34,174 nucleotides of DNA, from NCBI GenBank assembly GCA_964554725.1, contig CAZKQE010000002.1:1-34174 (forward strand). The letters are read 5' to 3'. The notes beneath the pieces were generated by a model that saw only the letters and a program-made list of their open reading frames with translations, searched no databases and had not been told where the DNA came from. Positions 1-34,174 of this stretch are shown here, piece by piece. The translations under genes were made by a program, and so were the position numbers. Within the stretch, counting starts at the first letter, position 1; each line of letters starts with the position of its first letter. This stretch comes from an uncultured bacterium (GTDB lineage Bacteria > Eisenbacteria > RBG-16-71-46).

Positions 1-514
1 TGATCGAGGAGCAGACGGCGCCGAACTGGATGCCGATCGAGCCGTCCTCGCGCGCGGGCTTGACGATGACCGGGAACTGGATGTCGTGCGAGTGCTCGAT
101 GCGGCCGCGATAGACGGTGGTGAAGTAGGGCGTGTGGATGCCGTGGAAGGTGAAGATCTTCTTCGCCAGCGTCTTGTCCTGGGCCAGGTAGAGCCCGCTC
201 GAGCCGGCGCCGGTGAACCGCCGCCCGAGCAGCTCGAGGTAGCCGGCGATGTTCGTGTCCTGGCTGTCGTCCCCCGCGAACGACTCGACCAGGTTGAAGA
301 GCAGGTCGGTCTGCGAGCGGGCGAGATCGATCAAGCTCTCGCGGGTGCCGTCGAGGCGCACGAATACGGGGTTGTGGCCGATCTTCTTGAGCGCCTCGTA
401 GACCTCCTGGACGTCCTCGTCGGGGGCCTTCTTCTTCGGCCGCTCCCCCTCGACCCGCGCCTCGTCCTCGTCCCACCAGTAGTCGTAGAGCACGCCGATC
501 CGGAGCTTCGCCAT
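1..514 (-). CDS. ATP-grasp ligase, D-alanine--D-alanine ligase-like. N-terminal part only; the C-terminus runs off the left window edge.
   Basis: Absent from the ORF track because it has no stop in the window. Reverse translation from the ATG at 514-512 gives MAKLRIGVLYDYWWDEDEARVEGERPKKKAPDEDVQEVYEALKKIGHNPVFVRLDG...LAQDKTLAKKIFTFHGIHTPYF...FPVIVKPAREDGSIGIQFG, which is Ddl/ATP-grasp-like. Codon position 3 is almost all G/C. GAGGA lies 7 nt upstream of the ATG. Confidence 0.75.
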   Translation of the reverse strand, partial: MAKLRIGVLYDYWWDEDEARVEGERPKKKAPDEDVQEVYEALKKIGHNPVFVRLDGTRESLIDLARSQTDLLFNLVESFAGDDSQDTNIAGYLELLGRRFTGAGSSGLYLAQDKTLAKKIFTFHGIHTPYFTTVYRGRIEHSHDIQFPVIVKPAREDGSIGIQFGAVCSSI

Positions 515-566
515 CGCGATCCTCGCCGTTGGGGTCACGGCCCCCTCATCCCCGGGGGCCGGCGCT

Positions 567-1580
567 TCAGGTCTGCACGAACCGCCCTCGCGTCAGATAG
601 TTCATCGCCAGCGTGGTGCCGTAGGCGGTCAGCTCGACCAGGTGCTCGCGCTCGCGGGCGGTGGCCACCACGAGCTGCCGCTCGCGGCAGGTGCGGGCGA
701 TGCGCTCGATGAGCGCGCGCACGACCGGGCGCTTCACGCCGGTCCAGTACGTGATCTTGTCCGTGAGGGCCAGACGGTTCTCCTCCACCAGCTCGCCGGC
801 CGGGCGGATCCCCTTCCGCCGCCGCCCGCGCCCGGGGAACATGTCCGTGAGGTCGGTCTCGAGCGCGACGTTCACCGCGGCGCCGTTCTGACGGATGAGC
901 CGGCGGTAGTACTGCTCCACCGTCAGCTTCATGTCCTCGACCGTGATGTCGAAGTCGCCGGTCGAGACCACCGGCTCCTGGTCGCGCACGCGCCGCGCGA
1001 TGCGGTCAACATAGCGCAGCTTGGCCAGCGCCGGCCACCACTTGTATTTGCGCCGCCAGTTCGAGCGCGGCGTGAGCCACACCGCGAAGGTCTCGGCGAA
1101 GTCCTCGTCGGGATGCTTCTGCGCGTACCAGCCGGCGATGTGGCGCACGTGCTTGCGGCTGAACGGCACCGGCCGGTAGTGGTCGCGATAGCGCCGGTTG
1201 TAGGGGCCGAAGCGCGCGCGCCACTCGGGCGTGACGTAGAGGCGGTAGGCGTAGTTGAACGCGTGCCCGGCCTCGTGGCGCAGGTACATCATGATCTCGC
1301 GCTCGTCCTCGAGGTCGTTCATCGCCCGCTCGAGCTTCGCCAGGTGCGGGTCGGCGAGGTAGAACGGGATGCCGATCACCGGCTGGCCGTCCGGGCAGCC
1401 CCACTCGTCCGTGAGGTAGCAGACCGGCCGGAATCGCTTGAGCCCCTTGCGCTCGAGTTCGCGGTGGAGCTGGTGCACGAAGCGCTCGACCGGCGAGCCC
1501 TCGAGGCGCAGGCCGAGCTGGCTGATGCGCTTGCCGAGCAGGTCGCGGACGTCGGGCGGCGTCTTCTCGAAGTCGGGCAC
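567..1580 (-). CDS. Putative zinc metallopeptidase (HExxH) encoded immediately upstream of the ATP-grasp ligase
   Basis: Same frame as track ORF 567..1697. Contains the HEAGH motif (MMYLRHEAGHAFNYAYRLY) and DEDFAETFAVW. I place the start at the in-frame GTG at 1580 (VPDFEKTPPDV...) because a TTGTCG-17-TAGCAT promoter ends 8 nt upstream of it. The 39 codons further upstream are Arg/Gly/Pro-rich junk. Confidence 0.7.
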   Translation of the reverse strand: MPDFEKTPPDVRDLLGKRISQLGLRLEGSPVERFVHQLHRELERKGLKRFRPVCYLTDEWGCPDGQPVIGIPFYLADPHLAKLERAMNDLEDEREIMMYLRHEAGHAFNYAYRLYVTPEWRARFGPYNRRYRDHYRPVPFSRKHVRHIAGWYAQKHPDEDFAETFAVWLTPRSNWRRKYKWWPALAKLRYVDRIARRVRDQEPVVSTGDFDITVEDMKLTVEQYYRRLIRQNGAAVNVALETDLTDMFPGRGRRRKGIRPAGELVEENRLALTDKITYWTGVKRPVVRALIERIARTCRERQLVVATAREREHLVELTAYGTTLAMNYLTRGRFVQT

Positions 1581-1588
1581 GGCGGGCG

Positions 1589-1617
1589 ATGCTAGCGATT
1601 CACCGGCGCCGCGACAA
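1589..1617 (-). promoter_or_regulatory. Sigma70-like promoter TTGTCG-17 nt-TAGCAT, 8 nt before the GTG at 1580 (possible leaderless mRNA)
   Basis: Minus strand reads TTGTCG (1617-1612), a 17-nt spacer, then TAGCAT (1594-1589). The 11-mer CGCTAGCATCG recurs at the predicted promoter of the aconitase-family gene (about 20804-20814). Confidence 0.4.
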
Positions 1618-1693
1618 CCGCGCCGGCCGCATCCGATCGGCCCGCGCGACCGCCCCGCCCCGCCGCTCGGCGCCGGCGGGCGGGCGGCGGCGG

Positions 1694-1711
1694 TCAAGAC
1701 GGGGTCAAGAT
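1694..1711 (+). promoter_or_regulatory. Tandem heptads TCAAGAC-GGGG-TCAAGAT (11-bp period), SARP-box-like
   Basis: Read directly: cggTCAAGACggggTCAAGATtcc. It lies in the divergent region between the metallopeptidase and yceI-like genes. No -10-like hexamer sits 8 nt downstream, unlike the other copies. Confidence 0.35.
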
Positions 1712-1765
1712 TCCCGCGCGCGGCCGGTGGGGGCCCTCCCGCGGCATCGATACCCGGTGACGGCC

Positions 1766-1794
1766 TTGGTGGGGCAGCCGGGCGCTGCTACGCT
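1766..1794 (+). promoter_or_regulatory. Candidate promoter TTGGTG-17 nt-TACGCT with TGC extended -10, for the YceI-like gene
   Basis: TTGGTG at 1766-1771, a 17-nt spacer, then TACGCT at 1789-1794. The 10-mer CTGCTACGCT recurs upstream of the cytochrome gene at 27927-27936. Confidence 0.3.
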
Positions 1795-1877
1795 CGCCGG
1801 CCGAACCCCGCACCCGTGCTCGCACACCGGCGCCCGTGGAGCGGACCGTGTGGCAATCCTCGAAAGGAGTCCCGACC

Positions 1878-2546
1878 GTGTCGCGTCGTCTGTTCGCCCT
1901 GTGTGCGGTCCTCATGCTGGTGGCGGGCACCGCCGCCGCCGAGCCGCGACCGTTCCGCATCGACCCCGGCCACTCGCTGGTGGGGTTCAACGTGCGGCAC
2001 TTCTTCAGCCGCACGCCCGGCCGCTTCCGGGAGTTCAACGGCACCATCCAGCTCGACGAGAAGAACCTCGCCGCCTCCTCGGTCGAGGTGACCCTCCAGA
2101 CCGCCAGCGTCGACACCGAGAACGAGCGGCGGGACAACGATCTGCGGAGCGCGAATTTCTTCCACGCCGACAGCTTCCCGACGATCACCTTCAAGAGCAC
2201 GAAGGTGGTCCCGGGCCCCGAGAAGTCGTTCCTGGTCTACGGCGACCTCACGATGCGCGGGGTCACGAAGCCGGTGACGCTCGAGGCGACGCTGCTCGGG
2301 GTCGGTGAGGTCGGCATGGGCGGCCGCCCGCCGCGCACGATCGCCGGCTTCGAGGCGAAGACCACGGTGGATCGCAAGGACTTCGGCATCGTCTGGAACC
2401 GCGTGCTCGACCAGGGCGGCACCATGCTCGGCGACGACGTCCAGATCACGCTCCAGATCGAGGCGGTGTGGATGGACCCCAACGCCCCGCAGCGCCCGCA
2501 GCCGGGCGAGCGACCGGCGGCGACCCCGACCCCCGAGAAGAAGTGA
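1878..2546 (+). CDS. YceI family periplasmic (polyisoprenoid-binding-like) protein
   Basis: Frame of track ORF 1836..2546. Family signature HSLVGFNVRHFFSRTPGRFREFNGTI...ENERRDNDLRSANFFHADSFPTITFKS. The GTG at 1878 is preceded by GGAG (1866-1869) 8 nt upstream and opens a signal peptide, VSRRLFALCAVLMLVAGTAAA. Confidence 0.85.
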   Translation: MSRRLFALCAVLMLVAGTAAAEPRPFRIDPGHSLVGFNVRHFFSRTPGRFREFNGTIQLDEKNLAASSVEVTLQTASVDTENERRDNDLRSANFFHADSFPTITFKSTKVVPGPEKSFLVYGDLTMRGVTKPVTLEATLLGVGEVGMGGRPPRTIAGFEAKTTVDRKDFGIVWNRVLDQGGTMLGDDVQITLQIEAVWMDPNAPQRPQPGERPAATPTPEKK

Positions 2547-2572
2547 CGACCGCGCCGCGACCCGGTTCGTGA

Positions 2573-2609
2573 CGCGACGGCCCCCGGTCGAGGACCGGGG
2601 GCCGTCGCG
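2573..2609. terminator. Bidirectional GC-rich hairpin between convergent genes
   Basis: GCGACGGCCCCCGGTC (2574-2589), loop GAG, GACCGGGGGCCGTCGC (2593-2608). This is a perfect 16-bp stem, 17 bp with C2573:G2609. There is no T-tract. Confidence 0.6.
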
Positions 2610-2627
2610 CATGCGGGGGGACCGGGG

Positions 2628-3254
2628 TCAGTGTCCCGAGGACCGGGGCGCCGTCGAGTCGGGCGGCGCCGCCGGAGCCGCCGCCGAATCCGGATGCGCC
2701 GCGACCCAGGCGTCGTAGCGCGTCTGCAGCGTCTTCCGCTCCGCGGCCGCGCCCAGTCGCTCGAGCCACACCAGCTGCTCGCGCGCCTTCTTCGGCTCCC
2801 CGCGGTCGAGCCACGCCTCGCCCAGGTACTCGCGCGCCGGGGCGTAGTCGGGCTTGATCGCGAGGCAGCGGTCGTACGCCTTGAACGCGAGGTCGTAGTC
2901 GCCGACCTTGCGCGCGCTGTAGCCGAGCAGGTTCCACGCCTCGTGATACCGCTCGTCGAAGGCGACCGCCTTCTCGCAGCGCTCGATCGCGCGGCGGAAC
3001 TTCTTCTCCGCCTGCTTCGCCTTGCCCGACTCGAGCTCCTGCTTCGCCTTCGCGACCTCCTCGTAGGCGAGCGCGTAGCTCGCCTCGGCCTCCTGACGGG
3101 GCGTGGTGGCGCCGGAACCGCCGGCGTTCGTGCCCGGCAGGCCGGCCGGCGTCGGATTGGGAGACGGCGTGCGCGGCTCCTGGGCCATCGCGAACGCCAG
3201 CGAGGCGAGGCACAGGAGCGCGGCGACGGTGAGCGGGGTGAGGCGTGCGTGCAT
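2628..3254 (-). CDS. Secreted TPR-repeat protein
   Basis: Frame of track ORF 2628..3860, but started at the internal ATG at 3254 (GGGGGA SD upstream). This gives MHARLTPLTVAALLCLASLAFA (signal peptide). TPR-like helices follow: YHEAWNLLGYSARKVGDYDLAFKAYDRCLAIKPDYAPAREYLGEAWL. The upstream 200 codons are Arg/Pro junk. Confidence 0.75.
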   Translation of the reverse strand: MHARLTPLTVAALLCLASLAFAMAQEPRTPSPNPTPAGLPGTNAGGSGATTPRQEAEASYALAYEEVAKAKQELESGKAKQAEKKFRRAIERCEKAVAFDERYHEAWNLLGYSARKVGDYDLAFKAYDRCLAIKPDYAPAREYLGEAWLDRGEPKKAREQLVWLERLGAAAERKTLQTRYDAWVAAHPDSAAAPAAPPDSTAPRSSGH

Positions 3255-3472
3255 GATGGTCCCCCGGATGGCGGGTCGGGTGAAGGGAGGCCCCCATTCT
3301 CGCGCAGGAGCGCGGCGGACGGCCACCTCGTTCGATGCCGCGTCCGGGCCGCCGGGTCCGCACCTCACCCGCGACGCGGCCGGCAGCTTCCACCGCGCGG
3401 ACTGCAATCGCCTGTCTCCCTTGTGGTTATGACCGGGCCGATGCGACCCCGCGGCCCCCGGCGGGCGTCCAC

Positions 3473-3504
3473 TCAAGCGGCGGTCAAGGCGGCTGCGGGA
3501 GGAT
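3473..3504 (+). promoter_or_regulatory. SARP-type promoter architecture: TCAAGCG-GCGG-TCAAGGC, 8 nt, GAGGAT
   Basis: Heptads at 3473-3479 and 3484-3490 (11-bp period). GGCTGCGG is at 3491-3498 and the -10-like GAGGAT at 3499-3504. It matches the copy upstream of the 1602-aa protease (27754-27723, minus) at 26 of 32 positions. It points rightward into non-coding DNA and then antisense to the 886-aa protease. Confidence 0.45.
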
Positions 3505-3717
3505 GGCCGCGCGGGAAGGGGCTTCGCCTCTCGGGGGGCGTCGCACCAACCGTCCGGTACGCGGACCGTTCGGCGGGGGCGCGTCGCGGGAGAGCCCGGT
3601 TTCTGGTGCGGCCCCAGGTCCGGAGCTTCGCTCGCGGTCGTGTCCCCCGTCGAGCGCCGTGCCAGGCGGGAGCCGCGGGGCCGGAAGGGGGCGACCGGGG
3701 CGTGGACCCCGGGGGGA

Positions 3718-6378
3718 TCAGCGGCCGACGACGACCAGCCGGGCCACCCCGGCGGCGCCGGCGCGGGCGAAGTAGAGCCCGGCCGCGAGCGGACGCCCGG
3801 CGGCGTCGAGCGCCTCCCAGCGGGCGCGCCACGTGCCCCGGTCCTCCGCGAAGGGAGCACGGCCCACTTCGCGGCCGGCGAGGTCGAAGACGCGCAGCTC
3901 GGCGCCCGGAGCGGACGGGAGCGCGAAGGTCACCGCGGCGCCGCCCGCGACCGGATTGGGACCGGCGAGCATGCGCCCCGTCGGGGTCGGCGCCTCGACC
4001 CCCACCACCGCCGCGGGGGCCGAGGCGTGGACCGTCAGGCCCTCGAACGTCTGGAGCGGCGTGGGTCCGCCCGGGACGCTCTGGTCGCCGCCCGGCTGGT
4101 GCGCGATGACGCGGTAGGCCGCCACGCGTCCGTTGCGGTTGAGGTACCCGCCCTCGGTGACCCGCAGCCACCACACGTTCGCCGGCCCGGGCGGCAGGTA
4201 GGCGGACGCCGCCCCCTGGGGGATGGGGATGGCGAAGGTCCAGGCGATGTTCCCGGCCGAGCTGGCGCCGGTCACCCAGTCGCTCGCGACCGCCGCGGCG
4301 CTCGAGGGCAGCGGGAAGGAGAGCGCCGGCGGCGCGCCGCCCGACCCCGCGACCGACCCGCTCCCGCCGCCCAGCTCGATCGCGGCGTCCACGTCGCTGT
4401 CGTAGGCGTTGTGGACGATCGTCACTTCCACGGTGGCGATCGGCGCGCCGACCGGGCTCACGAACCGACGTGCGGGGCCCGCGTGGCGGACGCCGCCCTC
4501 CGTGTAGGCGACCCGGTACCAGAAGGGGACGCCGCGCTCACCGCCGGGGACGCCCCACGCGCGCGGGTAGCTCTGGAGATTCGTGCCGTCGGCCAGCGAC
4601 GGGTCGCCGGCGGACGCGACCGAGTCGTAGGGCGCGAACATGCCCGGCGCCCCGCCGACGTCCGGCGCGCGCTCGACCACGAAGTGGCCGGCGCCCATCT
4701 CGCGCATCGTGCGCAGCGTGGCGGTGATCTGATCGGTCCCCGCCCGCAGCTCGAGCCGCCGGACCTGCGAGCGCCCGGGCTGGTCGACCTCGAGGAAGGC
4801 CGCGTGCAGGTCCAACGCGCCGAAGCCGATCGGCGAGTACCAGCCGGGGTCGGCGCCACCGACCCCGGCCGGGACGTCGAGCAGCGTGCGGCGCCCGGTG
4901 GCGCGCAGCACCGAGGCGATCGCGGCGGGCGTCAGCGACGGATAGGCCGAGCGCAGGGCCGCGGCCGCGCCGCTCACGAACGCCGCCGCCATGCTGGTGC
5001 CGCTCCGCCGCCGGTACTGGGCGCCGTCGGTGGTCAGGTCGCCGTCGGCCGAGAGCACCGCCACGCCGGGCGCCAGCAGGTCCGGCTTGGCCTCGTCGGC
5101 CGCGTCGCCATCGCCGTCGGTCGCGCGCGGGCCGTAGGCGCTGAACGGCGCGAAGCGGTCATCGTCGTCGAGCGGCGTACGGCGGCCGTCGAGCGCCCCC
5201 ACCGCCAGCACGCGGTCCCCGCCCGCCGGCGAGGGCACGTAGTGGTCGCGACCCTCGTTGCCGGAGGAGGCCACGACCACGATCCCCAGCTCCGCCGCGC
5301 GGTCGGCGAGCCGCGAGGCCAGGTCGCGCCCGTCGGTCTCGTCCACGCTCGAGAGGGACAGGTTGATGACGTCGATCCCGGTGTGGAACGGGTCGCCCCA
5401 GTCCCGCGCGCGGTTGTGGATGCACCAGTCGAGCGCCTCGGCGAGGCCGGTCCCGACGCCGACGTCGTTCAGCACCTTGACGTCCACGAACCGCGCCTCG
5501 GGCGCCACCCCGCGCGCGTAGCCGGTGGAACCGCCGCTGCCGACCACGATCCCCGCGACGTGGGTGCCGTGGGACTGGGTGGCGGTGCCGCCGTGGTCGG
5601 ACGGGTTCACGCTGCCGTCGCGCGGCGTGTCGAGCGTGGAGTCGCCGGAGGTGAACACGGCGCCGCCGAGGCAGCGGCCCAGCAGCGACTCGTGCCCGGG
5701 ATAGTTCCCCTCCGCCGCGTCGTTCACCCCGGTGTCGAGGATCGCCACCACCACGCCGTGGCCCGCCGGCATCCCCATGCCCGACCAGGTCGGGAACACC
5801 TGCTCCTGCGGGTCGCGCACCCCGATCCCGGCGGCCGCCTCGTGCAGGACCGGGTAGAGGATGGGGATGGCCTCGACGCGTTCGACGCCCGGCAGCGCCG
5901 CGGCCGCCTCGGCCTGGGCGAAGGTGGCGACGCTGCGGAGCGCCGGGAGCGCCGTGTAGCGGTGGAGCACCGGCATGCCGAGCGCGGTGAGCGCGAGGAG
6001 GTCCGCGTCGGCGGGCGGCTGCAGGTAGTGGACGTAGACGCCGTAGAGCAGCGAACCCGGGATGCGGGTCACGTCGATGCGCCGGCGCTGCAGGCTGTCC
6101 GCCTGCTCGAAGGCGAACGTGTAGCCCAGCACGTGGACGGTCTCGATGCGGTCGTCGATCCGGTCCTCGTCCTGGTCCCAGATGAAGGGCGCGCCGGCCG
6201 CCGGTCCCGGGACCAGCAGCGTGACGGCCGCCAGCAGCCACGCCGGCCACGCCGCGGCGCCCGCGTGCCGCCGCGCGGCGCGGGCGGACACGACGACACC
6301 TCTCCGGGCGGGCCCCAGGGCGTTCATCGCCGGGAAGTGGACCGCGGAGGGGTTGCCTGGGACTTGACCGAATGCCAT
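3718..6378 (-). CDS. Secreted subtilisin-like serine protease (peptidase S8) with P-domain-like region and FlgD-Ig/T9SS-type C-terminal domain
   Basis: Catalytic triad motifs VVVAILDTGVND (Asp), SHGTHVAGIVVG (His) and SGTSMAAAFVSGAAAAL (Ser). The C-terminus is NPVAGGAAVTFALP...LRVFDLAGREV...GLYFARAGAAGVARLVVVGR. The start is uncertain: ATG 6378, ATG 6327 or GTG 6291 (GGAGAGG SD). A hydrophobic signal segment, AWPAWLLAAVTLLVPGPAAGA, follows all three. Confidence 0.9.
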   Translation of the reverse strand: MAFGQVPGNPSAVHFPAMNALGPARRGVVVSARAARRHAGAAAWPAWLLAAVTLLVPGPAAGAPFIWDQDEDRIDDRIETVHVLGYTFAFEQADSLQRRRIDVTRIPGSLLYGVYVHYLQPPADADLLALTALGMPVLHRYTALPALRSVATFAQAEAAAALPGVERVEAIPILYPVLHEAAAGIGVRDPQEQVFPTWSGMGMPAGHGVVVAILDTGVNDAAEGNYPGHESLLGRCLGGAVFTSGDSTLDTPRDGSVNPSDHGGTATQSHGTHVAGIVVGSGGSTGYARGVAPEARFVDVKVLNDVGVGTGLAEALDWCIHNRARDWGDPFHTGIDVINLSLSSVDETDGRDLASRLADRAAELGIVVVASSGNEGRDHYVPSPAGGDRVLAVGALDGRRTPLDDDDRFAPFSAYGPRATDGDGDAADEAKPDLLAPGVAVLSADGDLTTDGAQYRRRSGTSMAAAFVSGAAAALRSAYPSLTPAAIASVLRATGRRTLLDVPAGVGGADPGWYSPIGFGALDLHAAFLEVDQPGRSQVRRLELRAGTDQITATLRTMREMGAGHFVVERAPDVGGAPGMFAPYDSVASAGDPSLADGTNLQSYPRAWGVPGGERGVPFWYRVAYTEGGVRHAGPARRFVSPVGAPIATVEVTIVHNAYDSDVDAAIELGGGSGSVAGSGGAPPALSFPLPSSAAAVASDWVTGASSAGNIAWTFAIPIPQGAASAYLPPGPANVWWLRVTEGGYLNRNGRVAAYRVIAHQPGGDQSVPGGPTPLQTFEGLTVHASAPAAVVGVEAPTPTGRMLAGPNPVAGGAAVTFALPSAPGAELRVFDLAGREVGRAPFAEDRGTWRARWEALDAAGRPLAAGLYFARAGAAGVARLVVVGR
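6336..6367 (-). promoter_or_regulatory. Degenerate SARP-box-like copy: TCAAGTC-CCAG-GCAACCC, 8 nt, TCCACT, then 8 nt to the ATG at 6327
   Basis: Minus strand reads cggTCAAGTCccagGCAACCCctccgcggTCCACTtcccggcgATG. It lies inside the first 17 codons of the longest ORF call for the 886-aa protease. Confidence 0.25.
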
Positions 6379-6399
6379 ATCCGACCGTGCTCCAATCGT

Positions 6400-9300
6400 T
6401 TACACCGATGTTGCCAGGCGCTCGGGCTGCCGGGCCGGGACCGCGAGCAGCCGCTGCACGGCGCGCGCCGTCTCGGGGAGCGGCTCCACCCCCAGCTCGG
6501 CCCGCAGCAGGCCCTTCAGCTTGTCGTACTCGGCGATCGCGGCGCGCCGCTGGCCGAGCGCGACCATCGCCTCCATCATCGCCAGCCTCGTCGCCTCGCG
6601 GAACTCGTCCAGCTCGGCCGCGCGCCGGAACGCCGCCAGCGCCGCCTCGTGGTCGCCGGCCCCGGCGCAGGCGGCCCCCAGGTCGAGGTGCAGCTTCTCC
6701 ATCCGGTCGCGCGCGCGCGCCTGGAGGTCCTCCGCCCACGGGCCGTAGATCCCCTCGAGGAACGGCGCCGACGCGAGCGCCGAGGCCCGCTCGAGGGCGT
6801 GCCGTCGGGCGTCCGGGTCGCGGGCCGAACGCGCCTCCTCGATCGCGCGGTCCACCTCCCAGGCGTCGCACGCCATCGGGAAGGCGGGGTTCAGGCGATA
6901 GAACTCGCCCTCGCGCAGGATCGCCGGCTCCTTCGCACGCCCGAGCACGCCCCGGACGTAGGACAGCGTCGGGTGGAAGTTGCGCCGGCCCGCCGCCAGC
7001 TGGCGACCCGGCCAGAAGTGCTCGAGCAGCGCGTCCTTGGCGGCCCCGCGCGGATGGAGGGCGAGGAAGACCAGCAGGTGGAACGCGCGCTGGGCCCGCC
7101 ACGCCGAGGCCGGGACCGGCCGGCCCTCGACCTGCAGGTGCGGCGGTCCGTGCAGGACCAGACGCGGCACCCGCGCCTCGACCTGCTCGTCGGCGGCCGC
7201 CCCGCGGGCCAGACGCTCGGCGATGTGGCGCCGGGCGGTGCGCAGCGCCGGCCGCAGCGACCGCCGCGTCGCGCCCAGCCGCTCGAAGGCCTCGTGTGCC
7301 GCCCGGCCGCCCACCTCGCCGAGCAGCGCCACCACCGCCTCGGCCGCCGACGGCGGCGCCTCGGCGAGCGTCTGCAGCAGGGCGTCCTCGATCGCCACCC
7401 CCGCCTCGACCAGCGCCGCCGAGGCGACCTCGGTCTCGATGCCGCGGGCGAGCGCGTAGAGCAGGGGCGCGGGCTCCTCCCGCGCCTGCACGCGCAGGAA
7501 GTAGAGGTAGCCGCGCTCGCGCACCAGCCGCAGCGCCTGCGCGAGATGGGCGTCCACGCTGCGGCGGTCCCCCATCGCGTGGCGGGACTCCCCCAGCCAG
7601 TAGTGGACGCGCATGCGCTGGAAGTCGTTCTCGCCCGCGTCGGCGCGCGCCACCAGCGACTGGAGCAGGTCGCGCGCGACCCGCACGCGGCCGGCCCGCA
7701 GCTCGCACCAGGCGAGGGTCGCGCGGTACTCCGTGAGCTGCGGCGCGTCGGGACGCCCGGTGAGGCGCTCGATCGCCTGGCTCAGGAACTCGACCGCGCG
7801 ACGGTACTGGCCGCGGGCGCAGAAGATGCGGCCGCGCAGCACCAGCAGGTCGAGGGCGATCACCTCCATGCGCAGCTCGGCGTTCAGCTCCTCCGCCCGC
7901 TTCAGCGCGGCGAGCGCCCCGTCGAGGTCGCCGCCCTGGGCGAGGATCTGCGCCAGCGCCTCGTGGCAGCTGGTCTCGAGCGCCCGGTTCGAGAAGCGCT
8001 GCGCCGCCAGCAACCCCTCCTCGGCCGCCCGCCGCGCCTCGGCGAGCTCGCCCAGCTCGGCGAGATGGAACGCCAGGTTCGAGAGGTAGAGCGGTGCGCG
8101 CGGCGAGGCGGTCCCCCGCACCTGCGAGAGCGCCGCCCGGAACTCGCGCGAGGCCTCGTGGAAGCGCCCCTGCGCCGCGTAGGCGCCGGCGAGGTTGTGC
8201 AGGATCGGCAGCAGGAGCTCGGGCTCGGCGGCGGCCGGGAGCATCGCCCGCACCTCGTCGAGCACGCGCACGGCCGCCCGGTACTGTCCGAGGTAGAAGT
8301 GCGCGCCCGCCTTCATCTGCATCAGGCGCGCGCGCACGTCGAGCCCCAGGTCCTGCGCCAGGGCGAGGCCGCGCTCGGCCATCCCGAGCACCTGCTCGTA
8401 GCGGCCGCGCAGGTTGAAGACCTTGCCGAGCCCGATCAGCGCCAGGCACTCGTGCGCGCGGTCGGCGCTCTCGCGGCAGCGCCCGAGCACCTCCTGATAG
8501 AGCCCTTCCGCCTCGTCCCAGCGGCCCAGCGCCTGCCGGGCGTCCGCCAGCGCCACCGCCAGCGCGGCGTCGGAGCGGACCGCCTCGCCCGGAAGGTCGT
8601 CGAGGTACTGCAGGAGCGCCGCGGCGCGGCCCTGCGCGAGCAGGCGCGGGGCCAGGTCGCGCAGCAGTCCGACCGCGTCGGTCCCACGCCCGGCGGCGAG
8701 GAAGTGGCGGAGCGCGCGCTCGGGCTCCCCGCGCGCGGCCAGCGCGGCCGCCGAGTCCGCCTCGAGGTCGCGCCAGGCCCCGGGTCCGCCCGCCCCTTCG
8801 ATCTCCTGCCGGATGAAGCGCCGCACCAGGTCATGGCACTCGTACGAGGCCTGCGTCCCGGTGCCGAAGGTGCGGAGCAGTCCGCGGCGCGCCAGCGACT
8901 CCAGCAGACCGCGCGCGTCGCGGTCGCGCCCGGCGAGCGTCGAGGCCAGGTCGGCGTCGAAGCGCGTGAGCGCGGCGGTGCGCTCGAGCATGCGCCGGGC
9001 GCCCGGGTCGAGCCGCGCGTAGACCTCGGAGGACAGGTAGTCGTGGAGCTCGAGGTTCGAGGCGTGGAAGTCGGCCAGCACCTCCTCGAGCGTCGCCCGG
9101 TCCGAGCGCCGGAGGGATTCGAAGACGAGGTGGACGGCGGTCGGCCAGCCGAGCGTCGTGCGATCGAGGGCGTCGAGCGCCTCGTCGACCAGCGGGCGGC
9201 GGTAGACCTCGGCGAACAGCCGCGCCAGCTCCTCGCGCCCGAGCCGCAGGTGGCTCGAATCGAGCTCGAACACGTCGCCGCGGGCGCGCATCCGCTCGAG

Positions 9301-9858
9301 CCCGAGCGGCGGCACCGCGCGGGTGGCGATCACCACCCGCACGCGGGGCGGCAGGTGGCGCAGCAGCGTGTCCATGAACGCGACCACCTGGGGATTGCCG
9401 GCCACCTCCTGGAAATCGTCGAGGACCAGCAGGTGGGGCGGGCCCTTGAGCGCGGCCAGCTCGTTGGCGAGCGTGCCGGCCAGCATCTCGGCCGAGTGCA
9501 GCCCCGGGCGGGCCTCCTCGAGCGCGACGTGGAAGTCCCGCCCGAAGCGCGGGTGCTCGCGCCGGAACCCCTCGAGCAGGTAGCGGCCGAACACGACCGG
9601 GTCGGCGTCGGAGCCCATCAGGGAGTACCACACGACCGGTCGCGCCACCGCCCGGGCGTAGCCGGCGAGCAGCGTGGTCTTGCCGTAGCCGGCATCGGCG
9701 ACCACCAGCGTCAGCGGGCGGTCGCCGTGGTCGATCAGGGCCCGGATGAGATGCGGCCGATCGAGGACGTGGGCGCCGGGGTTCGGCCGGCTCAGCTTGG
9801 CCCGCAGCAGCGGGTGCTCCCCGGCCGGCCGGCGCAGGACGTGACGTTTCAAGGGCAC
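6400..9858 (-). CDS. STAND-class transcriptional regulator: MalT-like P-loop NTPase + TPR array + C-terminal SARP module (OmpR-type winged helix + BTAD)
   Basis: The N-terminus resembles MalT: KLSRPNPGAHVLDRPHLIRAL...LTLVVADAGYGKTTLLAGYA (Walker A) and HLLVLDDFQ (Walker B). The middle has TPR-like repeats. The C-terminus is LVLHGPPHLQVEGRPVP...QRAFHLLVFLALHP...ALLEHFWPG...FYRL followed by BTAD-like FLEGIYGPWAEDLQARARD...AIAEYDKLKGLLRAELGVEPLPET. GTG start at 9858, TAA stop at 6400. Confidence 0.85.
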   Translation of the reverse strand: MPLKRHVLRRPAGEHPLLRAKLSRPNPGAHVLDRPHLIRALIDHGDRPLTLVVADAGYGKTTLLAGYARAVARPVVWYSLMGSDADPVVFGRYLLEGFRREHPRFGRDFHVALEEARPGLHSAEMLAGTLANELAALKGPPHLLVLDDFQEVAGNPQVVAFMDTLLRHLPPRVRVVIATRAVPPLGLERMRARGDVFELDSSHLRLGREELARLFAEVYRRPLVDEALDALDRTTLGWPTAVHLVFESLRRSDRATLEEVLADFHASNLELHDYLSSEVYARLDPGARRMLERTAALTRFDADLASTLAGRDRDARGLLESLARRGLLRTFGTGTQASYECHDLVRRFIRQEIEGAGGPGAWRDLEADSAAALAARGEPERALRHFLAAGRGTDAVGLLRDLAPRLLAQGRAAALLQYLDDLPGEAVRSDAALAVALADARQALGRWDEAEGLYQEVLGRCRESADRAHECLALIGLGKVFNLRGRYEQVLGMAERGLALAQDLGLDVRARLMQMKAGAHFYLGQYRAAVRVLDEVRAMLPAAAEPELLLPILHNLAGAYAAQGRFHEASREFRAALSQVRGTASPRAPLYLSNLAFHLAELGELAEARRAAEEGLLAAQRFSNRALETSCHEALAQILAQGGDLDGALAALKRAEELNAELRMEVIALDLLVLRGRIFCARGQYRRAVEFLSQAIERLTGRPDAPQLTEYRATLAWCELRAGRVRVARDLLQSLVARADAGENDFQRMRVHYWLGESRHAMGDRRSVDAHLAQALRLVRERGYLYFLRVQAREEPAPLLYALARGIETEVASAALVEAGVAIEDALLQTLAEAPPSAAEAVVALLGEVGGRAAHEAFERLGATRRSLRPALRTARRHIAERLARGAAADEQVEARVPRLVLHGPPHLQVEGRPVPASAWRAQRAFHLLVFLALHPRGAAKDALLEHFWPGRQLAAGRRNFHPTLSYVRGVLGRAKEPAILREGEFYRLNPAFPMACDAWEVDRAIEEARSARDPDARRHALERASALASAPFLEGIYGPWAEDLQARARDRMEKLHLDLGAACAGAGDHEAALAAFRRAAELDEFREATRLAMMEAMVALGQRRAAIAEYDKLKGLLRAELGVEPLPETARAVQRLLAVPARQPERLATSV

Positions 9859-10018
9859 GAGGGTTCCCGGTCGCGCGGCGTCCCCTGCGCCGGGTCCGGG
9901 GGGAGGCCCGCCCGACCCGCCCGGCGGCCGGCGCGACGGCGGCCGCGGGACTCAAGCCTAACAGACCCGAAGTCCCCCCCGACACGATTTCCCAACGGAG
10001 CCTTGGACATCGGCTTGC

Positions 10019-10048
10019 GCGGGCCCCCACCGGGCGTGGGGGGCCCGC
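10019..10048. other. GC-rich hairpin in the divergent control region
   Basis: GCGGGCCCCCAC (10019-10030), loop CGGGC, GTGGGGGGCCCGC (10036-10048). A 12-bp stem with one bulged G. Confidence 0.4.
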
Positions 10049-10060
10049 GACGGGACCCAG

Positions 10061-10092
10061 TCAAGCCCCGGTCAAGCGGCTGAGGTCAGGGT
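10061..10092 (+). promoter_or_regulatory. SARP-type promoter architecture: TCAAGCC-CCGG-TCAAGCG, 8 nt, CAGGGT, upstream of the 999-aa S8 protease and divergent from the regulator
   Basis: Heptads at 10061-10067 and 10072-10078 (11-bp period). GCTGAGGT is at 10079-10086 and CAGGGT at 10087-10092. The 15-mer TCAAGCCCCGGTCAA is identical to 27754-27740 on the minus strand. Confidence 0.55.
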
Positions 10093-10164
10093 CGTGCGCG
10101 TCCCCGCGGGGCGAGCCTACGGCGTCCCGCCCTGTCCCCTGGCATTCGAAAGGAGCCGACGACC

Positions 10165-13164
10165 ATGTCCCAGACCCTCCGGCGTTCCCTCCTCAGGACC
10201 GCGGGTCTCGTCGCGGTCCTGTGCCTGCCGGCGCCCCGCGGCGCCGCGGCGTACGTGGATCAGAACCTCAACCGCATCGACGACCGGATCGAGCAGGTGA
10301 ACCTGAACGGCTGGAACGCCGCCTTCGTGGGCGGCGACCCGGGCGGTCGCATGGCGATCGGCGTCTCGAATCCCGGCGCGATCGTCTACGCGGTCTACGT
10401 CGGCTACGACCACAAGCCGACCGCGCTCGACGAGCTGGCGCTGGCCGGCACCGGGGTCGCGATGGTGTGGCCGTTCCAGAACATCGACTACATCGAGTCC
10501 CGCGCCACCTGGGCCCAGATCCAGCTGATCGCCGCCCTGCCGGGCGTGGCGCGGATCGAGGCGATCCCGGTCGAGTACGCCCTCAACCACTACGGCTCCC
10601 GGGTGGTCCGGGCCCGCGACTCGCGCGGCCTCACGGCGGCCGACAACTACGCCCTGTTCCCGAGCGCCCGGCAGGAGCTGGGCCTCGACGGCACCGGGAT
10701 CGTCATCGCGATCCTCGACACCGGGGTCAACGACGATCTCGACCAGGTGAACCCGGGGTACCCGGGACACGAGGGGCTGCAGGGCAAGTTCCTCGGCGGC
10801 GGCGAGTTCTGGTGCGGCCAGCCCGAGTGCTCGACCCCGGCGGGCGGCAGCTCGAACCCGCAGGACCATGGCGGCGAGGCCTCCAGCTACCACGCCACCC
10901 ACGTGGCCGGCACCGCGATGGGGACCGGCGGCCCGGGCGGCTACTTCTCGGGCGTCGCCCCGGGGGCGCGCCTGGTGGACTGCAAGGTCCTCTCGGACGC
11001 CGGCGCGAGCGTCGGCGGCAGCACGCGCGGGCTCGACTGGTGCATCTCGAACCGCAACCGGCTGTGGCCCGGCCTGCTGCCGGGGAGCATCTGGCAGGGG
11101 ATCGACGTGGTCAACATGTCGCTCGGCTCGACCGAGTGCGCGACCGGCGAGGGCACCAGCACCGGGTCGGGCGCCTCGAGCGCGGCCGTCAACGCCGCCG
11201 TGGATGTCGGGATCGTGGTGGTCATCGCCACCGGCAACGACGACGCGATCGACTGCATCTCCTCGCCGGCGGCGGCCGACAAGTCCATCGCGGTCGGCGC
11301 CTCGAGCCACGCCCGCACGCTGAAGCGGAACGACGATCAGGTCACCACCTTCTCGAACGAGGGCCGGCGCGACGACGACGGCGACGCCGACCACACGGAC
11401 GAGATGAAGCCCAGCGTGGTGGCCCCCGGGGCCGGGATCATCTCGGCGAGCGGCGACGTCACCACCGACGGCAGCGCCTACTCGCAGCTCTCCGGCACCA
11501 GCATGGCCTCCCCGCACATCGCCGGCTGCGTCGCGCTGCTCCTGCAGGCGAATCCCGCGCTCGCGCCGCTCCAGGTGCGGTCGATCCTGCAGAACACCGC
11601 GGAGCACGACATCCCGACCGCGAAGGCCAGCGGCGACCGCGGCCAGAACCACTTCGGCATCGACATCAACTACGACCCGAGCTGCGGCTGGGGCCTGGCC
11701 GACGTCTACGCCGCCGCCAAGGAGGCGCTCGACAGCGCCTCCGGCGTCCAGGTCGTGCAGATCGGCGCCACCGCGCTGCCCGCGCAGGGCCGTATCGACT
11801 TCCGCTGGGTGACGCAGCGCGAGTACCCGTTCCTGGGCTTCCACGTCCATCGGGCCCCCGACGTGAACGGGGTCCCCGGCGCGTTCACGCGACTCACCAC
11901 GCTCCCCATCACGCCCACCGGGGACCCGGTCATCGAGAACGACGACAACCGGACGCCCTACGTCTATCCCGACAGCGACCCGTCGCTGGTGCTCGGCCAG
12001 CGCTACTGGTACCAGGTCGAGTGGGTGGACCTGCTGGCGACCGGGCACCTCGAGCCGCCGGTGCCGGTCGAGTTCGGCACGCTCGCCCGCGTCGCGACCG
12101 CCTTCTACTCGATCGCCCACAACGCGGTGGACAACGACCTGCTGGTGCGGCTCGGCAGCGACCTCAACTACGCCCCGGGCTCGCTGGGACAGAGCGACTA
12201 CGAGGTCCTCGGCCCCGGCGAGACCCAGCAGGACAGCGCGCGGGTGGTGCTGGACCCGGCGGTGCCGCCCAACACCGGCACCTCGACGTTCGGCACGATC
12301 GACCACTTCTGGTCGGTCGGCTTCAACCAGGGCGACGGCGCCGAGGCCTACCTGCCGCCCTCGCCGGCGACCCCGTGGTTCCTGCACGTCACCGACGCCG
12401 GGTTCGTGAACCGCACCGGGCGCGTCACCTCGTTCTCGCTGTTCGTGAACGACTTCCCCGGCAGCCCCGGCGGCAGCACCTACGTCACCGACCACCTGCC
12501 GATGCCCCAGCCCACCGGGGAGTTCGGCCTGACACCGGCGATCCTGTGGATCCCCGAGGCGCAGCCGACGGCTTCGGTGGTCGCCACGTTCCGCGCGTCG
12601 GGGGAGGATGGGGCCATCCGCATCCAGCTCGACCTCGCCCACGAGTCGCCCGGCGCGCGGGCCAGCGTGTTCCGCTCGCGCTCGATCGAGTTCGCGACCC
12701 GGGAGGCCCTCACCGCCGAGCCGCTGCCGTTCGAGCGCACGGCGTTCGTCTACCACGACGACGCGGTCGAGCCGGGGACGACCTATCACTACTGGGTGCA
12801 GGTCCACGACCCGGACGGCACCTCGTTCATGAACGGTCCGGTTAGCGCGACCGCCGGCACCGGCTCGCGGGTGACGTTCGCGGCCCCGCCGCGGCCCAAT
12901 CCCGCCTCGCACGGCGCGTCGTTCGCCTACCGGATCGGCACCGACGTGGCGGCCGGCGGACCGGTCGCGGTCTCGCTGCGGCTCTACGACCTGCAGGGGC
13001 GCGAGGTGAGCGTGCTGCGCGACGGGACCGAGCGCGCCGGCGAGCACCGCGTCGACTGGGACGGCACCGACCGGTACGGACGCCGGCTCGCCGCCGGCGT
13101 GTACCTGGTGCGCTTCCGCGCCGGCAGCGTGGCCCGCACCCACTCGCTGGTGGTCGTCGACTGA
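10165..13164 (+). CDS. Secreted subtilisin-like serine protease (peptidase S8) with P-domain-like region and FlgD-Ig/T9SS-type C-terminal domain; paralog of the 886-aa protease
   Basis: AAGGAG SD before the ATG at 10165. Signal peptide MSQTLRRSLLRTAGLVAVLCLPAPRGAAA. Triad motifs IVIAILDTGVNDD, YHATHVAGTAMG and SGTSMASPHIAGCVALLL. The N-terminus YVDQNLNRIDDRIEQVNLNGW parallels FIWDQDEDRIDDRIETVHVLGY of the 886-aa protease. C-terminus PNPASHGASFAY...LRLYDLQGREV...GVYLVRFRAGSVARTHSLVVVD. Confidence 0.92.
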   Translation: MSQTLRRSLLRTAGLVAVLCLPAPRGAAAYVDQNLNRIDDRIEQVNLNGWNAAFVGGDPGGRMAIGVSNPGAIVYAVYVGYDHKPTALDELALAGTGVAMVWPFQNIDYIESRATWAQIQLIAALPGVARIEAIPVEYALNHYGSRVVRARDSRGLTAADNYALFPSARQELGLDGTGIVIAILDTGVNDDLDQVNPGYPGHEGLQGKFLGGGEFWCGQPECSTPAGGSSNPQDHGGEASSYHATHVAGTAMGTGGPGGYFSGVAPGARLVDCKVLSDAGASVGGSTRGLDWCISNRNRLWPGLLPGSIWQGIDVVNMSLGSTECATGEGTSTGSGASSAAVNAAVDVGIVVVIATGNDDAIDCISSPAAADKSIAVGASSHARTLKRNDDQVTTFSNEGRRDDDGDADHTDEMKPSVVAPGAGIISASGDVTTDGSAYSQLSGTSMASPHIAGCVALLLQANPALAPLQVRSILQNTAEHDIPTAKASGDRGQNHFGIDINYDPSCGWGLADVYAAAKEALDSASGVQVVQIGATALPAQGRIDFRWVTQREYPFLGFHVHRAPDVNGVPGAFTRLTTLPITPTGDPVIENDDNRTPYVYPDSDPSLVLGQRYWYQVEWVDLLATGHLEPPVPVEFGTLARVATAFYSIAHNAVDNDLLVRLGSDLNYAPGSLGQSDYEVLGPGETQQDSARVVLDPAVPPNTGTSTFGTIDHFWSVGFNQGDGAEAYLPPSPATPWFLHVTDAGFVNRTGRVTSFSLFVNDFPGSPGGSTYVTDHLPMPQPTGEFGLTPAILWIPEAQPTASVVATFRASGEDGAIRIQLDLAHESPGARASVFRSRSIEFATREALTAEPLPFERTAFVYHDDAVEPGTTYHYWVQVHDPDGTSFMNGPVSATAGTGSRVTFAAPPRPNPASHGASFAYRIGTDVAAGGPVAVSLRLYDLQGREVSVLRDGTERAGEHRVDWDGTDRYGRRLAAGVYLVRFRAGSVARTHSLVVVD

Positions 13165-13302
13165 ATCGACCCGCGCCCAACCGGGGGAAGGGGACAACCC
13201 GGGGCCGGCGCGGACCGGGGCCGGCGCCCGTCGCGGCCGGCCCTGTCGAGTTCGCCGGCGCGGCCGGCCCGGACCCGTACCCGACGCTCGAGGAGGCATG
13301 CG

Positions 13303-13851
13303 ATGTCACGTGACCGAGGTAGGATGGAACGGCCCGGGACGCCCCCGGCCGTGGTGATGGCCGCGCTGCTGCTGTGCGCGGGCGCCGGCGTCGTGGGGGC
13401 CGCGGGCCCCGGTGTGACGACGGGCGCGGGCGCCCGCTGCGAGGCCGCCGTCCGGCACCCGATCGAGGTGCGCGTGCGCCCGCTCGACCCGGTGCGCCGC
13501 GGGGCGACCGTGCGGCTCGAGGTGCGCGCGTCCGCGCGGGTGCCGCTCACCGGCGCCGAGATCCGGCTGGCGTCGTCGGGAGGCGCGGTCCTCGCGAGCG
13601 CCCCGCGGCTGGCGCTCGGCCGGATGGCTCCCGAACGCGAGGCCGCCGGCACCTTCGCGGTCGCCGTGCCGCCGCAGGGCCACCGCTTCCTGGTCCAGTT
13701 CCTCGTCACCGGCGAGGGCCCGCGCGGCGTCCTGACGCGGGGCGCCGTCTACAACCTGCTGCCGGACGGACCGCAGGACGCCGGCCGCGAGGTGACCACG
13801 TCCGGCGGCGAGCGGGTGATCGAGTTCGCCGCCATGCGGAGCGGGCGATGA
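13303..13851 (+). CDS. Small secreted protein of unknown function, translationally coupled to the downstream metalloprotease
   Basis: GAGGAGG (13290-13296) lies 6 nt before the ATG at 13303. Hydrophobic signal segment AVVMAALLLCAGAGVVGAAG. The beta-rich body has high GC3. Its TGA (13849-13851) overlaps the ATG (13848-13850) of the next gene as ATGA. Confidence 0.65.
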   Translation: MSRDRGRMERPGTPPAVVMAALLLCAGAGVVGAAGPGVTTGAGARCEAAVRHPIEVRVRPLDPVRRGATVRLEVRASARVPLTGAEIRLASSGGAVLASAPRLALGRMAPEREAAGTFAVAVPPQGHRFLVQFLVTGEGPRGVLTRGAVYNLLPDGPQDAGREVTTSGGERVIEFAAMRSGR

Positions 13852-16800
13852 ACCGCCGCCTGCTCGCCCTCGCGCTGGCGACGCTCGCGCTCGCCGGCCC
13901 GCTCGCCACCGGGGCGCTCGCCTTCGTCGTGAGCGGGCGCTTCCTCTACGAGGACCGGCGCTACGACGGCCAGGGGTACACCGGCGCGGCGCAGGAGCTG
14001 CCGATCCGCCGCGCGCGGGTCGAGGTCGTGAACGCCGTCACCCAGCAGACGCTGGCGACCGGCGCCACCGACGGCGACGGCCGGTACGCGCTCTCCGTGA
14101 CCGGCCAGACGCTGCCGCTCAATCTCTACGTCCGCTGCGCCACCGACGGCCGGAGCCACGCCCCCGCCTACCAGATCCGGGTGGTGGACAACTTCTTCCG
14201 CGTACCCGCCGTCGGCCTCGACCTGACCGCGTCCATGCTGTACGCGATCACCACCGACGTCACGGTGGCGCACGACCCGGCCTCGGACCTGGACGCGGGC
14301 ACGTTCGTGACCCGCGATCTGGACGGCACCGGCGTGGCGCAGGCCTTCAACATCTTCGACAACGGCGTGGACTTCTTCGACTGGATGGCGCGGCCCGGGC
14401 TGCTGGGGCGCCTGCCGGACGCCACCGAGTTCATCGTCTTCGGGTGGAAGGCCACCGGGACCCCGGGCAACCCGCCGCCGGCGTTCGGCTCCAACTACTC
14501 CCAGCAGGGCGTCTTCATCGGCGCCAGTCCCGGCGAGGACACCGACGGCTGGTCCGACACCGTCATCCTGCACGAGACCGGGCACTGGCTCGACGACGTG
14601 TTCCTCGCCTCCGACAACCCGGGCGGCGCCCACTTCATCGGCGACAACGACGCCAACGTGCTGCTCGCGTACGGCGAGGGGGCGGCGACCTATCACTGTG
14701 CCAAGGTGCGCGAGCTGCGGGCGCTCACCCGCGTGAACCTGCTCGCGCAGCCGGTGGACGACCTGGTCAGCCTCTATGCCGATCTGCTGATCCCGCCGCC
14801 GCTGGGGACACCGGGGGCGCTCTCGTTCTCGTACGACTTCGAGACCGGGACCTTCGCGAACACCGGGGCGCCGATCGGTCAGATCGGATCGGCGAACGAG
14901 ACCAACGTCACCTCGGCGCTGTGGGACCTCCTCGACGGCCCCGGCACCCCGGACGCGACGCCGGGCAGCGACGACGACCCGGTCGAGGTGGGCGACCAGG
15001 TCGCCTGGGACATCGAGCGCAACTACCTGCACACCCTGCCGCCGGCCGAATACGTGACGGTCGAGGACTACTACCAGGGCTGGTTCGCGCGCAACGGAGC
15101 CGGGTATCTCCAGTCGGGGCTCGACCACATCTTCGTCACCCTGGCGGGGATGCCGTTCGCCGCGGACGCCTTCGAGCCCGACGACACGCCGGCCGCCGCG
15201 CACACGATCGTCCCGCTCCCCCACGCGCTGGCCGCCGGCCGCGTGGTGATCAACGAGATCGAGCTGGGCGCCGCCGACGCGGTCGAGCTCTACAACGGGT
15301 CGCCCGACGTGGTGGAGCTCGGCGGGTGGCAGCTCCAGGTCTACGCGAACTCCGCGGATGCCGGCGCGCCGCAGATCTACACCTTCCCCCCGTTCACCCT
15401 GAACCCGGGCGAGGTCGCGGTGCTCCACGAGGGCGGCCTCCCGACCGCCAACGGCCGCATCCACCTGTACGCCGGCGACCGGCAGGTGTTCAACGCCGCC
15501 TGGAACCACGGCATCGACGGGGCGGTCGTGCTGCGGAACGGGCAGGGTCAGGCGGTGGACTTCGTACGCTGGCGCGGACTCGACGCGAACCAGCAGCCCT
15601 ACGAGAACAACACCCCGGTGCCCGCCGGGGTCGCGTACTCCGGCACGCTCGACACGCCGCTGGCGCCGCAGACGATCGCGCGCGACCTCCACGGGACCGA
15701 CAGCGACGACGCCGCCGACTTCCAGGGACACGACGGGTCGCTGGGCGCGGCGAACCACCCGGCGCCCGAGACCCACACGATCTTCGCGGTCGGCGACCGG
15801 GACGTGTTCGCGTTCGTCGCGACCGCGGGCAGCCGCTACGGGTTCGAGGCGCAGGGACCCTACAGCGCCAGCGACCCGCGCATCGAGATCGTCTCGGCGG
15901 CCGGCGAGCCGCTGGGCGGCAACGACGACGCCGACACGCCGGTGCGGGACGCGCGTCTCGACTTCTACGCCGCCGCCGCCGGGACCTACTACCTGCGGGT
16001 CTCGCACACCGGCCCGTTCACGGACTGGGCCGAGTACCGCCTGCTCGCGTTCGTGCGCCCGGTGAGCGCCGCGTTCGCGCCGCCGGGCGGGATGACGGCG
16101 ACCGCGGCGAACGCGCAGGACACCGGCGACGCGGTGGAGCTGCAGTGGGTGAACGCCGCCGCCTACGACTCGGTGCGCGTCTACCGCGACGGCGAGCGCC
16201 TCGCCGCGCTGCCGGGAACGCCGGGCGCGTACACGGACCACGCGGACCGCGGGCTCCACCGATACGAGGTGGCCGGGGTGCTGGCGGGGGCCGAGACCGG
16301 GCGGGCGTCCGACCACGAGTTCGCCGGGGTCGTGCGCTGCCACGCCGAGGACGACTTCGAAAGCGGGAGCGCGGCGGACTGGATCCGCGACGGCGGCAGC
16401 TGGGACGTGACGCCCTTCGCGCACAGCGGCGCGTTCGGGTTCACCGACAGCCCCGCCGGCACCTATCAGGGCTGCCCGCCCGAGGTGAGCGAGTGCCCCC
16501 ACAACGCCGTGGCGATGTTCGCGGTGCCGAGCGTGCCGGTGAGCGGCGCGACGCTGCGCTGGGACCAGATCTGCGTCACCGAGCACTGCGAGCCCACCCC
16601 GTGCGACGTGTGTATCGTCGAGGTGTCGGGCGACGGCGGGACGACCTGGACGGAGATCGCGCGCTACGACCAGGCCTCGGACCCGGCGTGGGCCGACAAC
16701 GTCGCCGACCCCACCGACTGGCGGCCCGCCGAGGCGAGCCTCGCCGCGGTGGCGGGCCAGCAGGCCCTGATCCGCTTCCGGCTGCAGAGCGACCAGCTGC

Positions 16801-17171
16801 TGGAACTGGACGGCTGGTACGTGGACAACGTGCGGGTGGGCGACGCCTCCTGCGAGCTGGTCTCGGCCGGCGACCCCGCCCGGCCGGCGGCGCTCGAGTT
16901 CCTGCCCGCGTGGCCCAACCCCGCGCGCGGCCCGACGCGGCTCTCGTGGACCCTGCCGGCGCCCGAGGAGCGCGTGGACCTGGCGATCCACGACGTGAGC
17001 GGACGGCTGGTGCGGCTCGAGCGCCTGGGCCCGCAGGCCGCGGGCGTCCACGGATGGAGCTGGGACGGCCGCGACGCGCGCGGGCGGACGACCCCGGCCG
17101 GCGCCTACTTCGTGCGGCTGCTCGCCGGACGACACACGCTGCACCGCCGGCTGGTGCGGCTGGCGCCCTGA
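13848..17171 (+). CDS. Large secreted multidomain zinc metalloprotease (HExxH) with lamin-tail domain, PPC-like and MAM/jelly-roll-like domains, and FlgD-Ig/T9SS-type C-terminal domain
   Basis: In frame with track ORF 13374..17171, started at the ATG at 13848. Signal peptide MNRRLLALALATLALAGPLATGALA. Carboxypeptidase-regulatory-like RARVEVVNAVTQQTLATGATDGDGRYAL. Zinc motif VILHETGHWLDD. LTD-like VVINEIELGAADAVELYNGSPDVVELGGWQLQVY...VVLRNGQGQAVDFVRW. PPC-like DRDVFAFVATAGSRYGFEA...GTYYLRVSH. C-terminus WPNPARGPTRLSWTLP...LAIHDVSGRLV...GAYFVRLLAGRHTLHRRLVRLAP. Confidence 0.85.
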   Translation: MNRRLLALALATLALAGPLATGALAFVVSGRFLYEDRRYDGQGYTGAAQELPIRRARVEVVNAVTQQTLATGATDGDGRYALSVTGQTLPLNLYVRCATDGRSHAPAYQIRVVDNFFRVPAVGLDLTASMLYAITTDVTVAHDPASDLDAGTFVTRDLDGTGVAQAFNIFDNGVDFFDWMARPGLLGRLPDATEFIVFGWKATGTPGNPPPAFGSNYSQQGVFIGASPGEDTDGWSDTVILHETGHWLDDVFLASDNPGGAHFIGDNDANVLLAYGEGAATYHCAKVRELRALTRVNLLAQPVDDLVSLYADLLIPPPLGTPGALSFSYDFETGTFANTGAPIGQIGSANETNVTSALWDLLDGPGTPDATPGSDDDPVEVGDQVAWDIERNYLHTLPPAEYVTVEDYYQGWFARNGAGYLQSGLDHIFVTLAGMPFAADAFEPDDTPAAAHTIVPLPHALAAGRVVINEIELGAADAVELYNGSPDVVELGGWQLQVYANSADAGAPQIYTFPPFTLNPGEVAVLHEGGLPTANGRIHLYAGDRQVFNAAWNHGIDGAVVLRNGQGQAVDFVRWRGLDANQQPYENNTPVPAGVAYSGTLDTPLAPQTIARDLHGTDSDDAADFQGHDGSLGAANHPAPETHTIFAVGDRDVFAFVATAGSRYGFEAQGPYSASDPRIEIVSAAGEPLGGNDDADTPVRDARLDFYAAAAGTYYLRVSHTGPFTDWAEYRLLAFVRPVSAAFAPPGGMTATAANAQDTGDAVELQWVNAAAYDSVRVYRDGERLAALPGTPGAYTDHADRGLHRYEVAGVLAGAETGRASDHEFAGVVRCHAEDDFESGSAADWIRDGGSWDVTPFAHSGAFGFTDSPAGTYQGCPPEVSECPHNAVAMFAVPSVPVSGATLRWDQICVTEHCEPTPCDVCIVEVSGDGGTTWTEIARYDQASDPAWADNVADPTDWRPAEASLAAVAGQQALIRFRLQSDQLLELDGWYVDNVRVGDASCELVSAGDPARPAALEFLPAWPNPARGPTRLSWTLPAPEERVDLAIHDVSGRLVRLERLGPQAAGVHGWSWDGRDARGRTTPAGAYFVRLLAGRHTLHRRLVRLAP

Positions 17172-17179
17172 GCGCGGCG

Positions 17180-17210
17180 ACGGGGCGCCGGCGCACGGCC
17201 GGCGCCCCGT
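17180..17210. terminator. GC-rich hairpin directly after the metalloprotease stop, between convergent genes
   Basis: ACGGGGCGCCGGC (17180-17192), loop GCACG, GCCGGCGCCCCGT (17198-17210). Perfect 13-bp stem. Confidence 0.6.
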
Positions 17211-17330
17211 GACACGCGGTCGGAGCGGACGAACTCGCGGCGGACCGCGGTGGTCAGCGGGCGGCCCGACGCGCAGGGCGCGGCGGCGGCCGACTTCCCC
17301 GTCGCCGCGCCCCCTCCCGGGTGGGCCCGG

Positions 17331-17948
17331 TCAGCTGGCGGGTCGCGCCGCGGGCTGCGGCGCCTTGAGGACCGCCTGCAGGTCCACGACCACCTTGACC
17401 TCGTCGCCGAGCAGGACGCCGCCGGCGTCGAGCGCCTTGTTCCAGACGATGCCGAAGTCCTTGCGGTCGAGCGTCACGGCGGTCGTGAAGCCGGCGCGCG
17501 TCCCGCCCCACGGGTCCTTCGCCTCGCCGAGGTAGGTCACCGGCAGGGTGATCGTCTTCGCCACCCCGCGCATCGTGAGGGTCCCGGTCACGTCGTAGCG
17601 GTCCTTGCCGGTGGGACGGACCGCGCTGCTGGTGAAGGTGATCGTCGGGTACTTCTCGACGTCGAAGAAGTCCGGCGAGCGCAGGTGCCGATCGCGGTCG
17701 GCGACGTCGGTGTCGATGCTCGCCGCGTCGATCGTGAACGTGACCGACGAGGCCGCCGGCTGGCGGCGGTCCATGGCGATCACACCCTCGAAGACGCCGA
17801 AGCGGCCGTGGACGGTGCTCAGCAGGTGCCGGATCTGGAACCCGGCGCGCGAGTGGTTGGGGTCCACCACGAGGGTGTCGGCCGCGAGGGCCGGGGTCGC
17901 CGCGAACGCGGCGAGGGCGAGGACGAGGAACAGGCGGCGGAAGGTCAT
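17331..17948 (-). CDS. YceI family periplasmic protein (second copy)
   Basis: HSRAGFQIRHLLSTVHGRFGVFEGVI...DVADRDRHLRSPDFFDVEKYPTITFTS. The ATG at 17948 has an AGGAGA SD and opens the signal peptide MTFRRLFLVLALAAFAATPALA. The track start at 18020 adds 24 codons with AT-rich third positions, which is atypical here. Confidence 0.85.
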   Translation of the reverse strand: MTFRRLFLVLALAAFAATPALAADTLVVDPNHSRAGFQIRHLLSTVHGRFGVFEGVIAMDRRQPAASSVTFTIDAASIDTDVADRDRHLRSPDFFDVEKYPTITFTSSAVRPTGKDRYDVTGTLTMRGVAKTITLPVTYLGEAKDPWGGTRAGFTTAVTLDRKDFGIVWNKALDAGGVLLGDEVKVVVDLQAVLKAPQPAARPAS

Positions 17949-17990
17949 GGCGTGTCTCCTGGCTGAGGGTGAGGGTGGACGGACGGACGT

Positions 17991-18025
17991 TGATTGATGA
18001 TTGAATGGTTGATTGGTCATCTATT
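17991..18025. promoter_or_regulatory. AT-rich cluster of TGATTG repeats plus TTGATTGGTCATCTATT, a candidate MarR operator upstream of yceI
   Basis: TGATTG occurs at 17991, 17998 and 18010. TTGATTG-GTCATCTATT (18009-18025, plus strand) matches TTGATTG-ACGC-GTCATCTATT at 18568-18548 (minus strand) upstream of marR. Confidence 0.45.
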
Positions 18026-18048
18026 CCTCCAAAAAAAACCGGCCCGGC

Positions 18049-18528
18049 CTACGGTCCGCAACTCCGGATGCGGTCCAGGATGCGGATGAGCGCCGAGAGC
18101 TCGTCGCCCCCGAGCCCCGCGAGCACCTCCTGCTCGGCCCGCTCGACCTGGGGATCGAGACGGTCGAGCAGCGCGACCCCGGCGGGCGTGATCCCGCACA
18201 GCACCTGACGTCGGTCGCTCGCGCACCGCTCGCGCCGCACGAGGCCCTTGCGCTCGAGCCGGTCGAGGAGCCGGGTGATCCCCGGCGTCCGCTCGATCAT
18301 GCGCGCCGCGATCGCCAGCGTCGGCATCGCCTGCGGTGCGGAGCCGCGCAGGATGTGGAGCACGTTGTACTGCTGCCCCGAGATCCCCGCCGGCTCGATC
18401 GCCCGGAGCAGCCGGCGGCGCAGGTGGTCGGCGGTGTGGAGGATGCCGATCACCGCTTCCTGCTGCGGGGTGCGGAACGGCCGGGTCTGCTGGAGCTCGG
18501 CCTGGAGCCGACCGGAGGGGCGCGTCAT
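18049..18528 (-). CDS. MarR family transcriptional regulator
   Basis: Winged-helix MarR pattern: ISGQQYNVLHILRGSAPQAMPTLAIAARMIERTPGITRLLDRLERKGLVRRERCASDRRQVLCGITPAGVALL. I use the ATG at 18528 (MTRPSGRLQAELQQ). The track start at 18564 is a TTG that coincides with the -35 box. Confidence 0.85.
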   Translation of the reverse strand: MTRPSGRLQAELQQTRPFRTPQQEAVIGILHTADHLRRRLLRAIEPAGISGQQYNVLHILRGSAPQAMPTLAIAARMIERTPGITRLLDRLERKGLVRRERCASDRRQVLCGITPAGVALLDRLDPQVERAEQEVLAGLGGDELSALIRILDRIRSCGP

Positions 18529-18535
18529 GGGAGTT

Positions 18536-18568
18536 AGCATACACATCAATAGATGACGCGTCAATCAA
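18536..18568 (-). promoter_or_regulatory. marR promoter TTGACG-17 nt-TATGCT, with palindromic operator TGACGCGTCA overlapping the -35; ATG 7 nt after the -10 (leaderless-type)
   Basis: Minus strand: TTGACG (18564-18559), 17-nt spacer, TATGCT (18541-18536), AACTCCC, ATG (18528). The perfect 10-bp palindrome TGACGCGTCA is at 18563-18554. Confidence 0.6.
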
Positions 18569-18579
18569 AAAGATCCATG

Positions 18580-18712
18580 GTGCGGCGAAGATTGTGGACG
18601 CCCGTCGTAACCGACACGTTCACAACTAGTTGCTAGGAGACTCCGGGCCCGTCCGGTCAACCCGCTGAAGCTGGCGGGGTTCGCCCGGGCGCAGCAACAA
18701 TCTTCGCCGCAC
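18580..18712. repeat. 133-bp element bounded by perfect 16-bp inverted repeats, with a highly structured interior
   Basis: GTGCGGCGAAGATTGT (18580-18595) and ACAATCTTCGCCGCAC (18697-18712). The interior holds the palindromes CAACTAGTTG and CGCCCGGGCG, and the hairpins GTCG-TAAC-CGAC and CCCGC-TGAAGCTG-GCGGG. The element abuts the stop of the aconitase-family gene, and its other end is 16 nt from the marR -35. Confidence 0.6.
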
Positions 18713-18715
18713 GAG

Positions 18716-20755
18716 CTAGACGCCGAACACCTCGGGCTCCCACTCGAGCCCCAGCTCGCTCGGAGGGCCCATGTAGCCGAGCAACGCCGAGGAGGCCACG
18801 ACCGCGGGGCTCGCCAGGTATCCCTCGCCCCCCACCCCCATCCGGTTGGTCCAGTTGCGGTTGAACGAGGTGATCGCGCGTTGTCCCCGGGTGAGCGCGT
18901 CGGGACCCTGGCCGAAGCAGGGGCCGCACCACGACTCGCGGATCTGGCCGCCGGCCGCGCGGAACACGTCGGCGATGCTCTCGCCCTCGAGCCGCGGGTC
19001 GGCGGCCTCGATGCGGCGTTTCACCCCTCCCGAGCCCGGGAACACCACGAACTCGCGGGCCGCCCGGGCGAACCCGCGCGCGCGCGCGGCGCGCAGCACC
19101 AGCGCGGCCGAGAGCAGGTCGTTGTAGCCGCCGTTCGTGCACGAGCCGATCATCGCCTTGTCGAAGCCGAGCCGCTCGCGCGCGACCTCCTCGGCCGGGA
19201 AGGCGTTCCCGGGGCTGAAGGGGCGCGCGATCATCGGCCGCACCTCGTCGATCGCCAGCGTCTCGTCGATCTCGTATCGCGCCTCGGCGCCGGGGGCGAT
19301 CGGCGGATAGGGCAGCTCCCCCATCCCCTTCGCACGGAACCACTCGAGCGTGATCTCGTCCGGCGCGAAGATGCCGTTGAACGCCTCGGCCTCGGCCATC
19401 ATGTTGCAGATCGTGTTCCGGAACGCCATCGTCAGCTGGCGTCCGGCGTCCACGAACTCCACCGACATCCCCTGCGACTGCTTCCCGCCCCAGCGCCGCA
19501 GCAGCTCGAGCACCAGGTCCTTGCCGCTCACCCACGGGCGCAGGCGGCCGGCGAACGTGACCCGCCGCGCCCGCGGCACGGTCAGGTAGACGTAGCCGGT
19601 GGACCAGCCGAAGCCCAGGGTCGTGGAGCCCACCCCGATGCCGAGCGCGCCGTAGGCGCCGTAGGCGCGGCTGTGCGAATCGGCGCCGGGGACCACCATG
19701 CCCGGCGTCACCAGTCCCTGCTCGGGGAAGTAGAAGTGGAAGATCCCGTCGCCGGGCGTGGCGTAGTAGGGCTTCCCGATCCCGTGCTGGGTCGCGAACG
19801 CGCGTCCGATCGCGGTCTGGCGCTCGTCCGCCTGGTTGCCGGTGAACACGAAGTGGTCGTTCGCGATCGCGATCTGCCGCGGCCAGATGGTGTCCCCGCC
19901 GGTGATCTGGTTGAAGGTGTGGATCGCGAAGGGCGCCGTGCCGTCCGAGGCCGGCAGCAGGTCGGCGTAGACCCGCAGCGTCGCGCCCGGGCGCACCTCG
20001 GCGTCGCGGTCCACCCGGTGGGCCCACACGATCTGCTCGGTGGTCGTGAGCCCGCGCGCGGTCTCCGCGCCGGCCCAGCGGATCTCGGGCGGCGTCGCGA
20101 CCGAGGCGCGGAACTCCCGCCGGCCGACCGCGAAGATCCCGCCGGTGCTGCGGATCTCCTCCTCCTTGGGGCTGAGCGGCACCGGCTCGTAGCTGCGGCC
20201 CCGCGTCTCGTTGGCGAGCCGGCGGGTGACGGGGTCGAACGTGAGCGTGTCGCCGTCCTGCGCGTCGGCCACCGCCTCGGGGCTCTGCACCACGTGGAGC
20301 CCGAGGTTGAAGGCGTTGCGCCGGAAGATGTCCCCCATGTTGGCGCCGCACACCACGACCAGCTCGAGGCCCGCCTCCTCGGCCACGCCCTTGAGACCGG
20401 CCGGGCTCATCTCGCGCGAGGAGCCGATCGCGAACCGGTCGCCGGCGACCAGGAAGGTCTCGCCGCGGTGGACCCGCGCCCGGAAGTCGGGCATCAGGTA
20501 GCGGAACGAGCCCGCCTTCCAGCGCTCGTCGAGCGTCTCCAGGCTCTCCGAGACGCAGTCGGTGGCGGGCGTGATCTGGTCGGTGTCGATCGCGTCGAGC
20601 TTCCGGCCCGGGGTGCGGGGGTCCCAGAAGATCAGCGCCCGACCGCGGATCGTGGCCCCCTCGCCGGGGCGCGGGACGGCGTCGCCCGCCCGCGGCCCCG
20701 GCAGGGCATCGAGGGTCACGCCCGGCTTGAGGCGCGCGGGCTGGGGGACGGGCAT
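18716..20755 (-). CDS. Aconitase/isopropylmalate-dehydratase superfamily protein with the swivel (LeuD-like) domain fused N-terminal to the catalytic (LeuC-like) domains
   Basis: N-terminal small-subunit-like region: IDTDQITPA...FLVAGDRFAIGSSREMSPAGLKG...VCGANMGDIFRRNAFNLGL. Large-subunit region follows with GADSHSRAYGAYGALGIGVG, GSCTNGGY and SWCGPCFG (Fe-S cysteines). Started at the ATG at 20755 (GGAG upstream) rather than the track start at 20911. Confidence 0.8.
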   Translation of the reverse strand: MPVPQPARLKPGVTLDALPGPRAGDAVPRPGEGATIRGRALIFWDPRTPGRKLDAIDTDQITPATDCVSESLETLDERWKAGSFRYLMPDFRARVHRGETFLVAGDRFAIGSSREMSPAGLKGVAEEAGLELVVVCGANMGDIFRRNAFNLGLHVVQSPEAVADAQDGDTLTFDPVTRRLANETRGRSYEPVPLSPKEEEIRSTGGIFAVGRREFRASVATPPEIRWAGAETARGLTTTEQIVWAHRVDRDAEVRPGATLRVYADLLPASDGTAPFAIHTFNQITGGDTIWPRQIAIANDHFVFTGNQADERQTAIGRAFATQHGIGKPYYATPGDGIFHFYFPEQGLVTPGMVVPGADSHSRAYGAYGALGIGVGSTTLGFGWSTGYVYLTVPRARRVTFAGRLRPWVSGKDLVLELLRRWGGKQSQGMSVEFVDAGRQLTMAFRNTICNMMAEAEAFNGIFAPDEITLEWFRAKGMGELPYPPIAPGAEARYEIDETLAIDEVRPMIARPFSPGNAFPAEEVARERLGFDKAMIGSCTNGGYNDLLSAALVLRAARARGFARAAREFVVFPGSGGVKRRIEAADPRLEGESIADVFRAAGGQIRESWCGPCFGQGPDALTRGQRAITSFNRNWTNRMGVGGEGYLASPAVVASSALLGYMGPPSELGLEWEPEVFGV

Positions 20756-20805
20756 GGGTCGGGTGGCTCCATCGGCGGGGACTCGGCGGACGGCGGGATG
20801 GGCCG

Positions 20806-20834
20806 ATGCTAGCGCGGCCGGTCGAGGGCCGCAA
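20806..20834 (-). promoter_or_regulatory. Candidate promoter TTGCGG-17 nt-TAGCAT for the aconitase-family gene
   Basis: Minus strand: TTGCGG (20834-20829), 17-nt spacer, TAGCAT (20811-20806). The -35 overlaps the last base of the proximal 43-bp repeat. Confidence 0.35.
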
Positions 20835-20969
20835 TCCGGGCGGTGCGCGGCGTGGGCCGCCGGCCGCGCCGCGCGGGGTGTCATGGTCACTGCGGCGTTG
20901 AGGTGTGCCATTGACTGCGGTGCTACATCCGGGCGGTGCGCGGCGTGGGCCGCCGGCCGCGCCGCGCGG
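20834..20969. repeat. Perfect 43-bp direct repeat (two copies) separated by a 50-bp lower-GC spacer
   Basis: ATCCGGGCGGTGCGCGGCGTGGGCCGCCGGCCGCGCCGCGCGG occurs at 20834-20876 and 20927-20969. Each copy can fold as GCGCGGCG...CGCCGCGC (8-bp stem) with an inner GGCC/GGCC pairing. The spacer contains the imperfect repeat ACTGCGG(C/T)G. Confidence 0.8.
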
Positions 20970-21476
20970 TCAGGCGGCGAGGTCGTCCGCGAGCGGGACC
21001 GGCGAGGCGGCGTAGAGGAACACCTCGCGCACGGCCCCCTTGCGCACCAGGAAGGTGCCCTGCCGCGTCGCCAGCGGGAAGAACCGGCCGGGGCCGTTCA
21101 GGTAGTCCGAGACGCGGTTCAGCGGCTCCGGCAGGGCCACCTGAAGCGACCCCTCGAAGGTCTCACCGTCCGCCATGCACACCCGCACCCGCTCCTCGCG
21201 TACGGTGGGGTGCGCCAGCGGCCCGATCAGGTCCGGATCCACCTCGGGACCCGCCATGACCCAGCGGATGTGGGGCCGCGCGAGCAGCACCACGGCGTCG
21301 TCGGCGAGCCGCTCGAACGGCAGGAAGCCGTCGCCCGGCTCGAGCAGCTCGAGCAGGTTCTCGGGACCGGCGTGGAAGGCGGAGTGCGCGAGCAGCGCGA
21401 GCGCTCCCTCGACCGGCGGCCCCCCCGCCACCGAGAGCCACACGGTGACGCGCAGCTTGTCGACGTAGTCGGGCAT
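20970..21476 (-). CDS. Hypothetical cytoplasmic protein with an internal tandem duplication of a roughly 65-aa module
   Basis: ATG at 21476 with a GGGAGGG SD. MPDYVDKLRVTVWLSVAGGPPVEGALALL...GDGFLPFERLADDAVVLLARPHIRWV parallels ERVRVCMADGETFEGSLQVAL...GPGRFFPLATRQGTFLVRKGAVREV. High GC3. No family recognised. Confidence 0.6.
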   Translation of the reverse strand: MPDYVDKLRVTVWLSVAGGPPVEGALALLAHSAFHAGPENLLELLEPGDGFLPFERLADDAVVLLARPHIRWVMAGPEVDPDLIGPLAHPTVREERVRVCMADGETFEGSLQVALPEPLNRVSDYLNGPGRFFPLATRQGTFLVRKGAVREVFLYAASPVPLADDLAA

Positions 21477-21631
21477 GGACCCTCCCGGGGCACGGCCGCC
21501 CCGTCCCCGGGTATCGGCCGGGGCGGGGCGGGGATTGAGGGCCCGCCGCCCGCCCGGCGGGCGACCCGGCAACCGGGACGGCCCCCCGCGCATCCAAGGG
21601 GCTCACCCCGGACCCGGAGGGACGACCCGCC

Positions 21632-22690
21632 ATGACCGTCGCAGCGACCCCGATCGCATCGGCTCCCGAACCCCGCGACCGCTCCGCCGCCGGTGCGGCC
21701 GCCGGGCCCCCGCCGCCCGACGAGGCGGCGCTGCTCGACGCCTACTCGAGCGCCGTGGTCGGCGCGGTCGAGCGCGTCGGGCCCGCGGTGGTCAACATCG
21801 AGGTCCACGGCATCGAGCCGCCCGCCGGATCGCGACGCGGCCCGCGCCCGCGCGGGGGCAGCGGCTCGGGCTTCCTGTTCACGCCCGACGGCCTGATCCT
21901 CACGAACAGCCATGTCGTCCACGGCGCGCGCCGCCTCGAGGTGACGGTGCAGGACGGGCGCCACCTCGAGGCCACGCTGGTCGGGGACGACCCCGACACC
22001 GACCTGGCGGTCATCCGGGTCGCCGGCGACGACCTCGCCGCCGCGGCGCTCGGGGACTCGGCGCGGCTGCGGGTCGGCCAGCTGGTGATCGCGATCGGCA
22101 ACCCGCTCGGGTTCCAGGCGACCGTGACCGCCGGGGTGGTGAGCGCCGTCGGCCGCTCGCTGCGCTCGCGCTCGGGCCGGCTCATGGACAACATCGTGCA
22201 GACCGACGCCGCGCTGAACCCCGGCAACTCGGGCGGGCCGCTGGTGGACGCCCGCGGCGAGATCGTCGGCGTCAACACCGCGGTGATCCTGCCGGCGCAG
22301 GGGCTGTGCTTCGCGATCCCGGTGAACACCGCGCGCTGGGTGGCGAGCCGGCTCATCCAGCGCGGCCGCATCCGGCGCGGGTACCTGGGACTGGGCGGTC
22401 AGACGGCGCGGATCCAGCGGCGGCTGGTGCTCCACCACCGGCTCCCCGCCGACAGCGGCATGCTGGTCCTCCACGTCGAGCCCGGCAGCCCGGCGAGCGC
22501 GGCCGACCTGCGCGAGGGCGACCTGGTCGTGGGCTTCGCCGGCGAGGCGGTGACGGGGGTGGACGACCTACACCGGCTGCTCGCCGAGGAGCGGATCGGG
22601 CGCGGCTACGCACACGCGTTCATCCGCCGCACGGAGCGGCGCGAGGGGGGGGTGGTGCCCGCCGAGTCCCCCGCCCCGCCGGGCGGCTGA
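21632..22690 (+). CDS. HtrA/DegP-like trypsin-fold serine protease (S1C) with C-terminal PDZ domain
   Basis: GSGFLFTPDGLILTNSHVV (His), DTDLAVIRV (Asp), NPGNSGGPLVDARGEIVGVNTAV (Ser). PDZ-like RGYLGLGGQ...PGSPASAADLREGDLVVGFAGEAV. Confidence 0.9.
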   Translation: MTVAATPIASAPEPRDRSAAGAAAGPPPPDEAALLDAYSSAVVGAVERVGPAVVNIEVHGIEPPAGSRRGPRPRGGSGSGFLFTPDGLILTNSHVVHGARRLEVTVQDGRHLEATLVGDDPDTDLAVIRVAGDDLAAAALGDSARLRVGQLVIAIGNPLGFQATVTAGVVSAVGRSLRSRSGRLMDNIVQTDAALNPGNSGGPLVDARGEIVGVNTAVILPAQGLCFAIPVNTARWVASRLIQRGRIRRGYLGLGGQTARIQRRLVLHHRLPADSGMLVLHVEPGSPASAADLREGDLVVGFAGEAVTGVDDLHRLLAEERIGRGYAHAFIRRTERREGGVVPAESPAPPGG

Positions 22691-22725
22691 GCGCGCCGGA
22701 CGGTCCCCGTCGGGCGAGCACGGGC

Positions 22726-22749
22726 GCGGCCACCCCGAGGGGTGGCCGC
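22726..22749. terminator. GC-rich hairpin between convergent genes
   Basis: GCGGCCACCCC-GA-GGGGTGGCCGC. Effectively a 10-bp stem with a CGAG loop. Confidence 0.5.
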
Positions 22750-22786
22750 GGTGCCCGCGACCGGGCCCGGGCGGGGCCCGCGTCGC

Positions 22787-25700
22787 TCAGCGGAGCAGGG
22801 CGAGGCGCCGCTCGAAGCGGCCCTCGGGGGTGACGAGGCGATAGAAGTAGAGCCCCGAGCGCGCCCGCATCCCGCTCTCGTCCCGCCCGTCCCAGGTCGC
22901 GCGGTGGATGCCGGCGTCGTGCATGCCGCCCGCGATCCGCCGCACCTGCCGCCCCTGCGCGTCGTAGATGTCGAGCGTGACCTCGCCCGGCCGCGGAAGG
23001 CCGAAGGAGATCGAGGTCGGTCCGGCGGCCGGGTTGGGGGCGTTCTGGGCCAGGAACGCGACCGGCGGCGCCCCGCCCTCGACGGCCACCACCGGCGGCC
23101 CGTTCACCTGCACCTCGCGCGAGGAGGCCGGCCCCCAGTTGCCCTGGGTGTCGCGCCCGCGCACCCACAGACGGCGCACGCCGGGCGAGAACGGCGTCGT
23201 GTCGAGACCGATCGAGACGTCCACGGTCTGGGCGCCGAACGCGCCCGACATCGGCGTCCCGCTCCCGGCCGGGGCCGGCGAGTCGCCGATCGACCACTCG
23301 GCCGCGGCGACGGTGCCGGACCCGGTGTTCTGGTCGCTGATCCGCGCCACCAGCGTGGCGGGGTCGGGCCGCACGATCGGGTTGGGACTGGCGGCGATCG
23401 AGCCGGCGACGACGATCGGACCCTGCAGGTCCCCGCCCGCGCGCTGGAGCGCGAAGTCCGCGTTCGACGCGTCGCCGGCCGAGAGCGCCGGCGTCCCGTC
23501 GTCCGTCACCCGGATGCGCACCCGGGCGCCGACCGTGTTGGGGACCGCGGAGAGGTCCCAGCTGTACGGGCCGGGACCCACCCCGGTCGCCAGCGGCTGC
23601 CAGGAGGATCCGCCGTCCAGCGACATCTCGAGCGTGCGCGAGACGATCGCGCGCCCCGGTCCGGCGGTCTCGTTCCAGGTGATGTCCACCGCGCCCGCGG
23701 TCACCACCTCGCCGCCGTTGGGCGCGGTGATCTCGACCGTCGGCCGCGGCCGGCCCAGCAGCCACAGCACGGTCTTGCCGAGCAGGTCGTTGCGGGTGGC
23801 GCTCGCGGCGTTGAACGGCGGCGCCAGCGCCGTGAACTCGAGGAAGAAGTTCGCCAGCCGCGACGGCAGCCCGCCCCAGAAGGCGGTGCCGGCGCTGCCG
23901 TTCGGCGTCGCGCTCTCCCAGCGGAACGCGACGTGGTCGGGCGTGGCGTCGCCGCCCGCGTTCAGCAGCGTGTAGCTGCCGATGCCGCCGGCGAGCGGAT
24001 GGATGTCCACCTCGTCGCCGGCCCCGCCGCTGCGGACCGGCGTGTAGGGGATCCCAGTCGTGTAGCCCCCGGTGATCGGGTCGCCGGCAATGCCGATCGC
24101 CTGCGACCAGGTGGCGGGGTCCGCCTGGTACTGCGCCCGCAGCGTGGTCTCGACCCACAGCCGGCGGTCGGGAGTGAAGGCGGGCGAGGTCGGGTCCGAG
24201 AGCCCCCAGGCGATGTCGTGGCCGTTCACCATCAGCCGGCCGCCGCCGTCGAGGTAGTCGGTGATGCGCGTGCGCGCGGCGTCGCTGAAGGCGGGATAGG
24301 CCTCGAGGCCGGGCTGCCACAGCACCGCCTGGTAGGCGCGCAGGCCCGAGGCGAGGTTCCCGAGCGGCGGGTCGTTCGCCAGCGCCTCGCCCCACAGGTC
24401 GTAGTCGATGCCGTTCGCCTGCAGCGCGCTCTCCCACGTGACCGTGCGCTCGAAGCCGTCCGCCCCCAGCACCAGGAGCACGTCGCCGCGCGCCTTGGCC
24501 GTGAACCGGTAGTGCTGGCCGCCGAGGTCGTCGCGCACCAGGTTCCCGCTCAGCGACACCGACTCGACGTCGTAGTAGTAGGTGGCGCCCAGCGTGAGAC
24601 CGGTCAGGTCCACGGTGTGGGCGAGCGGGTGACCCGGGCCGTCGACCGCGCCCAGCTCGAGCGCCGGCGTCAGGCCGTAGTAGACCCGCGAGGAGGCGTT
24701 GAGGTGGGTATCCCAGGCGATCTGCACGCGGCCGCTGCCCTGCGGCAGCGCCCGCACGTTCGTGATGATCGGCGTCGCCAGGCTCACCTGCGCCCCCGCC
24801 TGGAGGGTGGCCGCCGGCGACGCGTCCACGTAGGTGGCGGTGATCTGGTCGCCGTGGGCGACCGACAGCAGGCCGTCCACGGTCGAGACGTCCGCCGGGG
24901 TGAGGGTGACGGCGCCGGAGTAGAGCCCGTTCGCGCCGGACAGGGTGACGACCAGCGGCGTGGTCTCGGTGTCCGAGACCAGGCTGACGTTCACGCTGGG
25001 GCCGGCGTTCGTGTCGGTGACGCGGAGCTCCACGGTCCCGGTCGAGCCGTACTCGGCGCGGTCCAGCGCCAGCGTCCCGGCGTCGGTGCCGACGCCGCCG
25101 GTGACGCACAGACCGAACGGCTGCGGCCCCATCGGCACCGCCGCCGCGTCGATGCGGATGGTCCAGATCCCGGTCGCCGGGGCCCCCACCAGCACCGCCT
25201 CCTCGACGTTGCGGTTGTCATGGCTGCCGCCGGTCACCGAGAGACCCGCCGCGTACACGTTGCCCTTGTAGCTGGTCGCGCCACGGCTCACCGTCAGGTT
25301 CAGGTTGTTGACCAGCTGCACGGCCGCCGCCGGGTTGCCCGGGAAGTCGGTCCAGCACAGCGAGACCTCGAGCGGCACCCCGCCGTCGACCACGTTGACC
25401 TGGTACTCGACGAACTGCCCCGCGCCCAGGCCCTCCGTGTGGTCCACCAGCAGCAGCTTGCGCGCGTCCCCGGCGAAGTAGAGCACCTCGTCGGCGACGA
25501 TCTTGCCGTAGCCGACGTTGTGGTCGGGGGCGGTGAAGCCGGTGACGACGTTCGCCGCCGCGTTGATGCCCATCGCCTTGAGCAGGGCGGCCGAGGGCGT
25601 GAACCCGTTCGCCGGCACCTTGGTGCCGGTCGGGTACCAGCCCTCGGTGCAGTACTGGCGGATGAGCGTGATCGCCCCGGTCCCCGACGGACACGCCATC

Positions 25701-27595
25701 GAGGTGCCGGAGAGCGGCGCATACGATCCCGGCGTGCCGCTGGCGGAGATCAGGCTCACCGCCGGGCTGCAGAAGGTGGGCTTGCGACGGGAGTCCTGAC
25801 AGGGACCGCGGCTGGTCGAGGTGTAGATGCCGGTCGAGGTGCCGTTCTGCGTCCCGCCCGCCCCGGTCGAGTTCTTCGCCGTGGCCGGCGAGCCGACCGA
25901 GCCCGCGGTCCCCGAGTTCCCGGTCGCGAACGCCGCGTAGAAGTCGGGGTGGTTCCACAGGAACTGGTCCGTGGTCATCGCGTGGAGCGTGTAGGCCCCG
26001 GACACCGCCCCGCCCCAGGAGTGCGAGGAGACCCGCGCGCCACCGGCGGCGTTGCCGGCGTAGGCCGGCTGGTACAGGTCGTTGAGGTCCGGGAATGCGT
26101 CCACGCCGTTCAGCAGCGTGGTGCCGCCGATGTCCATGAAGTACATCTTCGCCTCGGGCGCCATGCCGTCGAACGGGATCGCGCCTCCCGAGGGGGCGTC
26201 GTTGCCCAGCACGGTCCCGGCGGTGTGGGTGCCGTGGAACACCGCGCCGGGATGGTCGCCGAACTCGACCGCCGGGTTGTTCGACCCCTTCTTGTAGCCG
26301 ATGATCTTGCGGTGGGTCGGGTAGTCGCCGAAGTCCACGATCGGCACCAGCGGGTCCACGAACATCTCGTGGTCCACCTGGATGCCGCTGTCCGAGGTCA
26401 TCACGATCTGCCCTTCCCCGCGGATCCCCATGTCCCAGACGCGCCGGTTGCCGTTCAGGTTCGTCTGCACCACCCACTGCGCCTGGTCGTTGTAGAGCTC
26501 GAGCGGCACCACCGGCTCCACCCAGGCGACCTCGGCCCGCGCCGACACCGCCGGCAGCAGCGCCGGCGCGGCCTCGAAGCGAACCATCTTGTTGATGCCG
26601 TTGTCCCAGGTGTCCACCAGCGTCACGCCGAGCGCGGTCAGGCCCGCCGCGGTGGCGGCGAGGTCCGCGTCGGGGAACAGCAGGACGGTGTAGCGCTGCG
26701 GCCCCGGGCCGCCGGGGCCGGCGACCGGGCTCACCTTGTACGCCGGCTGCCAGTCGCCCACCCACGCCACGCCGGGCTCGGCCGCCAGCCGGGCGGCGGC
26801 CGCCGCGGTCATGCGCACGAGGTAGGCGTGGTCGGGGATGTAGGTGTGGACGGCGCCGCCGGCCGCGGTGATGCGGGCGACGTCCTTCGCGGTCGGCATG
26901 GCGGAGAACTGGACCAGGTAGGCACGGATCGACGCCGGGTCGCCCCCGTCCGTCGCCGCGCGCAGCCCGGCCGGCACCTCGGGCAGACCCTCGGCCGGCG
27001 CGAACTCGTAGCCGGCGGACAGCCGGATGCGGGGCGGCGACGAGGCGTCCGCGGAGGCGGCCGCCGTGCGGTCCGCGGCCCCGACCGTCCCGCGCCGCGA
27101 CTCGCGCAGGTAGGGCGAGGCGGCGACCCGGTTCATGAAACGCGGCTCGGCCGTGAACGAGCGCACCTCGCTGACCCGCAGCGCGCCGGTGGCCCCGTCG
27201 ACGTGGGCGACCGCCCACCAGAGGGCGGTCGGCGCCTCGACCCGCAGGCCGGCATCGGCGAGGGACAGCAGCGGCCCGGTCAGGTCCCGCACCACGAACC
27301 CCTCCCCCGCGGGGACGGCGGTCCAGCCGGCGGGGTCGAAGGCCGCGCGCGAGAGCACCAGCCGCGGCTGGCGGGCGCCGACCGGGAGCTCGAACGCGAA
27401 GCGCACGGCGCTCTCGACCAGCCGGGCGCCCGACTCGGGCGCGATCGGGCGCGCGCGTCCGACCCGGGCGGCGTCCTCGGGACGGATCGAGGCGTGCGCC
27501 GGCAGGGGGACGGTGAGCGAGAGCGCCAGGCCGAGCAGCGCCAGCGCGAGCGACCGGGGGAACCGGTCGAATCCAGTCCCGATCCTCGGGGTCAT
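22787..27595 (-). CDS. Giant secreted subtilisin-like serine protease (peptidase S8) with multiple accessory domains and FlgD-Ig/T9SS-type C-terminal domain
   Basis: GGAGGAGG SD before the ATG at 27595. Signal peptide MTPRIGTGFDRFPRSLALALLGLALSLTVPLPAHA. Triad motifs IVMTSDSGIQVDH (Asp), FHGTHTAGTVLG (His) and SGTSMACPSGTGAITL (Ser). Asp-box SLDGGSSW. C-terminus PNPAAGPTSISFGLP...LDIYDAQGRQV...GLYFYRLVTPEGRFERRLALLR. Confidence 0.9.
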   Translation of the reverse strand: MTPRIGTGFDRFPRSLALALLGLALSLTVPLPAHASIRPEDAARVGRARPIAPESGARLVESAVRFAFELPVGARQPRLVLSRAAFDPAGWTAVPAGEGFVVRDLTGPLLSLADAGLRVEAPTALWWAVAHVDGATGALRVSEVRSFTAEPRFMNRVAASPYLRESRRGTVGAADRTAAASADASSPPRIRLSAGYEFAPAEGLPEVPAGLRAATDGGDPASIRAYLVQFSAMPTAKDVARITAAGGAVHTYIPDHAYLVRMTAAAAARLAAEPGVAWVGDWQPAYKVSPVAGPGGPGPQRYTVLLFPDADLAATAAGLTALGVTLVDTWDNGINKMVRFEAAPALLPAVSARAEVAWVEPVVPLELYNDQAQWVVQTNLNGNRRVWDMGIRGEGQIVMTSDSGIQVDHEMFVDPLVPIVDFGDYPTHRKIIGYKKGSNNPAVEFGDHPGAVFHGTHTAGTVLGNDAPSGGAIPFDGMAPEAKMYFMDIGGTTLLNGVDAFPDLNDLYQPAYAGNAAGGARVSSHSWGGAVSGAYTLHAMTTDQFLWNHPDFYAAFATGNSGTAGSVGSPATAKNSTGAGGTQNGTSTGIYTSTSRGPCQDSRRKPTFCSPAVSLISASGTPGSYAPLSGTSMACPSGTGAITLIRQYCTEGWYPTGTKVPANGFTPSAALLKAMGINAAANVVTGFTAPDHNVGYGKIVADEVLYFAGDARKLLLVDHTEGLGAGQFVEYQVNVVDGGVPLEVSLCWTDFPGNPAAAVQLVNNLNLTVSRGATSYKGNVYAAGLSVTGGSHDNRNVEEAVLVGAPATGIWTIRIDAAAVPMGPQPFGLCVTGGVGTDAGTLALDRAEYGSTGTVELRVTDTNAGPSVNVSLVSDTETTPLVVTLSGANGLYSGAVTLTPADVSTVDGLLSVAHGDQITATYVDASPAATLQAGAQVSLATPIITNVRALPQGSGRVQIAWDTHLNASSRVYYGLTPALELGAVDGPGHPLAHTVDLTGLTLGATYYYDVESVSLSGNLVRDDLGGQHYRFTAKARGDVLLVLGADGFERTVTWESALQANGIDYDLWGEALANDPPLGNLASGLRAYQAVLWQPGLEAYPAFSDAARTRITDYLDGGGRLMVNGHDIAWGLSDPTSPAFTPDRRLWVETTLRAQYQADPATWSQAIGIAGDPITGGYTTGIPYTPVRSGGAGDEVDIHPLAGGIGSYTLLNAGGDATPDHVAFRWESATPNGSAGTAFWGGLPSRLANFFLEFTALAPPFNAASATRNDLLGKTVLWLLGRPRPTVEITAPNGGEVVTAGAVDITWNETAGPGRAIVSRTLEMSLDGGSSWQPLATGVGPGPYSWDLSAVPNTVGARVRIRVTDDGTPALSAGDASNADFALQRAGGDLQGPIVVAGSIAASPNPIVRPDPATLVARISDQNTGSGTVAAAEWSIGDSPAPAGSGTPMSGAFGAQTVDVSIGLDTTPFSPGVRRLWVRGRDTQGNWGPASSREVQVNGPPVVAVEGGAPPVAFLAQNAPNPAAGPTSISFGLPRPGEVTLDIYDAQGRQVRRIAGGMHDAGIHRATWDGRDESGMRARSGLYFYRLVTPEGRFERRLALLR

Positions 27596-27722
27596 GACGG
27601 GCCTCCTCCAGTGGGGTGCGCCGGCGGCGCGTTCGCCTGCGGAAGGCGGACACGGTCGCCGGTCGCCGGGGACATGCCGGGCGCCGCCGGCGCGACGCGC
27701 GCGGCGGCCCCGGGACGCGGAG

Positions 27723-27754
27723 AGCCTCCCGCCGCCGGGTTGACCGGGGCTTGA
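27723..27754 (-). promoter_or_regulatory. SARP-type promoter architecture: TCAAGCC-CCGG-TCAACCC, 8 nt, GAGGCT, upstream of the 1602-aa protease
   Basis: Minus strand: TCAAGCC (27754-27748), CCGG, TCAACCC (27743-27737), GGCGGCGG (27736-27729), GAGGCT (27728-27723). An additional single TCAAGCC sits on the plus strand at 27818-27824, facing the cytochrome gene. Confidence 0.55.
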
Positions 27755-27981
27755 GCCGGCGCCCGGGCGGGTCCGCTGGAGACAGGCAACCGATTGCGCA
27801 CCATGGCGTTAGGAAAATCAAGCCGGGCCGGTTCGGAGTGGGTCTCGGAGCGCTCTGCCGGCCCCGTCCCGCCGCCCGCACCCGGCGGCCGGCCCGCGCG
27901 CGCGGGCGGCGGTCGCCGGCCGGGGCCTGCTACGCTGCGCCCGCCCCCGCCTCCCGCCGGCCCCGGAGACCCCGACGATCC

Positions 27982-29805
27982 ATGCGCCCCCGCCCGCGGA
28001 CTCTGATCGCCGTCGCCGGCGCGCTCGCCCTCGCCACGCTGGGGGTCGCGCGCGTGCGCGACGTCGCCCGCGAGACGCGGACCCCGGTCCACCTGCCCGG
28101 CGTCCGCTACGCCACCTCGGCGACCTGCGTCCCGTGCCATCCGGGACGTTTCGAGAGCTGGCACCGCACCTTCCACCGCACGATGACCCGGCGCGCGGAC
28201 CGCGCCGCGGTGGTGGGCGACTTCGAGGACGCGAGCCTCACCTACCAGGGGGTCACGTCGCGCTTCACGCGCGAGGGCGACCGCCACTTCATCGCGACCC
28301 TCTCCCCCGACGGAGCGATCGAGCGGCACGAGGTGGTGATGACCGTCGGCTCCCGGCGCATCCAGCAGTACGTGGCGCGGATCGGCCGCCGGCACGTGCG
28401 CCTGCCGCTCGCCTGGGACATCGAGGAGCGCCGCTGGATCCACCTCAACGGCGGCTTCCTGCACCCGGACGGATCGGACTTCAACACCCATCGGGCGGAC
28501 TGGGACAACAACTGCATCTTCTGCCACAACGTGAAGGCGCAGCCGCGCTACGACGAGGCGACCGACACCTTCGATCCGCGGGTCGAGGAGCTGGGCATCG
28601 CCTGCGAGGCGTGCCACGGCCCGGCCGCCCTCCACGTGCGACGCAACGCCGACCCCGTGCGCCGCTATCTGCTCCACCTCGGCGACCGCGACCCGACGAT
28701 CCTGTCGCCGAACGAGCTCACCCCGGCCCGCAGCATCCAGCTGTGCGGACACTGTCACGGCCAGCGGCTGCCGGAGCCGCCGCAGCGGCTCGCCGAGTTC
28801 CTGCTGGTCGGCGACCCGTACACCGCCGGCGACGACCTCTCGACCTTCACGACCCCGCTCGCGGCCCACACCGACCTGCCGGGCGTCGACCTGAGCGCGC
28901 GGTTCTGGCGCGACGGCACCCCGCGCCTCACCGCGTACGAGTACCAGGGTCTGCTCCTTTCCGACGGGCATCGCGACAGCGACCTGACCTGCGTCTCGTG
29001 CCACGACATGCACGGCGGCGACCCGCGCGGCATGATCCACACCGAGATGCGCGGGCCGACCGGATGCCTGCAGTGCCACGCGGCGATCGGCCGCGACGTG
29101 CGGGCCCACACCCATCACGAACCGGAGGGCGCCGGCAGCGACTGCTACGCCTGCCACATGCCGCCCACCACCTACGGGCTGCTGGCGATCCATCCCAGCC
29201 ACCGGATCACGAGCCCCGATCCCGCGCGCGCGTGGCGGTTCGAGATGCCCGACGCCTGCACGCTGTGCCACACCGACCGCACCGCGGCGTGGGCCGACTC
29301 CGCCGCCCGGCGGCAGTACGGCGGGGCCCCGGCCGCGCCGCCGGCGGGGGGCGGGTTCGAGACCGCCGAGAGCGTGCGCGCGCTGCTCGCGGGGGACGTC
29401 GTCCAGCGGGCGGTGGCGGTGAACGCGCTGTGCGGCGGGCCGGCGGCGACGACGGACGCGGTCGCCCGCCTGTGGGCGGTGCCGTTCCTGCTCGTCACGC
29501 TCGAGGACCGCTATCCCGCGGTGCGGCACTTCGCGTGGCGGGGGCTGCAGAGCCTGCACCGGCGGGCGCGGGCCGCGGCCCCGGGGTTCCCGGCGCCGCT
29601 GCCGGAATTCGACTATCTTGCCGACGCCGACGACCGCGCGGCGGCGGTCGCGCGCGCCTGGGCGTGGTGGCGGGCGCTCGACCGGCGGCGCATCCCGCAC
29701 CCGGGCCCCGCGGTGCCGCTCGACGCGGAGTTGATGCCCATCGAAGCCACGGTCGCCGCGCTCACGGCTCGGCAGGCCCGCAGCGCGATCGCGATCGGGG
29801 AGTGA
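27982..29805 (+). CDS. Membrane-anchored octaheme c-type cytochrome with a helical-repeat (HEAT-like) C-terminal region
   Basis: In frame with track ORF 27616..29805, started at the ATG at 27982. N-terminal anchor MRPRPRTLIAVAGALALATLGVA. Eight CxxCH motifs: CVPCH, CIFCH, CEACH, CGHCH, CVSCH, CLQCH, CYACH, CTLCH. The C-terminal roughly 170 aa lack haem motifs (…VQRAVAVNALCG…DRYPAVRHFAWRGLQSL…). Confidence 0.85.
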   Translation: MRPRPRTLIAVAGALALATLGVARVRDVARETRTPVHLPGVRYATSATCVPCHPGRFESWHRTFHRTMTRRADRAAVVGDFEDASLTYQGVTSRFTREGDRHFIATLSPDGAIERHEVVMTVGSRRIQQYVARIGRRHVRLPLAWDIEERRWIHLNGGFLHPDGSDFNTHRADWDNNCIFCHNVKAQPRYDEATDTFDPRVEELGIACEACHGPAALHVRRNADPVRRYLLHLGDRDPTILSPNELTPARSIQLCGHCHGQRLPEPPQRLAEFLLVGDPYTAGDDLSTFTTPLAAHTDLPGVDLSARFWRDGTPRLTAYEYQGLLLSDGHRDSDLTCVSCHDMHGGDPRGMIHTEMRGPTGCLQCHAAIGRDVRAHTHHEPEGAGSDCYACHMPPTTYGLLAIHPSHRITSPDPARAWRFEMPDACTLCHTDRTAAWADSAARRQYGGAPAAPPAGGGFETAESVRALLAGDVVQRAVAVNALCGGPAATTDAVARLWAVPFLLVTLEDRYPAVRHFAWRGLQSLHRRARAAAPGFPAPLPEFDYLADADDRAAAVARAWAWWRALDRRRIPHPGPAVPLDAELMPIEATVAALTARQARSAIAIGE

Positions 29806-29810
29806 GACGC

Positions 29811-30269
29811 ATGGGGACGCGGAAGGAGCCGGTGGCGGGCGCCGGGCCGGGCGACGAGGGGCTCGCCGCGCGGCACCGCCGGTTCGGCTGGACGGCGCTG
29901 CTGGTCTGGATGGGCATGGGCCTGGCACTCGAGACCTTCCACGGGTTCAAGGTGCCCGGCTACCTGCTGGACCCCCTGCGCCGCGAGCTGGTGACGCTCG
30001 CCCACTTCCACGGCGCGCTGCTGGCGATGCTCAACCTCGTCTACGTCCGCTGGGCGGAGGCTCCCGGGGTCCCGGGCGCGGCGCGATCGCGCGCGTCGTG
30101 GTCCCTGATCGCCGGCAGCGTGCTGATGCCGCTGGGGTTCCTGCTCGGGGGCCTGGTGCACTTCGAGGGCGACCCGGGGCTCGGCATCGCGCTCGCCCCG
30201 CTCGGCGCGCTGGCCCTGCTGGTCCCGGTCGTGGTCCAGACCCGAGCCGCCTGGCGGCGGCGTCCGTGA
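29811..30269 (+). CDS. Small integral membrane protein (about 4 TM helices, conserved His), 5 nt downstream of the cytochrome gene
   Basis: In frame with track ORF 28134..30269, started at the ATG at 29811. FGWTALLVWMGMGLALETFHGF, LVTLAHFHGALLAMLNLVYV, WSLIAGSVLMPLGFLLGGLVHF, GIALAPLGALALLVPVVV. Confidence 0.65.
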   Translation: MGTRKEPVAGAGPGDEGLAARHRRFGWTALLVWMGMGLALETFHGFKVPGYLLDPLRRELVTLAHFHGALLAMLNLVYVRWAEAPGVPGAARSRASWSLIAGSVLMPLGFLLGGLVHFEGDPGLGIALAPLGALALLVPVVVQTRAAWRRRP

Positions 30270-30361
30270 GCCCGCCCGGGCGCCTCGCCGCGACTGCAGA
30301 GCGGCCGCCGGCCCGCCGATAACCGGAGGAGTCCCCCCGCGCGGTTCCCCGGAGGTGCCGG

Positions 30362-30727
30362 ATGTCCCCGATCTTCTGGATCGCCCTCGCCCTGTTCGTG
30401 GTCGTCGACGCGGTCGTCATCGCGCTGGTCATCCGCCGCATGAGCGGCGGACTGCTCGGGCTGGTGCTGCCGGGCGGGGACCGCAGCCGGCTGTTCGAGT
30501 CGGTGCACGCGATGGTGGGCGACTACCTGCGCGTGAACTACAGCGGCGATCCGCAGCAGCTCCCGGCCGCCGTCGCCGGGCTGGTCCCGAAGCTGCGCGA
30601 CATGCTGCGCAGCCACGGCGTCGAGCCCTCGGCGGACGTGGTGCGGACCCTGATCCAGGTCTCGGCGGCCAAGCACCGGGTCGCCAGCTCGCGGGAGCTG
30701 CGCGAGGCGCTCGCCACCATCGGCTGA
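30362..30727 (+). CDS. Small N-terminally membrane-anchored hypothetical protein
   Basis: GGAGG SD before the ATG. MSPIFWIALALFVVVDAVVIALVI (TM helix) followed by a soluble helical region. High GC3. Confidence 0.6.
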   Translation: MSPIFWIALALFVVVDAVVIALVIRRMSGGLLGLVLPGGDRSRLFESVHAMVGDYLRVNYSGDPQQLPAAVAGLVPKLRDMLRSHGVEPSADVVRTLIQVSAAKHRVASSRELREALATIG

Positions 30728-30752
30728 GCCCCGCCGGCGCCGCGCCCGACCC

Positions 30753-31247
30753 CTACGCCCCGCCCGGTTCCGCCCCGCCCGGCTCCGCTTCGTCCGGCGC
30801 CGCCCGCCGGCGCGCCGCGGCCAGGTAGCCGGGCCGCAGCTCGAGCAGGTTCGCCAGCTTGCGCATGAGATAGGACTCGTGGCGCGAGAGCTCGCCGTCG
30901 GCGTAGACCACCCGCCACAGCACCTCGGCGAGCACCATGCGCTGCCCTTCGTCGTAGTGGCGGGCGATCACCGACGTGAACTGATGGAGGTCGGTCGCCT
31001 CGCCCAGCCGGTCCTGGGCGAGCGCCATCAGCTCGACCGCACCCGCGCGGTCGACGCCGAAGTGGCGCACGATCGCCTCCTCGACGTGCCGGCGCTCGGC
31101 GGGCGAGAACTCGTCGTCGGCGTGCGCCAGCTCGAGCAGCAGCGCGCAGGCGGCGAGCCGCACCTCGTGGTCCGGGGAGCCGGCCGCGGCCGCGGGGGCG
31201 GCCTGCGCCGGACCGCCCGCGAGCAGCCTCCGCAGGGTGTCGAGCAC
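30753..31247 (-). CDS. TerB family (tellurite-resistance TerB-like) protein
   Basis: ACALLLELAHADDEFSPAERRHVEEAI...VLAEVLWRVVYADGELSRHESYLMRKLANLLEL. GTG start at 31247 with a weak SD. Confidence 0.7.
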   Translation of the reverse strand: MLDTLRRLLAGGPAQAAPAAAAGSPDHEVRLAACALLLELAHADDEFSPAERRHVEEAIVRHFGVDRAGAVELMALAQDRLGEATDLHQFTSVIARHYDEGQRMVLAEVLWRVVYADGELSRHESYLMRKLANLLELRPGYLAAARRRAAPDEAEPGGAEPGGA

Positions 31248-31292
31248 GTCAGCGGCCCGGACGGCCGGCGTCCGCGCGCCCGGCGGGCACCG

Positions 31293-31682
31293 TCACTGCG
31301 GGGCGCTCGCCATCTGCATGCCGCGGAACAGGGTCATCAGGTGGCCGCGCATCGCCGTGTCCTGGACGGCGAACTGGATCGCGCCCTCCATCATGCTGCG
31401 GTCCGTCGCGACGCGGGTCAGCACCGCCTGCCGCGAGCCGCCACCGGTCATCAGGCGGTCGAGCAGCGCCGCGCGGGTCGAGTCGGCGCCGAGCAGGCGG
31501 TCCACGACCTGGCCGGCGAGGGCCGGATCGCCGGCGATCCGGTCCCACAGCTGCGTGCGCAGGGCCTCGTCGGCGAGCAGCCGGTCCACCGGGTTCCCGC
31601 ACCCGCACAGCGCGACGAGCGCGGCCGTCGCGGCGACCAGGGTGAGGGACCGGGCGAGCGGGGACGTCGTCGTGCGCTTCAT
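31293..31682 (-). CDS. Small helical lipoprotein, unknown function
   Basis: In frame with track ORF 31293..33035, started at the ATG at 31682 (GAGGAGG SD). MKRTTTSPLARSLTLVAATAALVALCGC has a lipobox-like LVALC. Confidence 0.6.
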   Translation of the reverse strand: MKRTTTSPLARSLTLVAATAALVALCGCGNPVDRLLADEALRTQLWDRIAGDPALAGQVVDRLLGADSTRAALLDRLMTGGGSRQAVLTRVATDRSMMEGAIQFAVQDTAMRGHLMTLFRGMQMASAPQ

Positions 31683-31720
31683 CGTGGGACCTCCTCGTGA
31701 GGGGGGACCGGCCGCCGCCC

Positions 31721-33127
31721 TCAGGCGGCCGGCGGTCGCTTCAGGTGCCAGTCGGTGCGGGCCTGGTACGCGCAGCCGAGCCGGGTCAGGGCGTCCTCGG
31801 AGAACGCGGGCCCCATGAACGTGATCGAGGTCGGCAGGCCGTTCTCGCCCAGTCCGTTCGGCAGCGCCAGCGCCGGCAGGCCGCACAGGTTCCCGGCCGG
31901 GATCAGCGCCGGGCCGCCGCTCACCCCGGGATAGGCGTCCTCGAAGTTGCGGTCGGTCGGGTAGGCGACGGTCGAGCGCGTCGGCGAGGCGATGACGTCG
32001 AAGCGCTCGAACAGGGCCGCGACCGCCCGCTTCATCGGCCGCCGCAGCCGCATCGCGTGCAGGTAGTCCACGGCGGGGATCAGGGTGCCCGCGTAGCCGC
32101 CGTGGCGGTCGCGCGGACAGGTCAGCTCCTTCACGCGGCCGCTCTCGATCAGGTCGAGGAAGGCGCTGGCGCCCTCGGCGCCGACGATCGCCGAGACCGC
32201 CGGACCCCACGGCAGGTCGGGCCACGCGACATCGCGCGTCACCTCGATCGTGCCCTTCAGCGCCTCGAGCGACGCCTCGAAGCGCTCGCGCACCTCGGGC
32301 TGGACCTTCTCCGTGACCCCGGCCGGGACCGCGACGCGCACCCGGCCGGCGGGCGGCTCGACCCGGCGCCAGGTGAAGCCGCGCGCGACGGTGCTGTCGT
32401 CGCGCGGGTCGCGTCCGGCGATCGCCGCCAGCACGATCGCGCAGTCGTCCGCGCCGCGCGCCATCGGGCCCAGCTTGTCGAGGGTCCAGCACAGCGCCAT
32501 CGCGCCGTGGCGGCTGACGAGCCCGTAGGTCGGGCGCAGCCCGGTCACGCCCGAGAACGCGGACGGGGTGAGGATGGAGCCCGAGGTCTCGGAGCCGATC
32601 GCGAACGGCACCAGCCCCGCGGCCACCGCGGCGCCGGGACCGCTCGAGGAGCCGCCGCTCCAGAAGCGCGTGTCCCACGGCGTCAGGCCGGGACCGGTGA
32701 ACGAGGCGTCGGCGTGGTTGTAGCCCATGCCGCCCGCCAGCTCCACCATCGCCAGCTTGGCGCACAGCACGGCGCCCGCCGCGCGCAGGCGCTCGACCAC
32801 GGTGGCGTCGTAGTCGAACCGCTGCTCGCGGTAGGGCGCCGCGCCCCAGGTCGTGGGCGCCGCCTTCGTGGCGACCAGGTCCTTGGCGCCGTAGGGGATC
32901 CCGTGCAGGAGCCCGCGGTCGCGCCCGGCCGCCAGCTCGCGCTCCGCCGCGCGCGCCTCGGCCAGCGCGCTCTCGCGCATCACGGTGATCACCGCGTGGT
33001 AGCGCGGGCCGAGCCGCTCGAGCCGCTCGAGGCATCCCGCCGTCAGCTCGACCGGCGAGAGCCGGCGGGCGCGGATGCGGGCCGCCAGCTCGCGCACCGG
33101 CAGGAAGAACACCGCGTCGTCGATCAT
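31721..33127 (-). CDS. Amidase-signature family amidase (GatA-like fold), no signal peptide
   Basis: AS signature GGSSSGPGAAVAAGLVPFAIGSETSGSILTPSAFSGVTGLRPTYGLVSRHG. Cytoplasmic-type N-terminus MIDDAVFFLPVRELAARI. Confidence 0.9.
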   Translation of the reverse strand: MIDDAVFFLPVRELAARIRARRLSPVELTAGCLERLERLGPRYHAVITVMRESALAEARAAERELAAGRDRGLLHGIPYGAKDLVATKAAPTTWGAAPYREQRFDYDATVVERLRAAGAVLCAKLAMVELAGGMGYNHADASFTGPGLTPWDTRFWSGGSSSGPGAAVAAGLVPFAIGSETSGSILTPSAFSGVTGLRPTYGLVSRHGAMALCWTLDKLGPMARGADDCAIVLAAIAGRDPRDDSTVARGFTWRRVEPPAGRVRVAVPAGVTEKVQPEVRERFEASLEALKGTIEVTRDVAWPDLPWGPAVSAIVGAEGASAFLDLIESGRVKELTCPRDRHGGYAGTLIPAVDYLHAMRLRRPMKRAVAALFERFDVIASPTRSTVAYPTDRNFEDAYPGVSGGPALIPAGNLCGLPALALPNGLGENGLPTSITFMGPAFSEDALTRLGCAYQARTDWHLKRPPAA

Positions 33128-33134
33128 CGCCGCC

Positions 33135-33497
33135 TCAGGCCCGGAAGGTGACGTCGGGCTCGTCCCCGTTCGCGAGCCGGCTCTCGCGCAGGCGACGGCC
33201 GCCCTGGACGCGGTTGTTCAGCTCGCGGGTCACCGCCTCGAGCTGCTCCGGCGTGAGATGCGCTCCGTAGCGGCGCCGCACGATCTCGGCCAGCGAGCGC
33301 GCGTCGTCCGAGATCTCGGGCGGTGCGGGCGGCGCGGGCGCCGCGGCGGAGTCCGCCGGCGCCGGCGACCCGGCCGGACGCGGGCCGGCGGACTGCGCGA
33401 GCGCCGAGGGGGCGATCGCGGCCGCGAGGCCGGCGACGCCGACGGTCTTCAGGAACCGGCGCCGGTCGGGACCGGGCGGGGGCGGGGACGCGGGCAT
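33135..33497 (-). CDS. Small protein with a consensus twin-arginine (Tat) signal, 7 nt upstream of the amidase
   Basis: ATG at 33497 with a GGAGG SD. MPASPPPPGPDRRRFLKTVGVAGLAAAIAPSALA matches the Tat consensus. The roughly 85-aa mature part ends ...LTPEQLEAVTRELNNRVQGGRRLRESRLANGDEPDVTFRA. Confidence 0.7.
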   Translation of the reverse strand: MPASPPPPGPDRRRFLKTVGVAGLAAAIAPSALAQSAGPRPAGSPAPADSAAAPAPPAPPEISDDARSLAEIVRRRYGAHLTPEQLEAVTRELNNRVQGGRRLRESRLANGDEPDVTFRA

Positions 33498-33597
33498 GCG
33501 GACCTCCGGGGCGGGCGGACGCACGGCGGGACGCGGACGCCGCAGGGTAATCCCTCGCCGCCCGCCCGGCAATCCCGCGCGGCGGGCCCGGGCCCGC

Positions 33598-34174
<577 letters not shown>

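Follow-up and report, generated by a model that had tools for sequence, protein, structure and literature searches.

A tandem-heptad promoter element associated with a MalT-like regulator carrying a SARP domain and with secreted subtilase genes in Candidatus Eisenbacteria

What is the meaning of a short direct repeat that recurs upstream of secreted protease genes and around the gene of one large regulator? This question was raised by a stretch of 34,174 nucleotides of Candidatus Eisenbacteria DNA (hereafter, the window), for which a reading made from the sequence alone had proposed that the repeats are sites of a SARP-type activator governing a set of secreted proteases. To our knowledge, no member of Candidatus Eisenbacteria, a phylum widespread in soil, has been cultured, and gene control in this phylum is almost unstudied. 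As described below, the best reading of our results is that the repeats (boxes) are cis-elements of a conserved Candidatus Eisenbacteria regulon, the core targets of which are S8 proteases with a T9SS-type C-terminal domain (CTD).

The tandem heptad and its promoter geometry

Three exact copies of TCAAG-N6-TCAAG are present on the forward strand of the window, namely m1 (1694..1711), m2 (3473..3490), and m3 (10061..10078), while the reverse strand has a copy with one mismatch (m4, TCAAGCC-CCGG-TCAACCC, 27737..27754) and another with two (m5, TCAAGTC-CCAG-GCAACCC, 6350..6367). Shuffled sequences yielded no exact copies (mean 0.00, maximum 0), and the recurrence of the heptad with an 11-bp period, as first noticed in the sequence-only reading, is hence beyond chance; when up to one mismatch was allowed, four copies were observed against 0.25 expected. 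Furthermore, when the window was scanned with a position-weight matrix trained only on the sites of other genomes, m1 to m5 were the five best sites (19.1, 32.3, 29.3, 30.1, and 22.1 bits, respectively, m2 being the best), and the runner-up scored 10.3 bits; the maxima in shuffled sequences were mostly 5–12 bits, with one at 18.4. Two weaker candidates on the reverse strand, at 10018 upstream of the regulator (10.3 bits) and at 18004 near YceI2 (9.5 bits), were left uncounted because their scores are within the range of the shuffles.

All five boxes are intergenic, i.e., outside the coding regions backed by third-position GC; the earlier reading had described them as intergenic or at a disputed 5′ end. 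The intergenic enrichment expected from that reading was also seen on a wider scale; in 390 kb of related DNA, none of the 50 distinct sites was within the coding cores, which account for 68% of the bases. The consensus of the boxes in Candidatus Eisenbacteria is TCAAGYC-N4-TCAAGNN. In 438 kb of related DNA, 31 exact pairs of TCAAG were separated by 6 nt, and any other spacer from 0 to 25 gave three pairs at most, save N22. A second spacing of TCAAG-N22-TCAAG was rejected, as its peak came from a single orthologous coding position in a TPR gene. The 11-bp period is unique among the spacers of 0–25. One related locus (L037) carries as many as four tandem 11-bp units; a third heptad was also sought at the S8_A promoters, but no TCAAG signal was found 11 or 22 bp upstream.

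The heptads are followed by a second conserved element. Among the 50 sites, index 27 is A in 32 and index 31 is T in 40, each against a background of ~14% and each at a position that was unused in the site selection; the index 26–31 is a −10 hexamer, NANNNT, located 8 nt after heptad 2. In the window, we confirmed the previously indicated NAGGNT hexamers at this distance in m2 (GAGGAT, 3499-3504, forward), m3 (CAGGGT, 10087-10092, forward), and m4 (GAGGCT, 27728-27723, reverse), and the S8_A promoter with m5 has TCCACT (6341-6336, reverse). This register of the −10 holds for the promoters of the proteases and the regulator as well as for m2. No TTG was found at the −35 position of the box promoters (50 sites), whereas ordinary promoters of the same loci do show TTGNNN-17-TANNNT. 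At the protease promoters, the heptads take the place of −35 and end 8 bp before a −10 of the housekeeping type. In 20 out of 22 lineages, furthermore, the start codon of S8_A (ATG/GTG) is 6–8 nt past the −10, and the mRNA of S8_A is therefore probably leaderless. The sites of SARPs are known to consist of direct repeats spaced at 11 or 22 bp, the 3′ repeat overlapping the −35 at 8 bp from the −10 (PMC10936776; PMC10972967), and the resemblance to this layout recognized in the earlier reading holds well. Our results support the view of the motif as a genuine and conserved promoter element of the SARP-type geometry.

The similarity among the flanks of m2, m3, and m4 might alternatively be explained if the copies had no function in regulation and were leftovers of a promoter-region duplication or of a small repeat element. 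Conservation is, however, limited to the heptads and two −10 positions with the flanks diverging freely, and the sites are retained at orthologous promoters of deeply diverged lineages and never occur in coding sequence; such an origin is hardly credible. Given that the repeat occupies the −35 place and marks specialized exported-protein genes, and that ECF sigma genes are present in some related loci (L036 and L037), it could also be an upstream recognition element of an alternative (e.g., ECF-type) sigma factor. Nonetheless, the −35 recognized by a sigma factor is one element and not two or four identical 11-bp-phased units, and the −10 with A at position 2 and T at position 6 is housekeeping in form rather than ECF-type. 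The YceI-type box described below, moreover, is conserved with no in-register −10, a situation incompatible with a sigma element. We thus regard the involvement of such a sigma factor as quite improbable.

A MalT-like regulator with a C-terminal SARP domain

The candidate for the factor acting on the boxes is a 1152-aa regulator (6400..9858, reverse strand), in which a MalT-like NTPase/TPR body is joined to a wHTH+BTAD (SARP) domain at the C-terminus. Its gene is indeed located between two S8 protease genes, S8_A and S8_B, and shares with the latter a divergent region containing m3, as had been pointed out. Pfam assigns AAA_22 to residues 46-162, TPR_MalT to 484-787, and BTAD to 997-1138 (E=9.4e-14), and the motifs of Walker A (GYGKTT) and Walker B (LLVLDDF) can be recognized in the protein. 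The N-terminal 770 residues match NCBIfam MalT (E=3.4e-71) at profile positions 2-766 of 903 with a score of 240 bits, which is under the equivalog cutoff of 537; the alignment ends at profile position 766, and there is no C-terminal LuxR-type HTH. The order of a P-loop NTPase followed by a MalT-type TPR sensor is that of MalT/STAND proteins.

At the C-terminus, the wHTH is directly followed by BTAD as in SARPs, and the NCBIfam AfsR SARP region covers residues 882-1139 (E=3.6e-9). A profile search of PDB with the C-terminal ~240-250 residues hit AfsR (E=2.8e-9) and EmbR (E=3.5e-6). The AF2 model of this domain has a pLDDT of 93, and its best six matches in Foldseek were AfsR (AfsR-in-TIC) and EmbR with TM of 0.76-0.80 (0.76-0.78 for AfsR in the initiation complex). 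Judging from this model and the profiles, the C-terminus is a true SARP-fold DNA-binding domain. It corresponds to residues ~880-1140 of 1152, while in every described SARP that we know of the domain is N-terminal. Among the regulator homologs, the stretch FWPGRQ..AGRRNFHPTLSY.R is nearly invariant and, from the alignment with AfsR, likely represents the DNA-recognition segment of the wHTH; a near-invariant segment of this kind would fit well with the invariance of the box itself. Our Pfam/profile survey found no other wHTH+BTAD protein in the window, in agreement with the proposal that the regulator carries the sole SARP-type DNA-binding domain there.

Genes behind the boxes and their conservation in related loci

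Three of the boxes are upstream of subtilase genes. S8_A (3718..6327, reverse strand; Peptidase_S8, E=2.8e-43; ATG at 6327) has m5 and a T9SS-type CTD matching a local CTD HMM. S8_B (10165..13164, forward strand) has m3 and a CTD of FlgD_ig / Por_Secre_tail, and S8_C (1602 aa; 22787..27595, reverse strand; Peptidase_S8 and FlgD_ig) has m4 and a T9SS type A sorting domain. The score with TIGR04183 was 26.3 bits for S8_C (cutoff 23), 20.9 for S8_B, and 22.7 for an LTD/MAM protein, and the C-terminal Por_Secre_tail / FlgD_ig-like domain of ~80 residues that characterizes T9SS type A cargo is present. No genes for the T9SS machinery (PorU/PorV/SprA and others) were found within the window. The idea that the boxes mark CTD-tagged proteases thus applies to S8_A, S8_B, and S8_C; it does not extend to m1, which precedes a YceI gene, or to m2, and the CTD-tagged LTD/MAM gene (13845-17171) has no box by the matrix scan. 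No Pfam match was obtained for the proteins downstream of the boxes in L020 and L024 or for the window ORFs 13303-13851 and 20970-21593.

We then compared 33 related loci. A box is present 75-85 nt past the stop codon of the regulator in every locus reaching there, and the orthologue of m5 was found in all of the 21 other distinct lineages that extend that far. While the m5 copy had been called degenerate, it is, in fact, the most conserved of all sites across the related loci. The linkage of the regulator and the box is kept over 43-86% identity of the regulator, and the order of regulator, box, and S8_A is constant, with all other neighbors varying between distinct loci; the co-conservation expected of a regulator and its boxes was hence seen in every distinct locus extending far enough. 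In L002, a box takes the same divergent position from the regulator as m3 and precedes an S8_B ortholog of 84% identity. L026 also has a box at an m3-like divergent position, with a 36% S8_B-like gene nearby and no downstream gene called. In two lineages (L021 and L017), a box is also ahead of the regulator gene itself. Furthermore, four 25-kb loci without the regulator within 10 kb have a sole strong box (28-31 bits), which is located 107-160 nt upstream of an S8_C-type gene; the genes behind these boxes are orthologs or paralogs of S8_C, and three of the loci are on one 525-kb contig, at 46, 246, and 482 kb. The boxes are accordingly dispersed in the genome, and the protease genes reached by them lie both close to the regulator and at a distance from it. 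All eight genome loci belong to Candidatus Eisenbacteria MAGs, and so do nearly all organism-named homologs of the regulator, with one labelled Saccharimonadaceae.

Boxes far from the regulator imply a trans-acting factor, the gene of which can be located elsewhere. A pho box consists of two 7-bp direct repeats with an 11-bp period, which stand in for the −35 and serve as the site of a winged-helix protein; PhoB-type activators share this grammar with the boxes here, and because of the near-identity a SARP domain cannot be recognized from the geometry alone. The boxes might, therefore, be real sites of another tandem-binding winged-helix protein (e.g., of the OmpR/PhoB family), with the adjacency of the regulator being incidental or reflecting another role. 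Nevertheless, the order of regulator, box, and S8_A is kept where the other neighbors change, a box is ahead of the regulator gene in two lineages, and the spacing of 8 bp to the −10 follows the rule of SARPs. Also, no winged-helix response regulator was found in the window or among the annotated genes of L034-L037. We consider it unlikely that such a protein, rather than the MalT-like regulator, reads the boxes.

Two boxes are misfits in a protease regulon: the YceI-type box, which is out of register, and m2, which has the top score and no annotated downstream gene. m1 is located in the divergent region between a Peptidase_Mx-like gene (reverse) and the gene of a YceI-family periplasmic protein (1878..2546, forward; Pfam YceI, E=1e-49; start codon checked) and is conserved in seven genomes. 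No −10 was found in register with m1 or the YceI-type boxes; instead, the YceI promoter is sigma-70-like (TTGGTG-17-TACGCT). Its −10 is ~77 nt downstream of m1 heptad 2, and m1 is therefore not a promoter box of the class-II type. As for m2, this box faces the 3′ end of the convergent S8_A gene, and its placement and direction are shared by L001, L008, L010, and L028. Downstream of m2 is a conserved block (3554..3658, forward strand; nhmmer E of 1e-17 to 1e-22 in four genomes), which was not hit by nhmmer beyond its four defining genomes. The block is considered non-coding because a 1-nt indel argues against coding; likewise, a small protein after m2 was rejected, since no frame or start is common to the three-frame translations of five genomes. 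A helix is predicted in the block, which is a candidate for a small or antisense RNA. No match in Rfam was obtained either for the whole window (gathering thresholds) or for 3250-3750 (E<=1), speaking against a riboswitch or known sRNA at m2, and a consensus scan for sigma-70 promoters and terminators around m2 gave nothing.

A model of the regulon and its relation to known systems

Taken together, a ligand-gated chimera of MalT and SARP probably activates T9SS-tagged S8 protease genes through the boxes, where binding of the regulator is suggested by its linkage to the boxes and its domain type. In this mechanism, the TPR domain would sense a ligand, and the regulator would bind ATP and then oligomerize, so that two SARP domains could sit adjacent on both heptads; given the C-terminal position of the SARP domain, a side-by-side dimer is only putative in such a context. 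The SARP domains would recruit RNA polymerase via sigma region 4, in an AfsR-like sigma adaptation, and transcription would start 6-8 nt past the −10, giving a leaderless mRNA at the protease gene adjacent to the regulator. Activation, rather than repression, and ligand gating are both presumed in this model.

Known systems share parts of this design. MalT, an activator gated by a ligand and by ATP, works on short direct repeats; MalT of E. coli and LAL regulators have the P-loop NTPase and MalT-type TPR sensor in common with our regulator, which possesses wHTH+BTAD in place of the C-terminal LuxR-type HTH and has its box in the −35 position, not upstream of −35. Promoters with pho boxes are also similar, as noted above, but our regulator has no receiver domain. 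The large SARPs of Streptomyces (SARP-NOD-TPR), including AfsR, contain the same modules (wHTH+BTAD, STAND NTPase, and TPR), and the afs box at the afsS promoter consists of two 11-bp direct repeats over the −35, 8 bp from a weak −10, like the boxes here (PMC10936776). Compared with AfsR, however, our regulator has its domains in reverse order and an NTPase/TPR body of the MalT type; the host is Eisenbacteria, the heptamer is TCAAGYC, and the proposed targets are secreted proteases instead of antibiotic pathway genes. PimR (SARP-LAL) is, like our regulator, a chimera of a SARP domain and a LAL/MalT-type ATPase body, and recognizes a heptamer, CGGCAAG, that is directly repeated with 4-bp spacers (PMC5930380). 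This heptamer is close to the GCAAG variant of the boxes here and, together with that of PapR2 (GTCAGSS), shares a TCA/CAAG core. PimR nonetheless differs in its N-terminal SARP domain, its operator that is not over the −35, its actinobacterial host, and its control of a single pathway. A review in 2024 described SARPs as exclusive to actinobacteria (PMC10972967), whereas the window is from Candidatus Eisenbacteria with a GC content of 74%. Our literature search returned no published description of this system and nothing relevant on non-actinobacterial SARPs or on protease regulation in Eisenbacteria, in line with the earlier impression that the system had not been described.

As a more tentative extension, which we hold to be somewhat less probable than its negation, activation by SARPs, with two winged-helix/BTAD protomers on 11-bp repeats in place of the −35, might be old and cross-phylum, with the MalT-SARP protein of Eisenbacteria being a master switch for T9SS proteases across the genome that has self-feedback in some lineages and drives a conserved non-coding transcript from m2, convergent on S8_A. 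Such a transcript would parallel the small afsS gene driven by AfsR.

In conclusion, the locus offers a concrete and testable regulon: its box is sharply defined, its transcription starts are predicted, one regulator is the candidate, and its secreted-protease targets form a coherent set, which bears on protein feeding by Eisenbacteria in soil. The promoter grammar and the fold of SARPs extend to a phylum far from actinobacteria, with a reversed domain order and a MalT-type sensor. If the binding is confirmed, the AfsR-type sigma adaptation would be used much more widely, and the box could predict protease regulons directly from metagenomes.

Tandem boxes and genes of the window

The window carries three exact copies of TCAAG-N6-TCAAG on its forward strand (1694, 3473, and 10061), while 100 dinucleotide-preserving shuffles of it contained none; when one mismatch was permitted, an extra copy was found at 27754-27739 (-), giving four observed against 0.25 expected. 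The tandem heptads proposed in a sequence-only reading are thus real and not due to chance. Because the G+C content is as high as 74%, genes were called based on third-position GC, and all five copies, counting also the less strong 6367-6350 (-), were outside the coding regions; the three NAGGNT hexamers of that reading were also located where it placed them, namely 8 nt beyond the second heptad. When the window was scanned with a matrix built solely from sites of other genomes, the same five sites scored best (32.3 to 19.1 bits), and the sixth-best match (10.3 bits) was inside the shuffle range.

Based on Pfam and NCBIfam, the window encodes three S8 subtilases (S8_A, 3718-6327, -; S8_B, 10165-13164, +; S8_C, 22787-27595, -), a regulator, REG (6400-9858, -), an LTD/PPC/MAM protein (13845-17171, +), and two YceI proteins (1878-2546, +; 17331-18020, -), together with a MarR regulator, aconitase-family proteins, an HtrA-like protease, a multihaem cytochrome, TerB, and an amidase. 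A FlgD_ig/Por_Secre_tail domain of ~80 aa, the sorting signal of T9SS type A cargo (CTD), forms the C-terminus of the LTD/PPC/MAM protein and of all three subtilases, and S8_C scores above the curated cutoff for this domain. No box was found at the CTD-tagged LTD/MAM gene in the matrix scan of the window. We also noticed that the 680-nt gap between S8_B and the LTD/MAM gene (13165-13845, +) contains a 182-aa ORF (13303-13851) whose third-position GC is high and whose N-terminus resembles a signal peptide, but which has no Pfam match and no box. The aconitase-family protein at 18716-20911 (-) has permuted domains, its Aconitase_C-like segment being N-terminal to the catalytic domain, and a weak intein-splicing match was noted within an aconitase gene of a related locus (L034, 1-1471).

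REG homologs with 54-86% identity are unchanged in length and architecture, and these homologs as well as all eight related genome loci come from Candidatus Eisenbacteria MAGs and from soil metagenomes. The host is therefore not an actinomycete.

Conservation and dispersal of the box

Thirty-three related loci centred on REG homologs were fetched, amounting to 390 kb with the window. In every distinct locus reaching that far, a box (exact or with one mismatch) was found 75-85 nt past the REG stop codon on the same strand, and it was kept down to 43% REG identity. The 6367 copy occupies this very position, and its two departures (GCAA and a final C) are each found in other lineages; it had been regarded as degenerate, but its position is that of the most conserved class of sites, i.e., the S8_A promoters, of which each lineage has one. 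The gene order common to the closest relatives is REG, box, S8_A, reversed box, TPR protein, YceI (reversed), reversed box, Peptidase_Mx-like, and ATP-grasp. Of 50 distinct sites gathered, none was in the coding cores, even though the cores cover 68% of the bases. Exact TCAAG pairs had their sole peak at the 6-nt spacer (31 pairs), with three or fewer at each other spacer from 0 to 25 nt except N22; a second period at N22 was rejected, given that the excess comes from just one position, which lies in the coding sequence of the TPR gene and is conserved there.

Extra 25-kb loci were taken around four S8_C orthologs/paralogs having no REG within 10 kb (L034-L037), three of which are on one 525-kb contig at 46, 246, and 482 kb. 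Each locus had a sole strong match (27.9-31.1 bits), located 107-160 nt ahead of the protease gene and on the same strand, with CAGGGT, CAAGGT, CAGGCT, or CAGGAT as the in-register hexamer. The box therefore marks a dispersed set of genes, which calls for a reader that acts in trans. One of these loci (L037, 9871-9909, +) has four tandem 11-bp TCAAG/TCAAT units before an S8_C paralog instead of the usual two, which recalls the published SARP sites with two or three heptads. As a separate observation, the S8_C-type protease gene is invariably paired with a divergently oriented multihaem cytochrome gene (window, ~27970-29805, +; L034, 7856-9670; L035, 7769-9607); the two flank a common box-containing intergenic region, and this synteny is kept where nothing else is shared.

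Promoter architecture and classes of sites

When the 50 sites were aligned on their first T and the columns outside the search pattern were examined, index 27 was A in 32 and index 31 was T in 40, against a background of ~14% for each base. We read these as the -11 A and the -7 T in a predicted NANNNT -10 hexamer (index 26-31) placed exactly 8 nt after the second heptad. TTG was absent from the -35 position of the aligned sites, which reads AGCCNN, whereas ordinary promoters in the same loci have TTGNNN-17-TANNNT. In 20 of 22 lineages, ATG or GTG of S8_A follows 6-8 nt beyond the -10 hexamer, implying a leaderless S8_A mRNA, and this conserved placement of the start relative to the -10 sets the start of S8_A in the window at 6327. 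At 1600-1697 (-) in the window, and in orthologs, the promoter of the Peptidase_Mx-like gene is a sigma-70-like TTGTGG-17-TAGCAT with GTG 8 nt later, again a leaderless arrangement; taken with the S8_A case, it points to leaderless mRNAs as a common feature of the lineage. Between the REG stop and the box, there is also a second conserved element, ~ATTGGGGC.C.A....GGTTR (window, 6368-6410, -), with a counterpart 10-40 nt upstream of the S8_A-promoter box in L002, L008, L010, L013, L016, L028, L030, and other related loci. It was rejected as a third heptad and could be a terminator remnant, an UP-like element, or the site of a second factor.

Besides S8_A, boxes precede genes of other S8 or CTD proteins (window, 10061 and 27754; L001, 7048; L002, 2267; L006, 5926; L026, 5171; L034-L037), although no gene was called downstream of the L026 box, and unknown secreted proteins with no Pfam match (L020 and L024). 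CTD-only small ORFs form another class (L004 and L009): the ORFs at L004 16660 (-), L009 9753 (-), and L036 14877-15074 encode 65-140 aa with little beyond the T9SS-type CTD, and a box lies ahead of two of them. These ORFs may be what is left of cargo genes after deletion, or they may encode CTD proteins that stand alone. The regulator gene itself is preceded by a strong box with an in-register -10 at L021 4685 (+) and L017 2785 (+), which suggests positive autoregulation in these two lineages; upstream of REG in the window, only a noise-level match was seen (10018, -).

Two classes fall outside this simple model, and here the targets assigned in the sequence-only reading did not hold. YceI-type sites (1694 in the window, plus six other genomes) keep the box yet lack any -10 in register with it, and YceI has its own promoter, TTGGTG-17-TACGCT, ~77 nt further on; the box could serve distal activation, interference with the divergent Peptidase_Mx-like promoter, or another role. 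In the m2-type (window, 3473; L001, L008, L010, and L028), the best-scoring box, with a good -10, faces the convergent S8_A gene from its 3' side, and the downstream regions have no ORF in common. A conserved non-coding block of ~100 nt, GTTCGGCRGGRGCGCG...CCGG..CTGGTGCGGCCCCAGG, with a 1-nt indel, follows in only four genomes (window, 3554-3658, +; L001, 10741-10837; L010, 7622-7715; L028, 3638-3734, -). A long helix is predicted for it, with a handful of compensatory pairs, and this strand is favoured by several G-U pairs; it has no Rfam match. Although support is thin, the block could be a small or antisense RNA transcribed from the box promoter.

The regulator and known SARPs

REG residues 17-784 match positions 2-766 of the 903-position MalT profile (E=3.4e-71), i.e., all of MalT save its LuxR-type DNA-binding domain, and residues 882-1139 match the SARP region of AfsR (E=3.6e-9). 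Along all 240 residues, a profile of 18 such C-terminal domains matches AfsR (E=2.8e-9) and EmbR (3.5e-6). The top six PDB matches of the AlphaFold model of this domain (mean pLDDT 93.2) are EmbR (TM 0.80) and the SARP protomers of AfsR within the transcription initiation complex (8k60 and 8hvr; TM 0.76-0.78), the remaining ones being generic TPR with E of 1e-3 or weaker. FWPGRQ..AGRRNFHPTLSY.R, in the wHTH by alignment to AfsR, is almost invariant among homologs of 52-76% overall identity; it is probably the recognition segment, and its near invariance fits the invariant TCAAG core.

SARPs in the literature recognise direct repeats with a spacing of 11 or 22 bp, and 8 bp separate the 3' repeat from the -10; the afs box runs from -40 to -19, overlapping the -35, and two SARP protomers bind side by side, contacting sigma region 4 (PMC10936776; PMC10972967; PMC7040171). 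The geometry of the protease promoters here follows this rule point for point, and the heptamers of known SARPs, GTCAGSS (PapR2) and CGGCAAG (PimR, SanG, and PolR), are close to TCAAGYC and its GCAAG variant. PhoB-type response regulators nonetheless have a very similar promoter grammar, and geometry alone does not prove a SARP. We link REG to the boxes because of their phylum-wide linkage and because REG has the only such domain nearby, and it is, in our estimate, likely to be the protein reading them. SARPs were considered exclusive to actinobacteria in a 2024 review (PMC10972967); unlike known SARPs, REG has its SARP domain at the C-terminus of a MalT-like body, in another phylum and with other target genes.

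In conclusion, we have very high confidence that the boxes function as the signal of a regulon. The core of the proposal stands: a STAND-SARP regulator is tied to CTD-tagged protease genes through SARP-type boxes. What needed to be revised or completed was the organism, what two of the five copies act on, and the choice of the key copy. The system is a MalT-SARP chimera with its probable regulon in an uncultured phylum.

Follow-up and report, generated by a model that had tools for sequence, protein, structure and literature searches.

The stretch of DNA analysed here (34,174 nucleotides in full; below, the window) contains a control region, positions 9859 to 10164, that lies between two divergently oriented genes. 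On the minus strand, positions 6400 to 9858 encode REG, a regulator of 1152 aa with a MalT-like STAND ATPase, a TPR sensor and a C-terminal SARP module. On the plus strand, positions 10165 to 13164 encode a secreted S8 (subtilase) protease of 999 aa (Peptidase_S8, 3e-45, and FlgD_ig in Pfam) with a C-terminal FlgD-Ig or T9SS-sorting-like domain; a match to Por_Secre_tail in this protein fell just below the cut-off. These are the flanking genes claimed in an earlier note on this DNA, and each of the four elements that the note had placed between them was found again: a pair of direct repeats, TCAAGCC (10061 to 10067, plus strand) and TCAAGCG (10072 to 10078, plus strand); an isolated TCAAGCC (9952 to 9958, plus strand); GGCTTGC (10012 to 10018, plus strand), an inverted near-copy matching at six of seven positions; and a GC-rich inverted repeat (10019 to 10048, strandless). 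Only the box pair clearly exceeds chance.

The box pair and its conservation in Eisenbacteria

The box pair is followed after 8 nt by a −10-like hexamer, CAGGGT (10087 to 10092, plus strand), so that the whole element reads TCAAGCC-N4-TCAAGCG, 8 nt, CAGGGT and spans 10061 to 10092. In the first heptad both the TCAAG core and the flanks match the profile of related sites. SARP target promoters carry heptameric direct repeats (PMC10972967) at a spacing of 11 or 22 bp; 8 bp lie between the 3′ repeat and the −10, and two SARP protomers sit side by side over the −35 (PMC10936776). The earlier note called the heptads SARP boxes, and they reproduce this geometry exactly: the second heptad begins 11 nt after the first (10061 and 10072), 8 bp separate its end at 10078 from the hexamer at 10087, and the repeats cover roughly −38 to −21, counted from a predicted start site at ~10099, where they would replace or overlap the −35. 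A consensus scan of 9800 to 10220 found no sigma-70 −35/−10 pair. Transcripts starting at ~10099 would have a leader of ~66 nt that includes a Shine-Dalgarno sequence for the protease gene, AAGGAG (10150 to 10155, plus strand), which is kept in the related loci L002 and L016.

With a position matrix trained exclusively on sites from other genomes, the box pair and hexamer scored 32.9 bits, compared to a maximum of 6.9 over 10 random windows. The window has a single exact match to the 18-mer pattern and also holds two one-mismatch copies with the identical layout (3473 to 3490 and 27737 to 27754). A regular expression describing two heptads, 8 nt and NANNNT returned 48 matches in 557 kb and none in 5 Markov simulations. 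How specific the motif is for REG loci was measured on ~750 kb around REG genes.

We compared the window with 62 related loci from metagenome-assembled genomes of this uncultured phylum. In the combined set, 80 unique sites share the layout of two TCAAG heptads with an 11-nt period, followed after 8 nt by nAnnnT. The TCAAG core is common to these sites by construction of the regular expression; in an unbiased profile, the hexamer had A at position 2 in 65 sites and T at position 6 in 72. Nearly all of the 80 lie upstream of secreted S8 protease genes that adjoin the regulator. A box pair precedes every S8_999-like gene (12 loci), and in 47 loci the gene after REG is a box-driven S8 gene, the S8_886 orthologue. 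At ~45 of the S8_886 orthologue sites the start codon comes 6 to 8 nt after the hexamer, which points to leaderless mRNAs for these genes and argues that the hexamer acts as a −10. In an alignment of the window with L002 and L016, the boxes stand out as an island of identity in otherwise diverged sequence. The two TCAAGCS repeats are a promoter element conserved across Eisenbacteria: motif and geometry are kept phylum-wide, and the element is linked to protease genes beside REG. The placement of the box pair 5′ of the protease gene is thus upheld, and the same placement before protease genes extends through the phylum. As for the divergent control that had been suggested, the arrangement is present, but the conserved partner of REG is the S8 gene downstream of it rather than the 999-aa gene; besides the window, only L002 and L016 have REG and S8_999 in divergent orientation.

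The window contains five such sites, all intergenic and near secreted-peptidase genes, and three of them (the box pair described above, or site A, and sites B and D) precede S8 protease genes. Site B (TCAAGCC-ccgg-TCAACCC, 8 nt, GAGGCT; 27723 to 27754, minus strand; matrix score, 30.7) lies before the gene for a 1602-aa S8 protease (22787 to 27595). Site D (TCAAGTC-ccag-GCAACCC, 8 nt, TCCACT, 8 nt, then the ATG at 6327; 6336 to 6367, minus strand; matrix score, 16.1) is a degenerate box of the S8 gene directly downstream of REG, and its layout is repeated in L001, L002, L033, L039 and L057. That gene (3718 to 6327, minus strand; 869 aa from a revised start) is probably leaderless; it is the partner universally conserved downstream of REG. 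Site C (3473 to 3504, plus strand; matrix score, 33.1) is an orphan box with the hexamer GAGGAT and no ORF downstream. It has homologues in L001, L033 and L039, and a search 3′ of it for a small ORF or a conserved RNA found no shared ORF; the conserved stretch that follows is the remnant of the 3′ end of a convergent gene. Site E, flanked by a Peptidase_Mx-like gene and a YceI gene, lacks a hexamer at +8, as do its homologues. The existence of box pairs without a hexamer and of site C without a gene suggests that a bound box may not in every case activate a gene for a protein. No box above the matrix threshold was found before the gene for a 1265-aa protein (13374), which is therefore probably cotranscribed with the 999-aa gene. 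Scanning the whole window against Rfam gave no family at gathering score.

The repeats might instead be no activator site: they could be the upstream element of an alternative sigma factor, or −35-like TTGAC motifs of the other strand serving divergent transcription, as the reverse complement of the heptad holds CTTGAC, resembling the −35 consensus TTGACA. Site E, just upstream of a minus-strand gene and with no hexamer at +8, fits such an arrangement. However, a heptad duplicated at one helical turn, with a fixed 8 nt to nAnnnT on the same strand, is a poor fit to a single −35, and the opposite strand of region A has no −10 at 16 to 18 nt. Moreover, most sites have no divergent gene because the boxes sit between co-oriented REG and S8 genes. 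We regard this explanation as very unlikely and treat the repeats as part of a plus-strand promoter at site A.

Heptads with one mismatch number 84 in the window versus 68 expected, or about one per 400 bp, and GGCTTGC, which departs from the heptad at the T of the TCAA core, was absent from aligned L002 and L038. The earlier note had counted it among extra half-sites; at chance-level density and without conservation it merits no role, whereas the position of the other half-site, the isolated heptad, recurs in relatives (see below). The hairpin, described in that note as having 12 bp, is present, but its perfect stem has 10 bp (10019 to 10028 with 10039 to 10048, around a 10-nt loop) and reaches 12 bp only with one bulged G. 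It could in principle act as a terminator or insulator, or its palindrome might be the operator of a dimeric regulator, for instance the MarR protein encoded at 18049 to 18564. The GC stem is strong (−35.8 kcal/mol for the 58-nt segment from 10005 to 10062), similar hairpins, GC-rich and perfect, stand at gene 3′ ends elsewhere in the window (2573 to 2609, 17180 to 17210 and 22725 to 22750), and in L001 and L040 a GC-rich stretch after the stop of the upstream aconitase gene occupies the corresponding place before REG. Against this, its folding energy is only marginally low (z = −2.0; 10 of 200 shuffles folded equally well), neither sequence nor stem is kept in L002, L016 or L038 by alignment and folding, and 9800 to 10220 contains no T-run or other terminator-like site of the intrinsic type. 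Lying between the two predicted promoters and upstream of both start sites, the hairpin would be crossed by neither transcript, which leaves the proposed insulation of the REG promoter unsupported. GC hairpins are also common in the window, and the best of them by a count of perfect stems are at gene 3′ ends; that count missed the hairpin at 10019 to 10048 because of its 10-nt loop. A function for the hairpin is thus unlikely, and both it and GGCTTGC look incidental, the inverted repeat being perhaps a relic.

Architecture of REG and comparison with known systems

The greater part of REG resembles MalT. The MalT profile matched residues 17 to 784 with an E value of 3e-71, although its 240 bits fall far below the equivalog cut-off of 537, and matches to AAA_22/AAA_16 and TPR_MalT correspond to an N-terminal STAND ATPase, an arm and a TPR-like sensor. 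No LuxR/GerE match, and hence no C-terminal LuxR-type helix-turn-helix, was found in REG. In its place, residues ~882 to 1139 of the 1152 (6442 to 7215, minus strand) form a SARP module, an OmpR-type winged helix directly followed by a BTAD. The BTAD was found by Pfam at residues 997 to 1138 (E value, 9e-14), and the NCBIfam AfsR model matched residues 882 to 1139. REG matched AfsR (8hvr_I) and EmbR with E values of 1e-6 and 4e-6, respectively, by phmmer and of 7.7e-10 and 1.8e-9 by profile search, with one alignment spanning both the winged helix and the BTAD of each protein. An AF2 model of the C-terminal 270 residues reached a pLDDT of 87.6, and its top six Foldseek matches were AfsR or EmbR structures (TM, 0.72 to 0.79), with 26% identity to the SARP domain of AfsR. 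Pfam Trans_reg_C gave no match to REG even at E ≤ 10; the predicted winged helix rests on the AfsR and EmbR alignments and on the modelled fold. By sequence and predicted structure, then, the neighboring regulator does carry a SARP-type module, but it is not a canonical SARP. The module is C-terminal, whereas a review of the family describes N-terminal SARP domains only (PMC10972967), and host and targets are Eisenbacteria and S8 proteases instead of an actinomycete and secondary-metabolite control. C-terminal placement of the module is common among metagenomic database proteins, and a search of one literature library returned no paper on such C-terminal modules or on regulators from Eisenbacteria.

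The closest characterized counterpart is AfsR of Streptomyces coelicolor with the afs box of the afsS promoter (PDB 8hvr, 8k60 and 8jke). Like REG, AfsR combines STAND ATPase, TPR sensor and SARP in one polypeptide, and in the afs box, too, two direct repeats at an 11-bp period overlap the −35, the 3′ one lying 8 bp from a weak −10. The two systems differ in domain order (SARP first in AfsR, last in REG), in repeat sequence (TCAAGYC here), in host (Actinomycetota versus Eisenbacteria) and in target (a regulator of secondary metabolism versus secreted proteases). SARP-LAL hybrids such as PimR, SanG and FilR also fuse a SARP module to a LAL/MalT-type ATPase half and bind direct repeats whose heptamers are 4 nt apart (PMC10972967); unlike in REG, their SARP is N-terminal, and they belong to Streptomyces clusters for polyene or nucleoside antibiotics. 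The small SARPs (ActII-ORF4, DnrI and RedD) recognize the same kind of site, heptameric direct repeats with 4-nt spacers over the −35 (PMC10972967). They are ~300 aa, lack sensor domains and serve actinomycete antibiotic gene clusters, in all of which REG differs. We take the heptad found here to be one base off the TCGAG-type core of these small, pathway-specific SARPs. MalT of Escherichia coli and the LAL proteins share with REG, in the same order, the ATPase, the arm, the TPR-like sensor and a C-terminal DNA-binding output, and many homologues carry the JGI name “LuxR family maltose regulon positive regulatory protein.” In REG, a winged helix plus BTAD replaces the LuxR-type HTH, and its putative sites are SARP-like, not MalT boxes. 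A reading of the locus as Streptomyces or antibiotic-cluster DNA was rejected: the homologues and loci are from Candidatus Eisenbacteria MAGs, and the window carries genes for proteases, YceI, MarR, aconitase and similar proteins and no biosynthetic genes.

PhoB reads the pho box through tandem winged-helix domains that contact sigma region 4, and in pho-box promoters two direct repeats of 7+4 bp replace the −35, as they would here. Since direct-repeat geometry of this kind is shared by OmpR/PhoB-family winged-helix proteins, the boxes could be real but bound by another reader of 11-bp direct repeats, such as a response regulator, with REG merely adjoining its targets; the silence of Trans_reg_C on REG also fits. 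PhoB, however, is a two-component response regulator without a BTAD, and no response regulator gene was found among the genes of the window. REG is the only DNA-binding protein that consistently adjoins the sites (47 loci), and its C terminus models as AfsR/EmbR. The 8-bp distance to the −10 is, in addition, the SARP rule (PMC10936776). Binding by a protein other than REG thus seems improbable to us. We infer from its co-location with box-driven genes in the 47 loci that REG probably binds the TCAAGCS repeats through its SARP-type module. Within that module, the segment A76-R90 (AAGRRNFHPTLSY.R) is almost wholly invariant among 13 sequences of 51 to 75% identity, in parallel with the TCAAG core shared by the sites; in the AF2 model it lies within a long helix (72 to 93) N-terminal to the β-hairpin wing.

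Proposed control of the protease genes

We consider it likely that the box pair and hexamer make up an activator-dependent promoter without a −35 that drives the 999-aa S8 gene, with REG as the activator. The TPR sensor of REG, a STAND protein of the MalT type that also has an ATPase, would be switched on by a ligand, whereupon two copies of the C-terminal SARP module could sit side by side on the two heptads, which the 11-bp period places on the same helix face. The modules would stand in for recognition of a −35 and bring RNA polymerase to the weak −10, and transcription of the protease gene would begin at ~10099 and probably continue into the 1265-aa gene. Because the module is C-terminal in REG, its reach to RNA polymerase could differ from that in AfsR. 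REG may drive the other two S8 genes of the window in the same way through sites B and D.

A broader proposal, which we hold tentatively, is that of a phylum-wide regulon of secreted proteases, turned on via Streptomyces-type boxes by a sensor ATPase that resembles MalT and has a SARP module as its C-terminal output. The regulon would include S8 genes, many of them leaderless, a single heptad over the −10 of REG for negative feedback, and an orphan box-driven transcript antisense to the end of a convergent gene. SARP activators have been described as essentially actinomycete switches of antibiotic clusters, with the DNA-binding module always N-terminal (PMC10936776, PMC10972967). Here, SARP promoter geometry is kept by a distant phylum of uncultured soil and groundwater bacteria, together with a regulator of reverse domain order, at genes for extracellular proteases. 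If the proposal is correct, the SARP sigma-adaptation is ancient and portable and is not tied to actinomycetes, antibiotic clusters or an N-terminal module. Confirmed binding would mean that the SARP mechanism reaches beyond Actinomycetota; the 22-bp box and the ~270-aa module would offer a cis/trans pair testable in vitro without culture, the many C-terminal SARP proteins now labelled MalT/LuxR or “TPR protein” in databases would gain a functional handle, and there would be a hint at a way in which Eisenbacteria may control the breakdown of proteins in soil.

The predicted promoter of REG

REG itself would be made from a separate, extended −10 promoter (TGTTAGGCT; 9955 to 9963, minus strand) with a predicted start site at ~9948 and a leader of ~90 nt. 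In 40 of 48 loci its pattern, TGnTAnnnT, occurs between −54 and −140 within the 260 nt 5′ of REG; in close relatives it forms an aligned column. Folding of the REG leader across six close relatives gave one 9-bp hairpin with few covariations, too weak to support a claim.

The isolated heptad (9952 to 9958) covers the last four bases of this −10 and three bases beyond, a position from which REG might damp its own synthesis, and autoregulation had been suggested before. An isolated exact heptad is weak evidence by itself, as TCAAGCS occurs 10 times in the window versus 5.1 expected. We lean slightly toward the view that it is simply part of the REG promoter (−10 TAGGCT plus TGA), with no binding of REG and no autoregulation there. 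The overlap with the conserved TGnTAnnnT agrees with this view, as does the lack of TCAAG/CTTGA at the −10 edge in 24 of 36 unique REG promoters, and SARP sites normally need at least two repeats (PMC10972967). The distance to the box pair also varies: the spacer measures 97 nt in the window but 125 nt in L002. This 28-nt difference led us to reject fixed phasing of the isolated heptad with the pair, which amounts to 109 nt in the window. On the other hand, the pentamer does lie at the −10 edge in the other 12 promoters, 9 of them in the same register, compared to ~1 expected, and in at least three or four separate clades. This recurrence in register makes autoregulation possible; it is compatible with an operator and equally with mere promoter sequence.

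A box upstream of REG was not found in all relatives. The divergent box is limited to close relatives (L002, L038 and L055) because the upstream neighbor of REG varies. In L010, L046 and L050, however, a full, sense-oriented box lies upstream of REG, which suggests that self-control of REG occurs in the family.

The box pair and its hexamer

The 306-bp region at 9859-10164 lies between two divergent genes, that of the 1152-aa regulator REG (6400-9858, minus strand, GTG start) and that of a 999-aa S8 protease (10165-13164, plus strand). Every element that the earlier note placed in this region was found there: an isolated heptad, TCAAGCC (9952-9958, plus strand); an inverted near-copy, GGCTTGC (10012-10018); a GC-rich inverted repeat (10019-10048); the box pair TCAAGCC and TCAAGCG (10061-10067 and 10072-10078, plus strand); and the hexamer CAGGGT (10087-10092, plus strand), 8 nt after TCAAGCG.

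Related loci were fetched from GTDB species genomes (37) and JGI metagenomes (25), and the motif evidence comes from comparative sequence analysis of REG neighborhoods in these MAGs. Within the window (~75% G+C), two sites have a layout identical to that of the box pair (site A): site B (TCAAGCC-ccgg-TCAACCC, 8 nt, GAGGCT; 27754-27723, minus strand), upstream of a 1602-aa S8 gene, and site C (TCAAGCG-gcgg-TCAAGGC, 8 nt, GAGGAT; 3473-3504, plus strand). A regular expression for two TCAA[GC] heptads (11-nt period) with NANNNT 8 nt farther on matched 48 times in 557 kb, versus 0 times in five Markov-1 simulations. When 80 unique sites were chosen on the two heptads alone and their flanks were examined afterwards, the hexamer (the -10 equivalent) had A at base 2 in 65 sites and T at base 6 in 72, each against a background of ~13%. 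A 36-nt matrix, trained on other genomes only with the window left out, gave scores of 33.1 (C), 32.9 (A), 30.7 (B), 16.1 (D), and 9.4 (E) bits for the box-like sites of the window; its maximum over ten random windows was 6.9 bits. At the sequence level, two heptads, 8 nt, and a -10 form a conserved composite element. Were the repeats instead -35-like TTGAC motifs serving the opposite strand, both the same-strand hexamer at a fixed distance and the sites between co-oriented genes would be left unexplained.

Genes behind the boxes

The conserved neighbor of REG is a same-strand S8 gene directly downstream, present in 47 of the 47 loci with enough sequence; the divergent 999-aa gene is not universally conserved beside it. 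In most lineages, the box pair lies between REG and this downstream S8 gene, whose start codon follows the hexamer by 6 to 8 nt, and this spacing is independent evidence that the hexamer is a true -10. Judged by position, such a distance is the signature of a leaderless mRNA. The corresponding box is degenerate in the window's own clade (site D, TCAAGTC-ccag-GCAACCC, 8 nt, TCCACT, 8 nt, ATG at 6327; 6367-6336, minus strand). Because of this box/-10 layout and the orthologues, the gene probably starts at ATG 6327 and not at 6378; the leaderless start would give a protein of 869 aa, compared to 886 aa from the longest-ORF start.

Genes resembling that of the 999-aa protease occur in twelve loci, all with a box pair and with leaders of 16 to 110 nt. 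The divergent arrangement was seen only in the window, in L002 (85% REG identity), and in L016, which has a 2-kb insertion. In the alignment of these three, CCAGTCAAGC.C.G.TCAAGCG is an island of identity amid divergence, and the Shine-Dalgarno region is likewise conserved. L038, the closest relative (86% REG identity), has lost the 999-aa gene and most of the gene for a 1265-aa secreted protein and has kept the box pair; the protease pair is thus a variable cassette beside REG. Across the loci compared, the boxes are associated with secreted protease genes adjoining REG. In this part of L038 (5300-6001), the divergent box pair precedes a 65-aa remnant of the C-terminal domain of the 1265-aa protein.

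The window encodes three large secreted S8 subtilases (3718-6378, minus strand; 10165-13164, plus strand; 22787-27595, minus strand), the 1265-aa protein (LTD, PPC, and InhA-MAM-like domains), an HtrA-like protease, and a Peptidase_Mx-like protein, together with two YceI proteins, a MarR regulator, aconitase, a multihaem cytochrome, TerB, and an amidase. Among the large secreted proteins, several have a FlgD-Ig/T9SS-sorting-like domain at the C terminus. REG homologues form >100 clusters (54 to 86% identity, full length) from Candidatus Eisenbacteria (Eiseniibacteriota) MAGs of soil and groundwater. With homologues in that group and a window free of biosynthetic genes, a Streptomyces-like context was rejected. 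Two contigs with a typical Eisenbacteria REG/S8 locus (66% identity), DATJGS010000010.1 and DATJEP010000038.1, are labelled Candidatus Saccharimonadaceae and Candidatus Udaeobacter, respectively; their binning or labelling is probably at fault.

A SARP-fold module at the C terminus of the regulator

Pfam assigns REG an N-terminal AAA/STAND ATPase, a MalT-like TPR region, and BTAD at residues 997-1138; no LuxR HTH was found, and Trans_reg_C gave no match even at E <= 10. Among NCBIfam profiles, residues 17-784 match MalT (E 3e-71, well under the equivalog cutoff) and residues 882-1139 match AfsR. The last 286 residues align in one continuous stretch with the AfsR SARP domain (8hvr_I, residues 31-284; E 1e-6) and also match EmbR (2fez; E 4e-6), with the winged helix covered; a 13-sequence profile of the C terminus improved these values to 7.7e-10 and 1.8e-9, respectively. 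When the last 273 residues were modelled with AlphaFold2 (pLDDT 87.6, pTM 0.83), the six best PDB matches were AfsR and EmbR (TM 0.72 to 0.79 over ~255 columns), and the next were generic TPR proteins at E > 1e-3. Alignment and model together identify the C terminus as a SARP-fold module. REG therefore has the domain order of MalT (ATPase, arm, sensor, DNA-binding output), with a SARP module replacing the LuxR output of MalT. Within that module the stretch AAGRRNFHPTLSY.R, located by the model in the long helix preceding the beta-hairpin wing, is nearly invariant; we take this to be the recognition helix, and its constancy parallels the common TCAAG core.

Reviews describe SARP modules in the N-terminal position only (PMC10972967, PMC10936776). 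When 1.8 billion representative proteins were searched with a profile, however, many of the best 150 matches had the module at the very end of proteins of 500 to 1370 aa. Their N-terminal parts included MalT-like ATPase/TPR regions and, in one case (labelled Candidatus Eremiobacterota), an HD domain plus TPR, and in several BTAD was the sole Pfam domain. A literature search found no characterized protein with a C-terminal SARP module. Such proteins (P0128-P0269) are widespread in metagenomes, often under source names such as MalT or LuxR.

Promoters of SARPs have direct repeats with a period of 11 or 22 bp, the 3' one 8 bp from the -10; in the AfsR complex, two SARP protomers sit side by side over the -35 and touch sigma region 4 (PMC10936776). 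SARPs share the cis geometry seen here and the modelled fold of the DNA-binding module, but not the phylum, domain order, MalT-like sensor half, target genes, or frequent leaderless architecture. We propose that REG, like MalT and AfsR, would stay autoinhibited as long as its TPR sensor and ATPase are not engaged; once they are, a pair of SARP modules would occupy the heptads on one DNA face, stand in for -35 recognition, and bring RNA polymerase to the weak -10. Transcription from ~10099 would cover the gene of the 999-aa protease and, probably, the 1265-aa gene that follows, and the other S8 genes would come under the same control through sites B and D. The nature of these targets makes some product or cue of extracellular proteolysis an attractive guess for the signal. 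REG is linked to the boxes by adjacency (47 loci). A different tandem winged-helix protein of the PhoB/OmpR type could read them instead; no gene of that type is present in the window.

The putative regulator promoter and further sites

An alignment of REG upstream regions revealed a conserved TCTGnTAnnnT block. In 40 of 48 loci, the 260 nt before REG contain the extended -10 TGnTAnnnT (at -54 to -140), compared to a chance expectation, estimated from base composition, of ~0.02 per region. In the window it reads TGTTAGGCT (9963-9955, minus strand), implying a start at ~9948 and a leader of ~90 nt. In reverse complement, the isolated TCAAGCC gives the final four bases of this -10 and the three that follow it (GGCT+TGA), and its simplest reading is promoter sequence. 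The earlier note had raised possible autoregulation. In 12 of 36 unique REG promoters, however, a TCAAG/CTTGA pentamer overlaps the -10 at its 3' edge (9 in the window's exact register) against ~1 expected from the rate elsewhere in these upstream regions, the occurrences falling in perhaps 3 to 4 clades and the effective sample thus being small. Furthermore, a full sense-oriented box and hexamer precede REG in L010 (9548-9579), L046 (2785-2816), and L050 (4685-4716), which suggests positive autoregulation there and makes self-control plausible in the family. For the window itself, we infer that any autoregulation would most likely repress REG by occluding its -10. A 9-bp hairpin near the 5' end of the putative leader (~9922-9948, minus strand) is kept in six close relatives, with few compensatory changes and support too thin for a structure call.

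The near-copy GGCTTGC, also listed in the earlier note, does not stand out. One-mismatch heptads number 84 against 68 expected, ~1 per 400 bp on either strand, so a single one in 306 bp is unremarkable; the mismatch is at the T of the TCAA core, and L002 and L038 have GAACGCC and GAAGACC at the matching positions. Insulation by the hairpin at 10019-10048 fared no better. Its 10-bp perfect stem (10019-10028/10039-10048, 10-nt loop; 12 bp with one bulged G) has an MFE z-score of -2.0, with equal folding in 10 of 200 shuffles, and lacks a T-run. L002 and L038 have other, weaker GC-rich sequence in its place, and L016 has no counterpart. Numbered from the putative starts, it spans about -51 to -80 on the protease side and about -71 to -100 on the REG side; no transcript from either promoter would cross it, leaving an insulating terminator nothing to terminate. 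A present function is unlikely. Relatives with aconitase before REG have a GC-rich stretch at the equivalent place, after the aconitase stop; the hairpin could have been left over from a terminator of that kind. Elsewhere in the window, perfect 11- to 17-bp GC hairpins stand at the 3' ends of convergent or terminal genes (2573-2609, 17180-17210, and 22725-22750); by stem and position, these are likely the terminators of this organism.

Site C, which has the top matrix score, has no ORF downstream. Like its homologues (L001 10955-10972, L033 3614-3631, and L039 7848-7865, all on the minus strand), it is divergent from a secreted TPR protein gene and aimed at the 3' end of a convergent gene. Only a remnant of that gene is left in the window (~3600-3650), so transcription from a promoter at site C would enter the end of the S8 gene in antisense orientation; the site could be a noncoding or antisense RNA promoter or a relic. 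Another site, site E (TCAAGAC-gggg-TCAAGAT; 1694-1711, plus strand), has the 11-nt period and no -10-like hexamer at +8. Five loci have conserved it, between the Peptidase_Mx-like and YceI genes (in relatives, L001 12728-12745, L003 17776-17793, L033 5385-5402, and L059 13386-13403) and it may be a binding site in a different, perhaps repressive, role. On the strand opposite to site B, and 64 nt upstream of that site, an exact isolated TCAAGCC (27818-27824, plus strand) comes right after TTAGGAAAA, a situation resembling that of the heptad at the -10 of REG. Finally, GCAATCG(N0-4)CCTGTCTCC is common to the upstream regions of sites B (27770-27796, minus strand) and C (3404-3425, plus strand), at differing distances from the box.

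Follow-up and report, generated by a model that had tools for sequence, protein, structure and literature searches.

The SARPs described so far activate natural-product clusters, mainly in actinomycetes, and always carry an N-terminal SARP domain, as do the small, medium, large and SARP-LAL classes of Streptomyces (PMC10972967). Their promoters follow a spacing rule, with an 11-bp period for the repeats and a distance of 8 bp between the 3' repeat and the -10 element (PMC10936776). The afsS promoter, which has a poor -35 element and the -10 hexamer CACTGT, contains an afs box spanning -40 to -19, where the upstream repeat (DRup) begins at -40 and the two protomers of a SARP dimer occupy the box next to each other, carrying sigma region 4 (PMC10936776). 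Gene regulation is no subject of the highest-ranked literature mentioning Eisenbacteria.

The window, i.e. the whole stretch of 34,174 nt analysed here, comes from Candidatus Eisenbacteria, and the genome has a G+C content of 72-79%; the host lineage is uncultured and known from soil and groundwater. Its genes, mapped by third-codon-position GC content and Pfam scans, comprise Peptidase_Mx (567-1580/1697, minus strand), YceI (1879-2546, plus), a secreted TPR protein (2628-3254, minus), an S8 protease (3718-6327, minus), a 1152-aa candidate regulator (6400-9858, minus), a 999-aa protease with S8 and FlgD_ig domains (10165-13164, plus), a 1265-aa LTD / PPC / FlgD_ig protein (13374-17171, plus), a second YceI (17331-18020, minus), MarR (18049-18564, minus), aconitase (18716-20911, minus), an HtrA-like protease (21632-22690, plus), a 1602-aa secreted S8 protease assigned by Pfam and carrying a C-terminal FlgD_ig domain (22787-27595, minus), a 607-aa c-type cytochrome (27982-29805, plus) and, beyond it, TerB and an amidase. 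The contig index holds no exact entry for the 999-aa protease, the 1602-aa protease or the amidase. More than 120 full-length homologues of the 1602-aa protease were found, and those with a source name are from Eisenbacteria. Over the whole window, Rfam gave no match at the gathering threshold and the tRNA scan was likewise empty.

Upstream of the 1602-aa protease gene, the minus strand at 27754-27723 (site C) reads TCAAGCC-ccgg-TCAACCC-ggcggcgg-GAGGCT. The upstream heptamer TCAAGCC (DRup; 27748..27754), assigned by direct reading and conservation, and the downstream heptamer TCAACCC (DRdown; 27737..27743) are direct repeats whose starts lie 11 nt apart, where the rule is 11 or 22 bp, and the -10-like hexamer GAGGCT (27723..27728) follows DRdown after exactly 8 nt. 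The initial annotation had proposed an identical 15-mer upstream of the 999-aa and 1602-aa proteases, followed at site C by GAGGCT at the canonical 8-nt spacing about 130 nt from the ATG, and had placed the 1602-aa protease in a putative SARP regulon. The 15-mer, TCAAGCCCCGGTCAA, is indeed exact at 27740-27754 (minus) and 10061-10075 (plus), and the distance from GAGGCT to the protease ATG (27595-27593) measures 127 nt. A sigma-70 consensus scan of 27400-28100 returned no match. Site C thereby resembles the Streptomyces SARP promoters (AfsR/afsS, DnrI, ActII-ORF4, RedD) in the 11-bp period of its heptamer direct repeats and their 8-bp distance from the -10 element, and resembles afsS in having no usable -35 and a suboptimal -10 (CACTGT in afsS; CAGGGT, CAGTGT and GAGGCT here). 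The promoters described here differ from those of Streptomyces in their repeat, TCAAGSS, in their host, Candidatus Eisenbacteria, and in their targets, which are secreted S8 proteases, several of them leaderless, rather than biosynthetic gene clusters. Site C very likely functions as a promoter element for the protease gene, and the reading preferred here, with a probability of roughly 0.7, is that of an activator-dependent, SARP-type sigma-adaptation promoter of this gene.

In a genome of 72-79% G+C, short GC-rich repeats are common, and the shared 15-mer might have arisen by chance or be left over from repeated or mobile DNA, and play no part in regulation. This reading is extremely improbable and, as judged from sequence, effectively refuted. 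The 15-mer has 5 matches in the window at up to 3 mismatches against 0.59 expected, a count reached by 0 of 100 shuffles, and TCAAG-N6-TCAA has 6 matches at up to 1 mismatch against 0.84 expected. What is conserved is the A/T-containing part (TCAAG, TCAA, A and T), and the similarity between the box sites spans only about 32 nt, with no longer element around it. Six other genomes also retain the box in the orthologous position in spite of diverged flanks.

The orthologous loci were drawn from the contig index (L009-L011) and from a metagenome scan (L012-L014, with L013 and L014 nearly identical). All six carry gCTCAAGnn-nnnn-TCAAnnn-8 nt-CAnnnT, 135-166 nt ahead of the protease ATG. TCAAG of DRup is invariant in 6/6 orthologous promoters, as it is in 22 of 22 promoter-type sites, and TCAA of DRdown is invariant in 6/6. 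The ortholog hexamers (CAGGGT, CATCGT, CAAGGT, CAATGT and CAAGCT) all share A2 and T6, which are therefore invariant as well. In a comparison of six independent sequences, anchored on the box, the 32 nt of box and hexamer hold 12 invariant positions at a mean pairwise identity of 67%, against 3 invariant positions (42%) in the 40 nt of upstream flank and 2 (37%) in the 40 nt of downstream flank, so that TCAAG-N6-TCAA with nAnnnT forms the sole conserved island of the intergenic region in the six orthologous loci. The membership of the 1602-aa protease in the putative regulon is supported by heptamers and hexamer positions that stay invariant where the flanks have diverged. The motif is also specific, as exact TCAAG-N6-TCAA occurs 6 times in 233 kb (L009-L048), all 6 at the orthologous protease-upstream position and nowhere else, and TCAA-N7-TCAA-N12-A-N3-T has 20 matches in 430 kb and 0 in each of 20 block shuffles.

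The 11-nt heptamer spacing holds in all 22 promoter-type sites, and the hexamer has A2 (position 28) in 16/22 and T6 (position 32) in 21/22, these two positions having played no part in the selection of the set, except that five hexamer-less site-D boxes were set aside. A-11 and T-7 are the -10 positions which a sigma-70-type factor reads most strictly. The other promoters in Eisenbacteria loci are of the types TGnTAnnnT or TTGACn-17/18-TAnnnT, so the box-linked hexamers are weak versions lacking T-12, as is CACTGT of afsS. The opposite orientation, in which TTGACC would serve as a -35 hexamer, was rejected, as every site lacks a -10 element at 16-18 nt and the conservation stretches only toward the TCAAG-reading side.

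Two paralogous proteases of about 1600 aa in the genome of L011 also have boxes, one of them (L050) with four heptamers in 11-nt register followed by CAGGAT. Upstream of protease homologues that are more distant (N-terminal identity at or below about 55%), neither a box nor an 11-nt-periodic repeat was detected, so the link between box and protease appears to be clade-specific. These distant homologues carry other conserved upstream motifs, one of which, CTGGAC-N17-GGTTTCAT, has no match in the window.

The same architecture precedes other S8 proteases, which adds to the case for a regulon, as does the SARP-domain regulator encoded in the window. Sites A, B and C have TCAAGSS-N4-TCAASSS-N8-nAGGnT in common. 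Site B (TCAAGCC-ccgg-TCAAGCG-8 nt-CAGGGT; 10061..10092, plus) lies upstream of the 999-aa S8 protease (10165-13164), and its ortholog in L002, at 2282 on the minus strand, has the hexamer CAGTGT. Site A (TCAAGCG-gcgg-TCAAGGC-8 nt-GAGGAT; 3473..3504, plus) points to the 3' end of a convergent protease gene; in the window, L001 and L008 it occupies the same place, some 220 nt ahead of the TPR gene and facing away from it. A box with the place and orientation of site A in L004 has a different neighbouring gene and precedes a small ORF. This ORF was considered as a target and discarded, as it encodes a fragment of FlgD_ig to which nothing corresponds at site A of the window. No conserved ORF or RNA was found downstream of site A, where the alignment of three sequences is poor. 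Site D (TCAAGAC-gggg-TCAAGAT; 1694..1711, plus), in the divergent region between Peptidase_Mx and YceI, is kept in five genomes (the window, L001, L002, L003 and L008) and has no -10-like hexamer at 8 nt. Both sites run against a simple class-II-like promoter, site D in lacking a -10 element at 8 nt and site A in facing the 3' end of a convergent gene, and they hint at a role of the regulator that may go beyond class-II-like activation.

The most informative boxes are those next to the regulator gene. A scan of genome collections with the 1152-aa protein yielded eight regulator loci (L001-L008), all from Candidatus Eisenbacteria MAGs and with regulators of 61-85% identity, in which the box occurs 17 times. 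Just past the regulator stop codon, a box is present in all ten loci that include downstream sequence (the window, L001-L005, L007, L008, L051 and L052). In each of the ten, the hexamer, which in the loci of the scan reads TCCACT, TCTCAT, TGAGAT, GAGAAT, GAAGCT or TGTACT, stands 7-8 nt before the conserved ATG (GTG in L005) of an S8 protease gene with no Shine-Dalgarno sequence, which implies leaderless mRNAs and fixes the hexamer as the -10 element. L051 and L052, whose regulators are 54-56% identical, keep the same box and leaderless protease and have a second box ahead of the next S8 protease. In the window this box is the degenerate site E (TCAAGTC-ccag-GCAACCC-8 nt-TCCACT; 6336..6367, minus), followed after 8 nt by the ATG at 6327, to which the start of the ORF previously given as 886 aa is accordingly corrected.

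The leaderless ATG lies 39-40 nt past the start of DRup, which is the afsS geometry and places +1 at 39-40 nt from the DRup start. Since box geometry and leaderless ATG match the published afsS data, the site probably works like a SARP promoter. By the geometry of site E, transcription of the 1602-aa protease gene is predicted to start at 27714..27716 (minus), leaving a 5' leader of about 120 nt (27596..27713, minus) in which GGAGGAGG (27602-27609) is the Shine-Dalgarno sequence. Across the ortholog alignment, GGAGG and the ATG do not vary, and RNAalifold detected no conserved RNA structure in the six leaders (consensus -5 kcal/mol).

The candidate regulator (6400..9858, minus; 1152 aa; Pfam AAA_22, TPR_MalT and C-terminal BTAD) consists of an N-terminal AAA/STAND NTPase, a MalT-type TPR region and a C-terminal SARP domain (6445..7170, minus), with the winged helix at about residues 897-990 and BTAD at 997-1138. 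More than 120 full-length homologues were found, the named ones being from Eisenbacteria except for one Saccharimonadaceae record, and several bear the JGI names 'MalT / DNA-binding SARP family', 'MalT' or 'LuxR family maltose regulon positive regulatory protein'. BTAD is matched at E 9e-14, and Pfam Trans_reg_C has no match in the protein even at E <= 10, so the winged helix rests on a phmmer alignment and a structure model. In phmmer against PDB sequences, the C-terminus aligned to residues 30-284 of AfsR (8hvr_I; E 1.4e-6) and to residues 7-255 of EmbR, where the aligned region, query residues 130-387 of the C-terminal 400 aa, covers both winged helix and BTAD. For the C-terminal 300 aa, AlphaFold2 with 20 orthologs in the alignment gave a model (pLDDT 86.6, pTM 0.78) in which strands are followed by three helices, a beta hairpin and, last, an all-helical domain. 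In Foldseek, this model matched the SARP chains of AfsR from two transcription initiation complexes, 8k60_J (E 4e-11) and 8hvr_I, at E of about 1e-10 and with a TM-score of 0.77 over about 255 columns, and EmbR as well. In the predicted recognition helix (model residues 99-120), N108, H110, P111, T112, S114, Y115 and R117 are invariant among orthologs of 50-100% identity, and the TCAAG core is equally invariant across loci whose full-length regulators are 54-100% identical.

The protein therefore has the SARP fold, winged helix followed by BTAD, and it is not a classical SARP, as the domain lies at about 897-1138 of 1152 residues, behind a MalT-type STAND-TPR module, and as the host is no actinomycete and the neighbours and targets are S8 proteases in Eisenbacteria rather than secondary-metabolite clusters. 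Its likeness to afsS regulation extends to a box starting at about -40 and a SARP binder with winged helix and BTAD (PMC10936776, PMC10972967), the latter recognised here by structure match. It shares with the large SARPs (AfsR type, SARP-NOD-TPR) and with SARP-LAL proteins (PimR, SanG, FilR) the fusion of a SARP domain with a STAND/AAA NTPase and TPR, whereas the order here is reversed, NTPase-TPR-SARP, the SARP domain being C-terminal, unlike in any class that PMC10972967 describes. Unlike in the large SARPs, the NTPase/TPR part matches the MalT-type AAA_22/AAA_16, WHD_MalT and TPR_MalT and has no NB-ARC match. As in MalT and LAL regulators, an N-terminal ATP-binding STAND module precedes a MalT-like TPR region, but no LuxR-type HTH is found among the Pfam matches of the regulator, whose C-terminus is the SARP domain instead. 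MalT boxes are not known to resemble the 11-bp direct heptamers found here.

Quite probably, the linked 1152-aa protein is the binder of the box. That it binds the repeats and activates transcription, rather than repressing it, is an interpretation supported by genomic linkage, the box following the regulator gene in 10/10 loci. An alternative is that the element is a real promoter element bound by another winged-helix protein, either of OmpR/PhoB type or a SARP paralogue. Site C lies 18 kb from the regulator gene, the visible genome amounts to only 34 kb, Trans_reg_C goes undetected in the regulator, and the pho box of PhoB, bound by head-to-tail winged-helix protomers, is likewise made of direct repeats of 7 bp, separated by 4 bp, in place of the -35. 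About 10 bp separate the pho box from the -10 element, and its binder has a receiver domain and no BTAD. Against this reading, which is considered unlikely, stand the box directly past the regulator stop in 10/10 loci with regulators of 54-100% identity, a further box in the divergent upstream region of the regulator in the window and in L002, the 8-nt spacing to the hexamer, which is the SARP rule (PMC10936776), and a complete SARP domain with an invariant predicted recognition helix. Unlike the PhoB case, no gene for a regulator with a receiver domain is linked to the boxes here. With the regulator gene 18 kb away from site C, other SARP/OmpR-type proteins that Eisenbacteria may encode could bind the box instead.

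On the preferred reading of a SARP-type promoter, the two TCAAGSS heptamers, spaced by one helical turn, would be bound by two neighbouring SARP-domain protomers, each with winged helix and BTAD. Once occupied, the heptamers would stand in for the missing -35 and present sigma region 4 with a surface to dock on ('sigma adaptation'). A housekeeping-type RNA polymerase could then use a weak -10 element that keeps only A-11 and T-7, starting near 27714-27716, and the transcript would have a leader of about 120 nt. As the most likely activator, the 1152-aa protein (6400-9858) would use its N-terminal MalT-like STAND NTPase and TPR as a signal-dependent switch for its C-terminal SARP domain, and its further targets would include at least the genes of the 999-aa protease (site B) and of the leaderless protease (site E). 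This constitutes no new principle and is a well-supported extension of one already known: the kind of SARP promoter is known, and the non-actinobacterial host, the C-terminal SARP domain and the protease targets are new.

In broader terms, it is somewhat favoured that 'reversed' large SARPs (MalT-type STAND NTPase-TPR-SARP), conserved in the sampled Eisenbacteria, use the sigma-adaptation grammar of Streptomyces to switch on a regulon of giant secreted subtilases, several of them leaderless. If so, SARP-type activation would be neither actinobacterial nor tied to antibiotic synthesis, and would be a portable and possibly old mechanism controlling extracellular proteolysis in a lineage of soil and groundwater. 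In the window, this grammar is kept base for base in an unrelated uncultured phylum, ahead of very large secreted proteases and linked to a regulator of opposite domain order. Confirmation would provide the first regulon and the first promoter rules for Candidatus Eisenbacteria, namely a weak nAnnnT -10 accompanied by a SARP box, housekeeping promoters of the type TGnTAnnnT and leaderless transcripts, as well as a testable case of 'sigma adaptation' outside Actinobacteria, and the pattern TCAAGSS-N4-TCAASSS-N8-nAnnnT would predict secreted hydrolases that are switched on jointly.

On the other side of site C, the cytochrome gene lies divergently adjacent to the protease gene, an adjacency kept in L009-L014. 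Its description as an octaheme cytochrome in the initial annotation agrees with eight CxxCH motifs in the ORF and with Pfam multihaem matches. The same annotation had assigned the gene its own extended -10 element and noted a single TCAAGCC facing it, and both are present, the former as TGCTACGCT at 27928..27936 (plus), with a predicted transcription start at about 27943, and the latter at 27818..27824 (plus), where its significance is uncertain. As the cytochrome strand carries CCTGCTACGCT or CCTGCTATTCT in the window as well as in L009, L010 and L011, the operon seems to have an extended -10 promoter of its own. The co-regulation of protease and cytochrome operon that had been offered as a possibility finds little in its favour. 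It would make the box a bidirectional element that also, or instead, controls the octaheme cytochrome operon, coupling protease secretion to respiration, and if it were true, site C might couple proteolysis to that operon. All seven site-C loci have the cytochrome divergently adjacent, and the box-less protease homologues have no cytochrome match within the sequence fetched, an association that by itself cannot separate the two targets, which only orientation and spacing appear to do. TCAAGCC faces the cytochrome gene in the window and in L012-L014, where TCAAGCC-gttattt-GGCTTGAcg, followed by TTGACG-17-CAGGGT, overlaps with its TCAAGCC-N7-GGCTTGA the -35-like hexamer TTGACG. However, this heptamer stands at differing positions in the two lineages that have it and is missing from three others (L009-L011), the distance between the cytochrome -10 (TGCTAYKCT) and the box varies from 80 to 176 nt, so that no fixed geometry exists, and all other boxes have the hexamer, and at leaderless promoters the ATG, on the TCAAG-reading side. 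Control of the cytochrome operon by the box is therefore regarded as improbable. Extended -10 elements of the TGnTAnnnT type also occur upstream of other Eisenbacteria genes.

The genome of locus L011 encodes two paralogous proteases of about 1600 aa (loci L049 and L050), both of which are preceded by boxes of the SARP type, in which two TCAAG-type heptamers set 11 nt apart are followed after 8 nt by a -10-like hexamer. In L050, four heptamers (TCAAGCC, TCAATCT, TCAAGCC and TCAAGGG; 3872–3930, plus strand) keep the 11-nt register ahead of CAGGAT, while L049 contains TCAACTC/TCAATAG followed by CAGGCT (3874–3905, plus strand). Within the window, a degenerate box (TCAAGTC ccag GCAACCC with hexamer TCCACT; site E, within 6325–6367, minus strand) lies so near an S8 protease gene that only 8 nt separate TCCACT from an ATG at 6327. 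The ORF is listed at 886 aa with its start at 6378, but most likely translation begins at this ATG on a leaderless mRNA, giving a product of 869 aa. In 9 further loci, box, hexamer and nearby ATG are arranged in the same way.

Two other boxes of the window are conserved. Site D, with two perfect TCAAGA-type heptamers (1694–1711, plus strand), is located in the divergent region between the Peptidase_Mx and YceI genes and is kept in five genomes (the window, L001 12745(-), L002 10463(-), L003 17793(-) and L008 5402(-)), in none of which a -10-like hexamer is found at 8 nt; it could be an upstream operator. The alternative Peptidase_Mx start, TTG at 1697, falls within this box, and a TAGCAT on the minus strand (1578–1597) is placed about 9 nt ahead of an in-frame GTG at 1580, where a leaderless Peptidase_Mx gene may start instead. 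Site A (within 3473–3717, plus strand), which carries the good hexamer GAGGAT, has counterparts in L001 (10972(-)), L008 (3631(-)) and L004 (16675(-)). It is directed toward the 3' end of a convergent protease gene and, in the window, L001 and L008, lies about 220 nt upstream of a TPR gene while pointing away from it; the L004 counterpart is upstream of a 110-aa ORF, a FlgD_ig fragment. A short transcript, antisense or non-coding, could start from site A; alternatively, the site could be a relic.

Upstream of the octaheme cytochrome gene, the window contains the extended -10 element CTGCTACGCT (27928–27936, plus strand), identical to a copy upstream of the YceI gene (1786–1794, plus strand) that has TTGGTG 17 nt further upstream. 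Because the related loci show TGnTAnnnT ahead of other genes as well, it is probably the housekeeping promoter type of this lineage. The sole hint of a heptamer that could act on the cytochrome promoter is the palindrome TCAAGCC-gttattt-GGCTTGA on the cytochrome strand of L012 (~2680–2700), with equivalents in L013 and L014, which overlaps a -35-like hexamer (TTGACG) on the cytochrome side. The protease-cytochrome intergenic region of L010 contains an insertion of ~150–200 nt (~2400–2600), which is bordered by the inverted repeat CTTAGCCTGGGCTATTCATGA ... TCATGAATAGCCCAGGCTAG and looks like a MITE.

More distant homologues of the 1602-aa protease possess, in place of the SARP box, the strongly conserved motif CTGGACC-N17-20-GGTTTCATTGTAGGGT (L016–L021, L023, L028–L033, L035, L041, L043 and L044), a putative promoter or operator type situated ~60–100 nt ahead of the protease ATG; a search of the window for this motif gave no match. 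Another clade (L034, L036, L037, L039, L040 and L042) contains TCTGAGAGAA upstream of the protease homologue, frequently palindromic as CTCTCAGAGA, and in L034 and L037 a canonical TTGACn-17/18-TAnnnT promoter is found directly downstream of it.

In L009, a contig syntenic with the window, the aconitase gene (1–1471) encodes a product of 1419 aa with a weak Pfam Intein_splicing match; the aconitase ORF of the window is 731 aa.
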